Shown here: positions 1-64,000 of the stretch, piece by piece | How positions within the stretch are numbered: position 1 is the first letter of the stretch | How the letters are laid out: each line of letters begins with the position of its first letter | Source of the DNA: Limnohabitans sp. | GTDB lineage: Bacteria > Pseudomonadota > Gammaproteobacteria > Burkholderiales > Burkholderiaceae_C | Reading direction: 5' to 3' | NCBI RefSeq assembly: GCF_044373035.1 | Contig: NZ_JBILQU010000004.1 | Coordinates: 2,826-66,825, forward strand | Length of the DNA: 64,000 nucleotides | The notes under the pieces: generated by a model | The model's database searches: none | The model's input: only the letters and a program-made list of their open reading frames with translations | What the model was told of the DNA's origin: nothing | Translations under genes and position numbers: made by a program

Positions 1-624
1 GGCAAATCCCAATCGGCGGTCATCGCTGCCATTGGCGCCAGAAGCATGCACAAGGTCTGTGTGATGCAAGGACATTTGACCCGCCATCACGGGCATGGGG
101 ACCCCAGTTTCATGGTCGAACCGATCACTGATCCCCTGCCCGCGCCGAATCATGTTCATGGGCTCAGGTTTGTCGTCGTGTTCAAAGGAGCCCCATTGGT
201 GACTGCCTGGCAGCGCCCTCATGCAACCGGCTTGTTCGGTGGCGTCTGACAATGCCACCCAGGCAGTGATGTGCAGATGAGGGTCAAGATAAAAGTAGGT
301 GCTGTCTTGGTGCCATCGTACGTAAGCCGGCGTGTGGGCCTCTTTCAAAAAAAGGGTCGAGTGGTAAACCAAAATGTCAGGGCCAATCACGTCTTCGACA
401 GCATCCAGTATGCGAGGGTGGTGGACCAACTGATCGGCCCAATCAAACAGAAGGTAAGACTTCGATTTTTCTGGAAAATCGATCGGTCCACCCCGAGCCT
501 GCTCCCATGCTTGGAGCTCTGAACGGTAGCGGGTCACTTCGGCTGGTGTGAGCACATCGATCGGAAACAAAAAACCATCCTGCTCGTAGCGCTGGACTTG
601 TTCGGAATTGAGTAAGCGTGTCAT
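1..624 (-). CDS. Phytanoyl-CoA dioxygenase (PhyH) family Fe(II)/2-oxoglutarate oxygenase; 3' end runs off the left window edge
   Basis: Absent from the ORF track because it is open to the window edge. Hand translation of the minus strand from ATG 624..622 gives MTRLLNSEQVQRYEQDGFLFPIDVLTPAEVTRYRSELQAWEQ...AYVRWHQDSTYFYLDPH...LPGSHQWG... This is a PhyH-type N-terminus plus the HxD of the facial triad. Its ATG overlaps the TGA of the upstream gene (ATGA at 621-624). Confidence 0.8.
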   Translation of the reverse strand, partial: MTRLLNSEQVQRYEQDGFLFPIDVLTPAEVTRYRSELQAWEQARGGPIDFPEKSKSYLLFDWADQLVHHPRILDAVEDVIGPDILVYHSTLFLKEAHTPAYVRWHQDSTYFYLDPHLHITAWVALSDATEQAGCMRALPGSHQWGSFEHDDKPEPMNMIRRGQGISDRFDHETGVPMPVMAGQMSLHHTDLVHASGANGSDDRRLGFA

Positions 625-1424
625 GTGGATCCTTTGACATGGGTTTGGGCCGCATCCAACATGCAGCCGAGCATGTTCAGGCGGTCGTGCATGGGCTTGG
701 GAAAGCCCACACGGCTGTGCGTCAACCTTAGCCCCAGGGCTGCTTCGGCCATTTTGTAGCTGAGTGGTCCAGGGTTGATGATGGGGACAGGCAATCGGGA
801 CTGCAGATACGCATGCGATTGGTGCATGGTGGTCGAGCCCAAAATGATCACCTCGGCACCATCATGCTCAATGGCCTTGAGCGCGGCAGCTTCCAGCAAA
901 GGAAAAACGTCTTCCTCTTTACCGGACAACAGATTTTGGTTATCAGGGGATACTTCGATGGCCCGAACAGAGGCACATTTGTGGTGGAGACCGAGCTCGT
1001 CGAGGGCTTTCTTGTAGAGCGGTTTCCATCGACTGGCCATGGTCAAAAACGAAAACCGGTCACCCAGCATGAGCGCTGTCAGCACCGATACCTTGCCGGG
1101 GCCAAACACCGGGATGTCCAGCACCGAGCGCAAAGCAGCCACCCCTGAGTCGCTCATGGTGTCGATGCAGACGGCGTCAAAACCTTCTGCCTGTGCGCGG
1201 CAACCGGCTTCGAAGTTGGCCACATCCGCCAAAACAAAATCGTGATGGCTGGCGTAATTGACGGGACCGGCTTTGACGGGTCGGTATTCAAAGTGGATGT
1301 GGGGCCCCAAGGACAAGCTGGCCAATTGCGCCTGTCGCAACAACAGGTTCTCTGCTGACATGGCGAACGGAACAATCACCAGAACCCGCCACGTAGGCTC
1401 GGGTGCTGCAGTCTCATTGACCAT
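621..1424 (-). CDS. Asp/Glu/hydantoin racemase family protein (hydantoin/allantoin-racemase-like)
   Basis: ORF 621..1442. Start placed at the second ATG (1424) because GGAG lies about 7 nt upstream. GFDAVCIDTMSDSGVAALRSVLDIPVFGPG and AEVIILGSTTMH...PVPIINPG resemble the two pseudo-symmetric halves of hydantoin racemases. Confidence 0.8.
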   Translation of the reverse strand: MVNETAAPEPTWRVLVIVPFAMSAENLLLRQAQLASLSLGPHIHFEYRPVKAGPVNYASHHDFVLADVANFEAGCRAQAEGFDAVCIDTMSDSGVAALRSVLDIPVFGPGKVSVLTALMLGDRFSFLTMASRWKPLYKKALDELGLHHKCASVRAIEVSPDNQNLLSGKEEDVFPLLEAAALKAIEHDGAEVIILGSTTMHQSHAYLQSRLPVPIINPGPLSYKMAEAALGLRLTHSRVGFPKPMHDRLNMLGCMLDAAQTHVKGST

Positions 1425-2094
1425 GGGGGTTCTCCAATTCATTCAAAACATGTTGGGTGCTGCTGACACGACCAAAGAGGCGTTGAAAATTGCGCAAAGT
1501 GACCAGGTGCAAATCTTCGTGCGTGGTGCCGCAAGCATCTTCAACCAGGGTCACCAGGTAACCTCGGTCGGCAGCTTCCCGAGCCGTCGTTTCGACACAC
1601 ATGTTGGTCGAGACGCCGGTGAGGTAAATTTGCTCGCACTGAAGTGCGCGCAGCAAGCTGTCGATGTTGGTCGATGCGAAAGCGCCAATGGTGGTTTTTC
1701 TCAGGACATGTTCACCTGACAAGGGTTTCAATTCATCCAAGATCTCGTGCTCGCGGCTGCCGACGAAGTTGCGAAACTCGACAAACAATTTGCGCATGTG
1801 CGGTGGCGCATCCAAGGCATCGGGATGGGCTGCGCCAATGGTGACATGCAAGATGGGTCGACCCAGGGCGCGAAAATGGTCTCTCAAGCGCAATGAATTG
1901 GGAACGACGAGGGATTCAATGCGGTCAAAACGGTAGTTGCCAATCGTTGAGCCTTCGGCTTGAAGTTTTCGCCCCAAAGCGCCATGGCGTGATCCCGTGG
2001 CGTATTGCAAGTCAATCATGACCAAGGCCGCCGAGCCCGGCTTGATCGGGCGATCGGGCATGTAGGCGCGGATGTAGTCGGTGGACGGGTTCAT
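1414..2094 (-). CDS. Isochorismatase-family cysteine hydrolase (amidase-like), copy 1
   Basis: ORF 1414..2193 trimmed to ATG 2094 (MNPSTDYIRAY...). Triad-like motifs are AALVMIDLQ (Asp), VLRKTTIGAF (Lys) and GVSTNMCVETTAREA (Cys). ATGA overlap with the upstream stop at 2091-2094. Confidence 0.85.
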   Translation of the reverse strand: MNPSTDYIRAYMPDRPIKPGSAALVMIDLQYATGSRHGALGRKLQAEGSTIGNYRFDRIESLVVPNSLRLRDHFRALGRPILHVTIGAAHPDALDAPPHMRKLFVEFRNFVGSREHEILDELKPLSGEHVLRKTTIGAFASTNIDSLLRALQCEQIYLTGVSTNMCVETTAREAADRGYLVTLVEDACGTTHEDLHLVTLRNFQRLFGRVSSTQHVLNELENPHGQ

Positions 2095-2993
2095 GGCTTG
2101 ATTCTTTCGGTCAATGGCGTTCGTGGAGGTTCTGCAAGCAGGACGGATTGTTCGCGGTAACTGTCCACGATTTGGCTGCCAGTGGCGCACCACACCCCGC
2201 TGTGTCCCAGGATGTAGGTCAGTGCACGGGCGAGGTGTTCAATGCGATGGGGTTGGCCCATGATGAACGGGTGGACGGCGATGTTCATCACACGTCCGCC
2301 CTCGGCATACAGGGTGTCAAATTCATCGCAGATTTTTTGTGCAAAAGCCTCGGCTTCCATGCCCCTACGCCAAGCGATGCTGTCGTTGATTTCCATGCTG
2401 TAAGGCAAGGACAGCAATGAACCACGGCGGACCCTGATGGGGGTGGGCTGATCGTCATGGTAGAGGTCGCACAGGTAGTCCATGCCCGACTCGGCCACCA
2501 AGTCGGGGGTCAGGAGCGTGTTCGATGCCGCAGGAGAAAACCAGCCACGCAGACTTTTTCCGGTGATTCGGCGGTGAATGATCTGACACGCTTCAATGGC
2601 GTCCCGTTCTTCTTGCTCGCTCATGCCCCAGTGGTAGCGGGTGTTGAACATGCCATGCGACATGAATTCCCAATGGCGCTTGAGCATGGCCTCGGCAATG
2701 TCGGGGTACATGTCCAAAACCGCCATGGACAGAGACACGGTGCAGGGCAAATTGAACCGGTCGAACACCTCCATCAATCGCCAAACGCCAACCCGGTTGC
2801 CATAGTCGCGCAGACCGTATCCAAGAATATCGGGGTGTGGAACCCTTGGCCATGGGTTTCGAACACGCACCTGTTCCGGCAAGTATTCGTAGTGCTCAAT
2901 GTTGGGCGCAACCCAAAGGGCCAGGCGAGCGCCTTCAGGCCATTGAAGGGCTGGACGAGTGGGGATGGCTGAATAGGCAATCCGATCCTGCAT
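2091..2993 (-). CDS. PuuE/allantoinase-type polysaccharide-deacetylase-family hydrolase, paralogue 1
   Basis: ORF 2091..3101. Start placed at ATG 2993 (GGAGG 5 nt upstream). Motifs: WPEGARLALWVAPNIEHYE, LRDYGNRVGVWRLMEVF, HWEFMSHGMFNTRY, AVHPFIMGQPHRIEHL, HSGVWCATGSQI. These are collinear with the PuuE pattern as I recall it (EYGSRAGVWRLL / GHEICSHGYRW / GLHCRLIGRPARM / HDKVWFARRE). Confidence 0.85.
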   Translation of the reverse strand: MQDRIAYSAIPTRPALQWPEGARLALWVAPNIEHYEYLPEQVRVRNPWPRVPHPDILGYGLRDYGNRVGVWRLMEVFDRFNLPCTVSLSMAVLDMYPDIAEAMLKRHWEFMSHGMFNTRYHWGMSEQEERDAIEACQIIHRRITGKSLRGWFSPAASNTLLTPDLVAESGMDYLCDLYHDDQPTPIRVRRGSLLSLPYSMEINDSIAWRRGMEAEAFAQKICDEFDTLYAEGGRVMNIAVHPFIMGQPHRIEHLARALTYILGHSGVWCATGSQIVDSYREQSVLLAEPPRTPLTERIKP

Positions 2994-3066
2994 GGCCACC
3001 TCCATGGCGTGTGCAGCCAATTCGCCAGAGTCCAGCATTGGGAGGTGCCCCGTCATTTGCGCATTC

Positions 3067-3630
3067 TCAGCGACGTTGGGCCTGGGTTTCAGCCAAATCA
3101 TTCCAGACGTCTTGGCGCTGGATCAAGCCGTCCACAATTTCAAAACGGTCAACGAAACGGATGCCCTCAAAAGGCGTGCCGTCCAGCCAGATGCCGTGCA
3201 AAGTGCCAAAGCAATAGACCACACAGGATTCATCGCCCCAGGATTCGTCAAATTTCTCATAGTTTTTGCCGACCTGTTGGTACCTGCCGTGGGCCCATGA
3301 CACCAACTCTTCGAGTTTGTGCATGACAGGACTTGCAGGAAATCGCATGCTGAAATCAGGTGTCAGCAGCAGCGCCGCATCCGCAAGCTGTCGGTTTTGC
3401 ATGCGCTGTAGAAAATCCCGCACCAGCGCACAAGCATCGACACGTGCAGCGCCGCCGCCACTGAACACACGACCATCGCGTTGGTAGGTGCTGGCTTGGT
3501 GAACAAAAACAGTCGTGCCCGCAGAAGAGGCCGCGATCACAGATCGGGCTGCCTGCGCTACGCGATTGACCAGGCGCTGCTCGGTTTCCGGGCTGTAGCC
3601 CGGCAGTAAGGTGATGGAGATGACGGGCAT
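3067..3630 (-). CDS. Fusion protein: N-terminal 4-oxalocrotonate tautomerase-family domain + C-terminal SnoaL/NTF2-like domain
   Basis: ORF 3067..3699 trimmed to ATG 3630 (GGAG 8 nt upstream), giving MPVISITLLPGYSPETEQRLVNRVAQAARSVI... This has Pro directly after Met and the beta-alpha-beta pattern of 4-OT. About 130 aa follow, ending ...GTPFEGIRFVDRFEIVDGLIQRQDVWNDLAE, which is typical of SnoaL-like folds. Confidence 0.7.
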   Translation of the reverse strand: MPVISITLLPGYSPETEQRLVNRVAQAARSVIAASSAGTTVFVHQASTYQRDGRVFSGGGAARVDACALVRDFLQRMQNRQLADAALLLTPDFSMRFPASPVMHKLEELVSWAHGRYQQVGKNYEKFDESWGDESCVVYCFGTLHGIWLDGTPFEGIRFVDRFEIVDGLIQRQDVWNDLAETQAQRR

Positions 3631-3655
3631 GGGTGCGCTCCAATGGCCAGAGGGT

Positions 3656-4600
3656 TCAGGTCGCAGACGAAGCTTGGGCTGCGCTGGTCTTCCATGCATC
3701 CAGGATGTCGTTGCCGGTGGCCGCCCAAACCCCAGGGTGACTCATGATGTGGGTCAGTGCCTCTTCCAGCGCCCTGATTCGGTAAGGTTGACCAATCACC
3801 CAAGGGTGCAGGGAAATGGCCATGACGCGACCGTTATCGCTGCTCGATTCACGGTAAAGCCCGTCGAATTGATCGATCAACTGGTCCCTGAAGTCGTCTT
3901 CGGTATGGTGGTTTTGAACCAGAATGGTGTGGTCGTCCATGTCAATCGGGTGCGGCATGGCCATCAGCTCACCTGCACGTGTGTGCATGGCATAGGGCAT
4001 GTCGTCATTGACCCAGTCGCAAACGTAGTCGAGACCGGCTTCCTTTAACAAGTCAAGCGTGTGGTGTGATTCTGATTTGGCAGGGGAAAGCCAGCCACGG
4101 ATGCGTTGACCGCTGATGCGCTGGAGCACATCCAGGGAGTGGGTGATCCACTGCCGCTCATCGGCTTCGGCGAGTCCACCATGGTGGATGTGGTCCATGT
4201 CCATGCCATTGGCGATGATTTCCCAGCCGCGTTGTAAACAAGACTGGATCAGCGACGGGTAGCGTTGGGCCACGGCGGCATTGATGGCAACCGAAGCGGG
4301 TATGGCATGTTTTTCCAAAGCTTGCATGATGCGAAAGATGCCAACCCGATTGCCGTAATCTCGCAAGGTGTAATGGCGAAAATCAGGATAGGCCGTTTGC
4401 ATCGCCCCTGGGGGCTTGAAGGGCAATCCTTTCATGTTGAGGGGAAACCACTCGAGAGCCGGTATCACCCAAAGTGCCAAACGAGCACCCTGGGGCCAAC
4501 GCACTGGGGGGCGTTGCGGCAACATGGACCAAGCGTACCGGTCATGGTCCATGCCATAACGACGCAAAGGGTAATCGAGGTAATCGTCGGGCAAACTCAT
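3656..4600 (-). CDS. PuuE/allantoinase-type polysaccharide-deacetylase-family protein, paralogue 2 (active-site His position is Asn)
   Basis: ORF 3656..4693 trimmed to ATG 4600 (MSLPDDYLDYPL...), which forms an ATGA overlap with the upstream stop (4597-4600). Motifs: WPQGARLALWVIPALEWF, LRDYGNRVGIFRIMQAL, GWEIIANGMDMDHIHH, SLHPWVIGQPYRIRAL, HPGVWAATGNDI. Confidence 0.85.
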   Translation of the reverse strand: MSLPDDYLDYPLRRYGMDHDRYAWSMLPQRPPVRWPQGARLALWVIPALEWFPLNMKGLPFKPPGAMQTAYPDFRHYTLRDYGNRVGIFRIMQALEKHAIPASVAINAAVAQRYPSLIQSCLQRGWEIIANGMDMDHIHHGGLAEADERQWITHSLDVLQRISGQRIRGWLSPAKSESHHTLDLLKEAGLDYVCDWVNDDMPYAMHTRAGELMAMPHPIDMDDHTILVQNHHTEDDFRDQLIDQFDGLYRESSSDNGRVMAISLHPWVIGQPYRIRALEEALTHIMSHPGVWAATGNDILDAWKTSAAQASSAT

Positions 4601-5511
4601 GCGGCTTCTCCCACGGTCTGTGCCGCCGCCGTGAATTCGGCGTGGTAATGCGTGTTGAAGTGGCACGCGATTTCCCTGCCAGTGGCCAGCCAAACCTTGT
4701 CATGGCCCGTGATGTAAGACAGGGCCTCTTCAAAGGCCGCCATCCGATAGGGTTGACCAATCAAATAGGGGTGAAGTGGTATGCACATCACCGTTCCCGA
4801 TTTTTCGCCCTCAGCATAGAGCCGGTCAAACTGGCGTTTGAGGATGTCTGCGTAGCGACGCGGTGAAACCAGATTGACGTTGTAGACGATGGTGTCGTTC
4901 ATTTCCAGCGAATAGGGGATGCTGGTCAATCGCCCCTGCTTGACTTTCACGGGGCCGGGTTGGTCATCGTGAAACAGGTCGCAAACATAGGTCAGACCCA
5001 TTTCAGCCACCAAGTCCATGGTTCTGTCGGTATAGGTCAGAGCGGGGGCCAGCCAACCGTCGAGTTTTTGGTCCGTGTGTTTTTTGATCGTGTCGATGGA
5101 ATCTTGGATGACGGCGCGCTCTTGCGCTTCGGTCATTCCCATGAGATAGCGGGTGTTGTATGTGCCGTGAGAATAAAACTCCCAACCATTTTCAGCACAA
5201 GCAGCAATCACCTCGGGGTGGTGTTCACACACGGCCACGTTGAGCGACACACTGCCACGCATGTTGCAGCGTTTCATGGCGTCGAGCATGCGCCAAAATC
5301 CCACGCGATTGCCGTAGTCGCGGTACGAGAAATTTTGAACGTCGGGTGAGGGGCGAGCCCATGGCGCACGAGCAGGATTGCGTGGTGGATCGAGCTCGTA
5401 GTATTCGATGTTGGGGGCGACCCAAAATGCCACTCGGGCACCACCGGGCCAGCTTATTTTGGGCCGCTGGTCGTAGGGCAAGTAGTCATAAAAACCTGGA
5501 TCTCTTTTCAC
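4597..5511 (-). CDS. PuuE/allantoinase-type polysaccharide-deacetylase-family hydrolase, paralogue 3
   Basis: ORF 4597..5511. GTG start with GGGAG 7 nt upstream and a GTGA overlap with the upstream stop (5508-5511). Motifs: WPGGARVAFWVAPNIEYYE, YRDYGNRVGFWRMLDAM, GWEFYSHGTYNTRY, PLHPYLIGQPYRMAAF, HDKVWLATGREI. Confidence 0.85.
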   Translation of the reverse strand: MKRDPGFYDYLPYDQRPKISWPGGARVAFWVAPNIEYYELDPPRNPARAPWARPSPDVQNFSYRDYGNRVGFWRMLDAMKRCNMRGSVSLNVAVCEHHPEVIAACAENGWEFYSHGTYNTRYLMGMTEAQERAVIQDSIDTIKKHTDQKLDGWLAPALTYTDRTMDLVAEMGLTYVCDLFHDDQPGPVKVKQGRLTSIPYSLEMNDTIVYNVNLVSPRRYADILKRQFDRLYAEGEKSGTVMCIPLHPYLIGQPYRMAAFEEALSYITGHDKVWLATGREIACHFNTHYHAEFTAAAQTVGEAA

Positions 5512-6194
5512 GCCCGTGCTCCCGCAGCTGGGGCCAATTGACGCAAGCCTTCCAGGGTTTCCTTGACCGAAATGACGTCCGCGTATTTCAAGGCCATGTC
5601 GTACAAGTTGGAAAAGTGAGGGGATTCATGTTTGTCGGCAACACACTCTTCCGGCACGATGGTGCGAAAACTGCGTTGCAGGCTGTCCACCACAGTGGCC
5701 CGAACACAACCAGAGGTCGAACCTCCTGTGACGACAACCGTGTCCACACCATGGAAGGTGAAGATCGAGCCCAGGTTGGTTTCGAAAAAAACCGACGCCA
5801 TTCGTTTGTTGATGATGATGTCGCGTTCGCGATCAATCTTCAGGCGGTCGTCAAACTCTGCACGGCGACTGCCAACCTTGATGTTTTGCAGGGAATCCGG
5901 AGTGTTGGAGCGGGTCCCCCAGACGCCGCAATCTTCGCCGGAAGGCATGTAGGCCACATAAGTCCATACCACAGGAAACCCTTTGGACCTGAATTCGGCA
6001 GCCAACTCATTGACATGGTCCAGTTGGTGAGGATCGGTTTCATAGGCGGTGGCAAATTCGCCAACGCATGTGTAGGCTTTTTGCAAATCGATGTTGATCA
6101 AGGCGGGCATGCGACCGAAACCAAAACGTTTGCGGGTCGGAGCGGCCTTGATGTCGGCGAAAAGCTGTCGAGCTGTCTTGTCGGAAGTTTGCAT
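5508..6194 (-). CDS. Isochorismatase-family cysteine hydrolase, copy 2 (N-carbamoylsarcosine amidase / maleamate amidohydrolase NicF-like)
   Basis: ORF 5508..6443 trimmed to ATG 6194 (MQTSDKTARQLF...). Motifs: FGFGRMPALINIDLQKAY (Asp), IINKRMASVFF (Lys), VVTGGSTSGCVRATVVD (Cys). Confidence 0.85.
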   Translation of the reverse strand: MQTSDKTARQLFADIKAAPTRKRFGFGRMPALINIDLQKAYTCVGEFATAYETDPHQLDHVNELAAEFRSKGFPVVWTYVAYMPSGEDCGVWGTRSNTPDSLQNIKVGSRRAEFDDRLKIDRERDIIINKRMASVFFETNLGSIFTFHGVDTVVVTGGSTSGCVRATVVDSLQRSFRTIVPEECVADKHESPHFSNLYDMALKYADVISVKETLEGLRQLAPAAGARA

Positions 6195-6331
6195 TTTAAA
6201 AAAACTTTCAGTGTGTGGTCGGTGATGATCGGTCGTGATCAGGTGCGGCAAGCATGCAGGATCGACCTCTGACAAATGGTGCATGCATCGATTTGTCCTG
6301 TCAATAGAACATTTGACAGTGAAGCGCTGGT

Positions 6332-7696
6332 TCAATGCTTTGGTGGCGCTTTGACAAGGTCTAACCAGTGCGCCAATTTGAGCTTGCCGGTGCAAAGCTG
6401 GTGGGAGGCCTGCAAAACCTGTTGGGCGTGGTCTTCGGACCATACGCGACCCGTCAAATCGAGGAATTTATGCGTCAACTCCTCTTCGCTGTAAGGCGAT
6501 GCATCATCGCCCCGGTTGACGCCAGCTTCCCCGGTCCATTGACGGCCATCGATGTCGGTGATCACCACACGAGCGGGGCGTTCGTTGGGCAATCGGCGTG
6601 ACATGTCAGGGTCTTCCGAGATTTCAACCTTTTGGGCCAGGGCCAAGACCCGAGGGTCTCGCACGGCTTCCCAGGTAAAGCTCGAAAGTGCACTGCTTTG
6701 GTGAACAATGCGCGTGGCCACAGCAAAGGGGACAGAAAATTTGGCAGCCAAAGTATTGCGTGGCGCAGGATCGTTGAGTTCGGCGGCCAGGTGGTAGGTG
6801 GTCACTTGAATGCGTGCGATGCGATCGGCCTCGGGCAAAGGGATTTGTGCTGCCATCGCGTCCAGCGCATCCAGTGTGCCGTGGTTGTAACGGCAGCAAG
6901 AATGCAATTTGAAGTAGTTGTGCATCAAATGCCAGTCGCTGCCCAAGTCGCGCAGCAAGATATTCACGTCAAATTTTTCGGAGACGATTTCACCAAACAA
7001 CGAGCTCAAGCCATCTCGCTCTCCAGTGAAACCGCAGGCGACCAGTTGAGAAGCCAAAACACCATTTCGGTTGCTCAGGCCCGCGTAAACGTTGCGTACC
7101 AGACCCCCTTCGAGCATGGTGCGCTTGGAGGTGGCGGTGGTCAGGGAGGAGCTGACGTTGATGGTTTCCTTCATGCTGGAGGGATCTGAACCCAGCACGC
7201 GTGCGCAAGCGGCTGCCGCCCCAATGGTGCCCCAAGTGCCGTGGGGATGCATGGCGCCACGCAATTGGGAGGCTGCACCAATGCGAGAGCCCACTTCGTA
7301 ACCCACCACCAGGGCCGACAGAAAGCGCTCCGCATCCACCCCCTGCATCTCGCTCAAAGACAGCGCAGCGGGCAGCACGTGAATGGCCGGGTGACCTCTG
7401 GAGAACCGGTTTCCCTCGTCCATTTCCAAAAATGTGCCTGCTGTGCCGTTGAGCAGGGCGGCTGCTTCGGCATGAACTTGCCGACCTGTTCCAATGAGTG
7501 TTGCACCACTGCCAAAGCCCATGGCTGCATTGAGCCGTTGCATCTCTGGTTCTGCGGAGCCTGCCACGATGGATGCCAGAGTATCGGCAAGCACCCAGCC
7601 CGTGTGGGCTTGAACTTCAAGGGGTAAATCTGCGTAGTTCAGGTTTGAGGCGAAATGACTGAGTTGGTCAAGTTCTTCGGTTTTCATGTCAGGCAT
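6332..7696 (-). CDS. MmgE/PrpD family protein (2-methylcitrate-dehydratase superfamily)
   Basis: 454-aa ORF. The N-terminus ...LSHFASNLNYADLPLEVQAHTGWVLADTLASIVAGS... and the length are typical of MmgE/PrpD. The start is either ATG 7696 (8-nt overlap with the upstream gene) or ATG 7687. Confidence 0.85.
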   Translation of the reverse strand: MPDMKTEELDQLSHFASNLNYADLPLEVQAHTGWVLADTLASIVAGSAEPEMQRLNAAMGFGSGATLIGTGRQVHAEAAALLNGTAGTFLEMDEGNRFSRGHPAIHVLPAALSLSEMQGVDAERFLSALVVGYEVGSRIGAASQLRGAMHPHGTWGTIGAAAACARVLGSDPSSMKETINVSSSLTTATSKRTMLEGGLVRNVYAGLSNRNGVLASQLVACGFTGERDGLSSLFGEIVSEKFDVNILLRDLGSDWHLMHNYFKLHSCCRYNHGTLDALDAMAAQIPLPEADRIARIQVTTYHLAAELNDPAPRNTLAAKFSVPFAVATRIVHQSSALSSFTWEAVRDPRVLALAQKVEISEDPDMSRRLPNERPARVVITDIDGRQWTGEAGVNRGDDASPYSEEELTHKFLDLTGRVWSEDHAQQVLQASHQLCTGKLKLAHWLDLVKAPPKH

Positions 7697-8573
7697 TCTG
7701 TTGGAAGTTGTGAAAGATGTCGGCTGGCTGGGTCCAGTTCACATCCGGCCGTGTGTGCATGTCAGCAAGCAACTGACGAAGTGAGCCTATGCGGCTGGAC
7801 ATGCCACAGACCCAAGGATGCAGCGTGAGGCCAAATACAAGTTGGCGTTGCTGTTCAATGGCCTCCAAGCGAAGCCTGTCAAAGGCACTCAAAGCAAGCC
7901 GGGCGTGGCTGCGAGGATCGAGGTTCCTTAACCATTGGCTCTGGACGTCATCCCATTCGGCGCCAAGCGGTATGGCGGTGATGCCCGGTTGTGTGTTGAG
8001 CATGTAAGGTTGATCGTCATTGGTCCAATCGAGGGTGTAACGAATGCCAGCTTGCGCCAGTAACTTGTAGGTTTCCACGGTGGTCCCCCAATCCTGACTC
8101 AGCCAACCCAGAGGTTTGTGTCCCGTGCACGACACGATGGTGTTCAACGAATGCTCGATGATTTCGGCTTGTTGCTCGAGTCGGAATCCCGAATGCATCA
8201 GGACGGAGGCCGATTCAGCGTGACCGATCCACTCGCAGCCCCATTCGTTGAGGGTTTCGACCAGTTGCGGGAGTCTCTGAACGGCCACTGAATTGGCTGC
8301 GATGGCAGGACGTATGCCCCTTGCTTTCAAGGCGTCCAGCACTCTGAAAATTCCGATGCGCAAACCGTATTCGCGTTGTGTCCAGCTCCTGTAATCCGGG
8401 GTAAAACTTCCGAATTCGCCGACGAAGCGGGGGTCGCGAAGGCTGTCCACGGGGGGAAGTGCTACCCAGTGCTCCAGGCACAACACCACAAAAGCTTGAA
8501 GTCGGGCCGATGTGCCTGTTGGCTCTTGAGGGCGCTTGGGCAAAGCCGAATAGCCGTAGTGAGAGTGGTCCAT
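7689..8573 (-). CDS. Divergent PuuE/polysaccharide-deacetylase-family protein, paralogue 4; first gene of the minus arm
   Basis: ORF 7689..8573. It keeps the family skeleton in weakened form: QREYGLRIGIFRVLDAL, GCEWIGHAESAS, LTLHPWVCGMSSRIGSL. No obvious Shine-Dalgarno sequence. Confidence 0.75.
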   Translation of the reverse strand: MDHSHYGYSALPKRPQEPTGTSARLQAFVVLCLEHWVALPPVDSLRDPRFVGEFGSFTPDYRSWTQREYGLRIGIFRVLDALKARGIRPAIAANSVAVQRLPQLVETLNEWGCEWIGHAESASVLMHSGFRLEQQAEIIEHSLNTIVSCTGHKPLGWLSQDWGTTVETYKLLAQAGIRYTLDWTNDDQPYMLNTQPGITAIPLGAEWDDVQSQWLRNLDPRSHARLALSAFDRLRLEAIEQQRQLVFGLTLHPWVCGMSSRIGSLRQLLADMHTRPDVNWTQPADIFHNFQQNA

Positions 8574-8587
8574 TTGTGCAAAGGGGC

Positions 8588-8616
8588 TTGACAGCCCAAC
8601 TGAGTCAATACATAGT
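8588..8616 (+). promoter_or_regulatory. Candidate sigma70 promoter of the plus arm (-35 TTGACA, 17-nt spacer, -10 CATAGT)
   Basis: TTGACA at 8588-8593, a 17-nt spacer, then CATAGT at 8611-8616. It lies about 60 nt upstream of the ATG at 8678. Pattern match only. Confidence 0.4.
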
Positions 8617-8623
8617 CTAGCCC

Positions 8624-8647
8624 AATTGTTCTATTTTAAGAACAATT
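8624..8647. promoter_or_regulatory. Perfect 9+9 bp inverted repeat with a 6-bp spacer (AATTGTTCT-ATTTTA-AGAACAATT): candidate operator of the divergon
   Basis: Read directly. The arms are 8624-8632 and 8639-8647. It sits immediately downstream of the candidate -10 in the only intergenic region between the two arms. It fits the generic GntR-type GT-Nx-AC dyad. Confidence 0.55.
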
Positions 8648-8677
8648 AAACTCCATTCTATTTTTCGAGGACACCTC

Positions 8678-9895
8678 ATGACTTCCGAAAACCGCATTTC
8701 CCGTCGACTGGTGCTGCAAGCTGGTGCAGCCACTTCTGTTCTGGGCGCTCCAGCCCTGCTGCTTGCGCAACCCAAACCCATCAAAATTGGTTTGGTTCAC
8801 CCTGTTAGCGGAGGCTTGGCTTACAGTGGTGGTCAAGGACGCTTGGGTTGCGTCATGGCCATTGACGCCATCAACGCAGCCGGCGGTATCAAGTCCATGG
8901 GCGGCGCCAAGTTGGAGGCAGCGCTGGGTGACTCGCAGTCGCGCCCTGAAGTTGGTGTTGCCGAAGTGGAGCGCCTGCACCAAGAAGGTGTTTCTGCTTA
9001 CATTGGCTGCTTCTCCAGCGCCATTGCCTTACCTGCAACGCAGGCTGCAGCCAAATACAACACACCTTTCCTGATTGACGTTGGCGTGTCCGACTTGATC
9101 GTCAATCGTGGATTGAAAAACGTGTTTCGCTTGGCCCCTGGCTTTGGCAAATGCGCCGACGATGCCGTCTTGGCGCTGGGTGAAGTCAACAAAGCGGCTG
9201 GTGGTGTTGCCAAGACTGCGGTCCTGGTTCATGAGGAGTCTGAATTCGGCACCGGCACTGCCAAGTTGTTGGCAGGAAAGCTGCCATCCATCAACATTCA
9301 GGTCGCGGAAGTCATCAAGCATGCCAACCCAACCCGTGATTTCTCCAACGTGGCACTGCGCATCAAGGGTCTCAAGCCCGATTTGGTGATCATGAGCAAC
9401 TACCAAAATGAATATGTGTTGTTGGCCCGTACCATGCACCAACAAAAAGTTGAGGTTGCTGCGATGTTCAGCGTGTTGGGTGGCGGCTTCAACTACAGGC
9501 TTGTCAAAGAGCAGCCACAAGTGGCTCAGCACATGATGGACTTCAACCATTGGTTCAATCCGCGCAGTGCGCAGGCCATGGAGATGAAGAAAAAAGTTGA
9601 AGCGACCGGAAACCTCTTCACGTTTGAGGTGTATTGCGGCTGGAATTCGGTGATGTTGTATGCCGACGCTTTGGAGCGAGCCAAGTCTGCTGACAAGGAA
9701 AAAGCGATTGCAGCACTCGAGAGCAGCACTTGGTCAAACCACTTCATGCCCTACGGCGAGACCAAATTCGTCAACGGCCAAAACACCGGTGGCCGTGCCG
9801 CATTGCTGCAAGCCACTGCCACCGACATTGAGGTGGTATGGCCCAACCAGTTTGCATCGGTCAAACCCGTCTACCCACGCCCCAAAATGGGGTAA
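8678..9895 (+). CDS. ABC transporter substrate-binding protein, LivJ/branched-chain-amino-acid (type 1 PBP) family
   Basis: ORF 8678..9895 with GAGGA 6 nt upstream. Signal peptide MTSENRISRRLVLQAGAATSVLGAPALLLAQ, then PIKIGLVHPVSGGLAYSGGQ..., a typical family N-terminus. Confidence 0.9.
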   Translation: MTSENRISRRLVLQAGAATSVLGAPALLLAQPKPIKIGLVHPVSGGLAYSGGQGRLGCVMAIDAINAAGGIKSMGGAKLEAALGDSQSRPEVGVAEVERLHQEGVSAYIGCFSSAIALPATQAAAKYNTPFLIDVGVSDLIVNRGLKNVFRLAPGFGKCADDAVLALGEVNKAAGGVAKTAVLVHEESEFGTGTAKLLAGKLPSINIQVAEVIKHANPTRDFSNVALRIKGLKPDLVIMSNYQNEYVLLARTMHQQKVEVAAMFSVLGGGFNYRLVKEQPQVAQHMMDFNHWFNPRSAQAMEMKKKVEATGNLFTFEVYCGWNSVMLYADALERAKSADKEKAIAALESSTWSNHFMPYGETKFVNGQNTGGRAALLQATATDIEVVWPNQFASVKPVYPRPKMG

Positions 9896-9930
9896 ACCCT
9901 TAGCCATTTTTAACTGGCAGTTTTCATTGG

Positions 9931-9952
9931 GGCCCGCTTGTCAAGGCGGGCC
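9931..9952 (+). promoter_or_regulatory. Intercistronic GC-rich stem-loop between the binding-protein and permease genes
   Basis: GGCCCGC (9931-9937), an 8-nt loop, then GCGGGCC (9946-9952). No U-run follows. It could be a partial terminator or an mRNA-stabilising hairpin, as often seen after SBP genes. Confidence 0.3.
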
Positions 9953-9987
9953 TCGGGATGACTGCGACCTAACTTAGGGGTACTGAT

Positions 9988-10857
9988 TTGGACTTGACAA
10001 TTTTAGGTGCGGCTGCAATCAACGGCCTCCTCATTGGGGGTATTTACACCCTGGTGGCTTCAGGATTGACCTTGATCTACGGTGTCTTGCACATCATCAA
10101 TTTTGCGCATGGCAGCATGTTGATGTTGGCCATGTTTGGTGTTTATTACCTGTTGATCAAGCTGGGCATCGATCCCTATGTTTCGCTTTTGATCATGGTT
10201 CCGGTGATGTACCTTTTTGGTTTTTGGTTGTACAAATTATTGATCGGAAGACTGGCTCAAGGCAAAGACGAGAACATTCTTTTGATCACTTTGGGCTTGT
10301 CCATCCTGATCGAGAACTTGGCCTTGATGTTTTTCAAGGGCGACACGCGAACCATCTCCGTGCCCTACTCAGACGTGATGGTCGAGTTAGGACCCACACT
10401 GGTTTCGCTGCCCAAGATCATTTCCTTTGGCGCGGCCATGGTCTTGTGCGCACTTCTGGGGCTTTTCATACAGCGCACGGACACCGGCAGAGCCATTCGG
10501 GCTGTGGCCAAGGAGCGAGTGGGCGCTCGTCTGGTGGGCATCAACGTGGACCGTGTCTTTGCCATCTCTTATGGTATCGGCCTGGCCACCCTAGGTGCTG
10601 CAGCCTGCCTGTTGATGCCAATTTTCTATGTGTCACCCACCACCGGTCATATCTTTGTCATGGTGGCCTTTACCGTGGTGGTCTTGGGCGGGATGGGTAG
10701 CTTCTTGGGAGCGATTGTGGGCGGTCTGATTGTCGGCTTAACGGAGTCCTTTGGCGGTTTGTTCCTTGGAGAAAGTCTTGGGCAAATCGGCATTTCGCTG
10801 ATTTTCATCCTGATTTTGCTCTTCCGACCTTCTGGACTTTTTGGAGCCAAGCGATGA
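9988..10857 (+). CDS. Branched-chain amino acid-type ABC transporter permease (LivH-like)
   Basis: 289-aa polytopic hydrophobic ORF with a LivH-like sequence. TTG start as given in the track. Confidence 0.85.
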   Translation: MDLTILGAAAINGLLIGGIYTLVASGLTLIYGVLHIINFAHGSMLMLAMFGVYYLLIKLGIDPYVSLLIMVPVMYLFGFWLYKLLIGRLAQGKDENILLITLGLSILIENLALMFFKGDTRTISVPYSDVMVELGPTLVSLPKIISFGAAMVLCALLGLFIQRTDTGRAIRAVAKERVGARLVGINVDRVFAISYGIGLATLGAAACLLMPIFYVSPTTGHIFVMVAFTVVVLGGMGSFLGAIVGGLIVGLTESFGGLFLGESLGQIGISLIFILILLFRPSGLFGAKR

Positions 10858-11828
10858 CTGACAGTTCGCGTTCCATCGGATGGCCCTTGCATCTGAGTCT
10901 GTTGGCTCTGGCGGTGGTCTTCCCATTCGTTTTTTCGACACCCTTCATGGTGAATTTTGGCGTACTTGCTTTGTTCTATGCCTTCATCGGACAGTCTTGG
11001 AACATTGCCGGGGGCTTTGCTGGGCAACTGTCTTTCGGACACGTTGTCTTCTTTGGTGCCGGTGCATATGCCTCAACAATATTGCAATTGCGCTTTGGCA
11101 TGAACCCTTGGCTCGGGTTGCCCGCCAGCGCAATTGCCGGAGGTATTGTTGGCGGCATCATCGGGTTCCTTTCTTTTCGTGCCGGCCTCAAAGGCTCTTA
11201 CTTCGCTCTGATCACTCTGGCATTTGCAGAGGTGTTGCGAATTTTGGTCAATTCAGTGGAGTTCACCGGTGGTGGTTTGGGCTTGCTGATTCCTGCCAAG
11301 ATCGGCGCAGATAACTTCCAGTTTTCAGAACGCATTGGTTTTTATTTCGTCATTCTTTCCCTGACTGTGTTGTCGGTGGCCATTGCAGTCTGGCTCAAGC
11401 ATTCCCGTTTTGGCGCGCAGTTGGCAGCGATTCGTGAAAACGAAGATGCGGCCATGGCCCTGGGCATCAATGTCTTCAACGAGAAGGTCAAGGTCATGGT
11501 CCTGTCTGGTGCCCTGTGTGGCATTGGGGGCAGTTTCTTTGCGCAATATTTTCTCTACATCGATCCCACCATCGTTTTTGGTGTGGACAAATCGGTCGAG
11601 ATGTTGCTGGTGAGCATGATCGGTGGTGCAGGCACGGTTTACGGACCACTGATTGGTGCGGTTTTGTTGGCTGGCGTCAGTGATGCCACCCGTGTGCTGA
11701 CCAACGTTCAAGGCTTGTCCTTGGTGCTGTATGGCTCCTTGCTGGTCATCATCATTGCCTTTTTGCCAAACGGTTTGATTGACTTGTTCAAACGCATTGG
11801 CCAGCGCATCAAACAAAGGGGCCAGTGA
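10854..11828 (+). CDS. Branched-chain amino acid-type ABC transporter permease (LivM-like)
   Basis: 324-aa polytopic ORF. ATGA overlap with the preceding stop (10854-10857). Confidence 0.85.
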   Translation: MTDSSRSIGWPLHLSLLALAVVFPFVFSTPFMVNFGVLALFYAFIGQSWNIAGGFAGQLSFGHVVFFGAGAYASTILQLRFGMNPWLGLPASAIAGGIVGGIIGFLSFRAGLKGSYFALITLAFAEVLRILVNSVEFTGGGLGLLIPAKIGADNFQFSERIGFYFVILSLTVLSVAIAVWLKHSRFGAQLAAIRENEDAAMALGINVFNEKVKVMVLSGALCGIGGSFFAQYFLYIDPTIVFGVDKSVEMLLVSMIGGAGTVYGPLIGAVLLAGVSDATRVLTNVQGLSLVLYGSLLVIIIAFLPNGLIDLFKRIGQRIKQRGQ

Positions 11829-12571
11829 TGCTCAAGGTGACCGGATTAACCAAAATTTTTGGCGGCCTCAAAGCGGTTGATGACGCCTCATTGGAAGTCG
11901 CTGAAGGGCGCATCGTCGCCTTGATTGGCCCCAATGGAGCGGGAAAGACGACGCTTTTCGCTTGCATAGCGGGCTTCCAATCCATCAATGCAGGTCGCGT
12001 CGAGTTTTCCGGGAATGACATCACAGCTCGGCCTGTTCACGAAATTGCACGACAGGGGATGGTGCGCACATTTCAAATTACCCAGCCTTTTGCCAAACTC
12101 ACGGTGCATGAAAACATCGCGGTGGGTGCCTACCAAGAGTACATCGACCGCGATGAGGCTTGGGAGCACGCCCGGCGTATTGCTGATCAGGTGGGCATGG
12201 GGCAGATTCTGGATCAGCCCGCCGCAGACTTGACCGTGGCTGGACGCAAGCGACTGGAGTTGGCTCGGACTTTGGCCACAGGCCCCAAGCTGTTGTTGCT
12301 GGACGAGGTCATGGCGGGATTGAATCCATCGGAAATCATCGACATCATCGACATCATCCAGAAGATCCGCGCCAGTGGTGTCACGGTGCTGTTGATCGAG
12401 CACGTGATGCAGGCTGTGATGAGTTTGTCCGAGCACATCTATGTGTTGTCGTACGGCAAGATCATCGCCAACGGTGCACCCCACGAAGTGGTCAATGACC
12501 CTGCGGTGATTGAGGCGTATTTGGGACGTGGCGCCGCTGAGCAGATGGCGAAGGAGGCAAATCATGCTTGA
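11825..12571 (+). CDS. ABC transporter ATP-binding protein (LivG-like)
   Basis: Walker A GPNGAGKTT, Walker B LLLLDE, and a LivG-type C-terminal extension. Start is GTG 11825 or ATG 11828, overlapping the upstream stop. Confidence 0.9.
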   Translation: MMLKVTGLTKIFGGLKAVDDASLEVAEGRIVALIGPNGAGKTTLFACIAGFQSINAGRVEFSGNDITARPVHEIARQGMVRTFQITQPFAKLTVHENIAVGAYQEYIDRDEAWEHARRIADQVGMGQILDQPAADLTVAGRKRLELARTLATGPKLLLLDEVMAGLNPSEIIDIIDIIQKIRASGVTVLLIEHVMQAVMSLSEHIYVLSYGKIIANGAPHEVVNDPAVIEAYLGRGAAEQMAKEANHA

Positions 12572-13265
12572 GATTCGTGCGCTGCATGCTGGTTATGGCA
12601 AGGTTGAAATTTTGCGCGGCATCGATCTGGATGTGGGCCAAGGCGAGATCGTGGCGGTACTTGGCAGTAATGGTGTCGGCAAGTCCACGCTCAACAACAA
12701 CATCTCTGCGCTTTACACGCCGTTTGCAGGTTCTATCCGATTCAGAGGTCAGGAATTGGTGGGCAAAAGCTCGTCTGACATTGTCAAACTGGGCGTGATC
12801 CACGTGCCTGAAGGGCGTCGCATATTTCCCAACCTGAATGTGCTGGAAAACCTTGAACTGGGCAGTCTTGTCCGGGGCAAGGCCAACCGTCAAAAAAATC
12901 TTGAAAAAGTGGTTGCCATTTTTCCGCGTCTGAAGGAGCGTTTCAGCCAACTGGCGGGCACTTTGTCCGGTGGAGAGCAACAAATGCTCGCCATTGGTCG
13001 AGGGCTGATGTCTGAACCAGATCTGTTGATCATGGATGAGCCCTCTTTGGGCTTGTCACCGTTGTTGGTTGAAGAGATGTTTGCTCTTATTCAGAAGATC
13101 AATCAAGAAGGCCAGTCCATTTTGTTGATGGAGCAAAACGCCGTGCAAACACTGGCCATTGCACACCGGGCCTACATCATTGAAAACGGCGCGGTGGCCA
13201 TGAAGGGTAAAGCGGCCGATTTGGCTCGCGACCCCGATTTGCGAAAAAACTACTTGGGACTTTGA
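12564..13265 (+). CDS. ABC transporter ATP-binding protein (LivF-like)
   Basis: ORF 12510..13265 trimmed to ATG 12564 (AAGGAGG at 12551-12557). Walker A GSNGVGKST, signature LSGGEQQ, Walker B LLIMDEPS. Confidence 0.9.
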   Translation: MLEIRALHAGYGKVEILRGIDLDVGQGEIVAVLGSNGVGKSTLNNNISALYTPFAGSIRFRGQELVGKSSSDIVKLGVIHVPEGRRIFPNLNVLENLELGSLVRGKANRQKNLEKVVAIFPRLKERFSQLAGTLSGGEQQMLAIGRGLMSEPDLLIMDEPSLGLSPLLVEEMFALIQKINQEGQSILLMEQNAVQTLAIAHRAYIIENGAVAMKGKAADLARDPDLRKNYLGL

Positions 13266-13269
13266 ACAC

Positions 13270-14040
13270 ATGACTTTGTCGAAGGCTACTTTGTCTGGGG
13301 AGCTTCTGGGTCGCCGTGTGTTGATCACTGGTGCTGGGTCTGGCATTGGGTTGGCCACTGTGCAGGTGCTGCAGCAGCAGGGCGCCAAAGTGGCGGCCGT
13401 GGTGCAGACCGAGGCGCAACGCCAAGGTTTGCTGGAACACCTGCCAGCCGAAGCCGTTTTTATACGTGACCTGTTGGATGATGAGTCCACCGCTGCTTTA
13501 CCTGGCCAGGTGTCTCAGACTTTGGGTGGCCTTGACGGCTTGGTGGCCTGTGCCGGTATTTTTTTCAAAAAAGGATCTGACGACACCCGTTTGGATGAAT
13601 GGCGTCAAACTTTGGATCTCAACTTGACGGCAACATTCGTATTGACCCGTTCTGCCTTGGCTGTGATGCGTCAAGAACAGTCCGCAGACGCCAGCGTGGT
13701 CGTCATCAGCAGTCAGATCGGTTTGGTGGGGCATGCCAAGGGAGCGGCATATGCTGCCTCCAAAGCGGGTCTCAATGGCATGGTCAAATCGTTGGCGCTG
13801 GAATGGGCGAGCATGGGTTTGCGCATCAATGCAGTGGGTCCTGGCCCCATCGAAACACCCATGGTGGCCAACACCATGGCCGACCCCATAGCCTTGGCGG
13901 CCATGCAAGCGAGCATTCCCATGGGCCGGTTGGGGCAAGCGCACGAGGTGGCTGAACTGGTGAGTTTCCTGTTGTCACGCAGGGCTTCGTTTGTCACAGG
14001 TCAGATCGTTTGTGCCGATGGTGGTTTTACCGCCCGTTGA
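13270..14040 (+). CDS. SDR-family short-chain dehydrogenase/reductase
   Basis: TGAGSGIG dinucleotide motif and the YAASK catalytic Tyr-xxx-Lys. 256 aa. Confidence 0.9.
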   Translation: MTLSKATLSGELLGRRVLITGAGSGIGLATVQVLQQQGAKVAAVVQTEAQRQGLLEHLPAEAVFIRDLLDDESTAALPGQVSQTLGGLDGLVACAGIFFKKGSDDTRLDEWRQTLDLNLTATFVLTRSALAVMRQEQSADASVVVISSQIGLVGHAKGAAYAASKAGLNGMVKSLALEWASMGLRINAVGPGPIETPMVANTMADPIALAAMQASIPMGRLGQAHEVAELVSFLLSRRASFVTGQIVCADGGFTAR

Positions 14041-14047
14041 ATTGAAC

Positions 14048-14359
14048 ATGCCCGCTGTTGCCTTGACCGATTTGGTCCATGTCATTCGCAGTAAAAATGC
14101 GGGGCCCACTTTGTTGACACTCGATTTGTTTTTTCGGGATCGCCATGGTTACGATTGCGCCATCCAAAGTCCACAATTGTCGACGGCCTCGGTGGCCCAT
14201 TTGTATGGCTGCGCCCCAGCCCGCATGAGCCGTTATGACATGGCTGATTTGTGCGCCATCAAGTTCACTTTGCCACGTAAAGTGTGTGCGGGCTCACCTG
14301 GGGATGGTGATGTCTACGGCGCTCAGCAGCATGGACCATTGTTGGGGGTCATGCTTTGA
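14048..14359 (+). CDS. DUF4387 domain protein (corresponds to the C-terminal part of AtuA-type proteins)
   Basis: ORF 13991..14359 trimmed to ATG 14048. MPAVALTDLVHVIRSKNAGPTLLTLDLFF...GDGDVYGAQQH matches my recollection of DUF4387. Confidence 0.7.
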   Translation: MPAVALTDLVHVIRSKNAGPTLLTLDLFFRDRHGYDCAIQSPQLSTASVAHLYGCAPARMSRYDMADLCAIKFTLPRKVCAGSPGDGDVYGAQQHGPLLGVML

Positions 14360-15756
14360 TGCACGCCACAGTAAGACTGCTGAGTCGTCACCGTGTGGGA
14401 CATGAGCCCTTGAGAATTCTGGCCGCTTCGGGCCAGCTTGGATTTGGAATTCCGCAGGCGTCATTTGAACGCGGTATGGCCCGACAGCCGCATGTGGTTG
14501 GCTGTGACATGGGCTCCATCGATCCTGGCCCTTACTACCTGGGGTCAGGTGAAATGGCGGCGCCGATGACCATGGTCAAGCGTGATTTGGCGCTGGTTTT
14601 GACCGCCAGCCTGAATGCGGGTGTGCCATTGATCATCGGTTCTGCCGGAACGGCCGGTGCGCGACCTCACTTGGAGGCCACCGTGGCGGTGTTGCGCGAG
14701 ATCGCTTGCGAAAAAGGTTTGTCATTTCGACTCGTCACTGTGAAGAGTGATTTGCATGCGGAAATGGTCTTGACCAGCTTGAACAAGGGCGAGTTGGAGC
14801 CGATTGGACCGATGCCAGAGCCATCTGCAGATGATGTGATCAACTGCCAACACATTGTGGGTCAATGTGGCACAGAAACACTGGCGAGGGCGCTGGCACT
14901 TGACCCGGATGTTGTGCTCGCTGGGCGTGCGTGCGACACCGCCATTTTTTCAGTATTCCCGGAATTACTGGGTTATCCGGTGGGCTTGTCTTTGCACATG
15001 GCCAAAGTTATAGAGTGCACATCCTTGTGTTGCCAGCCCGGCGGACGTGATGCGATGCTGGCCACACTGGATGCGGATGGGTTCACGCTCGAAAGCATGA
15101 ATCCAGCGTGTCATGCCACGCCCGCTTCGGTTGCAGCGCATGCCTTGTACGAGCAAGCCAATCCCTACGAAGTCGAAGAGCCCGGAGGAACCTTGCGCTT
15201 GCACGGAGCGCGGTATGAAGCTGTGGATGCGCACCGAACCCGCGTCAGGGGTGCCGAGTTTGTGCCACGTGAAAACCCCACCTTGAAAATTGAAGGGGCT
15301 GCTTACGTCGGCAGCCGTGTGGTGTTGATCGCTGGCGTTGCCGATCCAGGTCTTTTGACTTGTTTGCCCGAAGCGCTTGCTGCCGTTGAGGAAAAGGTGC
15401 GCACCCTCTTGCCCGGCGATTGGCGTGTTGTGCCGCACATTTATGGGCAGGGTGCTGTTCGAACATTGCCGCCAGAGCAGTTCAGCAGCCATGAGGCCGG
15501 GTTGGTGATTGAGTTCCTTGCACATGATGCGGACATGGCCATGACTGTGGCGTCTGTTTTTAAACAAAATTTGTTGCATCACGCGTTTCCACAGCGGCTG
15601 ACGACAGCAGGCAATTTGGCGTTTTGTTTCACCCCCCCTGAACTGGCTGGACGCGAGGCCTATCGGTTTGTTCTCTACCATGTGATGCACAACGCCCCTT
15701 TGGATCAAATCTTTCAAGTCGAAGCCCAGTCCATTGCGCCAGCATGGATTCAATGA
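14359..15756 (+). CDS. DUF1446 / acyclic-terpene-utilisation AtuA-family protein
   Basis: ORF 14356..15756 with ATG 14359 sharing one base with the upstream TGA. ...LRILAASGQLGFGIP...VVGCDMGSIDPGPYYLGSG...PLIIGSAGTAG... is typical of DUF1446. Confidence 0.75.
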   Translation: MHATVRLLSRHRVGHEPLRILAASGQLGFGIPQASFERGMARQPHVVGCDMGSIDPGPYYLGSGEMAAPMTMVKRDLALVLTASLNAGVPLIIGSAGTAGARPHLEATVAVLREIACEKGLSFRLVTVKSDLHAEMVLTSLNKGELEPIGPMPEPSADDVINCQHIVGQCGTETLARALALDPDVVLAGRACDTAIFSVFPELLGYPVGLSLHMAKVIECTSLCCQPGGRDAMLATLDADGFTLESMNPACHATPASVAAHALYEQANPYEVEEPGGTLRLHGARYEAVDAHRTRVRGAEFVPRENPTLKIEGAAYVGSRVVLIAGVADPGLLTCLPEALAAVEEKVRTLLPGDWRVVPHIYGQGAVRTLPPEQFSSHEAGLVIEFLAHDADMAMTVASVFKQNLLHHAFPQRLTTAGNLAFCFTPPELAGREAYRFVLYHVMHNAPLDQIFQVEAQSIAPAWIQ

Positions 15757-15762
15757 GTTCCT

Positions 15763-16554
15763 ATGGTTACTTCTTTGCCTTTAACCAAATACCATCAGAT
15801 TTATCTGGTGTTGCGTGAACAACTGGACGAGGGGCGCTTCGCACTGGGTCTGCCGAGTGAGTTGGCGTTGACCCAACAGTTTGGCGTAGGTCGTGTGACG
15901 GTGCGCCGCGCTCTTGAACTTCTTGCAGAAGATGGTTTGATTGTGCGCGAGGCTGGGCGAGGCACGAGGCCCGCCACCCGCAAAGAACTGGGGGCCCGCC
16001 AGTCAAATGAGTTGACACTGGGACATCCCTCCACCAAATTGACGGGTCTGCTGAAAAACATCGTGAGTGTGAGTCGGGGCACCACCGTCAAAGTGCTGGA
16101 CTGGCGAGTGATTCAGGCTTCGGACAGTTTGGCCTTGACCTTGCAGGTGGCACCGGGTTCAAAGATACGCAAGGCAGCGCGTCGACGCAGCACGCAGGAG
16201 GGACCTGTATCGCACATCACCACCTATTGTCCGGAATCGATCGTCAAGGGCATAGTTCAGCGTGACTTGATACAAAAGCCCATTTTGCAATTGCTGGAAG
16301 AGTCAGGCATTGAACTGGGTCGTGCGATGCAAACAGTTTCAGCCAGGCAGGCAGATGCTCAAGTGGCGCAGGAGCTCGAGGTGGCTGTGGGTACGGCATT
16401 GTTGTCGGTTCGCCGCTTGGTTTTTGATGCCGCCGATCGCCCTGTCCTCTTGTTGCATGGCTTGTACCGTCCCGATCGCTACGAATACCAAATGGAGTTG
16501 TCGCAAGTGGGTGGCATTGACGCCCGCATTGTGGCCAAGGAAATCCGTGCCTGA
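15763..16554 (+). CDS. GntR-family transcriptional regulator, HutC/UTRA subfamily
   Basis: N-terminal winged HTH ...LPSELALTQQFGVGRVTVRRALELLAEDGLI..., plus a C-terminal part of about 150 aa of UTRA size. It starts 6 nt after the upstream stop and ends 23 nt before the next start. Confidence 0.85.
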   Translation: MVTSLPLTKYHQIYLVLREQLDEGRFALGLPSELALTQQFGVGRVTVRRALELLAEDGLIVREAGRGTRPATRKELGARQSNELTLGHPSTKLTGLLKNIVSVSRGTTVKVLDWRVIQASDSLALTLQVAPGSKIRKAARRRSTQEGPVSHITTYCPESIVKGIVQRDLIQKPILQLLEESGIELGRAMQTVSARQADAQVAQELEVAVGTALLSVRRLVFDAADRPVLLLHGLYRPDRYEYQMELSQVGGIDARIVAKEIRA

Positions 16555-16577
16555 AAACCTCCTATTACCCCAATCAC

Positions 16578-17873
16578 ATGGACAGTGACATGACAACGCA
16601 AACGCCCATCCCCCAAACCTTGGCGCAAAAGTTGATTGCTCAAGCGTCGTGTCGATCTCACGTGGCCGTGGGAGACATCATCAGCTGTAAAGTGGACTTG
16701 GCCATGTTTCACGACTCATCGGGACCCAGGCGGCTGAAACCGATGCTGGAAGAGCTGGGGGCCGAAATTTGGGACAAATCACGGGTGGTTCTTGTCATGG
16801 ACCATTACGTGCCCGAGCAAGATGAGGACTCGCGCCGCATCATACGCATAGCCCGTGAGTGGGCCCTGGATCAGAAGCTGCCGCATGTGTATGACAGCCA
16901 GGGTATTTGCCATGTCGTGTTGCCACAAAAGGGACATTTGCGTCCGGGCATGTTCTGTGTCGGCGGAGATTCACACTCCCCGACCGGCGGAGCATTTGGC
17001 ACTTACATGTTCGGTATTGGGAGCACCGAAATGCTGGGTGTTGTGGTGACAGGTGAGATATGGGTCCGTGTTCCGCAGACGATGCGCATGTGGTGGGATG
17101 GTCGACTGCCCGTGGGTTTGACGGCCAAAGACATGATGCTCCACATGATTGGTCAATTTGGCATGAATGGCGGAGACTATCAAGCGGTTGAATTTTGTGG
17201 TCCAGCGGTGCAGGCCTTGTCCATGCAAGAGCGCATGACGATGTCCAACATGAGCGCTGAAATGGGTGCACAAGTGGGGTTAATAGCACCCGATGAAGTG
17301 ACGCAAGATTGGCTTGTGAAAAACGGCGTGTCAAAAGATGACATCCACCTTGGGCATTGGCGCACCGATGACGAAGCCTATGCCCTGGTCCACCGATTCA
17401 ATGCTGCCGATCTGGCGCCCCAGGTGGCCGCACCCCACAGTCCAGCCAACACCCATGCAGTCAACGAATTCCAAAACGTCGCAGTACAGGTGGCCTACAT
17501 CGGTGCGTGTACGGGGGCCAAGCTCGACGATTTGCGTGCGGCAGCCCAAATTTTCAAAGGCAAGCGGGTTGCTCAGGGTGTGCGGCTGATGGTGGCACCC
17601 GCCAGTTTGGCGGACCAAAGCCAAGCAGAAAATGAAGGGGTGATGTCGGTGTTGCGCGATGCCGGAGCCGAAGTCCTGCCCACAGCCTGTGGGGCTTGCT
17701 CAGGCTATGGTGGCAGTATTCCGGATGGTGCCAATGTGATTGCCACAACGGCTCGGAATTTCAAGGGGCGCATGGGTTCGGCCACGGCGCAGGTTTATCT
17801 TGCTTCGCCCTATACCGTAGCGGCATCCGCTTTGCGCGGTTTCATCAGCGATCCAAGAGAGGCATTGGCATGA
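16578..17873 (+). CDS. Aconitase-family dehydratase large subunit (LeuC / homoaconitase-type, short archaeal-like form)
   Basis: GGDSHSPTGGAFG; Fe-S ligand regions AYIGACTGAK and PTACGACSG; TTARNFKGRMG. 431 aa. Confidence 0.85.
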   Translation: MDSDMTTQTPIPQTLAQKLIAQASCRSHVAVGDIISCKVDLAMFHDSSGPRRLKPMLEELGAEIWDKSRVVLVMDHYVPEQDEDSRRIIRIAREWALDQKLPHVYDSQGICHVVLPQKGHLRPGMFCVGGDSHSPTGGAFGTYMFGIGSTEMLGVVVTGEIWVRVPQTMRMWWDGRLPVGLTAKDMMLHMIGQFGMNGGDYQAVEFCGPAVQALSMQERMTMSNMSAEMGAQVGLIAPDEVTQDWLVKNGVSKDDIHLGHWRTDDEAYALVHRFNAADLAPQVAAPHSPANTHAVNEFQNVAVQVAYIGACTGAKLDDLRAAAQIFKGKRVAQGVRLMVAPASLADQSQAENEGVMSVLRDAGAEVLPTACGACSGYGGSIPDGANVIATTARNFKGRMGSATAQVYLASPYTVAASALRGFISDPREALA

Positions 17874-18361
17874 TCACATCCCACCGAGTCTGGATTTTGG
17901 GTGCGGACATCGACACCGATGCACTGGCACCTGGGGCTTACATGAAGTTGGGGATTGAGGGTATTGCACCCCATTGCCTTGAAGCGGTTCGATCTGAATT
18001 TGCAAGAGAGGCCCTAAGGGGCGATGTGATTGTGGCTGGTCCAAATTTTGGCATTGGTTCTTCGCGTGAGCAGGCTGCTGGCGCACTCGTTCATCTGGGC
18101 ATCAGGGCCGTCATTGCACCTTCTTTCAGTGGACTTTTCTTTCGCAATGCGTTCAATTTGGGGTTGCTTCTTTTGACCTGCCGTGACACATCGGCTTTCA
18201 AGGATTTGCAGTCCCTCGGGCTGGATCTGGAGACCTTGACTCTCACGGCCCCTGATGGATCGCGCATCTCATGCGACCCCATTCCTGATTTTCTTCTGAA
18301 CATGGTCGAGGCCGGAGGCCTCATGAATCAACTTCGTCAGCGCATCAAAAGGCCATCATGA
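17870..18361 (+). CDS. Aconitase-family dehydratase small subunit (LeuD-like)
   Basis: ORF 17696..18361 trimmed to ATG 17870 (ATGA overlap with the large-subunit stop). It carries GPNFGIGSSREQAA, the LeuD-type GxNFGxGSSRE motif. Confidence 0.85.
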   Translation: MITSHRVWILGADIDTDALAPGAYMKLGIEGIAPHCLEAVRSEFAREALRGDVIVAGPNFGIGSSREQAAGALVHLGIRAVIAPSFSGLFFRNAFNLGLLLLTCRDTSAFKDLQSLGLDLETLTLTAPDGSRISCDPIPDFLLNMVEAGGLMNQLRQRIKRPS

Positions 18362-19806
18362 ACATGCAGACCACTGCCCCCAATTCTTCTCCAACCGTGG
18401 TTCGGTCTGCGACCATGCCAGAAGAAACCGCGCATGTTCCCGTGTTGATCGTGGGGTCGGGTGCTTGTGGGCTGACCACAGCCATCCGACTCAGGATGGC
18501 GGGTGTTGAATGCGTCTTGCTGGAGCGTGATGCCGTGCCCAGCGGGTCAACCGCCTTGTCATCAGGTTTTGTTCCGGCGGCACAAACCCGTTTGCAAAAG
18601 TCCTTGGGCATTGAGGACTCCCATGCGGCATTTGCCCAGGATGTGGTGGCCAAATCCCATGGACAGGCAGCACCCCATTTGGTGCAAGCCTACACCCAAG
18701 CGGTGTCTCAGGCCATTGATGCCCTCGAGGAAAAGGGAATCAAATTTGAAGTCCTGGATGGATTTTTGTTTCCAGGTCATCGTGTGCGCAGAATGCATGC
18801 CGTCCCCGAGCACACTGGCCTTGCCCTCATGGCGGCAATGGAGCGGACTGCCAGTCAGGCAGGCGCTGATACATTGACTGAGGCCTTGGTTCGTGAAATC
18901 TGGATGGATGACAACGACAGGGTCTTGGGCGTGGGGTGCATGCGTCCTGATGGTTCGATGGAGCGACTCGCCTGTGATGTTTTGGTGCTGGCTTGCAATG
19001 GGTATGGCGGCAATGCCGCGATGGTCAACGAGATGTTGCCCGCCATGCGCAATGCGGCGTTCGGCGGTCACGTCGGCAACGATGGCAGCGCGATTGCCTG
19101 GGGCAAAGCCATGGGTGCGCGTTTGGCCGACTTGGGTGGTTACCAAGGCCACGGCTCTTGGGTCACGCCGCAAGGCGCGCTCATGACCTGGGCGATCATC
19201 ATGGAGGGTGGGGTTCAGATCAATGGCGAAGGCCGCCGCTTCCATGATGAGACACAAGGCTATTCCGAGGCCGCCGTGAACGTGCTGGATCAGCCTGGAA
19301 ATATCGCCTGGAATGTCTTTGATGGCCCCTTGCTGGACATGGCCCGAAAATTTCCAGATTTTGTCGAAGCAGAAAAAGCAGGGGCTGTTCGCAAGGCCAA
19401 CACCATCCTGGAACTGGCCGCCACAATGGGCTGCAGTGTTGAAACACTGCAAGCGACTTTGGACCAAGTGGGACCTCAGCAAGCCGATGGTTTGGGCAGA
19501 GTATTCAAACGCACATTGCAAGCGCCTTATTACGCTGTCAAGGTCACAGGCGCGCTGTTTCACACACAGGGTGGGCTGGACATTGATGCGACCTGTCGTG
19601 TATTGCGTGAGGACGGACGACCGCTCCCCAATTTGTTGGCTGCCGGTGGCGCGGCACGCGGTGTTTCTGGAAATGAGGTGTGGGGCTATTTGTCGGGCAA
19701 TGGATTGCTCAGCGCCATTGGTGGTGGCTGGATCGCAGCTGGCACGGCGGCCAATCAACTCAACCCCGAATATCAGCCGAATCGATCGAAAGGAACCATT
19801 CGATGA
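18358..19806 (+). CDS. FAD-binding oxidoreductase of the fumarate reductase/succinate dehydrogenase flavoprotein-like (FrdA/KstD/TcuA-like) type
   Basis: VPVLIVGSGACGLTTA (GxGxxG) ...ERDAVPSGSTALSSG..., and C-terminal LLAAGGAARGVSGN. ATGA overlap at 18358-18361. Confidence 0.8.
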   Translation: MNMQTTAPNSSPTVVRSATMPEETAHVPVLIVGSGACGLTTAIRLRMAGVECVLLERDAVPSGSTALSSGFVPAAQTRLQKSLGIEDSHAAFAQDVVAKSHGQAAPHLVQAYTQAVSQAIDALEEKGIKFEVLDGFLFPGHRVRRMHAVPEHTGLALMAAMERTASQAGADTLTEALVREIWMDDNDRVLGVGCMRPDGSMERLACDVLVLACNGYGGNAAMVNEMLPAMRNAAFGGHVGNDGSAIAWGKAMGARLADLGGYQGHGSWVTPQGALMTWAIIMEGGVQINGEGRRFHDETQGYSEAAVNVLDQPGNIAWNVFDGPLLDMARKFPDFVEAEKAGAVRKANTILELAATMGCSVETLQATLDQVGPQQADGLGRVFKRTLQAPYYAVKVTGALFHTQGGLDIDATCRVLREDGRPLPNLLAAGGAARGVSGNEVWGYLSGNGLLSAIGGGWIAAGTAANQLNPEYQPNRSKGTIR

Positions 19807-20699
19807 ACCATAACCTCCACGACAAGCAGGCCTCTTTGGCGAATCGCCTGCAACAACCCGCCGCCTTGCTGGCCCCCGGTGTGTACGACGCACTCACCGC
19901 GCTGGTGGCGCAGCAGGCGGGTTTTGAAGCGCTGTATTTGTCCGGCGCATCGATTGCCTACACGCGCTTGGGCCGATCAGACATCGGCCTGACGACGGCC
20001 ACGGAAGTGGCGCAGACCTTGGCGCACATCACCGACCGGGTGAACATTCCCGTCATCGTGGACGCTGACACCGGATTTGGCAACGCGCTCAACACCCAGC
20101 GCACCGTGCGTGATTTTGAACGCGCCGGGGCCGCGATGATCCAGATCGAAGACCAGACTTTCCCCAAACGCTGCGGTCATTTGGACGGCAAAGGCGTGGT
20201 GCCGGTGGCCGAGATGCAAGGCAAACTGCGCGCCGCACTCGATGCCCGGCACGATAAAAACACCTTGATCCTGGCGCGCACCGATGCGGTCGCCGTGGAA
20301 GGCCTGGACGCCGCGCTGGAGCGGGCCGAGCGCTACTTGGAATGCGGCGTCGATGCCTTGTTCATCGAAGCCCTGCGCTCGGACGAGCAGATGAACCGTG
20401 CTTGCGCACAGTTTGCCAAGCGTGTGCCACTGCTGGCCAACATGGTCGAAGGCGGCAAGACGCCGGTGCAAAGCGCGGCCGAGTTGGGCGAACGGGGCTT
20501 CAAAATCGTGATCTTCCCCGGCGGCACGGCGCGGGCGGTGCTGCATACGCTGCAAGGCTATTACGCCAGCTTGCACATGCACCAGACCACAAGCCCGTGG
20601 CAGGGCCAGATGCTGGACTTTGATGGCCTGAACGCGGTGATTCAAACCCCGCAATTGCTGGCGCTGGGGCAGCGTTATGAAAGCGGTGACAAGGCATGA
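19803..20699 (+). CDS. Isocitrate lyase/PEP mutase superfamily enzyme (2-methylisocitrate lyase / dimethylmalate lyase / carboxy-PEP mutase-like)
   Basis: ORF 19680..20699 trimmed to ATG 19803 (ATGA overlap). Motifs: PGVYDALTALVAQQAGFEALYLSG, DADTGFG, IEDQTFPKRCGH (the family K[KR]CGH motif). Confidence 0.85.
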   Translation: MNHNLHDKQASLANRLQQPAALLAPGVYDALTALVAQQAGFEALYLSGASIAYTRLGRSDIGLTTATEVAQTLAHITDRVNIPVIVDADTGFGNALNTQRTVRDFERAGAAMIQIEDQTFPKRCGHLDGKGVVPVAEMQGKLRAALDARHDKNTLILARTDAVAVEGLDAALERAERYLECGVDALFIEALRSDEQMNRACAQFAKRVPLLANMVEGGKTPVQSAAELGERGFKIVIFPGGTARAVLHTLQGYYASLHMHQTTSPWQGQMLDFDGLNAVIQTPQLLALGQRYESGDKA

Positions 20700-21193
20700 C
20701 GCCAAACATTGTTTTGCGCGGCCTGCAAGTGGGTGACATTGGCTGGGTGGCGCATCGGCAAGGCATGTTGTATGCCCAGGAATACGGCTGGGATGGCACC
20801 TTCGAGGCCTTGGTGGCCGAGATCGCCGCGCAGTTTGTGAAAAAATTTGACCCGGAAAAAGAAAACGCCTGGATCGCCGAGTGTGAGGGCCGAGTGGTGG
20901 GTTCGGCGTTTGTGGTCAAGGTCTCTGACACCGAGGCGAAGCTGCGCTTGCTGTACGTGGAGCCCGAGATGCGCGGCACCGGCCTGGGACGGCGCTTGAC
21001 CCAAGAGTGCATTGCTTTTGCCAAAGCCCGGGGCTATCCCAAATTGACTTTGTGGACCAACGACATCCTGCATGCGGCCAGGCACATTTACCAAAACGCG
21101 GGTTTTGTGTTGTTGTCCGAAGAGCCCCACCAGTCGTTTGGACATGATCTGGTGGGTCAGTACTGGGCGCTGGATTTGGAAAATGAAGACTAA
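20696..21193 (+). CDS. GNAT-family N-acetyltransferase
   Basis: 165 aa. ...LLYVEPEMRGTGLGRRLTQECIAFAK... is the acetyl-CoA-binding motif. ATGA overlap at 20696-20699. It resembles the GNAT half of MarR-GNAT fusion proteins but has no HTH. Confidence 0.85.
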   Translation: MTPNIVLRGLQVGDIGWVAHRQGMLYAQEYGWDGTFEALVAEIAAQFVKKFDPEKENAWIAECEGRVVGSAFVVKVSDTEAKLRLLYVEPEMRGTGLGRRLTQECIAFAKARGYPKLTLWTNDILHAARHIYQNAGFVLLSEEPHQSFGHDLVGQYWALDLENED

Positions 21194-21897
21194 GACGGCC
21201 CAGTCCAGCCCATTTCGAGCCAATGCGCATACCTCGGTTTGAATGACCACGCAGTGTGCAGCACGGGCGTGCCTTTGGGCAAGACGCCTTCGGTCAAGTG
21301 GTCCAGCCAAGGACTGATGGCCCCCATTTGGAGCAACCAGGCCTGTCCTTCAGGGGTTTCCATGGCCAATCCAGCCCCACTGTGGCGGGCCTTCGGAAAG
21401 ACGGTGTCAGGGGTGTGGCATCCTGACATTCGGTCATGGACGCTGCCCCATGCAACGGTCTCGAGTTGGCGCTGCAAATTTTTCAAGCGCTGCTCTACGG
21501 CATCCGGCGATGGGTCTGTGAAACGCAATTGCCCAAGGACGTTGTCAAACCAGAAGAAGGCGGTCGGCAGGGTACGTGTCCATTCATCGAGGTGCGCCAG
21601 GCCATCGCCTGTGTGCAGGTACAGGCGCGTGCCTTCACGCTTCAAAGCCTGACCATGACGCCACCGAAACAATGGTGCCGCCAAGGGGTCGATGTCCCAG
21701 GCATGCACTTCCTTAAATTGAGTCAGCCATTCGGTGGGCAGCATCCAGCCCGCGCTCGGTCCGATCAATACCAGTTGTTGGCGCGGCATGGCTTGCGCCA
21801 GCAGCCATTGTGAAATTTGTGCCGCAGCAGGTGCCCAACGTTTTTGCGAACGCCAGGCACGCCAATGCCACTGCCACCCACCCGTGAGGCTCACGGT
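21190..21897 (-). CDS. Hypothetical Trp-rich protein with weak Rossmann/methyltransferase-like motif spacing
   Basis: ORF 21190..22119 trimmed because its 5' part overlaps the GST gene. GTG 21897 lies 5 nt after the GST stop. LVLIGPSAGW ... VHAWDIDP ... FFWFDNVLGQL is loosely reminiscent of class I MTase motifs I/II/IV. I do not recognise a family. Confidence 0.45.
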   Translation of the reverse strand, partial: TVSLTGGWQWHWRAWRSQKRWAPAAAQISQWLLAQAMPRQQLVLIGPSAGWMLPTEWLTQFKEVHAWDIDPLAAPLFRWRHGQALKREGTRLYLHTGDGLAHLDEWTRTLPTAFFWFDNVLGQLRFTDPSPDAVEQRLKNLQRQLETVAWGSVHDRMSGCHTPDTVFPKARHSGAGLAMETPEGQAWLLQMGAISPWLDHLTEGVLPKGTPVLHTAWSFKPRYAHWLEMGWTGPS

Positions 21898-21902
21898 GGG
21901 CC

Positions 21903-22601
21903 TCAGGCTTTGTTCAGCCGCTCGTTTTGCGGGAACATGAACTTCTTGGCGTCCGCGTCCATTTCGGTCTTGAAGGTGTATTTCGTTTTGAAGGCTTCGG
22001 CGCGCTGGGCCGCCGGGCGGGCGTTGACCAAATCCAGCAGGCGTTTGATGTGGGGGTACTGCGTCCAGGTGGCTTCCCCCGTGCCCAGCACATAAGGCAA
22101 CATGCGGGCCCAGCCCCACAGGGCCATGTCGACGATGCTGTAGTGCTCGCCCAGCATGTAAGTGTTTTGCGCCAGGTGCTTTTCCAGTACGCTCCAGTGG
22201 CGGTGGGCTTCAAAGTCGTAGCGGTTCAGGGCGTATTCTTTGGGCTCGGGTGCGGCATGGCGAAAGTGCACCGACTGGCCTGAAAACGGCCCGATGCCGC
22301 TGGCGATGAACAGCAGCCAGGACAGGGCCGCGCCGCGCTCTTTGGCCTGCGCCATGGCGGGCACAAATTTTTGTTCACGGTCGGCCAGGTACAGCAAGAT
22401 GGCGTTGCTGTCGAACACGGTCACATCACCATCGGTGATGGCAGGCACCTTGGCATTGGGGTTGACGGCCAGGAAGGCGGGCGCAAATTGTTCGCCCTTG
22501 CGCGTGTCCACCGGCACGGCCTCAAAAGGCAGGGCCAGCTCTTCGAGCAGCAGGGTGATTTTCATGGGGTTAGGCGCGGCGTTGAAGAAAAATTTCAGCA
22601 T
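21903..22601 (-). CDS. Glutathione S-transferase family protein
   Basis: ORF 21903..22685 trimmed to ATG 22601. MLKFFFNAAPNPMKITLLLEELALPFEAVPVDTRKGEQFAPAFLAVNPNAKVPAITDG... is a GST N-terminal thioredoxin-like fold, followed by a helical C-domain. Confidence 0.85.
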   Translation of the reverse strand: MLKFFFNAAPNPMKITLLLEELALPFEAVPVDTRKGEQFAPAFLAVNPNAKVPAITDGDVTVFDSNAILLYLADREQKFVPAMAQAKERGAALSWLLFIASGIGPFSGQSVHFRHAAPEPKEYALNRYDFEAHRHWSVLEKHLAQNTYMLGEHYSIVDMALWGWARMLPYVLGTGEATWTQYPHIKRLLDLVNARPAAQRAEAFKTKYTFKTEMDADAKKFMFPQNERLNKA

Positions 22602-22881
22602 GGGAGGGTTCCGTCCATAGGGGTTAAGGGTCAGGGGCGAGGGGCCAAGTGTTCTGGGCCCAAGGGTCCTGGCAGGTGCAAGCAACTGTAAGTGTGGCCC
22701 AGACCCGGGCCCATGATGGCGGTTTGCCAGTCATGTGGGTGACTCAATAGCCTGTGCTTTGTTGTTACGTTGGCAAGTTGCTTGGAGCGTCTGGCCTGTA
22801 CAACGCGACTAAAAAGGCGCTGGTCCTCAAGTGTTGGTGATCCAGCGCTGGTGTACCCCCCAATTTTTGCAGGAACGCTTC

Positions 22882-23472
22882 ATGACCGAACGATTCGCCC
22901 AGATCCGGTACGACGAATTGCCCCCCGAGGTGCGGCCCTTGGCCGATGACATCCTCAAGGTGTCGAGTGCGGCGCTCGGCGGTCCCTACAACGCGCTGTT
23001 GCGCAGCCCCGACATGGCGCGCCGTGCCTTTGATTTTCTGGACTACCTGCGGTTCAAGACCTCGGTCAACAAACGCCTGAACGAGTTGGCCATCCTGATC
23101 CAGGCGCGCATTTCCAACGCGCAATTCGAGTGGTGGGCGCACGAACCCATTGCGCGCAAGGCGGGTTTGTCGGACGCGGTGATGCGCGACTTGCAACAAT
23201 GCCGACGGCCCAGCAGCATGCAAGAGGACGAACGCCTGGTGTACGACTTTTGCATTCAGCTTTCTCTGAACCACCGCGTACCCGAAGCCTTGTGGCAAAA
23301 AGCTGTGACACGCATGGGCGAGCAGGCGGTGGTAGACCTGACAGTCTTGTCGGGCACCTATGTCATGGTGTCCATGCTGCTGAACGCCACGCAAGTGGGC
23401 ATTCCCGGTGGCGGTGCTGAACCCCTTCAGGTGTTGAGCCCTCTGGAAATTCGCCAACGCTTGTTGGCCTGA
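22882..23472 (+). CDS. Carboxymuconolactone decarboxylase (AhpD-like) family protein
   Basis: ORF 22831..23472 trimmed to ATG 22882. ...NELAILIQARISNAQFEWWAHEPIARKAGL... is typical of the CMD family. Confidence 0.75.
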   Translation: MTERFAQIRYDELPPEVRPLADDILKVSSAALGGPYNALLRSPDMARRAFDFLDYLRFKTSVNKRLNELAILIQARISNAQFEWWAHEPIARKAGLSDAVMRDLQQCRRPSSMQEDERLVYDFCIQLSLNHRVPEALWQKAVTRMGEQAVVDLTVLSGTYVMVSMLLNATQVGIPGGGAEPLQVLSPLEIRQRLLA

Positions 23473-23510
23473 TCGGTCACACTGCGGCCTTTATAAAAAA
23501 GGAGACTCCC

Positions 23511-24488
23511 ATGCATACTCGTTTCATTCGCACAAGCTTGGCCCTGCTGCTGGCCGCGACCGCCTTTCAGGCTTTGGCGCAAGACTTTCCCAACCGCGCC
23601 ATCACCATGGTCATGCCCTATGCCGCAGGTGGCCCGGGTGACACCATCACGCGCTTGTTTGCCGGGGCCATGCAAAAGCACCTGGGTCAGCAGATCGTGG
23701 TGGACAACACCGCAGGCGCCTCGGGCTCGATCGGCACGGCCAAAGTGGCCCGCGCCAAAGCCGATGGCTACACCTTGCTGATGATCCACGTCAGCCACGC
23801 CACCAACGTGGCGATGTACAAAAGCCTGCCCTACCACCCGGTGGATGATTTTGAACCGATTGGCCGTGCCACCAGCGGCCCCATGGTGATCGTGGCGCGC
23901 AACGAATTCCCTGCCAAAAACCTCAACGAGTTTGTGGCCTACTTGAAAGCCAATGGTCCCAAAGTCAGCCTCGCGCATGCGGGCGTGGGCTCGGCCTCGC
24001 ACCTGTGCGGCCTGATGATGATGAACGCCTTGAACGTCAAGCTCAATGAAATTCCCTACAAGGGCACGGGTCCGGCCTTGACCGACCTGATGGGCGGTCA
24101 GGTGGACATTTTGTGTGACCAAACCTCGGGCACGGTGCCCTCGGTCAAGGGTGGCAAGATCAAGGCTTATGCCTCTGCGGGCAAAGCCCGTTTGCCCCAA
24201 CTGCCTGAAGTGCCCGCCATCTCCGATGCCGGTGTGGAAGGCTTTGACATCAATATCTCCTTTGGCCTGTATGCGCCCAAGGGCACGCCCAAGCCGGTGC
24301 TCGATCAGTTGACCGCTGCCTTGCAAAAGTCGGTGGCAGACCCGGAGGTGCGTCAGCGCCTGGAGGCCATGGGCATTTCGGCCGTGGGCGTGGAGCTCGC
24401 GCGGCCAGAGGCTTTGCGGGGCCACCTGAAAAACGAGATCGACACCTTGGGCAGTTTGTTGGTCAAGGCGGGCGTCAAAGCCAACTGA
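23511..24488 (+). CDS. Bug-family (TctC-like) tripartite tricarboxylate transporter substrate-binding protein
   Basis: Signal peptide MHTRFIRTSLALLLAATAFQALAQ, then DFPNRAITMVMPYAAGGPGDTITR... and ...IPYKGTGPALTDLMGGQVD. Confidence 0.9.
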   Translation: MHTRFIRTSLALLLAATAFQALAQDFPNRAITMVMPYAAGGPGDTITRLFAGAMQKHLGQQIVVDNTAGASGSIGTAKVARAKADGYTLLMIHVSHATNVAMYKSLPYHPVDDFEPIGRATSGPMVIVARNEFPAKNLNEFVAYLKANGPKVSLAHAGVGSASHLCGLMMMNALNVKLNEIPYKGTGPALTDLMGGQVDILCDQTSGTVPSVKGGKIKAYASAGKARLPQLPEVPAISDAGVEGFDINISFGLYAPKGTPKPVLDQLTAALQKSVADPEVRQRLEAMGISAVGVELARPEALRGHLKNEIDTLGSLLVKAGVKAN

Positions 24489-24547
24489 GCTGGGTGTGAT
24501 CGCTGCGGCCCCCTGGGGGCCTTCTCGCCTGTACGGGAGATGAAACG

Positions 24548-25726
24548 ATGAGCAACTGGTGGCCCTTGCTGCTGACGCTGGTGATTCAGGCCATGGTCGC
24601 CATGGCCTTGCTGAGCTTGCCCGTGGTCGCTCCTGTGGTGGCGCAGACTTTGCAGGTCTCGCCCGCCTTGGTGGGCTTGTACGTGTCGGTGACTTATGCC
24701 GGCGCCATGGTGGCCACCTTGATGGGCGGCGCCACGGTGGCTCGCATGGGGGCGATCCGCGTGAGCCAGTGGGGCCTGGTTTTGTGTGCATTGGGTTTGC
24801 TTTTGTGCGCTGTGCCCTGGCTGCCTTCCATGGTGTTGGGCGCGGTATTGATTGGGCTGGGTTATGGCCCGATCACACCGGCCAGCTCGCACCTGCTGGC
24901 CCGCACCACACCCAAGCACCAGATGTCGCTGGTGTTTTCCATCAAGCAAACCGGTGTGCCCTTGGGCAGCATGTTGGCGGGCGCGGTGGTGCCGCCTTTG
25001 GCGCTGCTGGGCAATTGGCAACTCAGTTTGGTGGCGGTGGCTGTGGTGTGCTTGCTGTGCGCCTGGGTGTCGCAAAGCCTGCGGGCCGAACTCGACAGCG
25101 ACCGCCAGCCGGACACCCGCATCCGCTGGGGCAGTTTGATCGAGCCCATTCGTCTGGTGCTGGCGCATCGGTCACTGCTCACCATGGCGTCTTGCTCATT
25201 CATGTTTTCCATGGTGCAGTTGTCGCTCACCACGTATTTGGTGACCTTTTTGCACGACGATTTGTCTTACGGTCTGGTGGCAGCAGGTCTGGCTTTGTCG
25301 GTCACGCAGCTGGGCGGCATTGGCGGGCGTGTGGTCTGGGGCTATGTGGCCGACCGTTGGTTGGGCGCGCGGCGCATGTTGCTGCTTTTGGCCAGCATGA
25401 TGGCCTTGGGCGCTTTGGCCTCGGCCTTTTTGACCACCGACACGCCGCAGGCTGTGGTGATCGCCATTTTGGTGGCTTTTGGGGCCTCGGCCATCGGCTG
25501 GAACGGCGTGTACCTGGCCGAAGTGGCCCGCCGCGCCCCCCCCGGCATGGCCAGCATGGCCACAGGCGGCACGTTGGCTTTCACGTTTTTGGGCGTGGTT
25601 GTGGGGCCGCCCATGTTCGGCGCTTTGTCGGGCCTGTTTGGCACCTACCGCGCCGGTTTTCTGGGCCTCATGGTCATGGCCAGCATCAGCGGCACGGTGC
25701 TTTATTGGACACAGCGATCGCGCTGA
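24548..25726 (+). CDS. MFS transporter
   Basis: 392-aa ORF with about 12 hydrophobic segments. The co-extensive ORF 24559..25773 in another frame is Arg/Gly/His-rich and taken as spurious. Confidence 0.8.
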   Translation: MSNWWPLLLTLVIQAMVAMALLSLPVVAPVVAQTLQVSPALVGLYVSVTYAGAMVATLMGGATVARMGAIRVSQWGLVLCALGLLLCAVPWLPSMVLGAVLIGLGYGPITPASSHLLARTTPKHQMSLVFSIKQTGVPLGSMLAGAVVPPLALLGNWQLSLVAVAVVCLLCAWVSQSLRAELDSDRQPDTRIRWGSLIEPIRLVLAHRSLLTMASCSFMFSMVQLSLTTYLVTFLHDDLSYGLVAAGLALSVTQLGGIGGRVVWGYVADRWLGARRMLLLLASMMALGALASAFLTTDTPQAVVIAILVAFGASAIGWNGVYLAEVARRAPPGMASMATGGTLAFTFLGVVVGPPMFGALSGLFGTYRAGFLGLMVMASISGTVLYWTQRSR

Positions 25727-25736
25727 GCACCGGGGT

Positions 25737-26732
25737 TCAGCCCGCCAGCAAAATCCGATCGATCCAGGCCTGAATCGCGGGGCCATCCATGCCGTGCGCC
25801 AGGCCCAGCAGCATGACGATGCGCACCTTGTGGGGCGGCAGCGGGCCTGCTGTCAAGATCCCGTGCTGGGCATCGGCGTACACGCTGGCCCGTGTCACGC
25901 TGCCGGTGATGAAGCGGGCGCAACGCGCCAACAGCACGCCTTGCGCGGGCAAAGACTGGATGAAAGCGCGGTAGGCCGTCGGCGTGTTGGCGTTGCCCAA
26001 ACCGGCGTGCACAATGCCCCGCGCTCCTGCGGCCACAAAGGCGCGCATCGCGGTCTCGTCCACCCCGGCATAAGCCACGGCAATGTCCACCCGAGGCCAA
26101 GCGGTTGGCGTTTGCCAAGCCACAGTGGGGGCTCGTGCGGCGGCGCGGAACCACTGCACCGCTTGATCGGCCACTTCGCCCACGGCGCCAGCCAGTGGGC
26201 TGTCAAAGGCCTCCACGCTGCTCACATGGCGTTTGCCCACCCACAGGCCCGAATGGATGCGGCCGTTCATCACCACCAAGGTGCCGCGCCCCCTTGCACC
26301 GGGGCAGGCAGCCACACTGCAGGCATCCAGCAAATTGGCCGGGCCATCGGCCGAATAGGCCGTGGCGGGGCGCATGGCCCCCACCACCACGATGGGTTTG
26401 TCGCTGTCCACGCTCAGGTGCAAAAAGGTCGCTGTTTCTTCCAGCGTGTCGGTACCGTGTGTGACCACGATGCCCACCACGTTGGGGTTGTTCACGGCTT
26501 GCATCACGGCAGCATGCAGATCGAGCCAGTTCTCAGGCCGCACGTCGTAGCTGGCCAACTGCATGGGTTGGGTGACTTCGATGGCGTAGCGCTGGCGCAG
26601 TTCCGGCACGGTGTTGACCACGGCGGCCAGGCTCAGGCTGGCGGGTTGGTAATCGGTGCTGACGGAGGCAGCGCTGGCCGCGCCCGCGATGGTGCCGCCG
26701 GTGCCGATCAGGGCCAAAAGAGGTTTCGTCAT
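25737..26732 (-). CDS. L-asparaginase
   Basis: MTKPLLALIGTGGTIAG ... VVTHGTDTLEETA ... VVVGAMRPA... are the two asparaginase signature motifs. No signal peptide. Confidence 0.9.
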   Translation of the reverse strand: MTKPLLALIGTGGTIAGAASAASVSTDYQPASLSLAAVVNTVPELRQRYAIEVTQPMQLASYDVRPENWLDLHAAVMQAVNNPNVVGIVVTHGTDTLEETATFLHLSVDSDKPIVVVGAMRPATAYSADGPANLLDACSVAACPGARGRGTLVVMNGRIHSGLWVGKRHVSSVEAFDSPLAGAVGEVADQAVQWFRAAARAPTVAWQTPTAWPRVDIAVAYAGVDETAMRAFVAAGARGIVHAGLGNANTPTAYRAFIQSLPAQGVLLARCARFITGSVTRASVYADAQHGILTAGPLPPHKVRIVMLLGLAHGMDGPAIQAWIDRILLAG

Positions 26733-26735
26733 GTT

Positions 26736-27563
26736 TCAAGTCTCCGAAAAAATCAGGGTCACACGGCCCAGCGGACCGTAATCGGCGCTGGTGCTGTCGC
26801 CGGGCTGCAGTTCGAGTGGCACCATGCAGGTGCCGGTGGTCACCACATGGCCCTTTTCCAAAGTGATACCCAAGCTCGACAACTGGTTGGCCAGCCAGGT
26901 CAGGGCGATGCGCGGGTCGCCCAGCACATTGCCGCCTGTGCCGTCCCGGGTGTACTTCAGTTGGTTTCCATGCGCCACCCTGGCATGCACTGGGTAGCTG
27001 CTCAAGTCCAGGTCGCGCCAGACATCGGGCGCGGCCGGGCCCAGAACAAAGTGGCGGGCGCAGGCGTTGTCGGCCAGCAGTTGTGCTTCTCCTGCTGCGG
27101 TAAAGGGCTCGAGCCGCGAGTCGGGCACCTCCAGGGCCGGATGCAAGCTGGCCACGGCGGCCATGACTTGTTGCTGGGTGTAGGGCGCGGATTGTGGTGT
27201 CAGGTCTTGCGCCATGGCAAAGGCAAATTCCGGCTCGGCCACACGCATGCGGTTGCCGGCAGACGGCACGGTAGCGCCGCTTTCAAATACCTGACCCGAC
27301 AACAGCCGCCCGGCCAGCGGCCCCCCCACGTTGATGTGCAATTGTCCGTTGGCGCTGGTGGCAGCGATCTTCCAGCCGACCACCTGACGGCCGGACACGG
27401 CGGGCAATTGCGCTTGTGTGGCGTAGCCTTGCGCTGCCGTCAAGGGTCGGCATGCCTCTGGCAGCTTGCTCAGCACTTGGCCTGATTGCCAATGCTCCCA
27501 AATCACTTGGGCTGCTTGGTGACAGGTTTCATGGTCGGTTGGTTCTGGTCTTGGCTGTTTCAT
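26736..27563 (-). CDS. Fumarylacetoacetate-hydrolase-fold hydratase (2-keto-4-pentenoate hydratase MhpD-like)
   Basis: 275 aa. ...GWKIAATS...EPEFAFAM...VTTGTC... follows the pattern of MhpD/HpcG-type hydratases. It ends 3 nt before the asparaginase start. Confidence 0.75.
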   Translation of the reverse strand: MKQPRPEPTDHETCHQAAQVIWEHWQSGQVLSKLPEACRPLTAAQGYATQAQLPAVSGRQVVGWKIAATSANGQLHINVGGPLAGRLLSGQVFESGATVPSAGNRMRVAEPEFAFAMAQDLTPQSAPYTQQQVMAAVASLHPALEVPDSRLEPFTAAGEAQLLADNACARHFVLGPAAPDVWRDLDLSSYPVHARVAHGNQLKYTRDGTGGNVLGDPRIALTWLANQLSSLGITLEKGHVVTTGTCMVPLELQPGDSTSADYGPLGRVTLIFSET

Positions 27564-27583
27564 GCGCCAATTGTTACGCCAAC

Positions 27584-27615
27584 TTGCCCGTGTACCCCGA
27601 AATCTTGTGTATAAT
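27584..27615 (+). promoter_or_regulatory. Candidate promoter for the tRNA gene (perfect TATAAT -10 at 27610-27615)
   Basis: TATAAT lies 33 nt upstream of the tRNA 5' end. The only -35-like hexamer (TTGCCC, 27584-27589) is 20 nt away, which is poor spacing. Confidence 0.3.
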
Positions 27616-27647
27616 TTTCGGCTTGGTGGCTTGTGCCAACAAACTCA

Positions 27648-27724
27648 GGTGATATAGCTCAGTTGGTTAGAGCGCAGCATTCATAATGCTGATGTCGGTG
27701 GTTCAAATCCACCTATCACCACCA
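27648..27724 (+). tRNA. tRNA-Met (anticodon CAT), elongator type, CCA encoded
   Basis: GGTGATA/TATCACC acceptor stem; D-arm TAGCTCAGTTGGTTAGAGC identical to E. coli elongator tRNA-Met; anticodon stem CAGCA/TGCTG with loop TTCATAA; T-arm GGTGGTTCAAATCCACC; 3' ACCA. Confidence 0.95.
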
Positions 27725-27730
27725 GAACGC

Positions 27731-27770
27731 AAAAAAACCGCCCACTGACATTCAGTGAGCGGTTTTTTTT
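27731..27770. terminator. Bidirectional rho-independent terminator (A7 - imperfect hairpin - T8)
   Basis: AAAAAAACCGCCCACTGACATTCAGTGAGCGGTTTTTTTT. It lies between the tRNA (+) and the end of the convergent minus-strand operon. Confidence 0.8.
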
Positions 27771-27812
27771 ATGGGGCCTGCTCAGGCCCGTGTGACTTTT
27801 TCAGTCACGTTT

Positions 27813-28784
27813 TCACTGCAATTCGAACCCTGATTCCTTGATGACTGGACCCCAATGCAACGTGGCAGAGGACACCCATTCCTGCAATTGAGCTGGGTTG
27901 GCGTAGGTGGCCACATTGCCCAATTTGGAGAGCTTTTCAACGACTTCTGGGTCCGTCAGGGCCGTCGCTACTGAGCGGCTAAAACGGTCGACAAATTCGG
28001 AGGGCAAACCTTTGGGTCCAAAAAATGCCAGCCAGGGGTTCTTGTCGACCCCTTTGATGCCCAACTCCTGGAAGGTGGGAATGTCGGGTGCTGATTTGGC
28101 ACGGCTGGTGCCCGAGACGGCCATGACGTGCATTTTTCCATTGCGGTGGTGCTCGATGGACTCGGTCAGCGACAAAAACCCTGCGGGCACTTGCCCACCC
28201 AGCAGATCTTGGACCAGGGGGGCGCCACCTCTGTAAGGGATGGCCACCATGGGTGTGCCCAGTGACTTGCCTACCAGCAGACCCGCAAATTGGGGCACGC
28301 TGCCCACGGCAGGGATGCCGTAATTGGCCTTGCCCGGATTGGCTTTGAGCCAGGTGCCAAACTCCGAGGGAGTTTTGGCGGCAATCGTGCTGGACAGGGC
28401 CATGACGTTGTAATAACTGGCGACACCTGCCAAGGCTGTGAAGTCCTTGATGGGGTCGTATCCTGGTGCTTTGAAGGTCAGGGGAATGATCACATGGGAA
28501 TGGTCGATGGTCAGCATCACCATGGCACCGTCGGGCGTTGCAGCCTTGAGTTGTTGCGTGGCAATCATGCCGCCGGCACCGGGTTTGTTTTCCACAATGA
28601 CCGGCTGATTCATGATCACGCGCAATTTTTCACCCATGATGCGCGCGACAACATCGGTCGCTCCCCCGGGCGGGAATCCCACCACAATGCGGACCGTGCC
28701 GTTGTAATCGGCTGAGTGTGCTGACCATGGCAGCGCCATGAGCAGCAGAAAAAATGAATACGTCAGACGTTGGATCAGTTTCAT
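27813..28784 (-). CDS. Bug-family (TctC-like) substrate-binding protein
   Basis: Signal peptide MKLIQRLTYSFFLLLMALPWSAHSA, then ...VRIVVGFPPGGATDVVAR... and IPYRGGAPLVQDLLGGQV. Confidence 0.9.
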   Translation of the reverse strand: MKLIQRLTYSFFLLLMALPWSAHSADYNGTVRIVVGFPPGGATDVVARIMGEKLRVIMNQPVIVENKPGAGGMIATQQLKAATPDGAMVMLTIDHSHVIIPLTFKAPGYDPIKDFTALAGVASYYNVMALSSTIAAKTPSEFGTWLKANPGKANYGIPAVGSVPQFAGLLVGKSLGTPMVAIPYRGGAPLVQDLLGGQVPAGFLSLTESIEHHRNGKMHVMAVSGTSRAKSAPDIPTFQELGIKGVDKNPWLAFFGPKGLPSEFVDRFSRSVATALTDPEVVEKLSKLGNVATYANPAQLQEWVSSATLHWGPVIKESGFELQ

Positions 28785-30454
28785 GAAGAACTCCTGGGGA
28801 GTGGGTTGAAGGACAGGGGAGAAAGATCTGGGGGGGCAGTCGAATGGTTGACCGCATCCTGTGCGCAGAGCGCCGGGTCTCGTTTTTCAGGTGGACCAAA
28901 GCCGCCACCGCCGGGCAGTTCAATGCAAAGACGTCCACCGTTCGGGATGTGAATGGTGCTTTTGTCTGCATGTGGGGTTTGCACACCACTGGCCGATTGG
29001 ACGTCGACCCGTCCGGGGGTGCCCGACATGCCGCCATTGCGGCCACGGGCGGGGTAAGCACGGCGGTCAAAGGTGGCGGCCGAGCAGTCAAAACCCACTG
29101 CGTCACGGGTGCCGATCACGATGCGTTGGCTGAGGCCCCCGCGCCACTGACCTTCACCGGCCGAGTGGGGCAAATACACTTTTTCCCAGAACACAAGTGG
29201 TGATTGCGCTTCCGTGATTTCAACCGGGATGCCACCGACGCCACTGGGAAAAGCGGTGGTCGACAAACCATCCTTGGTGGGGCGTGCGCCCGTGCCGCCT
29301 AAACCGACACTCATGACATTGAAGGCCTTGCCTTGCGCGGGGTGTCGGCTCATGGCCAGCACCCAGATGCTGCCAGCCGATTCGGCTGGTACTTGGCCGT
29401 TCAGGGCCTGCTCCAAGCAGCCAAACATCAAGTCGGGGAGCATTTGTCCGATCACATGGCGAGCGGTTACTGGGCTGGGCCGTTGAGGATGAACGATGCT
29501 GCCCTCGGGAGCAATCACTTCGAAAGGTGCGAGGGAGCCGGCGTTGTTCGGGACCTCGGGCGCGATCAGGCATTTGAGGCCGAAGACCGAATAAGCGTCG
29601 CTGTAGCATTTGGGCGAATTGATGCCCATGCGTGATGCGACGCTGGTGCCTGCGTAATCCACTCGGATCTGTTCGCCCTGCTTGTGCAGGGTGGCAACCA
29701 GGCTCACGGGTTGTTCATAGCCGTCGATGGTCATTTCGGCGCGCCATTGTCCATCGGGCAGTCGCGCGATGGCTTCGCGGGTGGCACGACCCGATTGCTC
29801 GAAAATGTGCTCGGCCAAAGTGTCCAGACTCGCCAGTTTGAACTCGGTCATCATCTCGACCAGGCGACGACTGCCCACTTCGTTGCTGCTGACCAAGGAC
29901 AGGATGTCCCCTCTGGCTTCGATGGGGTTGCGAGAGTTGGCCTGGATGACGGCCAGCACATCTTCATTGAGCGCTCCGGCCCGCACCAGTTTGAGGTGGG
30001 GAATGCAGGTGCCCTCTTCAAATACCGAAGCGGCATCGGCTGTGAAGCCGCGTCCACCCACATCGATGGTGTGGCAGGTGGATGCAAACAAGGCCACCGG
30101 TCGTTTCCCGACAAAGACCGGTGTCACGACCACAAAATCAAACAGATGCCCGGTGCCCATCCAGGGGTCGTTGGTCACCAGCACATCCCCCGCGACCAGG
30201 CCCTCCAGTGGGAACCTTTCCAGGAAATGACCCACAGCGACAGCCATCGTGTTGACGTGCCCGGGCGTGCCCGTGACGGCCTGGGCCAGCATGCGTCCAT
30301 TCGTGTCGTAGACACCGGCCGAGAGGTCACCCGCTTCCCGCGCTACCGAACCAAATGCGGTGCGCAGCAAGGCTTGGGCTTGTTCTTCGACCACTGAAAT
30401 CAGCCGGTTCCACATCACCTGTGTGCGAATGGCGTGCAGCATTTGCGTGCTCAT
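28781..30454 (-). CDS. Hydantoinase B / oxoprolinase family protein (HyuB-like)
   Basis: 557 aa. The N-terminus ...VMWNRLISVVEEQAQALLRTAFGSVAREAGDLSAGVYD... is typical of HyuB. ATGA overlaps at both ends (28781-28784 and 30451-30454). Confidence 0.9.
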   Translation of the reverse strand: MSTQMLHAIRTQVMWNRLISVVEEQAQALLRTAFGSVAREAGDLSAGVYDTNGRMLAQAVTGTPGHVNTMAVAVGHFLERFPLEGLVAGDVLVTNDPWMGTGHLFDFVVVTPVFVGKRPVALFASTCHTIDVGGRGFTADAASVFEEGTCIPHLKLVRAGALNEDVLAVIQANSRNPIEARGDILSLVSSNEVGSRRLVEMMTEFKLASLDTLAEHIFEQSGRATREAIARLPDGQWRAEMTIDGYEQPVSLVATLHKQGEQIRVDYAGTSVASRMGINSPKCYSDAYSVFGLKCLIAPEVPNNAGSLAPFEVIAPEGSIVHPQRPSPVTARHVIGQMLPDLMFGCLEQALNGQVPAESAGSIWVLAMSRHPAQGKAFNVMSVGLGGTGARPTKDGLSTTAFPSGVGGIPVEITEAQSPLVFWEKVYLPHSAGEGQWRGGLSQRIVIGTRDAVGFDCSAATFDRRAYPARGRNGGMSGTPGRVDVQSASGVQTPHADKSTIHIPNGGRLCIELPGGGGFGPPEKRDPALCAQDAVNHSTAPPDLSPLSFNPLPRSSS

Positions 30455-32568
30455 GATTGAGCCTCCATCAGCAAATGGCCTCGCTCATCCAGCCGTGCCA
30501 TCCAGCCTGCGGGAACGACGATGGTGGTTTCGTCTTCGGCCACCAAAGCGGGGCCTGCGATGTTCTCGCCCGTGTGAAGGTCAAATCGCCAGTGCAGGCC
30601 GAACTCCCGTTGTTCGCCCAGCGCGGGCTCCCAAACCGGCCGTGTCGACAAGGGTTCTCGTTGGCGAGTGGCTTTCGGCAACGCGATCGGCTGCACGGCT
30701 TGCGGCAGGGTGGAGACGGTGACCGACCAGGTGACCGCCTCGACTTCGCCATCGGGTATGCGCAGCCCGTAAATTTGTTCGTAGGATGTTTCAAAAGCTT
30801 CCACAAGCGCCTGCAGGGCTGACAGATCGATGGGGCCGTTTGATGCGGGAGGCAGGCGCACTCGAAGTTCATGTCCTTGACCGGTATAACGCAATTCGGC
30901 CACTCTCAGCACCTGCAAGGGTGCCCCTGCGCTGGCGGTTGCCACCACAGACAGTGCTTCGGCATGCATGGCCTCTAGCCGGGCCTCTACCGCTTGGGGG
31001 TCCATCGTCATCAAGACGGACAGATCGCTGCGCACCACCTCAAAGGCCACAGGCGCACGTAAAAAGCCGATGGCCGAGCCGACCCCGGCGCCGGCAGGGA
31101 CCATCACTCGGGTGATGCCCAGTTTTTGTGCCAGTCGGCCAGCATGCAAGGGCGCGGCACCGCCGAACGCCACCATGGTGAAGTTTTCCAGGTCTTGGCC
31201 GCGCTCAATGGCGTGCACACGGGCCGCATTGGCCATGTTTTCCTCGACCATTTCGCTGATGCCTGCAGCGGCCCAGAAAGCGTCCATGCCCAAAGCTTTT
31301 CCGACATGGCGCATCAGGGCTTGCTGTGCCAATGTTGCATCCAGTGGCATGCGGCCTGCGGCAAAGCGTTCGGGGTCGATGCGGCCGAGCACCACGTTGG
31401 CGTCTGTGACGGCCGGCAGTTCGCCGCCGCGCCCATAGCAGGCGGGGCCCGGTTCGGAACCACACGAATCCGGTCCGACCGTGATGCGATGCAGGGCATC
31501 GACCCGACCGATCGAGCCGCCGCCAGCGCCAATTTCCACCAGTTCGATCACCGGAATGCGGATGGGCAAGCCGCTGCCTTTGAGGTTTTTCCAGACCCGG
31601 CCAATTTCGAAGCGGCGTGACCTTTCAGGCTGGCCGTTGTTGATCAGGCAAATCTTGGCGGTGGTGCCGCCCATGTCAAAGGCCAGCACCTTGTCCAGGC
31701 CGCATTCCCGTGCCAAGTGGGCCGCCAAAATGGCACCGCCTGCTGGGCCGGATTCGACCAGACGGATCGGAAAACGGGCGGCCAACTCCAGCGTGGTCAG
31801 CCCGCCGCCCGACATCATCAGCAACATGGGGCAGTGCAGACCTTTTTGCCGGATGCTGTCCTGCAGTCGAAAGAGGTAGCTGCCCATCAGGGGGCGCACG
31901 TACGCGTTGGCCACGGTGGTGGAAAAACGCTCGTATTCACGGATCTCAGGGCATACTTCCGAGGACAGGCAAATGCTCACATCCGGCCCGAGGATGGGTG
32001 CAAGGATGTCGCGGGCCCGTTGTTCGTGTGCGGGGTGGCCCCATGCGTGCATGAACCCGATGGCCACGGCTTCGACGTGCGCATCTCGCATCTGGGCACC
32101 GACCGTTCTGACGTCGTCTTCATTCAGGTCGAGCAGCACCGTGCCATCGGCCGCGATGCGTTCGCGAACCGTCAGACGCCAAGGCCTGGGCACCAACTCG
32201 GTTGGTCCCTCTAGGTTCGTGTCGTAGGCATCAAAGCGTTTTTCAAAGCCCATGGCCAAAACATCTCGAAAGCCCTCGGTGGTGACAAAGGCTGTGCGCG
32301 CCCCCTTGCGCTCGATCAGGGCGTTGGTGGCCAATGTGGTTCCGTGGACAAACAGCTCAATGCATGAACCGTCGAGACCCGAGGTTTTGAGCAGACGATC
32401 GAGTCCCTCCATCACGGCCAGTTCGGGTTGGCGTGGTGTGGTCAAGACTTTGCAGCTGTGTCGGCGCGAGGGTGTTTCAAGAACCACATCGGTGAACGTG
32501 CCGCCAATGTCAGCGGCCAGGCGTATCGGGGCGTTCGTTTGTGCAGTGGGTCTGTCGGTGGCGGTCAT
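30451..32568 (-). CDS. Hydantoinase A / oxoprolinase family protein (HyuA-like)
   Basis: ORF 30451..32637 (TTG) trimmed to ATG 32568. IRLAADIGGTFTDVVL is the HyuA N-terminal ATPase motif. The start is uncertain. Confidence 0.85.
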   Translation of the reverse strand: MTATDRPTAQTNAPIRLAADIGGTFTDVVLETPSRRHSCKVLTTPRQPELAVMEGLDRLLKTSGLDGSCIELFVHGTTLATNALIERKGARTAFVTTEGFRDVLAMGFEKRFDAYDTNLEGPTELVPRPWRLTVRERIAADGTVLLDLNEDDVRTVGAQMRDAHVEAVAIGFMHAWGHPAHEQRARDILAPILGPDVSICLSSEVCPEIREYERFSTTVANAYVRPLMGSYLFRLQDSIRQKGLHCPMLLMMSGGGLTTLELAARFPIRLVESGPAGGAILAAHLARECGLDKVLAFDMGGTTAKICLINNGQPERSRRFEIGRVWKNLKGSGLPIRIPVIELVEIGAGGGSIGRVDALHRITVGPDSCGSEPGPACYGRGGELPAVTDANVVLGRIDPERFAAGRMPLDATLAQQALMRHVGKALGMDAFWAAAGISEMVEENMANAARVHAIERGQDLENFTMVAFGGAAPLHAGRLAQKLGITRVMVPAGAGVGSAIGFLRAPVAFEVVRSDLSVLMTMDPQAVEARLEAMHAEALSVVATASAGAPLQVLRVAELRYTGQGHELRVRLPPASNGPIDLSALQALVEAFETSYEQIYGLRIPDGEVEAVTWSVTVSTLPQAVQPIALPKATRQREPLSTRPVWEPALGEQREFGLHWRFDLHTGENIAGPALVAEDETTIVVPAGWMARLDERGHLLMEAQS

Positions 32569-32617
32569 GAGGGTATCGGTTGGAAAAGCGAAGGGGGTAA
32601 ACAGCGGTATGCGGGGC

Positions 32618-33865
32618 TCAGACCATGGGGCGTTCAAAGCGTGCGTCCTGCCATCTGCCGCTGACCAGCAATTGCCGCAACACCTGAACCGCTGACCACA
32701 GCTGTTGATGGGTCGTGGTCAACGGGTGAACGCCCCAACGCAAAGCGTCGGGTTTGCGCGAAGAAACGATGACGCCTTGCTCAACCAAGGCTTGCGCCAA
32801 TGCAGCAGCCCCATCGAACTGCAGGGCCACATGGCCGCCACGTTGGGCGTGACTTCGTGGGCTGGACAAATGCAGCGGCCAAGCGGCGCACTGTTCATCG
32901 AAGAGTTGAATCAAGGTGTCGGTCAATGACCTGTGGCGCTGGTCCAGGGCCAGCGGGTCGACCTCGCGCCACAGCTCTGCTGCTGCCGAAAATGCCGCAT
33001 TGGCCAGGACGGCGGGGGTACCCACCAAAAATCGGTCTGCTCCTGCGCCCGGCCGGTAGTCGGCATCAAAAGCGAATGTGTCGGCATGTCCCATCCATCC
33101 AGCAATGGCGGGCCAAGCGGCATCGGCCCAGCGCGGGTGGATGTACAAAAATGCCGGGGCGCCCGGTCCGCCGCACAGGTACTTGTAGCCGCATCCCACC
33201 GCCAAGTCGCTGTCGCTTTCGCGCAGGGCAACGGCCACGGCACCTGCAGAATGCGACAGGTCCCACAGGCTCATGGCACCCGCCGCGCGAATGCAGCGGT
33301 TCAAATCGGCCATGTCCAGCCGCGTGCTGCTGCGGTAATCCACATGGGACAAGGCCACCACGGCCACGTCTTGCGGCGCCAAGGCCGCGGGCAATTGAGT
33401 TGCATCGTCGATGAAACGCAGCTCGGCCAGATGTTCCCGGGCGATGGCTTCGGCCACATAGCGGTTGGAGGGAAAGACGTGGCGTTCCAGCACGATCACA
33501 CGGCGAGGGGCTGCAACGCCGAGCGCATAGCGCAACAACTTGTATTGGTTGATGCTGGTGGTGTCTGTGACCCGTACATCGTTGCTGTCCGCCCCGATCA
33601 GATGGGCCATCGAGGCGCCGAGCGTGCGGGGCTGCTCCAGCCAGTCCAGCTCGTTCCAGCTGCGTCGCCGTGCCTTAGCCCAACCGACTTGCAGCACGGT
33701 CTGCATTTTCAAGAGCGCCGTGCGCGGCATGGGCCCGATCGAGTTGGCATCGAAATACAGCGTTCCTGGGGTGCCCGGGTCAAATCGGTCCCCCACCTGG
33801 GCCAAACGGTTGTGACCGGGGTTGTGGGCATCCAGGTGCATGCAATCGGCAAGGGTCAGTGGCAA
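32618..33865 (-). CDS. Kynureninase-family PLP-dependent hydrolase (aminotransferase class V fold)
   Basis: 415 aa. ...WDLSHSAGAVAVAL...DLAVGCGYKYLCGGPGAPAFLYIH... matches the kynureninase core (GCxYKYLNxGPGAPAF). Confidence 0.8.
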   Translation of the reverse strand: MPLTLADCMHLDAHNPGHNRLAQVGDRFDPGTPGTLYFDANSIGPMPRTALLKMQTVLQVGWAKARRRSWNELDWLEQPRTLGASMAHLIGADSNDVRVTDTTSINQYKLLRYALGVAAPRRVIVLERHVFPSNRYVAEAIAREHLAELRFIDDATQLPAALAPQDVAVVALSHVDYRSSTRLDMADLNRCIRAAGAMSLWDLSHSAGAVAVALRESDSDLAVGCGYKYLCGGPGAPAFLYIHPRWADAAWPAIAGWMGHADTFAFDADYRPGAGADRFLVGTPAVLANAAFSAAAELWREVDPLALDQRHRSLTDTLIQLFDEQCAAWPLHLSSPRSHAQRGGHVALQFDGAAALAQALVEQGVIVSSRKPDALRWGVHPLTTTHQQLWSAVQVLRQLLVSGRWQDARFERPMV

Positions 33866-34052
33866 ACAAGACTCCGAATCGTGGAACAGACAAGGCCATC
33901 GTAGTCAGGCGCTGGTATTCCAGCAAGCCTTGAAAAGGTAATAATCATGTCTTTTGGTTATGGATGCTCCGATGCCTGAATCCGCAAACTCTGCAGCTGG
34001 GCCCATCACATCGGTCCATGACGGGCGGCCCCCTAAGTCGACCTCTGCCGGC

Positions 34053-34979
34053 ATGCCTGACCCGGCTGCGCTGGTGTTGCTGGCTGAGATAGCGGACGCG
34101 GGCAGTGTGACGGCTGCAGCTCGCCAACTGGGCAGTTCGCAACCGGCCGTGAGCAAACAACTGCGCCGTCTGGAAGAGTCCCTCGGGGTCACCTTGTTTG
34201 AGCGCGGCTTGCGTGGGGTACAGGCTACGGAATATGGCTTGGCCTTGCTGCCGCGCGCCCGGGCGATTCGCAGCCAAGCCCGTCAAGCCGGTGAAGATGT
34301 GCAGCAAAGACGGGGCCACAAAGAAGGACGTCTGGTGGTGGCGCTGTCCCACTTTGCCACCATGGCCTTGTTGCCTCAGGTGATTCCGGCATTTCGGCTT
34401 CGTTGGCCGGGGGTGCAATTGAACATCGTGCCGCCAAGCTTTCAGTTGGGCGGTTTGCGCGAAGGCGCGCCTGACTTTGCCGTGATGTCTTTGCCAGCTG
34501 AACAATTGGGGCCTGAGTTCGTCACCCGTGCGCTCTACGCCACCACGGTGTCCGTGGTGGTGCGTCCCGGACATGCGCTGCAAAACGCCGAAAGTTTGTC
34601 GCAGTTGGTGGGGGCTCAATGGGTATTGCCCAGCCTAGAGAGTTCGGTCGCCCGGGGTTTGGACCGTGCTTTCCAGCAGGCCGGTTTGGCCTCGCCTCAA
34701 TGCTCCGTGACCTGTCAGACCTTGACGGGCCTGGAAACGCTGGCCCGGCACAGCGATCTGGTGGCGGCCATGCCGATGGAGGTTCATGAGTCGCGCATGC
34801 AAGCCAGCGGCTTGTGCAGGGTGCCCATCCAGGAAACGATCGATGGTGCTCGGGTGGCCATCGTGCGCTGGTCGGATGCCCAGCCAACCCCCGCGGGGGA
34901 AGAGCTGGAGGAATCCTTTGTTCAGGCCGCGTATGAGTTGGCGCGTGAGCAAGCAAGAGCTCGGGGCCGTGGGGCTTAA
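34053..34979 (+). CDS. LysR-family transcriptional regulator
   Basis: ORF 33954..34979. Start placed at ATG 34053 so that the HTH (LLAEIADAGSVTAAARQLGSSQPAVSKQLRRLEESLGVTLFER) sits at the usual distance from the N-terminus. Divergent from the operon at 33865. Confidence 0.8.
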   Translation: MPDPAALVLLAEIADAGSVTAAARQLGSSQPAVSKQLRRLEESLGVTLFERGLRGVQATEYGLALLPRARAIRSQARQAGEDVQQRRGHKEGRLVVALSHFATMALLPQVIPAFRLRWPGVQLNIVPPSFQLGGLREGAPDFAVMSLPAEQLGPEFVTRALYATTVSVVVRPGHALQNAESLSQLVGAQWVLPSLESSVARGLDRAFQQAGLASPQCSVTCQTLTGLETLARHSDLVAAMPMEVHESRMQASGLCRVPIQETIDGARVAIVRWSDAQPTPAGEELEESFVQAAYELAREQARARGRGA

Positions 34980-35085
34980 AACCAGCCGATCCGGGACCCG
35001 ATGGGATGCTCGCATCGGACATGCGTCAGCTGCCCGCCAAGCCCCCGGCCCTGCCAGACCTTCGCCCCTGGGTTAAGGTCAGGGG

Positions 35086-37638
35086 ATGAACAAGCAATCT
35101 TGGATGCATGGTTTGAAGCTGGGTGCGCGCCAGTTGTGGCGTGACCTGCGGGCGGGCGAGTTGCGCCTGTTGATGGTGTCGGTGGCCTTGGCCGTGGCGG
35201 CTCTGACGGCGGTGGGTTTTCTGGCCGATCGCATGCAGTCGGGTCTGTGGCGCGATGCGCGCCAACTGCTGGGCGGCGACGCGGTGGTGGTGAGCGACCA
35301 ACGCACTCCCCTGGCCTTTGTTCAAAAGGCCCAAGTGGCGGGTTTGCAAAGCAACACCAATGTGAGTTTCCCGACCATGGCGCGTGCCATGAGCGCACCG
35401 GAAACCGCATCCCCAACAGACACGCCAGCCGCCACCCCACCCGCTACCCGCCTGGTGGCCCTCAAAGCCGTGGAGCCCGGTTACCCCTTGCGCGGTCGGC
35501 TGGAGATCGCCGGCCAAAGCGCGCCCAGCATTCCGCCTGAGGGCGAGGTGTGGGTCGATGCGGCATTGCTCGAAGCCCTGAACGTGCAGGTGGGCCAGAG
35601 GTTGGGCTTGGGCGAACGCAGCTTGCGCATTGCCGCCACCATCATCCGCGAACCCGACCGCGGAGCGGGTTTCATGGGCTTTGCGCCACGCGTGATGATG
35701 AACATGACCGACTTGGCCTCCACGGGCCTGGTGCAGCCGGCCAGCCGCGTGAGCTGGCGCATGGCCGTGGCCGGCAGCGATGCGGCCGTGGGCCAGTTTT
35801 TGCCTTGGGCACAGGCCGAGGCCGACAAGCTGGAGGTGCGCGGTGTGAAAGTCGAGTCGTTGGGCAGTGGCCGACCCGAGATGCGCCAGACCCTGGACCG
35901 TGCCTCTCAGTTTTTGAACTTGGTGGCTTTGCTGGCCGCCTTGCTGTGCGCCGTTGCGGTGGCCTTGGCGGCACGCAGCTTTGCCGAGCGGCAGCTGGAC
36001 GCCTGTGCTTTGCTTCGTGTCATGGGTCAAAGCCAGCGCACACTCACATTGAGTTATGGCCTGGAATTTCTGGGCGCGGGCCTGGTGGCCAGTGTGCTGG
36101 GGGTGCTGGCTGGGTACGGCGTGCACTTGGGTTTTGTGCAGTTGCTGGCCGGTCTGGTCGATGCCAACTTGCCCGGTGCCACATTGCAACCGGCGCTGAT
36201 GGGCCTGGCCATGGGTTTGACCCTGCTGGTGGCCTTTGGCCTGCCGCCGGTTTTGCAGTTGGCGCAGGTGCCGCCGCTGCGCGTGATCCGCCGTGATTTG
36301 GGCAGTGTGCAGGTGCGCTCGGGGCTGGTGCTGGGCATGGGCCTGCTCGGCTTTGCCTTGACTTTGCTCATGGTCAGCCGCAACCTGACACTGGGATTGA
36401 TCACGGTCGGTGGTTTTGCGCTGGCGCTCTTGGTGTTTGCTGGTCTGGCGGCGGCTGCATTGTTTTTACTGCGCCGGGTGGTGCCTGATGAATCGGCCCC
36501 GCGCTGGCTGCGCCTGGCCACGCGTCAGGTGGCGGCGCGGCCATTGTTTGCGGTGGTGCAGGTCAGTGCCTTGTCGGTGGGTTTGCTGGCGCTGGCTTTG
36601 CTGGTTTTGCTGCGCACCGACCTGATCGCCAGTTGGCGTCAGGCCACGCCGGTGAACGCGCCCGACCGTTTTGTCATCAATGTGCAACCCGACCAGGCCG
36701 ATGCCTTTTTGGCGCACCTCAAAAATGCGGGTGTTCAGGCGCCCGATTGGTTCCCCATGATCCGGGGCCGACTGGTGGCCATCAATGGCCGTGTCATTGG
36801 CCCTGATGACCTGGAAGCTGACCGGGGCAAACGCTTTCTCGACCGTGAAATCAACCTCTCGCACAGCGCGGTGTTGCCGGATCACAACCCCTTGGTGGCC
36901 GGACGCTGGCAGGCCGAAGAGGCCGACGGCGTGAGTGTGGAGGAGGGCATTGCCCAGGCGCTGGGCCTGAAGCTGGGTGACCGCCTGGGTTTTGACATTG
37001 CTGGTCAGCCCCACGAGGCCCGCGTCACCTCCTTGCGCAAGGTGGACTGGGCCTCGATGCGGGCCAATTTCTTCATGCTGTTCCCGGTCTCGCAAATGCC
37101 CGATTTGCCGATGACCTACATGGCCGCCTTCCAGTCCCCAAAAGAACTGCCAGGTTTTGAAAACGCCATGGTCAATGCTTTCCCCAACATCACCAGCGTG
37201 GACATGCGCAGCACACTGGCGCAGGTCCAGCGCGTCATGGACCAGGTGATCCGGGCCGTGGAGTTTTTGTTTGCCTTCACCTTGGCGGCAGGCCTGATGG
37301 TTTTGCTGGCCGCGGTGGGCGCGAGTCGCCAAGCGCGTGAGCGCGAATACGCCATCATGCGGGCGCTGGGCGCGGGCCGCAGTCTGCTGGCGCAGGTACA
37401 GCGCACCGAGCTGCTGGGCATTGGCTGGCTGGCCGGCTTCATGGCGAGCGCCATGGCGCTGGTGGTGGGCTGGGCCTTGGCCCGCTATGCCTTCGAGTTC
37501 GCCTGGCAGCCACCTTTGTGGGCCCCCTTGGCCGGTGGTCTGGCCGGGGCCATGTTGGCTTGGGGGGCGGGCAGCCTGAGCCTGGCCGGGGTGTTGCGTC
37601 AGCCAGTGGTGCAGACTTTGCGCCAGGCGGCGCAGTGA
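35086..37638 (+). CDS. FtsX-family ABC transporter permease, YbbP-like (two FtsX domains)
   Basis: 850 aa with repeated blocks of 4 TM helices separated by large periplasmic loops. The long antisense ORFs in the track are Arg/His/Gly-rich artefacts. Confidence 0.85.
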   Translation: MNKQSWMHGLKLGARQLWRDLRAGELRLLMVSVALAVAALTAVGFLADRMQSGLWRDARQLLGGDAVVVSDQRTPLAFVQKAQVAGLQSNTNVSFPTMARAMSAPETASPTDTPAATPPATRLVALKAVEPGYPLRGRLEIAGQSAPSIPPEGEVWVDAALLEALNVQVGQRLGLGERSLRIAATIIREPDRGAGFMGFAPRVMMNMTDLASTGLVQPASRVSWRMAVAGSDAAVGQFLPWAQAEADKLEVRGVKVESLGSGRPEMRQTLDRASQFLNLVALLAALLCAVAVALAARSFAERQLDACALLRVMGQSQRTLTLSYGLEFLGAGLVASVLGVLAGYGVHLGFVQLLAGLVDANLPGATLQPALMGLAMGLTLLVAFGLPPVLQLAQVPPLRVIRRDLGSVQVRSGLVLGMGLLGFALTLLMVSRNLTLGLITVGGFALALLVFAGLAAAALFLLRRVVPDESAPRWLRLATRQVAARPLFAVVQVSALSVGLLALALLVLLRTDLIASWRQATPVNAPDRFVINVQPDQADAFLAHLKNAGVQAPDWFPMIRGRLVAINGRVIGPDDLEADRGKRFLDREINLSHSAVLPDHNPLVAGRWQAEEADGVSVEEGIAQALGLKLGDRLGFDIAGQPHEARVTSLRKVDWASMRANFFMLFPVSQMPDLPMTYMAAFQSPKELPGFENAMVNAFPNITSVDMRSTLAQVQRVMDQVIRAVEFLFAFTLAAGLMVLLAAVGASRQAREREYAIMRALGAGRSLLAQVQRTELLGIGWLAGFMASAMALVVGWALARYAFEFAWQPPLWAPLAGGLAGAMLAWGAGSLSLAGVLRQPVVQTLRQAAQ

Positions 37639-37681
37639 CTTGCGCCAACTTGCCCCTTTGCACATTGCACCATCGAGCCCC

Positions 37682-38086
37682 ATGAACACCGAAGAAAAGC
37701 CCCCCTTGGACAGCCCGTTTGCCTGGATCGGCGGCGAAGCGGCTGTGCGCAGTTTGGTTGACCGCTTTTATGACCTGATGGACATCGAGCCAGGCTACAA
37801 GGCGTTGCGTGATGCGCACGGCAACACGTTGCAAGATGCCCGCGACAAACTGTTTTGGTTTTTGTGCGGCTGGCTGGGTGGGCCCGAGCATTACACCGAG
37901 CGCTTTGGCCATCCGCGTTTGCGCATGCGCCACATGCCGTTTTCGATTGGTGTGCTCGAGCGCGACCAGTGGCTGGCCTGCATCGACCAGGCCATGACCG
38001 AGACGGATGTTGACCCCGTGCTGCGCGAGTGGCTGAATGCCAGCTTTTTCAAGACCGGCGATTGGATGCGCAATCGGGGCGATTGA
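37682..38086 (+). CDS. glbO: Group II truncated haemoglobin (GlbO-like)
   Basis: ORF 37640..38086 trimmed to ATG 37682. ...FAWIGGEAAVRSLVDRFYDLM...LFWFLCGWLGGPEHYTERFGHPRLRMRHMPFSIG... is the trHbO signature. Confidence 0.85.
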   Translation: MNTEEKPPLDSPFAWIGGEAAVRSLVDRFYDLMDIEPGYKALRDAHGNTLQDARDKLFWFLCGWLGGPEHYTERFGHPRLRMRHMPFSIGVLERDQWLACIDQAMTETDVDPVLREWLNASFFKTGDWMRNRGD

Positions 38087-38145
38087 GCTGCACCCGATCT
38101 GCTTGTGCGCCAAGCCCGCCCATTAATGTCCAGCCAGGATTCCCC

Positions 38146-38784
38146 GTGAAAATCAACGCCTTGCAAGACCTGAAAAAAGTCCGCCAGAAGCTGGCCGAAG
38201 CCCATGCGCAAGCCCAGGCCGAGGCGGCCGCTCAGGCGCTGGCTGCGCGACAGCGTGAGGCCGAAAGCAACCTGTTTGTGCGAGCCGTGGGGGTGGTCCA
38301 GCGCTTGCCTGCGCACGGCCAAGTCAAGCTGGATGTCCCCAGCCCAGCCCCGATTGCGCACCAGCACCACATGGACAACGCGGCGGTGCTGCGCGATTGC
38401 TTGAGCGACGAGTTCGATGCCAGCACCTTGCTCGACACCGATGACGCCCTGAGTTTTCGCCGTCCGGGCATTGGCCGTGACGTGATCCACAAGTTGCGCA
38501 AAGGCGATTGGTCGATTCAGCGCGAGATCGATCTGCATGGCCTGCGTACCGACGAAGCCCGCGTGGCGCTTTCCGAGTTCATCCGACAGGCGCAACGCCA
38601 GGGCTTGCGCTGTTTGCGCGTGGTCCACGGCAAAGGATTGGGTTCGCCCGGCAAAACGCCGGTGCTCAAGTCCAAAGTGCACAGCTGGCTGGTGCAAAAA
38701 AACCAGGTCTTGGCTTTCGTTCAGGCTAAGCCCGCCGAAGGTGGAGCGGGGGCCTTGTTGGTCTTGCTCAAGCCGGGCGGCTAA
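38146..38784 (+). CDS. Smr/MutS2-C domain protein
   Basis: ORF 38029..38784 trimmed to GTG 38146 (uncertain). C-terminal EIDLHGLRTDEARVALSEFI...LRVVHGKGLGS... is an Smr domain. Confidence 0.75.
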   Translation: MKINALQDLKKVRQKLAEAHAQAQAEAAAQALAARQREAESNLFVRAVGVVQRLPAHGQVKLDVPSPAPIAHQHHMDNAAVLRDCLSDEFDASTLLDTDDALSFRRPGIGRDVIHKLRKGDWSIQREIDLHGLRTDEARVALSEFIRQAQRQGLRCLRVVHGKGLGSPGKTPVLKSKVHSWLVQKNQVLAFVQAKPAEGGAGALLVLLKPGG

Positions 38785-38793
38785 GGCCTGCCA

Positions 38794-39621
38794 TCAACCC
38801 GGCACCTGCGCCTGAGCGCATGCCACTTGAATTCGTTGACGCTGCCCGTCTTCGCCAAGGCGCATGGCGCTCAGGCAGCCGCCCCAGACGCAACCCGTGT
38901 CCAAAGCCCAGACGTCGCTGCGGTCTTGTTGGCCTAGGGTAGACCAGTGGCCGAAGGCCACCGTGATGTCGGCCGTACGCCGTCCCGGCACATCGAACCA
39001 GGGCATGAAGCCTGCTGGCGCCTGCGCGGCGCTGTCTTTGGTGGCAAATTCCATCGTGCCATCGGCAGCGCAAAAGCGCAGGCGCGTCAAGGCGTTAACG
39101 ACGACGCGCCAGCGGTCCAGGCCTTCCAAATCGTCGTGCCAAGCGGCGGGCTCGTTGCCATACAGATGGGCCAAAAAATACGGCAAATCTGGCCCGCGCA
39201 AAACGGCTTGCACTTCGTTCGCCAAGGACAAGGTTTTGTCCAGGGTCCAGCCAGGCAACACCCCCGCGTGCACCGACAAAACGTTGTGCGACCAAAGCGC
39301 CAAGTGCTGCTGGCGCAGCCAATCGATCAACTTGGAGTGGTCGGTCGCTTGCAGCAGGCCATCCAGGGTGTCCAGCCGTTTGGGACGGCTGTGGCCAAAA
39401 GCCACAGCCAAGGCATGCAAATCGTGGTTGCCCAGCACACACTGCACACTGCCTTGCAATGTCATCAAGCGGCGCAACACGTCGGCGGAATCTGGGCCCC
39501 GATTGACCAAATCACCCAGCACGATCAAGTGGTCACGGCTGGGTGAAAACGCCACGGTGTCCAGCAAGCGGCCCAGCGGGGCATCGCAGCCTTGAATATC
39601 ACCGACCCAGTAAACAGCCAT
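38794..39621 (-). CDS. apaH: Symmetrical bis(5'-nucleosyl)-tetraphosphatase ApaH
   Basis: ORF 38794..39768 trimmed to ATG 39621. MAVYWVGDIQGCDAPL...VLGDLVNRGPDS...LGNHDLH...GHW...LDTGCVWGG is collinear with E. coli ApaH. Confidence 0.9.
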   Translation of the reverse strand: MAVYWVGDIQGCDAPLGRLLDTVAFSPSRDHLIVLGDLVNRGPDSADVLRRLMTLQGSVQCVLGNHDLHALAVAFGHSRPKRLDTLDGLLQATDHSKLIDWLRQQHLALWSHNVLSVHAGVLPGWTLDKTLSLANEVQAVLRGPDLPYFLAHLYGNEPAAWHDDLEGLDRWRVVVNALTRLRFCAADGTMEFATKDSAAQAPAGFMPWFDVPGRRTADITVAFGHWSTLGQQDRSDVWALDTGCVWGGCLSAMRLGEDGQRQRIQVACAQAQVPG

Positions 39622-39883
39622 TTTGTCCTTCAATATAAAAACACGGTCTATCCACAGCGCAGACCTTTTGGGATTGTCAGCCCGATGCGCTAAAATGCCA
39701 ACCATGGTCGGTGCCAAAGATGGGGTAAGTGGCTGGGATCGGATTTCGGCGTCGTTAATCTCAGTCAAAGTTTCTGCCTAAATAATCCATTCTTGTGGGG
39801 TTATAAAAAAATCACAGTTTTTTAAAATCAAAACCCAGCTTGTTGTATATTTGGCAGCTTGTGTTTTTAATTGGAGTGCTCAC

Positions 39884-40183
39884 ATGTCACAAACTTATAA
39901 AGATTTATTGCAGCAGCGCGAAGCTTTGGAGTTGGCCATTGTCCAAGCCCGGCAAAATGAAATTTCAAGCGCCGTTGCCAAAGTTCGCGAATTGGTGGCC
40001 GAGTATGGCTTGACGGCCCAGGATATTTTCCCGGGTCGCGGCGGTAAAACGGGCGCAGTCAAGGCCGCCAGCAAAGTGGCTGCCAAGTACCGTGACGCGG
40101 CGACGGGTCAGACCTGGACCGGTCGCGGCAAAGCCCCCAAGTGGATCGAAGGCAAAGACCGCACGCCATTTGTCATTGCCTGA
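39884..40183 (+). CDS. H-NS-family nucleoid-associated protein
   Basis: ORF trimmed to ATG 39884 (GGAG 8 nt upstream). N-terminal coiled coil; C-terminal ...KYRDAATGQTWTGRGKAPKWI... is the H-NS DNA-binding motif TWxGRGxxPxW. It is preceded by a 262-bp AT-rich region. Confidence 0.85.
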   Translation: MSQTYKDLLQQREALELAIVQARQNEISSAVAKVRELVAEYGLTAQDIFPGRGGKTGAVKAASKVAAKYRDAATGQTWTGRGKAPKWIEGKDRTPFVIA

Positions 40184-40261
40184 AATGGACGGCCATTTGA
40201 ATGGCTCAAGAAAACGAGAGCCCAACAGCAGAGGTTCTCATTCCAAGAAAATGTTCACGAA

Positions 40262-40290
40262 GCCCCGCCTTGGCGGGGTTTTTACTTTTC
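40262..40290 (+). terminator. Rho-independent terminator after the H-NS-like gene
   Basis: GCCCCGCC-TTG-GCGGGG followed by TTTTTACTTTT. Confidence 0.7.
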
Positions 40291-40357
40291 GGTCGTCTGA
40301 GGCACCCCCTCAACCCGGGGATACAATTCATATTTATAAAAAATATCCCGATTTTTA

Positions 40358-40906
40358 ATGAGTGGACTTAACGATTTGCAACACGGTGACGCTGAGAATC
40401 AGGCCGTTGGCCGTTGGTATTTGGCCTATACCAAACCCAGGCAAGAGACCGTGGCGCATGCCAATCTGGTACAGCAGGGTTTTGAAGCCTACTTGCCATT
40501 GTTTAAACTATTCAAAAAAACCGAACAAGGTCCGGTGGCGCTCTTTGAGCCCATGTTTCCGCGCTACATCCTGTTTCGACCAGGCTGTCCAGGGCAAAGC
40601 ATTTCAGCCGTGCGCAGCACCAAAGGCGTGACCACCATCGTTCGATTTGGTTTTGAGCCCGCCTTGTTGCAAGACGATGTGGTGCAGCGGATTCGCCAGA
40701 TGGAGCAACTGCGCCAACAGGCCACGATCGAGGAGCTCAACCAGCTCAAGGTGGGTCAAAAAGTGCGTCTGAAGCACACCGCATTGGGTGCCATCGAAGG
40801 TTTGGTGCACAACGTGTCGAGCAAAAGGGTGGCGGTGTTGCTGGAGATTTTGGGGCGGCCCACGGTGGTGCAGGTAGATCACCACCAGGTCGAAGCCAGC
40901 CTCTGA
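40358..40906 (+). CDS. rfaH: NusG-paralogue transcription antiterminator, RfaH-like
   Basis: WYLAYTKPRQE...EPMFPRYILFR...GVTTIVRFG (NGN domain), then KVGQKVRLKHTALGAIEGLV (KOW). Collinear with E. coli RfaH. Confidence 0.8.
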   Translation: MSGLNDLQHGDAENQAVGRWYLAYTKPRQETVAHANLVQQGFEAYLPLFKLFKKTEQGPVALFEPMFPRYILFRPGCPGQSISAVRSTKGVTTIVRFGFEPALLQDDVVQRIRQMEQLRQQATIEELNQLKVGQKVRLKHTALGAIEGLVHNVSSKRVAVLLEILGRPTVVQVDHHQVEASL

Positions 40907-40925
40907 GGCCGGCCCTGCCCGAGCT

Positions 40926-41645
40926 TCACAGTGGGGCAGAGGAGCCAAAGCGACGGTCGCGCGTGGCAAACCAGGTCAGTGCCTGATGCAGGGTTTCGGG
41001 CGAAAAGTCCGGCCAAAGTTCGTCGCAGAAAAACAGTTCCGCATAAGCCGCTTGCCAAAGCAGAAAGTTGCTCACCCTTGACTCTCCGCCCGTGCGGATC
41101 AGCAAATCCACTTCTGGTGCATCGGCCGTGCTCAGGTACGGGGCCAGTGCTTCTTCGGTGAGGGTGTCCAAAAGCATGTCCGGATGCGCCCTTTGCCAAG
41201 CTTTTGTGGCCTGGAGCATGTCCCATCGGCCGCCATAATTGGCGCAAATGTTCAAGGTGATGACCTGATTGTTCGCGGTTTGGGCTTGGGCGTCGGCGAT
41301 CAGGGCTTGCAAGGCGGGAGAAAACCGGCCCGTGTCACCCAGCACCTTGAGCCGAACCCCGTTGGTGTTCATGTTTCGAATTTCCTTTTTCAGGTAAGTC
41401 GTGAACAAGCCCATGAGGCTGCTGATTTCCTCTTCGGGGCGTTTCCAGTTCTCGGTGCTGAAGGCAAACAGGCTCAGCTGGGAGATGCCGATTTCTCCGC
41501 AGGCTTTGACGATGTCGCGTACCCGCTGCGCGCCCGCTGCATGTCCCAAAGCCGCAGGGATGAAGCGTTTTTTGGCCCAACGGCGGTTGCCGTCCATGAT
41601 GATGGCAATGTGCTGTGGTAATGGGGCGGCGGGTGACAGGTGCAA
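40926..41645 (-). CDS. uppS: Isoprenyl transferase (undecaprenyl-diphosphate synthase, UppS family)
   Basis: HIAIIMDGNRRWAKKR...LFAFSTENWKRPEEE...DLLIRTGGESRVSNFLLWQAAYAELFF are cis-prenyltransferase signatures. Confidence 0.9.
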   Translation of the reverse strand: MHLSPAAPLPQHIAIIMDGNRRWAKKRFIPAALGHAAGAQRVRDIVKACGEIGISQLSLFAFSTENWKRPEEEISSLMGLFTTYLKKEIRNMNTNGVRLKVLGDTGRFSPALQALIADAQAQTANNQVITLNICANYGGRWDMLQATKAWQRAHPDMLLDTLTEEALAPYLSTADAPEVDLLIRTGGESRVSNFLLWQAAYAELFFCDELWPDFSPETLHQALTWFATRDRRFGSSAPL

Positions 41646-41758
41646 CAGGGGGGCTCACTTGAAGATAGTTCGTGATTTTAGTAGCTCCGCGGCCGGCCTA
41701 GCCTGTTGTCATACCTTGGGCGGTGTTATGGTGATCAGTCGCTTCCAAGGAGACCCCC

Positions 41759-42370
41759 ATGAAATCTCAAATTCAGGAATTTCTGGACCGCATCCAGCAG
41801 CTGGAAGCGGCCATTGAGCAAGAGGCCAAAAGCCACCGACAACAGTGGCGGGCCGACTTCGAAGAGCACAAGGTGCGCTTTGAAAAAGAGGTGCTGGCCC
41901 AGCAAAAGCGCTTCAAGGAGGGCTTGCTCGGTTATGTGCTCACGGCCGATTGGCGCCATGTGCTGTGCGTGCCCTTCATTTACCCGGTGCTGGTGCCCAT
42001 GCTGCTGCTCGATGCCTTCGTGACGCTCTACCAATGGGTGTGTTTCCCCTTGTGTGGCATTCCCCGAGTCAAGCGCGCGTCGTATTTTGCGTACGACCGA
42101 ACGCACCTGGCTTATTTGAATTGGCTGGAAAAAATCAACTGCGCTTATTGTTCGTATGGCAACGGCCTGATGGCTTATGGCCGCGAGGTGGTGGCCCTGA
42201 CCGAAAAATACTGGTGCCCCATTAAGCACGCCCGACGCAGGATGCAGGCGCATGCGCACTACCACGGCTTTGCCGATTACGGCGATGCTGAAAATTACCG
42301 CGCCGAATTGGCCCGTTTGCGTGAAGAGCTTCGGCAGATCAGGGCCAATGAGGCCGCTCCAACTGCCTGA
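41759..42370 (+). CDS. Hypothetical membrane protein (N-terminal coiled coil, two TM helices, Cys/His-rich C-terminal region)
   Basis: 203-aa ORF with clean codon structure. Hydrophobic stretch HVLCVPFIYPVLVPMLLLDAFVTLYQWVCFPLCGI, then NCAYCSYGNG and YWCPIKHA. I do not recognise a family. Confidence 0.6.
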   Translation: MKSQIQEFLDRIQQLEAAIEQEAKSHRQQWRADFEEHKVRFEKEVLAQQKRFKEGLLGYVLTADWRHVLCVPFIYPVLVPMLLLDAFVTLYQWVCFPLCGIPRVKRASYFAYDRTHLAYLNWLEKINCAYCSYGNGLMAYGREVVALTEKYWCPIKHARRRMQAHAHYHGFADYGDAENYRAELARLREELRQIRANEAAPTA

Positions 42371-42440
42371 GCCCAAGGTCCATTGGGTGGTGTCCCGTCA
42401 CCGACAGCCTGAAGACGCGCAGGTGAATAAAGTCAAGCCT

Positions 42441-42896
42441 ATGAAAACATTTGCAAACTTGGCCGAGTTGGCCGCTTGTGTCGGTCAGGATGTGGCCGCG
42501 ACCGAATGGGTGACCATCACCCAACAACAGGTCAACCAGTTCGCCGAGGCCACGGGTGATCACCAGTGGATTCACGTCGACGTCGAGCGGGCCAAACAAG
42601 GTCCCTTTGGTGCACCGATTGCGCATGGTTTTTTGACCTTGTCCTTGCTGTCGCAGTTCTTTGACAAAACCATCGTGGTCACATCGGCCCGCATGGGCGT
42701 CAATTACGGCCTGAACAAGGTGCGTTTCATGGCGCCGGTGCCGGTGGGCAGCCGTTTACGTGCGCATCTGCATTTGCATTCGGCCACGCCTATGGAGGTG
42801 AACGGCTTGCAGCTTCAGTGGAACGTGACGGTCGAGCGCGAGGGCAGTGACAAACCGGTGTGTGCCGCCGAATCGCTGGTGCGCATTTACGCTTGA
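42441..42896 (+). CDS. MaoC-like (R)-hydratase/dehydratase, hot-dog fold
   Basis: ORF 42252..42896 trimmed to ATG 42441. ...FAEATGDHQWIHVDVERA...APIAHGFLTLS... is the MaoC hydratase motif. Confidence 0.85.
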   Translation: MKTFANLAELAACVGQDVAATEWVTITQQQVNQFAEATGDHQWIHVDVERAKQGPFGAPIAHGFLTLSLLSQFFDKTIVVTSARMGVNYGLNKVRFMAPVPVGSRLRAHLHLHSATPMEVNGLQLQWNVTVEREGSDKPVCAAESLVRIYA

Positions 42897-43384
42897 GGCG
42901 GCAGGTCTGGCGCTGGACTGGCCCCGGCAAAGCCGTTTTGTCGCCAGGCCTCAAACACGGTGACGGCCACCGCGTTCGACAGGTTCAAGCTGCGTTGGCC
43001 CTCACGCATGGGCAGCTTGATGCGCTGGGCTGGGGCGAACTGTTCGCGCAACTCGGGCGACATGCCCCGCGTTTCTGAGCCAAACACCAACCAATCGCCT
43101 GGCGCAAAAACCACGCCGTGGGCGGCTCGGCTGCCGCGCGTGGTCAGGGCAAACATGCGCTCGGGGTCGGGTTGTTCCTGGGCCAAAAATGCCTGCCAGT
43201 CGGCGTGGCGCCGCAGGTCGGCGTACTCGTGGTAGTCCAGACCTGCCCGGCGCATGTGTTTGTCGTCCATTGAAAACCCCAAGGGCTCGATCAGGTGCAG
43301 CGTGCAGCCGGTGTTGGCCGCCAGGCGGATGACGTTGCCGGTGTTCGGCGGGATTTCAGGCTCAACCAGGACGATATGGAACAT
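42887..43384 (-). CDS. trmL: tRNA (cytidine/uridine-34 2'-O)-methyltransferase TrmL
   Basis: ORF trimmed to ATG 43384. MFHIVLVEPEIPPNTGNVIRLAANTGCTLHLIEPLGF...NLSNAVAVTVFEAWRQ is near-collinear with E. coli TrmL (YibK). Confidence 0.9.
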   Translation of the reverse strand: MFHIVLVEPEIPPNTGNVIRLAANTGCTLHLIEPLGFSMDDKHMRRAGLDYHEYADLRRHADWQAFLAQEQPDPERMFALTTRGSRAAHGVVFAPGDWLVFGSETRGMSPELREQFAPAQRIKLPMREGQRSLNLSNAVAVTVFEAWRQNGFAGASPAPDLPPQA

Positions 43385-43406
43385 GGCCCGTATTGTGCAT
43401 TGGCCT

Positions 43407-44153
43407 TCAGGCGTCGCTGCCCGCTTCGGTGCGTGCCAGCACCAAGGCGCTGACCTGCGCCGCCCCCGCCTCGCGCAACACCCGCGCCGCCGTGTGCAGG
43501 GAGGCACCACTGGTCATCACGTCATCGATCAGCACCACCTTTTTGCCGCGCAACTGCGCGGCCCGCAAAGGCTCTACCGCAAAAGCCCCAACCAAATTGG
43601 CCAGCCGTTCGGCCCGTGGCAACGTGCGCTGCGAGGGCGTGTCGCGGGTGCGCAGCAGCAAACGGGCGTCGGCTTTGTGTGGGCTGAGTTGGCGTGCCAG
43701 CAACCATGACTGGTTGTAGCCGCGCTCGGCCAGACGCTGGGCCGACAGCGGAATCGGCAGCACCCAGTCGGCCTCGTCCAGTACGTCTTCCGCCAAAGGG
43801 GTGCTCAGCATCAGGGTGGCCAAAGCCCCGGCCCAACCGGGTTGCTGGTCAAACTTGTAGCGGGCGATCAGGTCCACCCAGGGCCAGGCGTAGGCGGTGG
43901 CCGTCAAGCACAGGTCCAGCGGGGGCGGTGATTTCAGGCAAGCGCCGCAGCGCATGGCAGGGTAGGGCAAGGGCAGGGCGCAACTGGGGCAGCGTTGCTG
44001 GGGTTGAGCAAAGCGGCTGATGCAGGTCTCGCACAGCGGCGAATGGGGCCAGCTTTGGCAAATGGCGCAGCGGCTGGGCAGCCAGCGCCAAAACCCACCG
44101 GGGCGCGTTGCAGTCGATGTGTCAAGCAAGCCCTGAAGCCAAGCGGGTCTCAT
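43407..44153 (-). CDS. comF: ComF-family protein (phosphoribosyltransferase domain with N-terminal Cys-rich region)
   Basis: CAICQ...CETC...CPSC...CGAC zinc-ribbon-like N-terminus and the C-terminal PRTase motif VVLIDDVMTSGAS. Confidence 0.8.
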   Translation of the reverse strand: MRPAWLQGLLDTSTATRPGGFWRWLPSRCAICQSWPHSPLCETCISRFAQPQQRCPSCALPLPYPAMRCGACLKSPPPLDLCLTATAYAWPWVDLIARYKFDQQPGWAGALATLMLSTPLAEDVLDEADWVLPIPLSAQRLAERGYNQSWLLARQLSPHKADARLLLRTRDTPSQRTLPRAERLANLVGAFAVEPLRAAQLRGKKVVLIDDVMTSGASLHTAARVLREAGAAQVSALVLARTEAGSDA

Positions 44154-44197
44154 GCAGTCAATATACTCAACCCCGGCTGACAGAACAAGCACACAAG

Positions 44198-45160
44198 ATG
44201 TTGGAGCTTGAGTGGGTACAGCCCAATAAAGACCCCTGCCCCATGCCCCAAGCCCTTCACCCCCCTTCTTTGGACCCTGTGGCCGCTGCCCGCTGGCAGG
44301 GCCTGCCCGTGCAGGATGCGCAGTCGCCCTGGCTGCATGAAGAGGTGGCCACGCGCATGCAGGAGCGTCTGGACTTTATCAAACTGCAACCGGATCAGTG
44401 GGTGCATTGGGGGCCACTGCGCGGCGGCCTGGCGGCGCAACGCGCCCTGGAGCAGCGTTACCCCAAGGCGCAGGTGTGGCTGGCCGGGGAGCCTCCAACG
44501 CATGCACAGGCCAGCCGCCATGCACTTCAAACGCCGTGGTGGCAGGTGCAGCACTGGCGTGGACCCAAGCGGCATGAAGGTTTGCCTCCCGAGCACACGG
44601 TGCAAATGCTGTGGGCCAACATGCAACTGCATGCCAGTGCCGAGCCCCAGACTTTGCTGCAAACATGGCACCGGGCCTTGGCAGTCGATGGTTTTTTGAT
44701 GTTTTCTTGTCTGGGCCCCGATACGCTGCGTGATCTGCGCCAGGTGTATGCCCAGGCGGGCTGGTCCGAGCCCGCGCACGAGTTCACCGACATGCACGAC
44801 TGGGGCGACATGCTGGTGGAAGCCGGTTTTGCCGAGCCGGTCATGGACATGGAACGGATCACCTTGACCTATGCCAGCCCTGACACTTTGTTGGCCGAGT
44901 TGCGGGGGCTGGGGCGCAATTTGCATGTTCAGCGATTTCAGGGCTTGCGTTCGCGCCAATGGCGTGCACGTTTGTCAGAGGCCTTGCTGACGCTGGCACG
45001 CCCCGAAGAGGGCGGTCGTTTGTCCTTGGGCTTCGAGATTGTTTACGGTCACGCCCTGAAGCCTCAACCGCGCCTGAAAGTGGCCGCAAAAACCGAAATC
45101 GGCCTGGATCAGATGCGGCTTATGCTGCAGTCGGGTGGGGGTATAGAGGACAAAGTTTGA
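44198..45160 (+). CDS. Methyltransferase-like protein (BioC-like, the kind commonly annotated next to comF in betaproteobacteria)
   Basis: ORF 44108..45160 trimmed to ATG 44198 (start uncertain; ATG 44243 is possible). Assignment rests on ...WLHEEVATRMQERLDFIKLQP... and gene context. I could not see a canonical GxGxG SAM motif. Confidence 0.55.
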   Translation: MLELEWVQPNKDPCPMPQALHPPSLDPVAAARWQGLPVQDAQSPWLHEEVATRMQERLDFIKLQPDQWVHWGPLRGGLAAQRALEQRYPKAQVWLAGEPPTHAQASRHALQTPWWQVQHWRGPKRHEGLPPEHTVQMLWANMQLHASAEPQTLLQTWHRALAVDGFLMFSCLGPDTLRDLRQVYAQAGWSEPAHEFTDMHDWGDMLVEAGFAEPVMDMERITLTYASPDTLLAELRGLGRNLHVQRFQGLRSRQWRARLSEALLTLARPEEGGRLSLGFEIVYGHALKPQPRLKVAAKTEIGLDQMRLMLQSGGGIEDKV

Positions 45161-45255
45161 GATCTGTCAAAAGATGATTTGATCTCAGGTAAAATCCGCA
45201 GGTTTTTGACCACAGAACTGGCTTGACAGGGTGTAGGGATATTGAAAGTTGACGG

Positions 45256-45732
45256 ATGTCAAATCAGGCTTACCAATTCGCGCAAGTGTCAGGTCCTGCC
45301 GTTCAATGGCGGCTTAAACGCAATTGCTCGGTCACGCCGGCCCAGTTGGGCTGGATGTACCTGTCGTTGTGCACGCTGTCCTTGGGCATCGGGGTGTTCT
45401 TCTGGATGCAAGGGGCCACTTTGGTGTTGGCCTTTGCAGGCGTCGAGGTGGCGGTGGTGGGTTTGGCTTTTTTGGCCTATGCCCGACATGCCGCGGATGG
45501 AGAGATGATTTCCCTGCAAGGCAGCAACCTGGTGGTCGAGCTGGAAACGGCGGGCCGACTGGAACGGGCTGAATTTGAGCGCCAGTGGGTGCGGGTTGAG
45601 CCCAAGTCCGGAGACCAAAGCCTGATCGAGTTGTCGGGTCAGGGTCAATCCATTGAAGTGGGCCGATTTGTCAGGCCCGAGCTCCGGCAAGTGCTGGCGC
45701 GAGAAATCAGGAGGGCATTGCGCTCAGCGTGA
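45256..45732 (+). CDS. DUF2244-type integral membrane protein (cytochrome oxidase cluster-associated)
   Basis: 158 aa with two TM helices, then ...VVELETAGRLERAEFERQWVRVE.... It sits directly upstream of coxB, as is usual for this family. Confidence 0.7.
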   Translation: MSNQAYQFAQVSGPAVQWRLKRNCSVTPAQLGWMYLSLCTLSLGIGVFFWMQGATLVLAFAGVEVAVVGLAFLAYARHAADGEMISLQGSNLVVELETAGRLERAEFERQWVRVEPKSGDQSLIELSGQGQSIEVGRFVRPELRQVLAREIRRALRSA

Positions 45733-45807
45733 TGCCACTGGCCAAACGGGACGACCGACTTGGCCAAAGGTGTGAGTTCAACAGAGTCTTGGAAGTTAGT
45801 GAGAACC

Positions 45808-46980
45808 ATGAAGAATATTTCCAACCAATTGGTTTCATTGCTGTCACGCGCGGGCATCTTTGCAGGCGCGTGGGCAACCACAGCAGCTTATGCGGTCAAT
45901 GATTTGCCGGGTGGTCCTGCGGTCAATCAGCTTAATTTGCACCCTGCTGCCACCAAAATCGCCGAAGAGCAGCAATGGCTGCACTGGTTCATGCTGATCC
46001 TTTGCACGGTGATTTTCATTGCTGTGTTCGCGGTCATGTTCTATTCCATCTGGAAGCACCGCAAATCGGTCGGCCACAAGCCAGCCAAATTCACGGAATC
46101 CATCACGGTGGAAGTGATCTGGACGGCAGTGCCCTTCGTGATTGTGATTTTGATGGCTTTGCCCGCCACCAAAGTTCTGGTCGCGCAAAAAGACACCACC
46201 AATGCCGATCTGACCATCAAAGCCACCGGTTACCAGTGGAAGTGGGGCTACGACTACATCAAGGGTGAGGGCGAGGGCTTGAGCTACATCTCCACCTTGG
46301 ATTCCGGCCATCGCGCCATGTCCGATGCGGGCAAGCCCGAAGGCGACAACTATTTGCTCAAGGTGGACTACCCGTTGGTGGTTCCGGTGGGCCAAAAAGT
46401 GCGGGTGATCACCACGGCCAACGACGTGATCCACGCATTTGCGGTGCCTGCTTTCGGCATCAAACAAGATGCGATCCCGGGCTTCGTGCGCGACACCTGG
46501 TTCCGTGCCGAAAAGACCGGTGACTTTTATGGCCAGTGCCAAGAGTTGTGCGGCAAAGAACACGCTTACATGCCCATCCACGTGAAAGTGTTGTCTGCAC
46601 AGGACTATGCTGCATGGGTGGTGGAAGAAAAGAAAAAGCAAGCCGCCAAAGCCGATGATCCGGCCAAAGTCTGGGCCATGGACGATTTGTCCAAGCGTGG
46701 TGAAAAAGTTTATGCAGCCAACTGCGCGGCTTGCCACCAAGCCACCGGCAAAGCGGCGGGTGCCATCAAAGCCCTTGACGGTTCCGCACTCGTCCTCGAC
46801 GCGGACAAATCCAAGCAAATCGCTGTGTTGCTGAATGGCCAAAACAACGGTGCCATGCCTGCATGGAAGCAGTTGTCTGACACCGAAATTGCTGCAGTCA
46901 TCACCTACACCAAAAACAACTGGTCCAACAAGACCGGGCAAATTGTGCAGCCGGCTGAAGTGCTGGCCTCTCGCAAATAA
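45808..46980 (+). CDS. coxB: Cytochrome c oxidase subunit II with C-terminal cytochrome c domain
   Basis: CuA site HAFAVPAFG...[12 protein letters not shown], and a C-terminal CAACHQ haem-c motif. Start placed at ATG 45808 (the track begins at 45760). Confidence 0.9.
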
Positions 46981-47012
46981 ACCGTACCGTATTCAAATCA
47001 AAGGAAATCAAG

Positions 47013-48629
47013 ATGAGTGCCGTTCTCGACCATCACGATCACGCCCATGACGACCACGGTCACGCGCCTGCGGGCTGGCGTCGTTGGGTGTATGCCACCA
47101 ACCACAAAGACATTGGTACCTTGTACCTGTTGTTCAGCTTTGCCATGCTGATGGTGGGTGGTGTGCTGGCCCTGGGCATCCGAGCCGAGTTGTTCCAGCC
47201 AGGCTTGCAAATCGTCAACCCCGAGTTGTTCAACCAGTTCACCACCATGCACGGCATCATCATGGTGTTTGGTGCGATCATGCCGGCCTTTGTGGGCTTT
47301 GCGAACTGGATGATCCCATTGCAAATTGGCGCTGCTGACATGGCATTTGCCCGCATGAACAACTTTAGCTTTTGGCTGATGATTCCTGCGTCCTTGATGC
47401 TGATGGGTTCTTTCTTCATGCCTGGCGGCGCACCCGCAGCTGGCTGGACGCTTTACGCCCCCTTGACCCTGCAAATGGGCCCCTCGATGGATGCAGCGAT
47501 TTTCGCGATGCACATCCTTGGCGCTTCGTCCATCATGGGCTCGATCAACATCATCGTGACCATCCTGAACATGCGCGCCCCTGGTATGACTTTGATGAAG
47601 ATGCCCATGTTCGCCTGGACATGGCTCATCACCGCATACCTGCTGATTGCCGTGATGCCTGTGTTGGCCGGCGCGATCACCATGACTTTGACTGACCGTC
47701 ACTTCGGTACCAGCTTTTTCAATCCTGCTGGTGGCGGCGACCCGGTCATGTACCAGCACATTTTCTGGTTCTTCGGTCACCCCGAGGTGTACATCATGAT
47801 CTTGCCGGCTTTCGGCATCATCAGCCACATCGTGCCTGCTTTCGCACGCAAGAAGCTTTTCGGTTACGCCTCCATGGTGTACGCCACATCGTCCATCGCC
47901 ATCCTGTCGTTCATCGTGTGGGCGCACCACATGTTCACCACCGGTATGCCCGTCACGGGACAGTTGTTCTTCATGTACGCGACGATGCTGATCGCCGTGC
48001 CGACCGCTGTGAAGATCTTCAACTGGATTGCCACCATGTGGCGCGGCTCCATGACGTTTGAAACCCCGATGCTGTTTGCGGTGGGCTTCATCTTCGTGTT
48101 CACCATGGGTGGTTTCACCGGATTGATTTTGGCCATGGCCCCGATCGACATCCAACTGCAAGACACTTACTACGTGGTGGCCCACTTCCATTACGTGCTG
48201 GTGGCGGGTTCCTTGTTTGCCTTGTTCGCCGGTGTTTACTACTGGATTCCCAAGTGGACCGGTGTGATGTATAACGAATCACGCGGCAAGATCCACTTTT
48301 GGTGGTCGCTGATTTCCTTCAACATCACCTTCTTCCCGATGCACTTCCTGGGTCTGGCGGGTATGCCCCGTCGCTACGCCGACTACCCCATGCAGTTCAC
48401 CGACTTCAACATGATCGCTTCTGTGGGTGCCTTCTTCTTCGGTTTCGCTCAGGTGTATTTCTTCTTGTTCGTGGTCTTGCCTTGTATGCTCGGCAAGGGC
48501 GAAAAAGCCCCGCAAAAGCCATGGGAAGGCGCTGAAGGCTTGGAGTGGGAAGTGCCTTCGCCAGCACCCTTCCATACCTTCGAAAATCCGCCCAAGCTGG
48601 ACGCTACAGCCACCCGCGTGATCGGTTGA
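47013..48629 (+). CDS. ctaD: Cytochrome c oxidase subunit I
   Basis: 538 aa. ...[14 protein letters not shown]... (here [14 protein letters not shown]) and HHMFTTGM are haem-copper oxidase signatures. Confidence 0.95.
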
Positions 48630-48751
48630 TGGACACGGCTATGACACCTGAAAAAAGAAAAAGCAACGTTTGCCTGGGCCTGATCTTGGCTTCGGTGGCC
48701 TGCGTTGTGTTGGCTGGTTTTGTGGCCAAGATATTGATCTTGTCTTCCTGA
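48629..48751 (+). CDS. Cytochrome oxidase small assembly protein (about 36-40 aa, single TM)
   Basis: [43 protein letters not shown] 48629 shares one base with the ctaD TGA; ATG 48641 is an alternative. Position and sequence fit the small protein found between coxA and ctaG in Burkholderiales. Confidence 0.6.
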   Translation: MDTAMTPEKRKSNVCLGLILASVACVVLAGFVAKILILSS

Positions 48752-48761
48752 GAGAACCAAG

Positions 48762-49391
48762 ATGAACCTGCGCGGTGAAAATTTGAAGATGGTGGGCAAA
48801 CTGGCGATCGTCACCGCTGGCATGTTTGGGTTCGGCTATGCGCTGGTGCCCATTTACAAGGCCATTTGCGAGATCACCGGCATCAATATCCTGTCGATTT
48901 CCGAGACGCAGGTCCCGGGCAACGCCAAGGCGGGCAAAGCAGCCGAAGTGTTGCGCAACAGCCAAGTGGACACCAGCCGGACCATCACGGTGGAGTTTGA
49001 TGCGAATGTGCGCGGACCTTGGGATTTCAAGCCGGAAAAACGCTCCATGCAGGTTCATCCTGGTGAGCTGAGCACCGTGATGTACGAGTTTCAGAATGTG
49101 CAAAATCGCCGCATGGCGGCTCAAGCCATTCCCAGCTATGCACCACGCAATGCTGCCAGCCATTTCAACAAACTCGAGTGTTTTTGTTTCAACCAGTACT
49201 CACTGGAGCCGGGTGAAAAGAAGTCCTGGCCCGTGGCCTTCGTGATCGACCCCAAGTTGTCCAAAGACGTGACCACCATCACGCTGTCCTACACCTTCTT
49301 TGAGGTGGGTGGCAAGACACCGGCGGCACCGACTGCGCCATTGGCCGCTGCCGTACAGCCCGTGGCGGTCAAGACAGGTTGGGGCTCATGA
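48762..49391 (+). CDS. ctaG: Cytochrome c oxidase assembly protein CtaG/Cox11
   Basis: ...FGFGYALVPIYKAICEITG... and ...KLECFCFNQYSLEPGE... are Cox11 motifs. Confidence 0.9.
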   Translation: MNLRGENLKMVGKLAIVTAGMFGFGYALVPIYKAICEITGINILSISETQVPGNAKAGKAAEVLRNSQVDTSRTITVEFDANVRGPWDFKPEKRSMQVHPGELSTVMYEFQNVQNRRMAAQAIPSYAPRNAASHFNKLECFCFNQYSLEPGEKKSWPVAFVIDPKLSKDVTTITLSYTFFEVGGKTPAAPTAPLAAAVQPVAVKTGWGS

Positions 49392-49603
49392 CCTCGCCTG
49401 TCCGTCAAACTTCTTGGCTGCGCACCATTCAAGTGGTGTTGTGGTCCTTTGTCGGGCTTCGCAAGAATTCCGAATCGCAGCAAGACATTGAAAAGCTCAA
49501 CCCCTTCCACATCATCGGTGTGGCCATCGGGATGGCATTGTTGTTTGTTCTGGGGCTGATCGCCCTGGTCAATTGGGTGGTGGCACAGCCGACTGGCCTT
49601 TAA
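49388..49603 (+). CDS. DUF2970-type small membrane protein
   Basis: ORF 49379..49603 with ATG 49388 forming an ATGA overlap with the ctaG stop. ...VVLWSFVGLRKNS... plus a C-terminal TM helix. Confidence 0.6.
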   Translation: MTSPVRQTSWLRTIQVVLWSFVGLRKNSESQQDIEKLNPFHIIGVAIGMALLFVLGLIALVNWVVAQPTGL

Positions 49604-49645
49604 CCCGCACCGTTTGATTTCGAATAAGAGAGAGCAGGAGTCCCC

Positions 49646-50527
49646 ATGAGTTCAGCAGCACACGGCACCACGCCTTATTACTACGTCCCGCACCCATCGC
49701 GTCATCCGGTGATGGCCGCCATCGGCCTATTTTTCCTGATTCTGGGTGCTGGTCAGTGGGTCAACGGTGCCGACTGGGGCATGTATTGCCTGTTCTTCGG
49801 CATGGCTTGGTGGTTGATCGTTTTGTACCAGTGGTTCTCTGAGGCCGTGCAAGAGAGCGAAACCGGCATGTACGGTCGCAAAATCGACTTGTCTTACCGT
49901 TGGAGCATGACCTGGTTCATTTTCTCCGAGGTCATGTTTTTCGGTGCCTTCTTCACAGCGCTGTGGTGGGCCCGGTCACATTCGATTCCTGAGCTCGGCA
50001 GCTTGGAAAACGCACTGCTTTGGCCTGACTTCAAAGCGGCATGGCCCAGCGTGGTGGCAGGTGCAACCACATCGCCAGCCGGCTTTGTTGAGCCCTTCCA
50101 AACCATGGGTCCTTTCTGGTTGCCCACCATCAACACCGCTTTGCTGTTGACATCGGGCGTGACCTTGACCATCGCTCACCATGCCCTGCAGGTGGGTGAC
50201 CGCAGCAAGACCATCAAATTCATGTGGATGACTGTGTTGCTGGGCGTCACGTTCCTCTTGGTGCAGGGTTATGAATATGCCCACGCTTGGGGTGATCTGA
50301 ACCTCAAATTGTCATCCGGCATTTATGGTTCCACTTTTTACATGCTGACGGGTTTTCACGGCTTTCACGTGTTCGTGGGCATGTTGATGCTCTTGTTCAT
50401 TACCCTGCGTTTGCAAAAAGGCCACTTCACCAAAGACCGTCACTTCGGCTTTGAGGGTGCGGCTTGGTACTGGCACTTTGTGGACGTGGTGTGGCTGGGT
50501 TTGTACATCCTCGTGTATTGGATGTGA
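49646..50527 (+). CDS. ctaE: Cytochrome c oxidase subunit III
   Basis: 293 aa with 7 TM helices. ...GFHGFHVFVG... and ...AAWYWHFVDVVWL... signatures. Confidence 0.95.
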   Translation: MSSAAHGTTPYYYVPHPSRHPVMAAIGLFFLILGAGQWVNGADWGMYCLFFGMAWWLIVLYQWFSEAVQESETGMYGRKIDLSYRWSMTWFIFSEVMFFGAFFTALWWARSHSIPELGSLENALLWPDFKAAWPSVVAGATTSPAGFVEPFQTMGPFWLPTINTALLLTSGVTLTIAHHALQVGDRSKTIKFMWMTVLLGVTFLLVQGYEYAHAWGDLNLKLSSGIYGSTFYMLTGFHGFHVFVGMLMLLFITLRLQKGHFTKDRHFGFEGAAWYWHFVDVVWLGLYILVYWM

Positions 50528-50541
50528 GCCTGCCCTTGGCC

Positions 50542-50578
50542 CCAACAAAAAAAGCGCCCTTGGGCGCTTTTTTGTTGG
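50542..50578. terminator. Bidirectional rho-independent terminator
   Basis: CCAACAAAAAAAGCGCCC-TTG-GGCGCTTTTTTGTTGG, lying between convergent ctaE (+) and the small minus-strand gene. Confidence 0.85.
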
Positions 50579-50642
50579 TGATGGATGGCGCGAAAATGCC
50601 AGATCAAATCGACATTGCGTTGGCCAAAAAATCGCAAATCGA

Positions 50643-50876
50643 TCAAGCCCCTGGGGGGATGCCAGTAGGCTGGATCCAGCCCAATTTCCAGGCCGCCAGA
50701 ACGCAGATGAAGAGGACAATGGAAAAGCCGACACGGAAGGCCAGCGCGGTGGCCATGTTGCCTTTTTTGGGTGCTTGGCCCTCAACGGGTGGGGCATTGC
50801 CCCGCATCATGTACATCAGGGCCGAGCCCAGACTGACCAAAATGGCAAGAAACGCGATGGCGACAAGAATTTTCAT
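50643..50876 (-). CDS. Twin transmembrane helix small protein (HIG1-like)
   Basis: 77 aa, MKILVAIAFLAILVSLGSALMYMMRG...ALAFRVGFSIVLFICVLAAW. It occupies the conserved position between ctaE and surf1. Confidence 0.7.
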   Translation of the reverse strand: MKILVAIAFLAILVSLGSALMYMMRGNAPPVEGQAPKKGNMATALAFRVGFSIVLFICVLAAWKLGWIQPTGIPPGA

Positions 50877-50890
50877 GGGTGCATTATCCG

Positions 50891-51634
50891 ATGACTGACA
50901 AATCCCTTCACTGGAAAAGATGGCTGGTGCTGGCAGTGGCTGCCGCAGGCGTGGCCATCACCTTTTACCTGGGGCTGTGGCAGCTTGGCCGCGCCGAGGA
51001 GAAAACCGCCTTGCAAGACGCGCGAACACAACAGGCGAGCAAAGAGGCGCTGGACGGCCGCACCCTGAGTGGTGGGCCTGAAGGTGTGGCGCAGCGCAGC
51101 GAGTTGATTCACCGCCGCTTGGTGGTGACGGGACGTTGGCTGCCCAAACACACGGTGCATCTGGACAACCGGCAGATGAATGCCAAACCTGGATTTTTTG
51201 TGCTGACCCCGTTGCAGATCGAAGGCTCGGGCGAGGTCTTGGTGGTGCAGCGTGGCTGGGCGCAGCGCTCTTTCACCGACCGTAACGCATTGCCGCCTGT
51301 GCAGACGTCTGAAGATCGGGTGCAAATAGAAGGCCATTTGGCCCCATGGCCTTCAAGGCTCTATGACTTCGGCGGGGCCGAGACGGGGCCAATACGGCAA
51401 AATCTTGACCTGACAGCTTACCGCCAAGAGTCTGGCCTGAAGGTGCTCGAAGTCACTTTGCTGCAATCGGGTGGGCCCTCGGAAGGCCTGCTGCGCGAAT
51501 GGCCCGTGGTGGCCAGTGGTGTCGCAAAGCACCACGGATACGCTTTTCAATGGTTTGGCCTGAGTGGCCTGATCTCTTTACTTTATGTCTGGTTCCAAAT
51601 TGTCCAACCCCGCCGCCAAAAACGACCTGTCTGA
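50891..51634 (+). CDS. SURF1-family cytochrome oxidase biogenesis protein
   Basis: ORF 50879 (GTG)..51634; ATG at 50891. ...FYLGLWQLGRAEEK... and ...HHGYAFQWFGLS... are SURF1 motifs. Confidence 0.85.
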   Translation: MTDKSLHWKRWLVLAVAAAGVAITFYLGLWQLGRAEEKTALQDARTQQASKEALDGRTLSGGPEGVAQRSELIHRRLVVTGRWLPKHTVHLDNRQMNAKPGFFVLTPLQIEGSGEVLVVQRGWAQRSFTDRNALPPVQTSEDRVQIEGHLAPWPSRLYDFGGAETGPIRQNLDLTAYRQESGLKVLEVTLLQSGGPSEGLLREWPVVASGVAKHHGYAFQWFGLSGLISLLYVWFQIVQPRRQKRPV

Positions 51635-52298
51635 CAGCCCCCTGGCCATGACGGTGCACGACTTGCCCAGCCCCGGTGCTGTGGTGCTGGCCGATGCCCA
51701 GCGCACCCGCATGGGCCGCTGGAAAATGATCCTCATGATGTTGGTCTGCGCCTCGCCGGTCATCGCCTCGTACTTCACCTACTACGTGATCCGCCCCGAA
51801 GGCCGTCGTGTGTATGGCGAGCTGATCCAGCCGCAAAAAGACATGCCTCAGCTCAGCGCCAAAAACCTGCAAGGCGAATCGATCACGCTGAGCAGCCTCA
51901 AAGGCCAGTGGTTGCTGGTGACGGTCGCGCCGGGCGCTTGCGAGGAACGTTGCCAACAAAACCTGTATTTTCAGCGCCAGTTGCGCGAAATTCTGGCCCG
52001 CGAAAAGGACCGGGTCGACCGCGTCTGGTTGGTCACTGACGATGCGCCAGTGGCCCCCGGTCTCTTGCCTGCCTTGAACACGGCGCATGTGCTGCGCCTG
52101 GATGCGGCCTCGGTGCAGAACTGGATCAGCCCGGCCCAAGGGCAGCAGTTGCAAGACCATTTGTACGTCGTCGATCCGATGGGCAACTTCATGATGCGTT
52201 TCCCCGCCAACATGGACGTGCCCAGTGCCTCCAAAGCCAAACGTGATCTGGATCGATTGCTCAAGGCCTCCTCGTCTTGGGACAATGCGGGGCGTTGA
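51585..52298 (+). CDS. Membrane-anchored thioredoxin-fold protein with a CxxxC motif (SCO-like; cox-cluster hypothetical)
   Basis: TM anchor WKMILMMLVCASPVIASYF, then ...LKGQWLLVTVAPGACEERCQQNLY... ATG 51585 overlaps surf1 by 50 nt, so ATG 51648 is an equally plausible start. Confidence 0.65.
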   Translation: MSGSKLSNPAAKNDLSDSPLAMTVHDLPSPGAVVLADAQRTRMGRWKMILMMLVCASPVIASYFTYYVIRPEGRRVYGELIQPQKDMPQLSAKNLQGESITLSSLKGQWLLVTVAPGACEERCQQNLYFQRQLREILAREKDRVDRVWLVTDDAPVAPGLLPALNTAHVLRLDAASVQNWISPAQGQQLQDHLYVVDPMGNFMMRFPANMDVPSASKAKRDLDRLLKASSSWDNAGR

Positions 52299-52301
52299 GG
52301 C

Positions 52302-53432
52302 ATGACCGAAGTGGACCTGTACAACCTGGAGCCCATATTGGAGCTCATGGCCGTGGGCCTGGCAGTGGCAGCACTGCCCTTGGGCTGGTGGCTGTGGCGC
52401 CAGCGCAGCACCACGCCCTCGGGGCGGCTCAAGGCCTTGACCTTGATCACCTTGTTTTTGACCTTCGATCTGGTGTTGTTCGGGGCGTTCACCCGGCTGA
52501 CCGACTCCGGCTTGGGGTGCCCTGACTGGCCAGGCTGTTACGGCAGCGCCACGCCCATCGGGGCAAAGGTCGAAATCACGGCGGCTCAAACGGCCATGCC
52601 CACCGGCCCGGTCACGCACAGCAAAGCCTGGATCGAGATGGTGCACCGTTACTTGGCCACGGGGGTGGGCGTCCTGATCCTGACTTTGGCCGCCATGACC
52701 TGGTGGCTGCGCCGCCAAAGCCGTGAGGTGAGCCCTTGGTTGCCAACGCTCACGCTGGTGTGGGTGTGCATGCAAGGGGCGTTTGGCGCGCTCACGGTGA
52801 CCATGAAGCTGTTTCCGGCCATCGTCACCTTGCACCTGATGGGCGGCATCGGCTTGTTGGTTTTGTTGATGGCGCAAGCCGTGCGCTATGACGGCGCAGG
52901 CACGCGGCCCCTGCCGTCGCCATTGCGCTTGGGTTTGTGGGCAGGCTTTGTTTTGCTGTGTCTGCAAATTGTCTTGGGTGGCTGGGTCAGCACCAATTAC
53001 GCGGTGTTGGCCTGCCCGGATTTCCCCACCTGCCACGGCCAGTGGGTGCCTGAGATGAACTGGCAAGGCTTCAGCTTCTGGCGCGAATTGGGTTACACGC
53101 CTGAGGGCCAGTTGCTGCCTTTCTCGGCGCTGGTGTCCATCCATTTTGTGCACCGCTCGGCCGCTTGGTTGGTGTTGGCGGTGCTGCTGTGGTTGGGCTG
53201 GCGTTTGCGGTTGCAGCCGGGCTTGGCCGTGGCCGGGCGCTGGTTGTTGGGCCTGTGTGCCTTACAGTTCGCCACCGGGTTGAGCAATGTGGTGCTGGGC
53301 TGGCCCTTGCTGGCCGCCGTGATGCACACCGGCGGTGCCGCGGCCATGGCCTTGACCCTGACTTGGGCGCTGAGTGTCAGCCGGACTGATAATTCAGGGC
53401 CTTTCCCCCTTTCCAAAAAGCTTGCCGAATGA
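52302..53432 (+). CDS. ctaA: Haem A synthase (COX15/CtaA)
   Basis: 376 aa, polytopic. ...[19 protein letters not shown]... and ...HRYLATGVG..., ...HFVHRSAAW... His-containing helices. Confidence 0.9.
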
Positions 53433-54325
53433 CCGTTGCCTCCGCCCGTTTGCCCATGAATGTCTGGCAACAGTATTACGCGCTGACCAAACCGCGCGTG
53501 GTTCAATTGATCGTTTTCTGTGCCCTGATCGGCATGGTGTTGGCCGTCCCCGGTGTGCCGAGTCTGGCTGAATTGAAGCTGGGTTTGTGGGCCTGCATTG
53601 GCATCTGGTTGGTGTCGGGGGCAGCGGCGGCCTTCAACTGCCTGGTTGAAAAAACCATCGATTCCAAGATGAAGCGCACCTCTTGGCGACCCACCGCCAA
53701 AGGCGAGTTGAGCGACCGCCAAGCCTTGGTGTTTTCTGCGGCCTTGTGCGCCTTGGGATCATTGGTACTTTATGTGTTCGTCAATCCCCTCACGATGTGG
53801 CTCACGTTTGCCACCTTTGTGGGTTACGCCATTGTTTACACCGTGATCCTGAAGCCGCTCACGCCGCAAAACATTGTGATTGGCGGAGCCAGTGGCGCCA
53901 TGCCGCCCGTGCTGGGTTGGGCGGCCATGACCGGACAGGTGGGGCCTGAAGCCTTGATCCTGTTCCTGATCATCTTCCTCTGGACCCCGCCGCACTTTTG
54001 GGCGCTGGCTTTGTACCGGGTCGAGGACTACCGCAAGTCGGGCCTGCCCATGTTGCCGGTCACGCACGGCAACGAGTTCACGCGTCTGCAAATCTTGCTC
54101 TACACCATCGTGCTGATGGCGTCCTGCCTCATGCCCTTTGTCTACGGCATGAGCTCCTGGCTTTACTTGGTCACCGCAGTGGTGTTGAGCATCGGTTTCA
54201 TCGGCTACGCGGTGGCCTTGTACCGCGAATATTCGGACGAGCTGGCCCGCAGGACTTTCCGTTTTTCACTGATCCACCTGAGCGCCTTGTTTGCCGCTTT
54301 GCTGCTGGACCACTACATATTTTGA
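53429..54325 (+). CDS. cyoE: Protohaem IX farnesyltransferase (haem O synthase)
   Basis: ...[15 protein letters not shown]...[17 protein letters not shown]... are UbiA-family motifs. ATGA overlap with ctaA (53429-53432). Confidence 0.9.
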
Positions 54326-54335
54326 GGCCTCTGGC

Positions 54336-54944
54336 ATGTTGCAACGCAGAGTATTGACAATAGCGGCCCTGGGCTTGGGTGTGGCAGGCGCGGTCTGGGG
54401 CTTGAGCGGCTGCGGCGAGGACAAGCCTTCGTTTCGTGGCGTGGACATCACCGGAGCCGACTATGCCCAGGGCTGGGAGTTGAGCGACCAAAACGGGCAG
54501 GTTCGCACCCTCAAAGATTTTGCGGGCAAGGCTGTGGTGGTGTTTTTTGGTTTCACCCAGTGCCCTGATGTTTGCCCGACCGCCTTGCAGGAAATGGCCC
54601 AGGCCAAACTGTTGCTGGGTGCCGATGGGGCCAAGCTCCAGGGCATCTTCATCACGGTAGACCCCGAGCGCGACACACCGGAGTTGCTCAAGGCCTACAT
54701 GGCCAATTTCGGACCGGATTTTGTGGCCTTGCGCCCTACGGCGGAGCAACTGCCCAAAGTCACCAAAGACTTCAAGATCTATTACAAAAAGGTCGAAGGC
54801 AAAACCCCTACCAGTTACACCATGGACCACTCGGCGGGTAGTTTCACCTTTGACCCACAGGGCCGCATTCGGCTATACAACCGCCACGCCAGCGGTGCTG
54901 AGACGCTGGCTGCCGACGTGAAAATCTTGCTCAGCGGCAAGTGA
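54336..54944 (+). CDS. SCO1/SenC-family copper chaperone
   Basis: ORF 54291..54944 trimmed to ATG 54336. Lipoprotein-like signal ...WGLSGCG, the CPDVCP motif, and the downstream conserved His (MDHSAG). Confidence 0.9.
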   Translation: MLQRRVLTIAALGLGVAGAVWGLSGCGEDKPSFRGVDITGADYAQGWELSDQNGQVRTLKDFAGKAVVVFFGFTQCPDVCPTALQEMAQAKLLLGADGAKLQGIFITVDPERDTPELLKAYMANFGPDFVALRPTAEQLPKVTKDFKIYYKKVEGKTPTSYTMDHSAGSFTFDPQGRIRLYNRHASGAETLAADVKILLSGK

Positions 54945-54989
54945 GGCTTGGCCTCTTGGCCAGGCTCTTCACCCGCTTTACCGGGGCCT

Positions 54990-56012
54990 TCAGTTCAACT
55001 CGATTTTCTGGCTGCGGATGATGTCACCCAGCGCTTTCGTGTCAGACTCAATCCGGTTGCGCAAACCTTCGGGCGAAGAGCCCACCACCTGCCAGCCTTG
55101 CTGAAACAAGCGCGCACGCATCTCTGGGGCACGCACGATCTCGCTGACCACGGCAGACAATTTGGTGGCCACGGCCGCAGGCATAGAAGCCGGGGCGGCC
55201 ACCGCGTTCCAGATTTCCAGTTGGTAATCCTTCACACCGATTTCGGACAAGCTGGGCACTTCGGCGGCCACCGGGCTGCGTCCGGTGCTCGAAGCCCCAA
55301 TGGCCCGCAGCTTGCCGCCGCGCACCTGAGCTGCCGCCATGGCCGGTGGCAGCAAAGCCAGCTGCACCTGGCCCCCCAACATGGCGGTGATGATTTGCGG
55401 GTTGCCGGGGTAGGGCACATGCACCGGGGCGATGCCCGCCTTGGTTTTGAGCAGCTCCATGCCCAAGTGCGCCACGGTACCCACGCCGGGGGATGCGTAG
55501 CTGAGCTTGTCGCCAGCCTTTTGGGCCTGGCTCAACCACTCTGCAGGGGTTTGGCCAAGGGCATCGGCAGGCACGGTGAGCACCAAGGGCGCTTTGCCGA
55601 TCAGGCTGATGGGTGCGAGGTCTTTCAGGGGGTCATAAGGCACCTTGGGGTTCAGGATGCGGGCAATCGTCATGTTGCCGTTGATCATCAGGCCCAGGGT
55701 GTGGCCATCGGTGGATTTCGCGACGAAGTCGGCCGCGATGTTGCCGCCCGCACCCACTTTGTTCTCGACGATCACGTTTTGGCCCAAGGCCTTGGACAAA
55801 GGCTCGGCCAGGGCACGGGCCGTCAGGTCGGGGCTGGAGCCGGCCGGGAAGCCCACCACCAGGCGAACGGTTTGTGTTGGCCATGCCCCCGTGGCCGGTG
55901 GGTTGGCCCATGATGGGGTCAGTCCCAAAGCAAAAGCAACGCCAAAAGCTTGGGCCAAATGGCGGCGAGAAAAACCAGAGGAGGTGCGAACGGTCATGGT
56001 GGATGCTTTCAA
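54990..56012 (-). CDS. Bug-family (TctC-like) substrate-binding protein
   Basis: Tat-like N-terminus ...SGFSRRHLAQAFGVAFALG..., then VRLVVGFPAGSSPDLTAR and VPYPGNPQIITAMLGGQV. ATG 55997 is an alternative start. Confidence 0.9.
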   Translation of the reverse strand: MKASTMTVRTSSGFSRRHLAQAFGVAFALGLTPSWANPPATGAWPTQTVRLVVGFPAGSSPDLTARALAEPLSKALGQNVIVENKVGAGGNIAADFVAKSTDGHTLGLMINGNMTIARILNPKVPYDPLKDLAPISLIGKAPLVLTVPADALGQTPAEWLSQAQKAGDKLSYASPGVGTVAHLGMELLKTKAGIAPVHVPYPGNPQIITAMLGGQVQLALLPPAMAAAQVRGGKLRAIGASSTGRSPVAAEVPSLSEIGVKDYQLEIWNAVAAPASMPAAVATKLSAVVSEIVRAPEMRARLFQQGWQVVGSSPEGLRNRIESDTKALGDIIRSQKIELN

Positions 56013-56047
56013 AACGAAACTGCAGTGACTTTAGCGCACTGTGGGCC

Positions 56048-56072
56048 AAAAAAAACCCGGTCAAAACCGGGT
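56048..56072 (-). terminator. Rho-independent terminator of rpoH
   Basis: On the minus strand: ACCCGGT-TTTG-ACCGGGT followed by T8. Confidence 0.8.
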
Positions 56073-56105
56073 AGCTGAATAAAAGGTGGCCCATGAGGCC
56101 TGCGG

Positions 56106-57038
56106 TCAAGCGAACTCGACCAGCGCTTTTTTCATTTTTTTCATGGCTGCCACTTCGATTTGGCGGATGCGCTCGGCGCTGACGCCGTACTCGTCGGCCA
56201 GGTCGTGCAGGGTCATGCCGCCCGAGCCGTTGTCGTTGACCTTGAGCCAGCGCTCTTCCACGATGCGGCGGCTGCGTTCGTCCAAGGCATTGAGGGCCGT
56301 GGCCAATCCGTCGCTGGCCATCACGTCGCGCTCATGGGCTTCGATCATCGCGGTGGGCTCGTGGTTCACATCGGCCAAGTAGGCAATGGGGCCAAAGGCC
56401 TGCTCACCGTCGTCCGATGGGGCCGGGTCCAGCAGCACATCGCCACCGGACATGCGCATTTCCATCTCACGCACTTCTTCGCGCTTGACGTTCAGGCTGT
56501 GCGCCATCGAATCCACCTGGTCGGGGGTCAGGGTGTCGCGGTGGGTGCCTTCATCGGCATCGGCTTTGTAGCCTTGCTTCATGGAGCGCAGGTTGAAAAA
56601 CAGCTTGCGCTGGGCCTTGGTGGTGGCCACTTTGACCATGCGCCAGTTTTTCAGGATGTACTCGTGGATTTCGGCCTTGATCCAGTGCAGCGCGTAGCTG
56701 ACCAGGCGCACGCCTTGATCAGGGTCGAAGCGCTTGACGGCCTTCATCAGGCCCACATTGCCTTCCTGGATCAGGTCGCCGTGCGGCAGGCCGTAGCCCA
56801 GGTATTGGCGCGACACCGACACCACCAAACGCAGGTGCGAGAGCACCAGCTTGCGGGCGGCTTCGAGGTCGTCGTTGGCTTTGAGTTGGCGGGCGGCCTC
56901 TTGCTCTTCCTCGAGGGTGAGCATGGGCATGCGGTTGACCGCAGAGATGTAGGCGTCGAGGTGGCCGAGCGAGGGCACGACCGCCCAGGGGTTGCTCAGC
57001 GCGATGGCTGTGGCGGGGGAACCAGTTTGAACGTACAT
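56106..57038 (-). CDS. rpoH: RNA polymerase sigma-32 (heat-shock sigma factor RpoH)
   Basis: ORF trimmed to ATG 57038 (AAGGAG 8 nt upstream). It carries the RpoH box QRKLFFNLR and region 2 DLIQEGNVGLMKAVKRFD. Confidence 0.95.
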   Translation of the reverse strand: MYVQTGSPATAIALSNPWAVVPSLGHLDAYISAVNRMPMLTLEEEQEAARQLKANDDLEAARKLVLSHLRLVVSVSRQYLGYGLPHGDLIQEGNVGLMKAVKRFDPDQGVRLVSYALHWIKAEIHEYILKNWRMVKVATTKAQRKLFFNLRSMKQGYKADADEGTHRDTLTPDQVDSMAHSLNVKREEVREMEMRMSGGDVLLDPAPSDDGEQAFGPIAYLADVNHEPTAMIEAHERDVMASDGLATALNALDERSRRIVEERWLKVNDNGSGGMTLHDLADEYGVSAERIRQIEVAAMKKMKKALVEFA

Positions 57039-57067
57039 ACCAGAACTCCTTTCAGAATACCCCAATA

Positions 57068-57094
57068 TTAGCACTCTCTGGTGAGGAGTGCTAA
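57068..57094 (-). promoter_or_regulatory. Perfect 9-bp stem / 9-nt loop hairpin in the rpoH leader
   Basis: TTAGCACTC-TCTGGTGAG-GAGTGCTAA. It lies 29 nt upstream of the rpoH ATG and about 100 nt downstream of the ftsY stop. No U-run follows on the transcribed strand. Confidence 0.4.
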
Positions 57095-57195
57095 AGGGCG
57101 GCCTCGGGGGTCTGAGGTTCCTCGGGTTTTCCCTGATTTTAAGAGGGGGAGCTGGGGTCCGTCTGTGCGCTGGGCCACGGTGCCAACCGGGGTGT

Positions 57196-58242
57196 TCAGC
57201 TCAAAAGGGCCTGGGCAAACTCGCGGGCGTTGAAGGTTTCCAGGTCTTCCAGCTTCTCGCCCACGCCGATGAAGTACACCGGAATTGGCTTTTCGCGGGC
57301 AATGGCGCACAGCACGCCGCCTTTGGCGGTGCCGTCCAGCTTGGTCACGATCAGGCCCGTGAGGCCCAGCGTGTCATCAAAGGCGCGCACCTGGGCCAGC
57401 GCGTTTTGACCGGTGTTGCCGTCGATCACCAGCAGCACCTCGTGCGGTGCCGTGCCATCGGCCTTTTGCACCACGCGCTTGATCTTTTTGAGCTCTTCCA
57501 TCAGATGCGTTTGGGTGGGCAGGCGGCCTGCCGTGTCGACCAGCACCACATCGCGGCCCCGGGCGCGGCCCGCGCTCACCGCGTCAAAGCTCACAGCGGC
57601 CGGGTCGCCGCCTTGTTGGCTGACGATCTCCACCGTGTTGCGGGTGGCCCAAACCGCCAGTTGCTCTTTGGCCGCAGCACGGAAGGTGTCGGCCGCAGCC
57701 AGCAGCACGCTCAGGCCCTCGTCGGACAAGTGCTTGGTCAGTTTGCCAATGGACGTGGTTTTGCCTGCGCCGTTCACGCCCGCCACCATGATCACGGTGG
57801 GCTTATGGTCGCCAATGCTCAGGGGCTTTTGCAGGGGCGTCAGCAAGTCGGTGATGGCATCGGCCAGCAAGGTTTTGACCTGCGACGGCTCGGTGGCCTT
57901 GGCCTCTTTGACGCGGCGCTTGAGGTCTTGCAGCAAATATTCCGTGGCCTTGACACCGGTGTCGGCCACCAGCAGCGCGGTTTCCAGCTCTTCGTACAGT
58001 TCGTCGTCGATGCGCGTGCCGGTGAAGACGGTGGTGATGCTGGAGCCGGTTTTGCGCAGACCCGCTTTCAGGCGATCCATCCAGCCCTGGCGGGCGGCTG
58101 GGGTGGGCGCGGGTTCAGGCTGCGCGGGCGTGGGCGTGGGCGTCGGCGTGGGTGCGGCAGGTTGTGACAAAGGGCGCGCAGGCGTTGCGGGAGGCGATGG
58201 CACCTCGACCGGGGGGGATTTTTTTTTGAAGAAACTGAACAT
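57196..58242 (-). CDS. ftsY: Signal recognition particle receptor FtsY
   Basis: ORF 57196..58629 trimmed to ATG 58242 (MFSFFKKK...). Low-complexity PT/PA-rich linker, then the NG domain with GVNGAGKTTSIGKL, DTAGRL, TKLDGTAKGG. Confidence 0.95.
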   Translation of the reverse strand: MFSFFKKKSPPVEVPSPPATPARPLSQPAAPTPTPTPTPAQPEPAPTPAARQGWMDRLKAGLRKTGSSITTVFTGTRIDDELYEELETALLVADTGVKATEYLLQDLKRRVKEAKATEPSQVKTLLADAITDLLTPLQKPLSIGDHKPTVIMVAGVNGAGKTTSIGKLTKHLSDEGLSVLLAAADTFRAAAKEQLAVWATRNTVEIVSQQGGDPAAVSFDAVSAGRARGRDVVLVDTAGRLPTQTHLMEELKKIKRVVQKADGTAPHEVLLVIDGNTGQNALAQVRAFDDTLGLTGLIVTKLDGTAKGGVLCAIAREKPIPVYFIGVGEKLEDLETFNAREFAQALLS

Positions 58243-58261
58243 GTCGTGGATTTCAAGGATC

Positions 58262-59701
58262 ATGCATTCTATGAAACCGAACTTTCTCTTGGGACTTTCG
58301 CTGGCATCAGCCCTGCTGGTCAGCAGCTTCAGCGCCACGGCGCAGGCCCCACAACCCACAGGCCAGGCCCCAGCAGCCAGCGCGGCCCAGGTGCACACCT
58401 TCACCTTGGCCAACGGCATGGCTCTGTGGGTCAAACCCGACCGGCGTGCCCCCACCGCGGTGCACATGGTGTGGCTGCGTGTGGGTTCCATGGACGAAGT
58501 GGATGGCACCAGCGGCGTGGCCCATGTGTTGGAGCACATGTTGTTCAAAGGCACGCCCACATTGGCTCCGGGCGAGTTTTCGCGCCGCGTGGCGGCACTG
58601 GGCGGGCGAGAAAACGCTTTCACCGCCAAGGACTACACTGGTTACTTCCAGCAAATCCCCTCCAACCAACTCGAAGCCGTGATGCGTCTGGAGTCGGACC
58701 GTTTTGCCAACAACCAGTGGCCCGATGCAGAGTTTGCCAAAGAGTTGGAGGTGGTGAAAGAAGAGCGGCGCCTGCGCACCGACGACAACCCCCGTGCCCA
58801 GTTGCACGAAATGCTCTCGGCCACCGCTTTGTCGGCTTCGCCCTACCGCCGCCCCATCGTGGGCTGGATGAGCGATCTGGAGGCCATGAAACCACAAGAC
58901 GCCCGCGACTTTTACCGCAAGTGGTACACCCCGGCCAACGCGGTGGTGGTGGTGGCGGGCGATGTGGACCCGCTGCAAGTCAAGGCGCTGGCCGACAAGT
59001 ATTACGGCAGCATCCCAACCCGCGCGGTGCCTGAGCGCAAACCCCGGGACGAGCCCGCGCAGCAAGGCCTGCGCCGCCTGGCGTTCAAGGCCCCGGCCGA
59101 GCAGTCGTATGTGGCCCTGGCCTTCAAGGTGCCGCGCTTGGCTAGTCTGGCGGCCTCCCCCGAGCATGACGATGCCCTGGCCTTGACCGTGCTGGCGGCT
59201 GTGCTCGATGGTTACAGCGGCGCGCGCCTGGACCGCGCCCTGACGCAGGGCGAAAACCGCCTGGCCGACAGCGCCGGGGCGTACAACGGCCTCATGGGCC
59301 GGGGTCCGCAATTCTTTTATCTCGAAGGCGTGCCTGCCAAAGGCCAAACACCACAAGCACTCGAAGCTGCCTTGCGCGCACAAGTGCAGCGCGTGGCCAC
59401 CGAGGGCGTGAACGACGCCGAGCTGCAGCGCGTCAAAACCCAATGGGTGGCCAGCGAAATCTACAAGCTCGATTCGGTCTTCAACCAAGCCCGCGAGCTG
59501 GGCGTGGCCTGGACGCTGGGCCTGCCGCCCGACTACGGGGCGCAGCTGATCGCCCGCTTGCGGCAAGTCACGCCCGCTCAGGTGCAGGCCGTGGCGCAAA
59601 AGTATTTTGGTGACGACAACCTGACCGTGGCCACCTTGCTGCCTCAGCCTTTGTCGGGCCAGCCCCGTGCACGCCGCGCCGCGCCAGGTGCCCGACATTG
59701 A
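58262..59701 (+). CDS. M16-family zinc peptidase (PqqL/pitrilysin-like), active-site subunit
   Basis: This is the 3' part of ORF 57413..59701. Signal peptide MHSMKPNFLLGLSLASALLVSSFSATAQA and the HxxEH motif GVAHVLEHMLFKG. ATG 58271 is an alternative start. Confidence 0.9.
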   Translation: MHSMKPNFLLGLSLASALLVSSFSATAQAPQPTGQAPAASAAQVHTFTLANGMALWVKPDRRAPTAVHMVWLRVGSMDEVDGTSGVAHVLEHMLFKGTPTLAPGEFSRRVAALGGRENAFTAKDYTGYFQQIPSNQLEAVMRLESDRFANNQWPDAEFAKELEVVKEERRLRTDDNPRAQLHEMLSATALSASPYRRPIVGWMSDLEAMKPQDARDFYRKWYTPANAVVVVAGDVDPLQVKALADKYYGSIPTRAVPERKPRDEPAQQGLRRLAFKAPAEQSYVALAFKVPRLASLAASPEHDDALALTVLAAVLDGYSGARLDRALTQGENRLADSAGAYNGLMGRGPQFFYLEGVPAKGQTPQALEAALRAQVQRVATEGVNDAELQRVKTQWVASEIYKLDSVFNQARELGVAWTLGLPPDYGAQLIARLRQVTPAQVQAVAQKYFGDDNLTVATLLPQPLSGQPRARRAAPGARH

Positions 59702-59715
59702 ACCGCGCTCATCCC

Positions 59716-61110
59716 ATGAAAGTCACACCCCCCATGTTCTTGATGCCCTCCTTGTCCATGACCGCACGGGCTTTGCGCCGTTCAGCTTTGGTGCTGGCCT
59801 GCTGGGGCGCGGTGGGTTGGGCGCACGCGTCCTTGCCCATTCAACATTGGACCCAGCCCAGCGGTGCGCGCGTGTTCCTGGTTGAGAGCCACGCCATTCC
59901 CATGGTCGATGTGCAAATTGACATCGACGCAGGCAGCCGCCGCGATCCGGCGGCGCAGGCGGGCCTGGCCTCGGTCATGGCGGGGCAAATGGCGAACGGC
60001 ACCCGCGCCGAACCCCAAGGACAAGGCCCGTACCCCCAAGCCCTGGACGAAAACCAGATCGGAGAAGCCTGGGCTGACTTGGGCGCCAGCTTTGGGGGCA
60101 GTGCGGGCGGTGACCGCATGAGCTTTGGCCTGCGCAGCCTGAGCTACCCGGACTTGCTGGACCAAGCGGTGGCTTTGGCCGCACGACAAATGGCGCACCC
60201 GGCTTTTCCCGAGGCCGTGTGGCTGCGTGACCGCGAACGCATCAGTGCCTCCATCCGCGAATCGCTGACCAAGCCCGGCACGGTGGTGCAGCACCGTTTT
60301 GCGCAGGCGGTGTACGGCGCGCACCCCTACGGTTTTCGGGCCACACCCGAGACCCTCTCGCGCATCGGCGTGCAAGACCTGAAAAATCTGCATGCCCAGG
60401 CTTTTCGGGCCTGCCGCGCCACGGTGAGTGTGGTGGGTGCTTTGACCCGCGCCCAAGCCGACGCCATGGTGCAGCGCTTGCTGGCGCAGTGGCCCCGCGA
60501 ATCAGGCTGCCCCAGCTTGCCGCCTGTGCCCGAAGTGCCCCCCTTGGCCGCCGCACAGAACCTGAACTTGCCCTTCGATTCGGCCCAGGCCCATGTGCTG
60601 ATCGGCCAGCCCGGCTACAAACGCACCGACCCCGACTTTTTTGCTCTGCTGGTGGGCAACCACATTTTGGGCGGTGGTGGTTTTGTCTCGCGCCTGACCG
60701 AGCAGGTGCGCGAAAAACGCGGCCTGAGTTACAGCGTTTACAGCGGTTTTGCGCCAGGCCTGCACGCCGGGGCTTTCACGGTGGGCCTGCAAACCCGCCC
60801 TGACCAAGCCACACAAGCGGTGGCCGTGGCCCAAGAGGTGGTGCAAAACTTTGTGCGCCAGGGCCCGACCGAGGCCGAATTGCAAGCGGCCAAGTCCAAC
60901 CTGGTGGGCGGCTTTGCGCTGCGCATCGACAGCAACCGCAAGCTGCTGGACAACGTGGCCAACATCGCCTGGAACCGGCTGCCGCTGGACTACCTGAGCA
61001 ACTGGACGCGGCAAATTGAGCGCGTGACCGCCGCCGATATTCAACGCGCCATGTCCCGGGTCTTGCAGCCTGAAAGCATGGTCACCGTGGTGGTGGGTGG
61101 CCAACCCTGA
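59716..61110 (+). CDS. M16-family peptidase-like protein without the HxxEH motif (partner subunit)
   Basis: ORF 59698 (TTG)..61110; ATG 59716 gives MKVTPPMFLMPSLSMTARALRRSALVLACWGAVGWAHA. M16 fold pattern, but I see no HxxEH. Confidence 0.85.
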   Translation: MKVTPPMFLMPSLSMTARALRRSALVLACWGAVGWAHASLPIQHWTQPSGARVFLVESHAIPMVDVQIDIDAGSRRDPAAQAGLASVMAGQMANGTRAEPQGQGPYPQALDENQIGEAWADLGASFGGSAGGDRMSFGLRSLSYPDLLDQAVALAARQMAHPAFPEAVWLRDRERISASIRESLTKPGTVVQHRFAQAVYGAHPYGFRATPETLSRIGVQDLKNLHAQAFRACRATVSVVGALTRAQADAMVQRLLAQWPRESGCPSLPPVPEVPPLAAAQNLNLPFDSAQAHVLIGQPGYKRTDPDFFALLVGNHILGGGGFVSRLTEQVREKRGLSYSVYSGFAPGLHAGAFTVGLQTRPDQATQAVAVAQEVVQNFVRQGPTEAELQAAKSNLVGGFALRIDSNRKLLDNVANIAWNRLPLDYLSNWTRQIERVTAADIQRAMSRVLQPESMVTVVVGGQP

Positions 61111-61156
61111 AAGACAAGACGGGTTTCAAGGCTTTGGGCCTTTACACTCGCAAGCT

Positions 61157-61855
61157 ATGCCATCAGTCCCCCCAAAACGTCCACCACTGAGCGGCGCAGC
61201 CCGTCACGCTGCCGCCAAAAAACCGAAGAACCCGGTACCCAAAGGCCCGTCGTCGCATGAGATCCGCATCATCGGCGGGCAGTGGCGACGCACCCGCCTG
61301 AAGGTGATCGATAAACCGGGCTTGCGCCCCACACCCGACCGGGTGCGCGAGACCTTGTTCAATTGGCTGGGCCAGGACCTGAGCGGTTGGCGCTGCGTGG
61401 ACGCGTTTGCGGGCACGGGCGTGCTGGGCCTGGAGGCTGCATCGCGTGGCGCGGCCCATGTGCTGATGGTCGAGCAAGACGCCGTGCTGGTGCGCGATAT
61501 ACAAGACAACGCCACCCGCCTGAAAGCCAGCATGGTCAGTGTGCAGCGCGGCGACGCCGTGAGCACGTTGGGCCGTGTGCCTGCGGGCAGTGTGGACCTG
61601 GTCTTCATCGACCCGCCTTTTGATGGCCCCTGGTTTGAGCCCGCTTTGAAAGCCGCCGCCCGGGCCGTGCCTGTGGGGGGCTGGATTTACCTGGAAGCGC
61701 CTGTGGCCTGGCCTGCCGAGGCGCTGGGTGCTTTGGGCTTGCAATGCGAGCGCCACCTGAAGGCGGGCGCAGTGCATGCGCACTTGTTGCAACGGGTCAG
61801 CCCTGAATCTGTACCCACCTCTATTGCCATCCCTTTTGAAGGAGACACGCCATGA
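61157..61855 (+). CDS. rsmD: 16S rRNA (guanine966-N2)-methyltransferase RsmD
   Basis: ORF trimmed to ATG 61157. ...IRIIGGQWRRTRL...GLRPTPDRVRETLFNWL...DAFAGTGVLGLEAASRGA...VFIDPPF. Confidence 0.85.
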   Translation: MPSVPPKRPPLSGAARHAAAKKPKNPVPKGPSSHEIRIIGGQWRRTRLKVIDKPGLRPTPDRVRETLFNWLGQDLSGWRCVDAFAGTGVLGLEAASRGAAHVLMVEQDAVLVRDIQDNATRLKASMVSVQRGDAVSTLGRVPAGSVDLVFIDPPFDGPWFEPALKAAARAVPVGGWIYLEAPVAWPAEALGALGLQCERHLKAGAVHAHLLQRVSPESVPTSIAIPFEGDTP

Positions 61856-62370
61856 GCCGATCTGCCAACACCCCTGTGACCGCTGTTGTCACAGCTGTTT
61901 ATTCGGGCACCTTTGACCCGCTCACGCTGGGCCATGAAGACGCGATCCGCCGTGCTGCCCAAATGTTTGACCAGGTCATCATTGCCGTGGCTGTGGCGCA
62001 CCACAAAAAAACCGTGTTCAGCCTGGACGAGCGCGTGGCCTTGACGCAGGCCGCGCTGGCCGATTGCCCGAACGTGAAGGCGCTGCCGTTTGATGGCCTG
62101 ATCGTCGAGTTTGTACGTTCGCAAAACGCCCAAGTGATCGTGCGCGGTCTGCGCTCGGTGACCGACTACGACTATGAAACCCAAATGTCGGGCATGAACC
62201 GCCATTTGGCCCCGGAAATCGACACGGTGTTTCTGCACACCAGCGCCCATGTGCAGCACATCAGCAGCACCTTGGTGCGCGAAATCGCCAAGCTCGGCGG
62301 TGATGTGTCGGGTTTGGTATCGACTCCGGTGCTCAACGCCTTGCAGGCCAAGGTCGCCACCAAGCATTGA
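61852..62370 (+). CDS. coaD: Pantetheine-phosphate adenylyltransferase
   Basis: ...AVYSGTFDPLTLGHEDAI... (the T/HxGH nucleotidyltransferase motif) and ...ISSTLVREIAKLGGD.... ATGA overlap with rsmD. Confidence 0.95.
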   Translation: MSRSANTPVTAVVTAVYSGTFDPLTLGHEDAIRRAAQMFDQVIIAVAVAHHKKTVFSLDERVALTQAALADCPNVKALPFDGLIVEFVRSQNAQVIVRGLRSVTDYDYETQMSGMNRHLAPEIDTVFLHTSAHVQHISSTLVREIAKLGGDVSGLVSTPVLNALQAKVATKH

Positions 62371-62373
62371 GGG

Positions 62374-64000
62374 TCAAATCTCCGCGCCTTCCACCAAAAA
62401 CCGCACCCGCTTTTGCCCCTGCCACTCGTCGGCGTCCAGCCGATAAGCCAGCTTCACCCGCGCAGGCAGCGGCTCGGTGCGGCCAAACCAGATGCCGTCC
62501 ACCGGCTGGCCTTGGTGTTTCATCTTGAGCGACAGGTGTTTTTCGCCCACCAGGCGCTGCGACACGATCTCGATCTCTTCACAAAACACGGGCGGCGCAA
62601 AGCCCTGGCCCCAGACCTCGTGGTGCAGCATGTCCACCAAATCCACCCGGCGGTATTCGGCAGGCAGCGGGCCGTCGGTCTCCAGGCGGCGTTGCAGCGT
62701 GGCGGCGTCCAACCATTCCATGGCCACCTGATTGAGCGTTTCCTCAAACACTTCGAGGTGTTCTTCGGCAATGGTGCAGCCCGCCGCCATGGCGTGCCCG
62801 CCAAAGCGCAGCAGCACGCCCGGGGCGCGCTTGGCCACCAGGTCGAGCGCATCGCGCAAATGGAATCCCGCAATCGAGCGGCCTGAACCTTTGAGTTCGT
62901 GCGCCTTGCCCGGCGCGCTGCTGGCCGCAAACACGAACGTGGGGCGGTGCAGTTTGTCCTTGATGCGCGAGGCCACGATGCCGACCACGCCTTCGTGAAA
63001 ATCCGGATCAAACACACAAATAGCGGGCGGCGGTTCATCGCCTTCGTCAAACAACGACTCGGCCATTTCCATGGCCATCTCGCGCATGTCGCCCTCGATC
63101 ACGCGGCGCTCGCGGTTGATCGCATCCAGCTGCTTGGCCAACTCGTCGGCGCGGCCCGCGTCGTCGGTCAACAGGCATTCGATGCCCAGCGTCATGTCGG
63201 CCAGGCGGCCAGCGGCGTTGATGCGTGGCCCCAGGGCAAAGCCAAAGTCAAACGTCGTGGCCTTGGCCGTTTCGCGGCTGGCCGCTCGCATCAGCGCCGA
63301 CATGCCGGGGGGCAATGCACCCGCTCGCACGCGGCGCAGGCCTTGCGCCACCAGGCGGCGGTTGTTCGCATCGAGCTTGACCACGTCGGCCACGGTGCCC
63401 AGTGCCACCAAGGGCAGCAGGGCGTCCAATCTCGGCTGGGTGCTGGCGTCAAACACGCCGCGTTGGCGCAACTCGGCGCGCAGGGCCAGCAGCACATAAA
63501 ACATCACGCCCACACCGGCGATGGATTTGCTGGTGAAGCTGCAGCCGGGTTGGTTGGGGTTGACGATGACTTCGGCCGTGGGCAACTCACTCCCCGGCAA
63601 ATGGTGGTCGGTCACCAGCACCTGCAGGCCCAGCGCTTGCGCCGCTTGCACGCCCGCCACACTGGCGATGCCGTTGTCCACGGTGATCAACACATCGGCC
63701 CCTTGTGCGTGCACACGCTCGGCAATGGGGGGGGTCAGGCCGTAGCCGTCCACCACCCGGTCGGGCACCAGATAGCTCACGTTGCGCGCACCCAGCATGC
63801 GCAGGCCGCGCACGCCCACGGCGCAGGCGGTCGCGCCGTCGCAGTCGTAATCGGCCACGATGCACAGGCGCTTGTTTTGCGCGATGGCATCGGCCAACAA
63901 CTTGGCCGCTTCCTGGGTGCCCAGCATGCTGGCCGGGGGCAGCAGCAGGTTCAGGGCGTCGTCGAGTTCGTCTTTGGACAACACGCCGCGTGCGGCATAC
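62374..64000 (-). CDS. recJ: Single-stranded-DNA-specific exonuclease RecJ; 5' end lies beyond the right window edge
   Basis: DHH motifs ...IVADYDCDGATACAV..., ...LITVDNG..., ...LVTDHH..., then the DHHA1 domain ...GGHAMAAG... The reading frame stays open to position 64000. Confidence 0.9.
   Translation of the reverse strand, partial: YAARGVLSKDELDDALNLLLPPASMLGTQEAAKLLADAIAQNKRLCIVADYDCDGATACAVGVRGLRMLGARNVSYLVPDRVVDGYGLTPPIAERVHAQGADVLITVDNGIASVAGVQAAQALGLQVLVTDHHLPGSELPTAEVIVNPNQPGCSFTSKSIAGVGVMFYVLLALRAELRQRGVFDASTQPRLDALLPLVALGTVADVVKLDANNRRLVAQGLRRVRAGALPPGMSALMRAASRETAKATTFDFGFALGPRINAAGRLADMTLGIECLLTDDAGRADELAKQLDAINRERRVIEGDMREMAMEMAESLFDEGDEPPPAICVFDPDFHEGVVGIVASRIKDKLHRPTFVFAASSAPGKAHELKGSGRSIAGFHLRDALDLVAKRAPGVLLRFGGHAMAAGCTIAEEHLEVFEETLNQVAMEWLDAATLQRRLETDGPLPAEYRRVDLVDMLHHEVWGQGFAPPVFCEEIEIVSQRLVGEKHLSLKMKHQGQPVDGIWFGRTEPLPARVKLAYRLDADEWQGQKRVRFLVEGAEI

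Follow-up and report, generated by a model that had tools for sequence, protein, structure and literature searches.

A layered, divergently transcribed gene cluster of Limnohabitans as a candidate catabolic island for small nitrogen-containing rings

The window, a stretch of 64,000 nucleotides from a freshwater Limnohabitans, carries at its left end a gene cluster spanning ~21 kb. ORF calls, together with gene calls made independently on metagenome contigs of identical sequence, place 10 genes running leftward (minus arm) and 14 running rightward (plus arm) from a 104-bp gap, confirming the 24-gene, two-arm layout proposed in the first-pass annotation. All of the gene families named there were recovered by the Pfam and NCBIfam profiles used for family assignment; solved relatives were taken from PDB matches. 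The features are as follows.

1-624, minus strand: PhyH-family Fe(II)/2-oxoglutarate dioxygenase, cut by the window edge (Pfam PF05721, 3e-37)
621-1424, minus strand: Cys-less member of the Asp/Glu/hydantoin racemase superfamily (Pfam PF01177)
1414-2094, minus strand: Iso1, isochorismatase-like cysteine hydrolase 1 (Pfam PF00857), accessory module
2091-3038, minus strand: PuuE1, PuuE-like (CE4-fold) cyclic amidohydrolase paralogue 1 (Pfam PF01522), accessory module
3067-3630, minus strand: 4-OT::SnoaL/NTF2-like fusion (SnoaL_2; TIGR00013)
3656-4600, minus strand: PuuE2, divergent PuuE-like paralogue 2 (TIGR03212, 137 bits), core trio
4597-5511, minus strand: PuuE3, PuuE-like paralogue 3, core trio
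5508-6284, minus strand: Iso2, isochorismatase-like cysteine hydrolase 2, amidase of the core trio
6292-6313, no strand: degenerate operator palindrome in the PrpD-Iso2 gap, with 3 mismatches to ATTGTTCT-N6-AGAACAAT
6332-7696, minus strand: MmgE/PrpD-family protein of dehydratase, decarboxylase or epimerase type (Pfam PF03972 and PF19305)
7689-8573, minus strand: PuuE4, divergent PuuE-like paralogue, first gene of the minus arm, accessory module
8574-8677, no strand: divergent control region with a sigma-70-like promoter and a perfect palindrome
8678-9895, plus strand: LivJ-type (Peripla_BP_6) periplasmic substrate-binding protein (Pfam PF13458, 5e-44)
9988-10857, 10854-11828, 11825-12571 and 12564-13265, plus strand: LivH, LivM, LivG and LivF (Pfam BPD_transp_2 twice, ABC_tran twice)
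13270-14040, plus strand: short-chain dehydrogenase/reductase, SDR (Pfam adh_short_C2, 3e-58)
14018-14359, plus strand: DUF4387, presumed CmlB-like small subunit of a CmlAB-type lyase (Pfam PF14330, 2e-28)
14356-15756, plus strand: DUF1446/AtuA-family homologue of CmlA, citramalate lyase subunit A (PDB 9ERQ/9EVF)
15763-16554, plus strand: GntR/HutC-family regulator with a UTRA effector domain (Pfam GntR and UTRA)
16578-17873 and 17870-18361, plus strand: LeuC-like and LeuD-like subunits of a [4Fe-4S] hydro-lyase (NCBIfam)
18358-19806, plus strand: FrdA-like soluble FAD flavoprotein of the fumarate-reductase / flavocytochrome-c / TcuA family, without a haem domain
19803-20699, plus strand: PrpB-like C-C lyase of the isocitrate-lyase (ICL)/PEP-mutase superfamily (TIGR02317 prpB, 289 bits; cut-off 354)
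20696-21193, plus strand: GNAT acetyltransferase, co-oriented with and overlapping the lyase gene (Pfam GNAT models)

Adjacent genes commonly overlap by 4-11 bp (many pairs), and no excess of terminator-like sites was found within either arm. As had been predicted, the minus arm continues beyond the window: longer contigs show the complete PhyH protein (279 aa, the N-terminal 208 of them in the window), then a 129-aa SnoaL_4 protein and a convergent AMP-binding gene that closes the arm.

In the control region, the sole strong promoter-like site lies at 8588-8616 on the plus strand (TTGACA-17-CATAGT, 10 of 12 positions, the top such site in 20 kb), and the perfect palindrome AATTGTTCT-N6-AGAACAATT follows directly past its -10 hexamer, at 8624-8647. 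The window holds two palindrome sites, against 0.09 expected. Across 1.2 Mb of related loci, TGTTC-N8-GAACA occurs 73 times against an expectation of 0.4, and every copy (73/73) falls within a promoter gap of this cluster, 56 of them between LivJ and PuuE4, PrpD or an unassigned neighbour. The motif is kept in the control gap of most related loci that have a LivJ gap, and perfect copies lie 5' of Iso2 in 13 related loci; none was found in the minimal clusters of Burkholderiaceae and Rhodanobacter. The GntR/HutC protein, the only regulator kept in all cluster versions, presumably binds the palindrome as a repressor. Most likely, it would repress all of the promoters through TGTTC-N8-GAACA, and repression would be lifted when the substrate or an intermediate occupies the UTRA domain.

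About 80 Burkholderiales loci, and one in Rhodanobacter, carry the cluster in syntenic form, with proteins 50-90% identical in amino-acid sequence. In the gene-neighbourhood check suggested at the outset, the genes proved strongly co-conserved, and they are apparently co-regulated, the operator being confined to the cluster's promoter gaps. Presence and absence were tabulated for the 31 fully covered PrpD-anchored loci. The genes for PrpD, Iso2, PuuE3, PuuE2, the racemase-like protein, GntR and LeuC each occur in 31/31 loci. PuuE4, PuuE1 and Iso1 occur together in 24/31, 23 of these 24 also carrying DUF1446 and DUF4387, and all five are missing from the other 7/31. An irreducible core is seen in Paraburkholderia kururiensis and on a Burkholderia plantarii plasmid, with ICL-FrdA-LeuDC-GntR on one side and Iso2-PuuE3-PuuE2-MFS on the other.

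These distributions indicate a layered organisation. The core comprises 7-8 genes, namely Iso2, PuuE3, PuuE2, GntR, LeuCD, the PrpB-like lyase and usually FrdA. The PrpD-like, racemase-like and 4-OT::SnoaL proteins, whose families are known for isomerase-type chemistry, form an isomerase-type layer, and PuuE4, PuuE1, Iso1 and DUF1446/DUF4387 form an accessory set. The set is thus not a single, indivisible 24-gene pathway, but consists of the core plus optional layers. The GNAT gene, originally listed in the plus arm, probably does not belong to it: none was found beside ICL in the non-Limnohabitans loci that reach ICL, and it is probably a lineage-specific passenger outside the conserved system.

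The six hydrolases fall into two parallel trios, both made up of two PuuE-like proteins and one isochorismatase-like protein. In the core trio, PuuE3 is conserved more strongly than any other protein of the cluster, with 62% of its residues invariant across 45 orthologues and 78-88% identity in Caballeronia, Paraburkholderia, Burkholderia plantarii, Actimicrobium and Rhodanobacter. PuuE2 is always encoded immediately 3' of PuuE3, with a 4-bp overlap in the window, and carries a conserved DMDHxHH in place of the paralogues' SHGxxNTRY, as shown by the alignment of the four paralogues and by the orthologues. Iso2, found in every related cluster, keeps all three catalytic positions, Asp, Lys and Cys. 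Its closest PDB match is the isochorismatase-family hydrolase 4L07/4L08 (4e-32), which we take to be the maleamate amidohydrolase Ami, followed by N-carbamoylsarcosine amidohydrolase (26ST, 2.5e-28; 1NBA, 5e-27) and 3OT4/3UAO (9e-19).

In the accessory trio, PuuE1 is 44% identical to PuuE3 (TIGR03212, 146 bits; cut-off 424.6). PuuE4 is 28% identical to PuuE3, has no Pfam match and shows weak similarity to TIGR03212 (61 bits) and PDB 3CL6 (1e-13). Iso1 also keeps the catalytic Asp, Lys and Cys positions; its top PDB match is the 'putative amidase' 6AZO/5BK6 (3e-19), with further matches to the 'cysteine hydrolase' 6XIX, the biuret hydrolase 6XJM and RutB. PuuE1, PuuE4 and Iso1 are gained and lost together, and PuuE4 co-varies with CmlAB as well.

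The ring on which the PuuE-like proteins would act could be an imide, a hydantoin or a lactam, or the substrate could be a linear amide, which sequence does not separate. Cyclic imidases as well as allantoinases are known within the PuuE fold (PMC9304392; PMC11424739). Against an imide, the three hydrolases of the core would be one too many, unless PuuE3 and PuuE2 work as a single enzyme. PuuE3, which also matches 1Z7A (1.4e-33), is closer to the PuuE allantoinase 3CL6 (7.7e-30) than to HpPgdA 3QBU, which is imidase-like (1.9e-12).

The racemase-like protein was originally described as hydantoin-racemase-like. Its superfamily is upheld by the Pfam match and by its top PDB match, hydantoin racemase 3QVK/3QVJ (3e-15), but alignment to these structures places Thr89 and Ser197 at both catalytic Cys positions, which rules out a two-thiol racemase role. 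Two motifs, DTMSDSG and LGSTTMH, are unchanged across 57-58 orthologues, and the Cys-less clade extends to relatives at 30-60% identity, canonical Cys motifs appearing only in remoter ones. The racemase-like and PrpD-like genes are missing from the smallest clusters. The PrpD-like protein, with 387 relatives in the genome contig collection searched, best matches IDS epimerase (5e-23) in the PDB, together with IRG1/cis-aconitate decarboxylase. The 4-OT::SnoaL fusion, present in ~2/3 of the loci, keeps the N-terminal proline (start MPVISITLL) and matches the 186-aa 'Tautomerase' 9MUA/9MUP (7e-42), TIGR00013 covering residues 24-68 of the longer ORF. PhyH, variable between related loci, begins its facial triad with HQD and is therefore of hydroxylase rather than halogenase type. 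The roles given to the PrpD-like, racemase-like, 4-OT::NTF2, SDR and PhyH proteins are guesses from family chemistry.

In the plus arm, the LivJ-type protein is 71-89% identical across related loci; its N-terminus resembles a twin-arginine signal, and it scores far under the cut-offs of the NCBIfam LivJ and UrtA models. LivHMGF are syntenic in most loci, an MFS transporter taking their place in the smallest clusters. The SDR, found in most but not all loci, matches only generic NCBIfam subfamilies. DUF1446, whose start is placed at 14359 or 14410 by gene callers, aligns over residues 19-448 with 9ERQ/9EVF, 'AtuA family protein | Citramalate lyase, subunit A (cmlA)' (1.5e-90). It co-varies with PuuE4, PuuE1 and Iso1 and is invariably paired with DUF4387, and the two are predicted to be the second C-C lyase of the cluster. 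Direct cleavage of citramalate by Cml yields pyruvate and acetate (bioRxiv 10.64898/2026.01.16.699985).

For the carbon module, the LeuCD-like hydro-lyase scores 521 bits with NF001614 (cut-off 385) and 411 bits with TIGR01343 hacA_fam (cut-off 385.7). The LeuD-like small subunit matches TIGR02087 (LeuD/DmdB family) and has a GSSRE motif and a recognition loop, PGAYMKLG, in which a Lys is conserved. The PrpB-like lyase has a KRCGH motif from residue 122 and matches methylisocitrate lyases (~1e-54), petal death protein (3e-52) and 2,3-dimethylmalate lyase (2e-46). The FrdA-like protein, absent from the Rhodanobacter and Lautropia versions, matches flavocytochrome c3 fumarate reductase (6e-44) and urocanate reductase (3e-36), and reaches 131 bits with the TcuA model NF006130 (cut-off 369); it may run reductively, rather than as the desaturase proposed below.

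Judging from these relationships, we lean towards reading the locus as a repressor-controlled catabolic island for a five-membered cyclic imide or acyl-urea. Most likely, a small nitrogen-containing ring is imported and hydrolysed, ammonia is released, and the branched acid that remains is cleaved to pyruvate-type products. We infer the five-membered ring from the two best-characterised relatives of Iso2, which act on isosteric four-atom amic acids, given the presumed identity of 4L07. The candidate substrate would be of succinimide, maleimide or hydantoin type with alkyl or carboxyalkyl substituents. A tricarboxylate-like intermediate is suggested by all four enzymes of the carbon module, whose relatives act on tricarballylate, (homo)aconitate, methylisocitrate or methylcitrate, and by the conserved Lys of the LeuD-like loop, where methanogen homoaconitase presumably has Arg.

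We infer the following order of steps. The substrate would enter via the LivJHMGF-type ABC importer, or the MFS transporter in the smallest versions, and its ring would be opened hydrolytically by the cytoplasmic PuuE-type proteins PuuE3 and PuuE2, possibly as a pair. Deamidation of the resulting H2N-CO-X-Y-COO- acid by Iso2 would free ammonia and leave a polycarboxylate of substituted succinate or maleate type, which the FrdA/TcuA-like flavoprotein would desaturate where required. The LeuCD-like iron-sulfur hydro-lyase would then add water, and the PrpB-like lyase would cleave the 2-hydroxy acid to pyruvate or glyoxylate and a carboxylic acid. The earlier outline of ring opening, deamidation and hydration/retro-aldol cleavage is supported by the Iso2 relatives, the KRCGH motif of the lyase and a Variovorax module described below. 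The layer of PrpD-like protein, Cys-less racemase homologue and 4-OT::NTF2 probably feeds isomers into the core route, whereas PuuE4/PuuE1/Iso1 and the CmlAB-like pair probably handle a related hydroxylated ring, ending with cleavage of a citramalate-like acid to pyruvate and acetate. PhyH/SnoaL_4 and SDR accompany the accessory set but vary independently.

The gene set matches no described pathway, as the first-pass annotation had concluded. All NCBIfam equivalog scores for characterised pathways are far under cut-off: the PuuE model gives 61-146 bits against 424.6, and the BiuH, RutB, PrpD, PrpB and TcuA models are all sub-threshold. A full-text literature search found no paper describing this gene set. 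A parallel lies on a Variovorax megaplasmid, where HyuB-HyuA (ATP-dependent hydantoinase/oxoprolinase) and an isochorismatase-family amidase are inserted between LeuCD and FrdA-ICL. This insert looks like a non-orthologous ring-opening module placed on the same carbon module.

The cluster (positions 1-21193) consists of two arms that diverge from a single gap, with 10 genes running leftward from 8573 and 14 running rightward from 8678, separated by 104 bp. This layout, proposed in the first-pass annotation, was reproduced in the ORF listing and in independent gene calls on metagenome contigs with the same genes, and all of the family names assigned there were upheld by Pfam and NCBIfam models. 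PuuE1-4 denote the four PuuE-like (CE4-fold) paralogues, and Iso1 and Iso2 the two isochorismatase-like cysteine hydrolases. The gene order of each arm is as follows.

Minus arm, leftward from 8573: PuuE4, PrpD-like protein, Iso2, PuuE3, PuuE2, 4-OT::SnoaL fusion, PuuE1, Iso1, Asp/Glu/hydantoin-racemase-family protein, PhyH
Plus arm, rightward from 8678: LivJHMGF, SDR, DUF4387, DUF1446, GntR/UTRA, LeuC, LeuD, FrdA-like flavoprotein, ICL/PEP-mutase-family protein, GNAT

Adjoining genes frequently overlap by 4-11 bp, with stop/start codon overlaps in both arms of the ORF listing, and terminator-like sites were not enriched within either arm. The minus arm had been expected to continue past the window edge, and on longer contigs the remainder of PhyH (279 aa) is followed by a SnoaL_4 protein and then by a convergent AMP-binding gene, which marks the end. 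No riboswitch or RNA gene was found in the cluster when the whole 64 kb was scanned with ARAGORN and Rfam. The GNAT gene, previously counted as the last member of the plus arm, was not seen beside the lyase gene outside Limnohabitans, and its membership in the pathway was rejected because it is not conserved in the related loci.

Directly past GNAT, three convergent genes occupy 21190-23457.

First gene: protein of 234-309 aa, no Pfam match
Second gene, 21903-22685: glutathione S-transferase
Third gene: protein of 213-230 aa, no Pfam match

To the left of the window, past the AMP-binding and DUF2889 genes, a short VbhA-like gene precedes one for a Fic-domain protein in the source genome (contigs L001 and L003, 20591-21354), likely a toxin-antitoxin pair. 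Within the window, the NusG, H-NS, globin and Smr genes at ~37.7-41 kb and a complete aa3-type cytochrome c oxidase and assembly cluster at ~45760-54325 (COX2, COX1 at 47013-48629, CtaG, COX3, SURF1, CtaA, CtaB and SCO1) are ordinary chromosomal context. The G+C content is 0.52-0.58 in 1-20000, compared to 0.59-0.65 in 20000-38000, and the lower value of the cluster may point to horizontal acquisition.

Conservation of the gene neighbourhood, which the first-pass annotation had left as a check, was confirmed in a tblastn synteny matrix of the best 80 loci, in which the cluster genes were adjacent at about 50-90% amino-acid identity. These loci belong to Limnohabitans, Polaromonas, Rhodoferax, Rubrivivax, Variovorax, Hydrogenophaga, Ottowia, Lautropia, Caballeronia and Chitinasiproducens. 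Alignment of the PrpD-like protein yielded 387 relatives among species-representative genomes, the top match being a Limnohabitans sp. Rim8 MAG at 100% identity, and the protein was recorded in 121 blocks of the metagenome collection, the contig of the window itself being represented in over 100. In addition, PuuE3 homologues of 78-88% identity were found in Paraburkholderia kururiensis, a Burkholderia plantarii plasmid, Caballeronia hypogeia, Actimicrobium and a Rhodanobacter MAG.

The presence and absence of genes across the 31 loci that cover the whole region, together with the minimal gene sets, divide the cluster into three layers. The PrpD-like protein, Iso2, PuuE3, PuuE2, the racemase homologue, GntR and LeuC were present in all 31 loci. 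PuuE4, PuuE1 and Iso1 occurred together in 24 of them, 23 of which also contained DUF1446 and DUF4387, and all five genes were absent from the other 7. The smallest set, in P. kururiensis and on the B. plantarii plasmid, is ICL-FrdA-LeuD-LeuC-GntR / Iso2-PuuE3-PuuE2-MFS transporter, and the Rhodanobacter version is this same set minus FrdA. The irreducible core is therefore a transporter, a trio of two PuuE-like and one isochorismatase-like hydrolase, GntR, LeuCD, the ICL-family lyase and, usually, FrdA. The second layer comprises the PrpD-like protein, the racemase homologue and the 4-OT::SnoaL fusion, from families known for isomerase-type chemistry. The accessory layer is a parallel second trio, PuuE4/PuuE1/Iso1, with DUF1446/DUF4387; PhyH/SnoaL_4 and SDR accompany this layer, yet vary independently.

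Natural variants separate these parts further. The megaplasmid of Variovorax sp. PDNC026 (L094, NZ_CP070344.1, 5972-20812) carries GntR, LivJHMGF, TctC, LeuC, LeuD, HyuB, HyuA, an isochorismatase-family amidase, FrdA and ICL. LeuCD, FrdA and ICL are 61-79% identical to those of the window, the PuuE-like genes are absent, and the amidase shares 29% identity with Iso2. By homology, an ATP-dependent hydantoinase/oxoprolinase pair plus an amidase thus stands in for the PuuE pair and Iso2, a swap which supports ring opening and then deamidation feeding LeuCD, FrdA and the lyase. A plasmid of Comamonas endophytica (L009, NZ_CP106882.1, 17974-25987) contains only Iso2-PuuE3-PuuE2 of the cluster, at 74-85% amino-acid and 75% nucleotide identity, partnered by an alpha/beta hydrolase, an acyl-CoA dehydrogenase, an AMP-binding/CoA ligase, an amidohydrolase and a TTT binding protein, with an IclR regulator adjacent, which suggests that the trio is a portable C-N hydrolysis unit. 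On a Burkholderiaceae chromosome, an Opp-type importer and a 675-aa Old-Yellow-Enzyme-like reductase precede PrpD-Iso2-PuuE3-PuuE2-4OT-racemase. A search of plasmids for near-identical DNA returned fragments of the cluster only.

The order of the blocks also varies. In most related genomes (e.g., L024, L025, L031-L046 and L090, 11383-18213), the blocks Iso2-PuuE3-PuuE2 and PuuE1-Iso1-racemase-PhyH have changed places and run in the opposite direction with respect to PrpD and the order in the window, the 4-OT::SnoaL gene between them keeps its orientation, and the inverted Iso2 block has its own perfect operator copy. The one long minus arm of the window is therefore one arrangement among several.

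The control elements identified in the window are as follows.

8588-8616: best sigma-70-like match in 20 kb, TTGACA-17-CATAGT, inside the gap 8574-8677
8624-8647: perfect palindrome AATTGTTCT-N6-AGAACAATT, directly downstream of the promoter-like site
6292-6313: degenerate operator copy, in the PrpD-Iso2 gap

The core motif TGTTC-N8-GAACA was kept in the equivalent gap of most related loci despite differing flanks. In 1.2 Mb of related loci it occurred 73 times, compared to 0.4 expected, and each of the 73 copies lay either in the gap that separates LivJ from PuuE4 or PrpD, or immediately before Iso2. A search of the minimal clusters of Burkholderiaceae and Rhodanobacter did not reveal the motif. 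These comparisons are strong evidence for what would be a single regulon. The regulator consists of an N-terminal GntR helix-turn-helix (PF00392) and a C-terminal UTRA domain (PF07702), and this protein is the putative binder of the palindrome, for which conservation and position are shown; the conserved operator and its putative regulator offer a ready handle for a biosensor or reporter.

These results bear on whether the genes are chance neighbours or several unrelated operons. The cluster is modular and rearranged between genomes, with the carbon module (LeuCD, FrdA-like flavoprotein and ICL-family lyase) alone in Variovorax PDNC026 and the Iso2 trio alone on the C. endophytica plasmid, as such an explanation would predict. 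However, the same partners are adjacent in many genera despite the inversions, one operator motif is placed at the LivJ, PuuE4/PrpD and Iso2 promoter gaps and nowhere else in the 1.2 Mb, and stop and start codons overlap within each arm; we consider chance neighbourhood barely credible.

As for the ring-opening hydrolases, none of the four paralogues reached the cut-off of the PuuE equivalog model TIGR03212 (424.6 bits, the curated NCBIfam threshold), with scores of 145.9 for PuuE1, 137.2 for PuuE2, 143.3 for PuuE3 and 61.2 for PuuE4. PF01522 matched PuuE1, PuuE2 and PuuE3. PuuE4 had no Pfam match, a weak match to the PuuE model and a match to PDB 3CL6 at 1e-13 (1.2e-13). PuuE3 matched the solved NodB-fold proteins 1Z7A (1.4e-33) and 3CL6 (7.7e-30), and its nearest characterised relative is the allantoinase PuuE. 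PuuE2 has a conserved DMDHxHH motif, at the place where the paralogues have SHGxxNTRY. All are cytoplasmic, with no signal peptides. By homology, the four paralogues belong to the PuuE/CE4-fold superfamily of cyclic amidohydrolases, which is their predicted activity, and PuuE-fold enzymes are established cyclic imidases too (PMC9304392, PMC11424739).

The presence of the PuuE fold, together with JGI labels of 'allantoinase' or 'allantoin racemase' on some orthologues, would fit purine or allantoin use with the paralogues as redundant allantoinases. We judge this highly improbable, since the equivalog scores are 61-146 bits against 424.6, uricase, HIU hydrolase, OHCU decarboxylase, allantoicase and the ureidoglycolate enzymes are absent from the conserved cluster, the racemase homologue has no catalytic cysteines, and the carbon module would be useless for allantoin breakdown. 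Neither the window cluster nor any of the related loci examined contains urate-to-allantoin or allantoate-degrading genes.

The Asp-Lys-Cys triad positions, assigned by eye from knowledge of the family, are occupied in both amidases (MIDLQ, LRKTT and TNMCVETT in Iso1; NIDLQ, INKRM and TSGCVRAT in Iso2). The best PDB matches of Iso2 were 4L07/4L08 (4e-32), which we take to be the maleamate amidohydrolase Ami of Pseudomonas putida S16, followed by N-carbamoylsarcosine amidase (2.5e-28 and 5e-27) and 3OT4/3UAO (9e-19), presumably NicF. Maleamate and N-carbamoylsarcosine have the common skeleton H2N-CO-X-Y-COO-, which is the expected product of opening a five-membered imide or hydantoin. Iso1 resembles biuret hydrolase, the 'cysteine hydrolase' 6XIX (presumably triuret hydrolase TrtA) and RutB in its PDB matches. 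Neither protein reached the equivalog cut-offs, with 84 and 35 bits for BiuH (cut-off 370) and 71 and 35 bits for RutB (cut-off 378).

The protein called 'hydantoin-racemase-like' in the first-pass annotation does belong to the fold family (PF01177, 8e-31, 107.9 bits, cut-off 31), and its nearest solved relatives are hydantoin and allantoin racemases, but both catalytic cysteines are absent. In the alignment to 3QVJ (expected motifs ACFGDPG and LGCxGM), they are replaced by Thr89 and Ser197, which are invariant in 57-58 orthologues. An exhaustive search gave 99 representatives at E <1e-30; relatives at 30-60% identity keep D[ST]xSDSG and LGSTTMH, and the canonical Cys motifs were confined to relatives of about 33% identity or below. 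With neither cysteine in place, the protein as aligned cannot be a two-thiol racemase or maleate isomerase, and these canonical roles were rejected. The cysteine-less clade is sizeable, and some members are tandem duplications of ~500 aa (P0361, P0374 and P0388, among the racemase-family sequences P0361-P0510). In several sources orthologues bear the name 'hydrogenase expression protein HupH' or 'allantoin racemase', and both names look wrong. The 4-OT fusion begins Met-Pro-Val-Ile and retains the N-terminal catalytic Pro1 position, its first three residues being invariant in 34 orthologues.

The missing cysteines also weigh against a lower pyridine pathway, in which N-formylmaleamate would be converted to maleamate and maleate, starting from 2,5-dihydroxypyridine made elsewhere from nicotinate, nicotine or picolinate, with a CE4-type deformylase, Iso2 as maleamate amidase and the racemase homologue as maleate isomerase. 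The top PDB matches of Iso2, to 4L07/4L08 and 3OT4/3UAO, and the place of maleate isomerase in the Asp/Glu racemase superfamily are consistent with such a route. However, maleate isomerase requires a cysteine nucleophile where this protein has Thr/Ser, a ring-cleavage dioxygenase, a molybdenum hydroxylase and a monooxygenase are absent from every version of the cluster, the dedicated importers imply uptake of the hydrolysable compound itself, and maleate needs no LeuCD, FrdA or lyase. We therefore regard this pathway as very unlikely.

In the carbon module, the ICL-family protein contains KRCGH from residue 122, within a stretch invariant across 9 orthologues, and its nearest relatives are methylisocitrate lyases, the petal death protein and 2,3-dimethylmalate lyase. 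The score for PrpB TIGR02317 was 289.4 bits, under the equivalog cut-off of 354.4, and the K-[KR]-C-G-H active-site loop assigns the protein to the lyase branch (PrpB, DML and ICL). LeuCD passed NF001614 (520.9, cut-off 385), TIGR01343 (411.4, cut-off 385.7) and TIGR02087 (144.4, cut-off 108.95), which places it at the level of the generic homoaconitase and LeuD/DmdB subfamilies, and the small subunit carries a GSSRE motif. In the LeuD recognition loop, PGAYMKLG, the Lys is conserved; at this position methanogen homoaconitase presumably has an Arg that binds the distal carboxylate. A part of the recognition loop in specificity and a role of the GSSRE motif are both described (PMC7308503). The FrdA-like protein is a haem-less FAD enzyme whose kin are soluble fumarate and urocanate reductases, with TcuA a weaker match, and the PrpD-like protein is nearest to iminodisuccinate epimerase and cis-aconitate decarboxylases. 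As judged from these homologies, the characterised relatives of all four carbon-module enzymes use C6-C7 tricarboxylates or branched dicarboxylates.

In addition, DUF1446 aligned over residues 19-448 of 466 with PDB 9ERQ/9EVF ('AtuA family protein / citramalate lyase subunit A (cmlA)') at 1.5e-90, and the DUF4387 gene lies directly upstream, the pair being conserved across loci. This Raoultella enzyme, the only one for which the activity is known, has been used to split citramalate directly into pyruvate and acetate (2026 preprint, bioRxiv 10.64898/2026.01.16.699985), and in enterobacteria the DUF1446 gene adjoins methylaspartate-pathway genes (PMC4682846). Because of the match to CmlA, the cluster is predicted to encode two C-C lyases, and the CmlAB-like pair travels with the accessory trio PuuE4/PuuE1/Iso1.

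Most likely, and with somewhat better than middling confidence, the cluster would import, open, deamidate and cleave a small five-membered cyclic imide or acyl-urea, every step being a predicted one. The imported ring would bear alkyl or carboxyalkyl substituents; PuuE3/PuuE2 would open it, and Iso2 would deamidate the opened product with release of NH3. The FrdA-like enzyme would then desaturate the resulting substituted succinate or maleate where needed, LeuCD would hydrate it, and the PrpB-like lyase would split it into an acid and either pyruvate or glyoxylate. The isomerase-type proteins would widen the range of accepted isomers, and the accessory trio with CmlAB, and possibly PhyH, would start from a related ring that is hydroxylated and end at a citramalate-like acid.

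The main rival, which we consider unlikely, is a hydantoin/ureide route, in which a 5-substituted hydantoin or other acyl-urea would be opened by the PuuE-like enzymes and Iso2 would act as an N-carbamoyl-amino-acid amidase. It agrees with the closest characterised relative of PuuE3 (allantoinase PuuE), the matches of Iso2 to N-carbamoylsarcosine amidase at 2.5e-28 and 5e-27, the ureide-type amidases among the Iso1 relatives (biuret hydrolase, 6XIX and RutB) and the hydantoin/allantoin racemases that are solved kin of the racemase homologue, although the homologue itself has neither catalytic cysteine. HyuAB and an isochorismatase-family amidase within the same carbon module in Variovorax PDNC026 also favour it, and this pairing mirrors the route from N-methylhydantoin to N-carbamoylsarcosine. 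The amino-acid product, however, is no obvious substrate for LeuCD and the lyase. An amino polycarboxylate might lose its nitrogen before these steps, e.g., with the FrdA-like protein as an aspartate-oxidase-type enzyme. Against the route, FrdA matches fumarate reductases far better than NadB, the Rhodanobacter version has no FrdA, and the minimal cluster contains no aminotransferase, ammonia-lyase or clear amino-acid oxidase, so that nothing in it would remove the amino group.

Farther right, at 25737-34979 and thus 5-13 kb from the cluster, is a second candidate cyclic-amide operon, whose HyuAB is only 31-35% identical to the pair embedded in the Variovorax PDNC026 version of the cluster.

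25737-26732: asparaginase
26736-27443: FAA-hydrolase-family gene
27648-27724: tRNA-Met (CAT), between the FAA-hydrolase/asparaginase genes and TctC-HyuBA; sole RNA gene in the 64 kb (ARAGORN, Rfam)
27813-28784: TctC
28781-30454: hydantoinase/oxoprolinase subunit B
30451-32637: hydantoinase/oxoprolinase subunit A
32618-33865: class-V aminotransferase, KYNU_C domain
33954-34979, divergent: LysR regulator

A distinctly speculative and rather improbable proposal is that the cluster is the missing pathway by which bacteria would consume the monopyrroles in which tetrapyrrole oxidation ends. Such monopyrroles arise by photo-oxidation of chlorophyll, haem and phycobilins. The candidate compounds, proposed as tentatively, would be hematinic acid, methyl-ethyl- and methyl-vinyl-maleimide, the ethylidene-methyl-succinimide of phycobilins and the lactam-amide 'BOX' compounds. 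If so, hematinic acid, once hydrolysed and deamidated, would become 2-methyl-cis-homoaconitate, which would naturally suit a homoaconitase-like LeuCD whose recognition residue is basic, and the PrpB-like lyase would then yield pyruvate and glutarate. Varied ring substituents would likewise explain the paralogous trios, the tautomerase/isomerase layer, the ene-reductase-type flavoprotein and a second pyruvate-forming lyase. The ecology is in keeping with the proposal as well: the carriers are alga-associated lake bacterioplankton (Limnohabitans, Polaromonas and Rhodoferax) and plant-associated Burkholderiaceae, and maleimides and hematinic acid are reported from senescent leaves and lake sediments (PMC7318184). 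The proposal, if true, would bear on a long-open question, the final fate of chlorophyll and haem nitrogen.

Since most carriers are abundant lake bacteria, the compound consumed is probably common in fresh water and soil. Its identity would give a function to four orphan PuuE-fold enzymes, to the cysteine-less racemase branch and to the fused 4-OT::NTF2 tautomerase, would provide a second biological context for the CmlAB lyase, and would reveal a new route from ring nitrogen to ammonia. Cultured carriers are Limnohabitans sp. Rim8, Variovorax humicola, Paraburkholderia kururiensis, Burkholderia plantarii, Ottowia, Caballeronia and Chitinasiproducens.

The earlier view that the combination matches no described pathway held, as the equivalog models for PuuE, BiuH, RutB, PrpD, PrpB and TcuA were all below cut-off. 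The purine/allantoin, Rut, biuret/cyanuric acid, nicotinate, methylcitrate and tricarballylate routes were each rejected on sub-cut-off equivalogs and partner genes missing in all loci, and no account of the gene combination, operator, layering or wide distribution was found in the full-text literature searched.

Among known systems, the PuuE allantoinases (P. fluorescens 3CL6 and PA1517 1Z7A) and the imidases (P. putida CIH, Burkholderia BpIH and Aspergillus HxnM) have their fold and detectable similarity in common with the four paralogues. In Aspergillus, the imidase HxnM is followed by the amidase HxnN (PMC9304392), and the cluster likewise pairs a PuuE-fold enzyme with an amidase. Unlike these systems, however, it contains four paralogues in two pairs, PuuE2 carries DMDHxHH, and the partners are tricarboxylate-type rather than purine or nicotinate enzymes. 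Ami/NicF and N-carbamoylsarcosine amidase, the best solved relatives of Iso2, have the triad in common with it and deamidate a ring-opening product, whereas the similarity of Iso2 is at the family level (E 1e-19 to 1e-32), with no linkage to NicX/NicD or creatinine genes. The HyuAB and N-carbamoylsarcosine amidase of the creatinine route follow the same logic of opening and then deamidation, and the Variovorax relative has HyuB-HyuA and an amidase; in contrast to HyuAB, the PuuE-fold enzymes of the window cluster would be ATP-independent.

For the carbon enzymes, DmdAB and Dml of Eubacterium barkeri and the methylcitrate enzymes PrpD/aconitase/PrpB likewise use a LeuCD-type hydro-lyase and then a KRCGH lyase that yields pyruvate and an acid, and a PrpD-family protein is present here too. 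In contrast to both, PrpB scores 289 vs 354 and PrpD 34 vs 950 bits, a propionyl-CoA or methylcitrate synthase gene is absent, and here the carbon enzymes come together with C-N hydrolases and an importer. TcuA and the soluble fumarate/urocanate reductases are the best relatives of the haem-less FAD_binding_2 FrdA-like protein; this protein, however, reached 131 bits in the TcuA model (cut-off 369), has no TcuB partner and is dispensable in some versions of the cluster. CmlAB of Raoultella planticola (9ERQ/9EVF) corresponds to the near full-length DUF1446 alignment and the DUF4387 partner, whereas the enterobacterial gene has a methylaspartate-gene context (PMC4682846) and the pair here accompanies PuuE4, PuuE1 and Iso1. 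Overall, all of the parts belong to known enzyme families, their predicted logic resembles cyclic-imide, creatinine and nicotinate-fermentation chemistry, and the cluster is a well-supported, widespread orphan catabolic system.

Follow-up and report, generated by a model that had tools for sequence, protein, structure and literature searches.

The window analysed, a stretch of 64,000 nucleotides from Limnohabitans sp., contains a divergent gene cluster of about 20 kb, of an uncharacterised type, whose host is a Limnohabitans-like lake bacterium. Its features, in positions of the window, are the following:

621-1424, minus: Rac, Asp/Glu/hydantoin racemase superfamily protein lacking both catalytic cysteines (Pfam Asp_Glu_race, E 8e-31)
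1414-2094, minus: ISO1, isochorismatase-family cysteine amidohydrolase, BiuH/TrtA/RutB-like clade, accessory (Pfam E 1e-35, PDB matches, triad)
2091-2993, minus: PDA1, A-type PuuE-like amidohydrolase coupled to ISO1, accessory (NCBIfam PuuE 146 bits, ATGA overlap)
3067-3630, minus: fusion of a tautomerase (Pro-1) with a SnoaL-like domain (PDB 9MUA, Pfam SnoaL_2, NCBIfam 4-OT family)
3656-4600, minus: PDA2, B-type (degenerate) PuuE-like protein, always adjoining PDA3 (NCBIfam PuuE 138 bits, ATGA overlap)
4597-5511, minus: PDA3, A-type PuuE-like amidohydrolase (PDB matches, catalytic residues kept)
5508-6194, minus: ISO2, isochorismatase-family cysteine amidohydrolase, NicF/Ami/CSHase clade (PDB matches, D/K/C triad, GTGA overlap with PDA3)
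6299-6318, no strand: perfect palindrome TGTCAATAGAACATTTGACA, between the PrpD-like gene and ISO2 (one exact copy in the window)
6332-7696, minus: MmgE/PrpD-family protein, accessory (Pfam MmgE_PrpD_N and MmgE_PrpD_C)
7689-8573, minus: PDA4, divergent third-type PuuE-like protein, accessory (NCBIfam PuuE 61 bits)
8678-13265, plus: Liv-type ABC transporter, comprising a binding protein (8678-9895), two permeases and two ATPases (Pfam Peripla_BP_6)
13270-15756, plus: SDR oxidoreductase (13270-14040), DUF4387 protein (about 14051-14359) and AtuA-like protein (14356-15756) (Pfam)
15763-16554, plus: GntR/UTRA (HutC-type) transcriptional regulator (Pfam GntR and UTRA)
16578-18361, plus: aconitase-family hydratase, with LeuC-like (16578-17873) and LeuD/DmdB-like (17870-18361) subunits (NCBIfam)
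18358-19806, plus: soluble fumarate-reductase/urocanate-reductase/TcuA-like flavoprotein (PDB, NCBIfam)
19803-20699, plus: PEP-mutase/ICL-superfamily lyase near methylisocitrate lyase (NCBIfam PrpB, PDB, KRCGH motif)

An earlier note on this DNA had described two overlapping pairs of PuuE-like and isochorismatase-like genes. Both overlaps (ATGA at 2091-2094, GTGA at 5508-5511) are present and the four open reading frames agree, but the second unit is not a pair: ISO2, PDA3 and PDA2 are consecutive genes, with two different PuuE-like subunits, and every junction of this triplet is a 4-nt overlap. On the minus strand, the ISO1 ATG lies over the PDA1 TGA at 2094-2091 (PDA1 ending in ...atcaagccATGAacccg), the PDA3 GTG over the ISO2 TGA at 5511-5508 (ISO2 ending in ...gcacgggcGTGAaaagag), and the PDA3-PDA2 junction is an ATGA at 4600-4597.

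Overlaps of 4 nt are common in bacterial operons and unremarkable alone; their conservation is more informative than their mere presence. The ISO2-PDA3 NTGA is retained in 65 of 78 loci despite a varying start codon (ATG 23, GTG 23, TTG 19), the PDA3-PDA2 ATGA in 52/72 and the PDA1-ISO1 ATGA in 19/27. The triplet is found in all 33 loci flanked by 8 kb or more on each side, as well as in each longer contig among 80 genome loci. PDA1-ISO1, present in about 13-14 of the 33 full-flank loci, is a dispensable accessory pair. A motif, CAAATGTTCTATTGACAG, is kept in the PrpD-like/ISO2 spacer of other loci, and the palindrome at 6299-6318 likely serves the ISO2 operon as operator and promoter.

PuuE-like and isochorismatase-like proteins

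There are four PuuE-like paralogs in the cluster, PDA4 being the fourth. Pfam assigns Polysacc_deac_1 to PDA1, PDA2 and PDA3, and the NCBIfam PuuE model matches all four at 61-146 bits, far under its cut-off of 424.6 bits. PDA3, which is 75-98% identical across 78 loci, matches 1Z7A (1e-33), PuuE 3CL6 (8e-30) and 3S6O (6e-25) in the PDB. Residues N34, E36, H126 and H259 are retained in 75/75 PDA3 (A-type) orthologues and in PDA1, and PDA4 retains E36, H126 and H259. In PDA2 (B-type) the H126 position is occupied by Asn in 55/71 sequences, and in distant B-types H259 is replaced by Ser or Thr (4/6). None of the four paralogs retains Trp130, which belongs to the Glu-His-Trp triad of PuuE. PDA3 and PDA2 are two distinct types, the A-type keeping its catalytic residues and the B-type being degenerate. 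PDA3 is likely the ring-opening catalytic subunit, and a heteromer of A and B is probable, being proposed solely because of their invariable adjacency, translational coupling and the degeneracy of B. Homologues of A, B and ISO2 bear generic names in the source databases ('polysaccharide deacetylase family', 'allantoinase', 'nicotinamidase-related amidase').

Both ISO proteins match Pfam Isochorismatase (E 1e-35 for ISO1, 6e-28 for ISO2), and the triads previously noticed, formed by Asp (IDLQ), Lys and Cys (TNMCVE / TSGCVR), do not vary among the orthologues of ISO1 (27/27) and ISO2 (86/86). The nearest solved relatives of ISO2 are Ami (4L07, E 3e-32, 38% identity over 189 residues), N-carbamoylsarcosine amidase or CSHase (1NBA, 4e-27; range E 2e-28 to 4e-27) and NicF (3OT4, 7e-19), so that its suggested likeness to the last two is borne out. 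The best PDB matches of ISO1 are BiuH 6AZO (3e-19), 6XIX and RutB 8BKD, with the BiuH-specific K145 and Q215 not retained in it. With ISO1, EntB and VibB give E-values of just 1e-5 to 2e-4, and neither is in the list of PDB matches of ISO2. As had been anticipated, the best solved relatives of both proteins, which keep the Cys nucleophile, are amidases, not isochorismatases. ISO2 is likely a half-amide amidase, although its substrate may be a ureido compound, since N-carbamoylsarcosine amidase scores nearly as well as maleamate amidase. The idea of a duplicated pairing did not hold, as ISO1 and ISO2 are only 27% identical, belong to separate clades and stand in reversed gene order relative to their partners.

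Among the remaining minus-strand genes, Rac overlaps ISO1 by 11 nt and has the allantoin/hydantoin racemases 3QVJ/3QVK and 5LFD as best PDB matches. In place of the catalytic Cys motifs IACFGDPG and LGCGGM it has IDTMSDSG and LGSTTM, with Thr and Ser at the two Cys positions invariant in 40/40 orthologues. The tautomerase-SnoaL fusion matches PDB 9MUA ('Tautomerase', E 1e-41) and its Pro-1 is invariant (37/37). The PrpD-like protein, overlapped by PDA4 by 8 nt, matches IDS-epimerase 2HP3 (5e-23) and IRG1.

Partner genes and their distribution

Beyond the pairs, the cluster holds a hydratase, a lyase, a flavoprotein, a transporter and a regulator. The LeuC-like subunit scores 411 bits against NCBIfam hacA_fam (cut-off 385.7) and its small partner 144 bits against the LeuD/DmdB family model (cut-off 109). 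The flavoprotein matches 1QO8 (6e-44) and 6T85 (3e-36), as well as NCBIfam flavocytochrome c and TcuA under their cut-offs. The lyase scores 290 bits with PrpB (cut-off 354) and matches methylisocitrate lyases (about 1e-54), petal death protein and dimethylmalate lyase 3FA3 (2e-46). LeuC, LeuD, FAD and lyase genes are joined by successive 4-nt overlaps. The regulator adjoins the core in compact clusters, the transporter keeps synteny with the cluster in both Beta- and Alphaproteobacteria, and the SDR, DUF4387 and AtuA-like genes appear in a minority of loci only. In freshwater metatranscriptomes the genes are covered and their junctions spanned by assembled contigs of relatives (90-95% identity), with possible DNA carry-over, and in lakes the deepest coverage corresponds to the transporter.

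The A+B pair is ancient. Its carriers belong to the Beta-, Alpha- and Gammaproteobacteria, besides Arthrobacter, and copies 42-58% identical occur in Salipiger, Sphingomonas, Acidiphilium, Neorhizobium, Novosphingobium, Agrobacterium, Terrarubrum and Arthrobacter. The adjoining amidase is mostly of the ISO2 type, but it is amidase-signature in Agrobacterium and asparaginase-type in Arthrobacter, an exchangeability consistent with an enzyme that hydrolyses a primary amide once the ring is open. The LeuCD/homoaconitase-like hydratase, the PrpB-like lyase, the fumarate-reductase-like flavoprotein and a transporter accompany the triplet, in its operon or its regulon, in lineages ranging from Limnohabitans to Neorhizobium and Sphingomonas. 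Neorhizobium carries ISO-A-B-LeuC-LeuD-ABC-lyase-FAD on a single strand, Sphingomonas pJE1 ISO-A-B-LeuC-LeuD-ICL, Acidiphilium ISO-A-B-LeuC-LeuD-FAD and Rhodanobacter triplet-GntR-LeuC-LeuD-ICL, while in Paraburkholderia and Burkholderia GntR-LeuC-LeuD-FAD-ICL diverges from the triplet. In some genomes, e.g., Rhodoferax and Comamonas endophytica, the triplet is not adjacent to LeuCD or the lyase. It adjoins an ATP-dependent hydantoinase/oxoprolinase in Salipiger, and a nitrilase-type hydrolase, an amidase and an asparaginase in Terrarubrum, with RutA further off. The Arthrobacter A+B pair comes after the gene for a molybdenum hydroxylase, a type of enzyme that converts N-heteroaromatics to dihydroxy (imide-tautomer) rings.

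Proposed pathway and alternative readings

Taking these data together, with a probability of about 0.6, the cluster serves the hydrolytic removal of nitrogen from a cyclic imide or a close cyclic amide, followed by degradation of the carbon skeleton. The conserved core would probably open an N-containing ring, remove ammonia and deliver the acid to the hydratase and the carbon-carbon lyase. The gene content of the core includes no deaminase, aminotransferase or ammonia-lyase; therefore, all nitrogen must leave hydrolytically, which matches the two hydrolytic steps that an imide requires.

Starting from the observed gene identities, conserved residues, overlaps, synteny and lake expression, we infer each catalytic step, as well as the A/B heteromer. 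The substrate would be taken up by the Liv-type transporter, and its ring opened by the PuuE-fold amidohydrolase, probably a hetero-oligomer of catalytic A-type PDA3 and degenerate B-type PDA2. ISO2, as a relative of maleamate amidase with a Cys-Asp-Lys triad, would then hydrolyse the half-amide, releasing NH3 and a cis-unsaturated polycarboxylate, maleate- or aconitate-like; were the product saturated, the flavoprotein could desaturate it, or else reduce a side chain. Hydration by the LeuCD/homoaconitase-like enzyme and retro-aldol cleavage by the PrpB-like lyase would yield pyruvate (or glyoxylate) and a di-acid. The add-ons (PDA1-ISO1, PDA4 with the PrpD-like protein, tautomerase-SnoaL and the Cys-less 'racemase') are lineage-specific and probably broaden the substrate range. 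That tetrapyrrole-derived maleimides are the substrate is speculation.

The imidase/half-amidase logic advanced earlier is thus supported by genomic context for the ISO2 module, although the pairs make up the first part of a longer pathway rather than the whole of it. As for its suggestion of two rounds or two substrates, the occurrence of PDA1-ISO1 in about 13-14 of 33 loci favours related or alternative substrates over two obligatory successive rounds.

A ureide pathway of the hydantoinase/carbamoylase type, in which the PuuE-like proteins would open the ring of a hydantoin, a dihydropyrimidine or an allantoin-like compound to give an N-carbamoyl product, the isochorismatase-like proteins act as decarbamoylases in the manner of N-carbamoylsarcosine amidase, RutB or BiuH, and Rac set the enantiomer, is unlikely. 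PuuE itself opens a hydantoin ring, N-carbamoylsarcosine amidase matches ISO2, the best relatives of ISO1 (BiuH, TrtA and RutB) all use ureido or carbamoyl amides, Rac resembles allantoin/hydantoin racemases, and the Salipiger and Terrarubrum neighbourhoods include hydantoinase/oxoprolinase and nitrilase-type genes, with RutA near. However, such a route predicts an amino acid or amine, whereas the LeuCD-like, PrpB-like and fumarate-reductase-like partners use N-free carboxylates, and a deaminating enzyme is conserved in none of the compared clusters. Moreover, Rac lacks both catalytic cysteines, ISO1 the BiuH substrate-binding residues, and every equivalog model stays far under cut-off. A ureide is more plausible for the accessory PDA1-ISO1 than for the core.

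It is quite improbable that the PuuE-like proteins deacylate or deformylate a linear N-acyl amide (cf. N-formylmaleamate) before ISO2 deamidates it, as in a NicD/NicF-like route. De-N-acylation is CE4 superfamily chemistry, NicF/Ami are closest to ISO2 and, in the breakdown of 2,5-dihydroxypyridine, act after a deformylase, and identical downstream acids would be expected. Nevertheless, a ring-cleaving dioxygenase generating the N-acyl amide is not conserved with the triplet, the PDAs are nearest the metal-independent PuuE branch (E36/H259 kept) and not the metal-dependent deacetylases, and known NicD is an alpha/beta hydrolase.

Ordinary purine catabolism, with allantoinase paralogs beside unrelated isochorismatase-like neighbours, has in its favour the name 'allantoinase' in some sources and PuuE as the best NCBIfam model for all four PDAs, but is contradicted by the failed equivalog thresholds, the loss of Trp130, the conserved and translationally coupled ISO2 linkage, and a context in which Pfam and NCBIfam find no urate oxidase, HIU hydrolase, OHCU decarboxylase, allantoicase or ureidoglycolate enzyme in the cluster.

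Comparison with known systems

The cyclic-imide pathway of Blastobacter sp. A17p-4 (Ogawa/Shimizu) reportedly consists of an imidase and a half-amidase, and the proposed cluster would likewise lead from imide ring to half-amide and dicarboxylate. The earlier supposition that some cyclic imidases share the PuuE/CE4-like fold proved right for BpIH (EC 3.5.2.16), modelled on PDB 3S6O (91% identical) and reported as 61% identical to PuuE (PMC11424739), and for P. putida CIH and fungal HxnM (bioRxiv 10.1101/2021.08.17.456622). The PDA proteins resemble these ring-opening enzymes in fold, but share only some 30% identity with PuuE, and their match to the BpIH-like 3S6O (E 6e-25) is weaker than that to PuuE. 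BpIH and PuuE are homotetramers, and pairing of an A-type with a degenerate B-type is undescribed for either. The proposed half-amidase is here an isochorismatase-family Cys hydrolase, unlike the FAAH-like amidase-signature HxnN (bioRxiv 10.1101/2021.08.17.456622).

As in systems combining PuuE with allantoin racemase (HpxA/AllR), a PuuE-like hydrolase keeping E36 and H259 is linked to a hydantoin-racemase-family protein; the PDAs, however, are under the equivalog threshold, without Trp130 or a purine-catabolic context, and in the racemase homologue both catalytic Cys are replaced, by Thr and Ser.

With the maleamate amidohydrolases NicF/Ami (3UAO/3OT4, 4L07/4L08) of nicotinate and nicotine catabolism, ISO2 shares the isochorismatase fold, the Asp-Lys-Cys triad, the TSGCVRATVVD motif and the proposed role, deamidation of a cis-unsaturated half-amide. 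It is not their orthologue, N-carbamoylsarcosine amidase being equally close, and the cluster is without NicX (2,5-dihydroxypyridine dioxygenase), NicD and a Cys-type maleate isomerase.

Dimethylmaleate hydratase (DmdAB) and 2,3-dimethylmalate lyase operate in nicotinate fermentation by Eubacterium barkeri, and aconitase and PrpB in the methylcitrate cycle. The cluster differs from both in its hydrolytic imide/amide front end, which would replace nicotinate fermentation or propionate activation, in a lyase under the PrpB cut-off and in a large subunit fitting only generic HacA/LeuC models. Yet, it would share with them a two-subunit aconitase-family hydratase acting on a substituted cis-unsaturated acid, and a PEP-mutase/ICL-family lyase releasing pyruvate and an acid.

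Organisation and expression of the two gene arms

Nine close-packed genes occupy the minus strand of the window between 621 and 8573. Four of them encode PuuE-like paralogs (PDA1 to PDA4), two encode cysteine amidohydrolases of the isochorismatase family (ISO1 and ISO2), and one encodes Rac, a protein of the Asp/Glu/hydantoin racemase superfamily. The features of both arms, each arm in order of transcription, are as follows:

7689-8573, minus strand, PDA4 (first gene transcribed)
6332-7696, minus strand, PrpD-like gene (second)
5508-6194, minus strand, ISO2 (third)
4597-5511, minus strand, PDA3 (fourth)
3656-4600, minus strand, PDA2 (fifth)
3067-3630, minus strand, tautomerase-SnoaL fusion (sixth)
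2091-2993, minus strand, PDA1 (seventh)
1414-2094, minus strand, ISO1 (eighth)
621-1424, minus strand, Rac (ninth)
8678-13265, plus strand, Liv-type ABC transporter
13991-15756, plus strand, SDR and DUF4387/AtuA-like (DUF1446) pair, between the transporter and the regulator and found in few related loci
15763-16554, plus strand, GntR/UTRA regulator (HutC-type)
16578-18361, plus strand, LeuC/LeuD-like hydratase (LeuCD) of the aconitase family
18358-19806, plus strand, soluble fumarate-reductase/urocanate-reductase/TcuA-like flavoprotein
19803-20699, plus strand, PrpB-like lyase of the PEP-mutase/ICL superfamily

Direct reading of the sequence bears out the two start/stop overlaps described in an earlier note, ATGA at PDA1/ISO1 and GTGA at ISO2/PDA3, and reveals an additional ATGA overlap at PDA3/PDA2; 4-nt overlaps also chain LeuC, LeuD, the flavoprotein gene and the lyase gene. 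The two gene pairs recognised in that note are real, but the second is part of a triplet, ISO2-PDA3-PDA2, lying within what appears to be a larger conserved catabolic pathway. The proposal that one pair duplicates the other has to be abandoned: ISO1 and ISO2 belong to separate clades, with 27% identity, PDA1 and PDA3 share 44%, and gene order is opposite in the two pairs, all of which argues that the same kind of parts was assembled twice independently.

A spacer always separates the PrpD-like gene from ISO2 in the compared loci and, in the window, carries a perfect 20-bp palindrome, TGTCAATAGAACATTTGACA (6299-6318), present in one exact copy, with near-matches at chance level; a related motif is kept in other loci. 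The HutC-type GntR regulator probably has its operator in this palindrome, which is closely followed on the coding strand by another inverted repeat, GACAAAT-N-ATTTGTC. Searches of window positions 1-22000 against Rfam gave no match at the gathering threshold to a riboswitch or known RNA in the spacers, and promoter and terminator scans, whose results did not exceed those for shuffled sequence, were uninformative.

Matches to the window occur in lake-water metagenomes. In freshwater metatranscriptomes, contigs from close relatives (90-95% identity) extend over the cluster and cross its gene junctions, DNA carry-over being possible. Such contigs join PDA1, the tautomerase fusion and PDA2 (2251-4030), PDA3 and ISO2 (5139-6098), and Rac and ISO1 (601-1611). 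The greatest contig depth of the cluster is found at the binding-protein gene (8605-9938, plus strand); in lake metatranscriptome X31 this depth, a rough measure, is about 66-105, whereas the hydrolase genes have 10-27.

Family placement of the hydrolases and their partners

Pfam and NCBIfam assign ISO1 and ISO2 to the Isochorismatase family, and the Asp/Lys/Cys triad contexts pointed out in the earlier note are present and invariant among orthologues (27/27 for ISO1, 86/86 for ISO2). True isochorismatases of the EntB/PhzD type lack the Cys nucleophile, and this identity is rejected for both proteins, which keep it. EntB and VibB match ISO1 weakly (E 9e-6 to 2e-4) and are absent from the hits of ISO2, so the grouping with true isochorismatases that would have refuted the reading of the earlier note was not found.

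The closest solved relative of ISO2 is Ami, a maleamate amidase from P. putida S16 (4L07, E 3e-32, 38% identity), followed by N-carbamoylsarcosine amidases and NicF. ISO2 shares with NicF and Ami the isochorismatase fold with an Asp-Lys-Cys triad, and its Cys aligns with the Cys of 4L07 that is replaced by Ala in the variant entry 4L08. With 38% identity to Ami, it is not assigned as a NicF/Ami orthologue (maleamate amidohydrolase). Nor is the context that of the 2,5-dihydroxypyridine pathway (NicX, NicD and NicE): the cluster contains neither a dioxygenase nor a deformylase, and its Asp/Glu-racemase-family gene lacks the Cys pair used by maleate isomerase.

The solved relatives of ISO1 are BiuH, RutB and 6XIX, a 'cysteine hydrolase' entry that is presumably the triuret hydrolase TrtA. 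Neither specific identity is accepted, the scores being 85 bits against a cut-off of 370 for BiuH (NF050097) and 72 bits against 378 for RutB (TIGR03614). Whereas BiuH binds its substrate through Lys145 and Gln215 (PMC5806882), ISO1 has Ile or Val at the K145 position, and Q215 falls in an alignment gap.

All four PDA proteins are placed by Pfam and NCBIfam among polysaccharide-deacetylase/PuuE-like proteins, far under the curated equivalog cut-off of the PuuE allantoinase model (TIGR03212, 424.6 bits), with scores of 146.4 (PDA1), 137.7 (PDA2), 143.3 (PDA3) and 61.2 bits (PDA4). According to Ramazzina (2008), as quoted in PMC11424739, PuuE replaces the CE4 metal site with a Glu-His-Trp triad (E36, H126, W130), to which His259 is added. 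W130 is kept in none of the four paralogs, while E36 and H259 are retained in PDA1, PDA3 and PDA4, and the A-type (PDA3-like) proteins, including PDA1, retain N34, E36, H126 and H259 in PuuE numbering. A scan of cluster genes, in the window and in related loci, revealed none leading from urate to allantoin or acting on allantoate, and score, triad and purine-gene context together lead us to reject PuuE allantoinase for PDA1 to PDA4. The PuuE-like fold of the A-type proteins is indicated by sequence matches to 1Z7A, 3CL6 and the BpIH-like 3S6O, along with the conserved E36 and H259. Cyclic imide hydrolases of PuuE/CE4 fold (EC 3.5.2.16) are documented, namely BpIH, CIH and HxnM, and hydrolysis of cyclic imides to half-amides is a candidate activity, supported by genomic context, for the PDA3/PDA2-type pair.

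In this pair, the B-type (PDA2-like) member is degenerate. Asn occupies the H126 position in 55 of 71 beta-proteobacterial sequences, and Ser or Thr the H259 position in 4/6 of the distant B-types; B also evolves faster than A (identity 58-96% vs 75-98%). Among B-type proteins (window 3656-4600, minus strand, and loci L089-L093), the H126 position is Asn, Ser, Ala or Gly and the H259 position Ser or Thr in several lineages. The A and B genes lie side by side in all lineages examined, including Agrobacterium and Arthrobacter, both of which have no isochorismatase gene there. This active-site degeneracy and constant adjacency suggest that B is a pseudoenzyme partner of A, and we infer a putative hetero-oligomeric hydrolase in which A is catalytic and B degenerate.

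In Rac, both catalytic cysteines of hydantoin/allantoin racemases are replaced: IACFGDPG and LGCGGM of HpxA (3QVJ) correspond to IDTMSDSG and LGSTTM, with the same Thr and Ser in 40/40 orthologues. An identity as hydantoin racemase is rejected on these residues, and Rac is probably not a two-thiol racemase.

In the plus-strand arm, the hydratase reaches the homoaconitase/LeuCD family level (NF001614, 520.9 bits, cut-off 385; hacA_fam, 411.4 bits, cut-off 385.7), as does its small subunit on the LeuD/DmdB family model (144.4, cut-off 109), no specific equivalog model for a LeuCD-like hydratase being matched. The lyase scores 290.1 bits on the methylisocitrate lyase PrpB model (TIGR02317), below the cut-off of 354.4, and by this measure is a close relative of PrpB, not its orthologue.

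Conservation of the core and its neighbours

A genome scan yielded more than 578 relatives of ISO2, and synteny was established on the best 80 of these loci (77-96% identity), chiefly from freshwater Burkholderiales, and also from Rhodanobacter, Caballeronia, Actimicrobium and one Enterobacteriaceae MAG. In the 33 loci flanked by 8 kb or more on both sides, ISO2-PDA3-PDA2 is invariant (33/33), PDA1 (14/33) and ISO1 (13/33) are gained or lost together, and the accessories are Rac (20/33), the PrpD-like gene (18/33), PDA4 (12/33) and the tautomerase fusion (11/33). An NTGA overlap, with ATG, GTG or TTG as start codon, is kept at ISO2/PDA3 in 65 of 78 loci, and ATGA at PDA3/PDA2 in 52/72 and at PDA1/ISO1 in 19/27. 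In a few loci, about 85-175 nt are inserted in place of the 4-nt overlap at ISO2/PDA3 or PDA3/PDA2; the insert is a repeated GC-rich element with GAGCGCCGCGCCGAGCCGTCTCAAGCAAGC and CCCCCTCGGGGGG that is REP- or MITE-like and sometimes tandem.

Compact versions exist in the cultured strains Paraburkholderia kururiensis and Burkholderia plantarii (plasmid record NZ_CP066800), where GntR, LeuC, LeuD, FAD (the flavoprotein) and an ICL-like lyase lie divergent to ISO2-A-B-MFS, and in Rhodanobacter (Aldedh-ISO2-A-B-GntR-LeuC-LeuD-ICL). Distant plasmid-borne versions, at 42-63% identity, keep the same partner genes, in the orders ISO-A-B-LeuC-LeuD-ICL (Sphingomonas pJE1), ISO-A-B-LeuC-LeuD-FAD-porin-MFS (Acidiphilium) and, on a single strand, ISO-A-B-LeuC-LeuD-ABC(5)-lyase-FAD (Neorhizobium). 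The persistence of this partnership across such distant lineages is strong evidence that the triplet and the LeuCD, lyase and flavoprotein genes would form one pathway.

The amidase next to A and B is of ISO2 type in most lineages, of amidase-signature type in Agrobacterium and of asparaginase type in Arthrobacter; besides its ISO gene, Salipiger carries one of amidase-signature type, and Terrarubrum also has nitrilase-type, amidase-signature and asparaginase genes nearby. Since the amidase type is swapped between lineages, the exchangeable enzyme fits a generic primary-amide hydrolase acting after ring opening.

Some loci have other neighbours. In two Rhodoferax-like contigs (L086 and L087), Rac is not beside the hydratase and lyase; after it come genes for a PhyH-family dioxygenase, a SnoaL-like protein and a tannase/feruloyl-esterase-family protein. 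L086 has a sulfatase gene and toxin-antitoxin genes inserted between ISO1 and Rac. The G+C content is 0.52-0.58 in the cluster region (1-20000) and 0.60-0.65 in much of the rest (20000-38000, 52000-64000), and in other taxa the cluster is found on plasmids and beside IS elements; each is consistent with horizontal mobility.

Proposed chemistry and candidate substrates

The conserved partners belong to families acting on nitrogen-free carboxylates, just two hydrolytic activities (A/B and the amidase) precede them, and no deaminating enzyme is conserved with the core across the compared loci; therefore, the simplest chemistry is an imide route. Thus, a cyclic imide would be opened to a half-amide, which the amidase would convert to a cis-unsaturated polycarboxylate and NH3; this acid would be hydrated by the LeuCD-like enzyme and split by retro-aldol cleavage by the PrpB-like lyase, with the flavoprotein adjusting saturation. 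We give this sequence of ring opening, deamidation, hydration and retro-aldol cleavage a probability of about 0.6. The imidase/half-amidase logic of the earlier note is thus backed by genomic context for the ISO2 module, but the pair is too small a unit for it.

As to the substrate, carboxy-substituted glutarimides or succinimides giving tricarballylate-like acids fit about as well as hematinic acid, and a carboxy-glutarimide like that of the isonicotinate/citrazinate route is about as good a fit as the tetrapyrrole-derived maleimides. On plasmid pLDW-10 of Arthrobacter crystallopoietes (L092, 175038-193934), the A+B pair comes after a three-subunit molybdenum hydroxylase and is accompanied by an asparaginase-type amidase, an adenylate-forming enzyme, an NADPH:quinone oxidoreductase family protein, a PaaI thioesterase and XdhC. 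This cluster is a candidate for an N-heteroaromatic acid (isonicotinate-like) pathway, and resembles the route of the older literature from isonicotinate through citrazinate to a dioxopiperidine-carboxyl-CoA.

Tetrapyrrole-derived maleimides are a further proposal. Chlorophyll breakdown is documented to yield hematinic acid and methyl-ethyl-maleimide (PMC12860425), and these two, with methyl-vinyl-maleimide, all arising from chlorophyll, bilin and heme breakdown, are speculative candidates here. Hematinic acid would be opened by the heteromeric PuuE-fold maleimide hydrolase (catalytic A, degenerate B), and the NicF-like amidase would take off the nitrogen to give 2-methyl-3-(2-carboxyethyl)maleate, the one-carbon homologue of 2-methyl-cis-aconitate. 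Hydration of this acid by the homoaconitase-like LeuCD and cleavage by the PrpB-like lyase would yield pyruvate and glutarate, while vinyl or alkylidene variants could be handled by the flavoprotein, the tautomerase and the PrpD-like protein. This reading fits the families present, all of methylcitrate/homoaconitate type (PrpD-like, HacA-family LeuCD, PrpB-like), the habitat (lake bacterioplankton, plant-associated Burkholderiales and Rhizobiales) and the glutarate-type CoA-transferase, acyl-CoA dehydrogenase or ETF genes beside some clusters. In Rhodanobacter, a CoA-transferase about 5 kb from the cluster has succinate-glutarate CoA-transferase as its best match (535 vs cut-off 750), which may be a weak hint of a glutarate link. 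That the cluster is a hitherto undescribed, widespread bacterial scavenging pathway for these maleimides is rather unlikely.

A ureide reading (hydantoinase/carbamoylase) is possible, above all for PDA1-ISO1; the downstream enzymes make it less likely, as do Thr and Ser at both catalytic-Cys positions of Rac.

ISO2 is highly conserved between genera, and the genes are present in abundant freshwater Comamonadaceae and plant-associated bacteria, as well as in lake metatranscriptomes. A defined function would provide annotation for a common, dark part of dissolved-organic-nitrogen turnover. If tetrapyrrole maleimides were the true substrates, an open end of natural chlorophyll and heme degradation would be closed. 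With a defined function, the PuuE/CE4 imidase group would also gain a putative two-subunit architecture, of interest in biocatalysis, where BpIH gives access to a pregabalin intermediate.

Homologues of A, B and ISO2, numbering thousands, carry generic names only, and no description of the cluster was found in the literature searched on PuuE with isochorismatase and on imide, maleimide/hematinic acid, dimethylmaleate/dimethylmalate or citrazinate/isonicotinate catabolism. In sum, imidase and half-amidase chemistry, PuuE-fold imidases and NicF-type amidases are of known kinds; what is new here, as read from the genes, is the putative two-subunit architecture and its coupling to the downstream enzymes.
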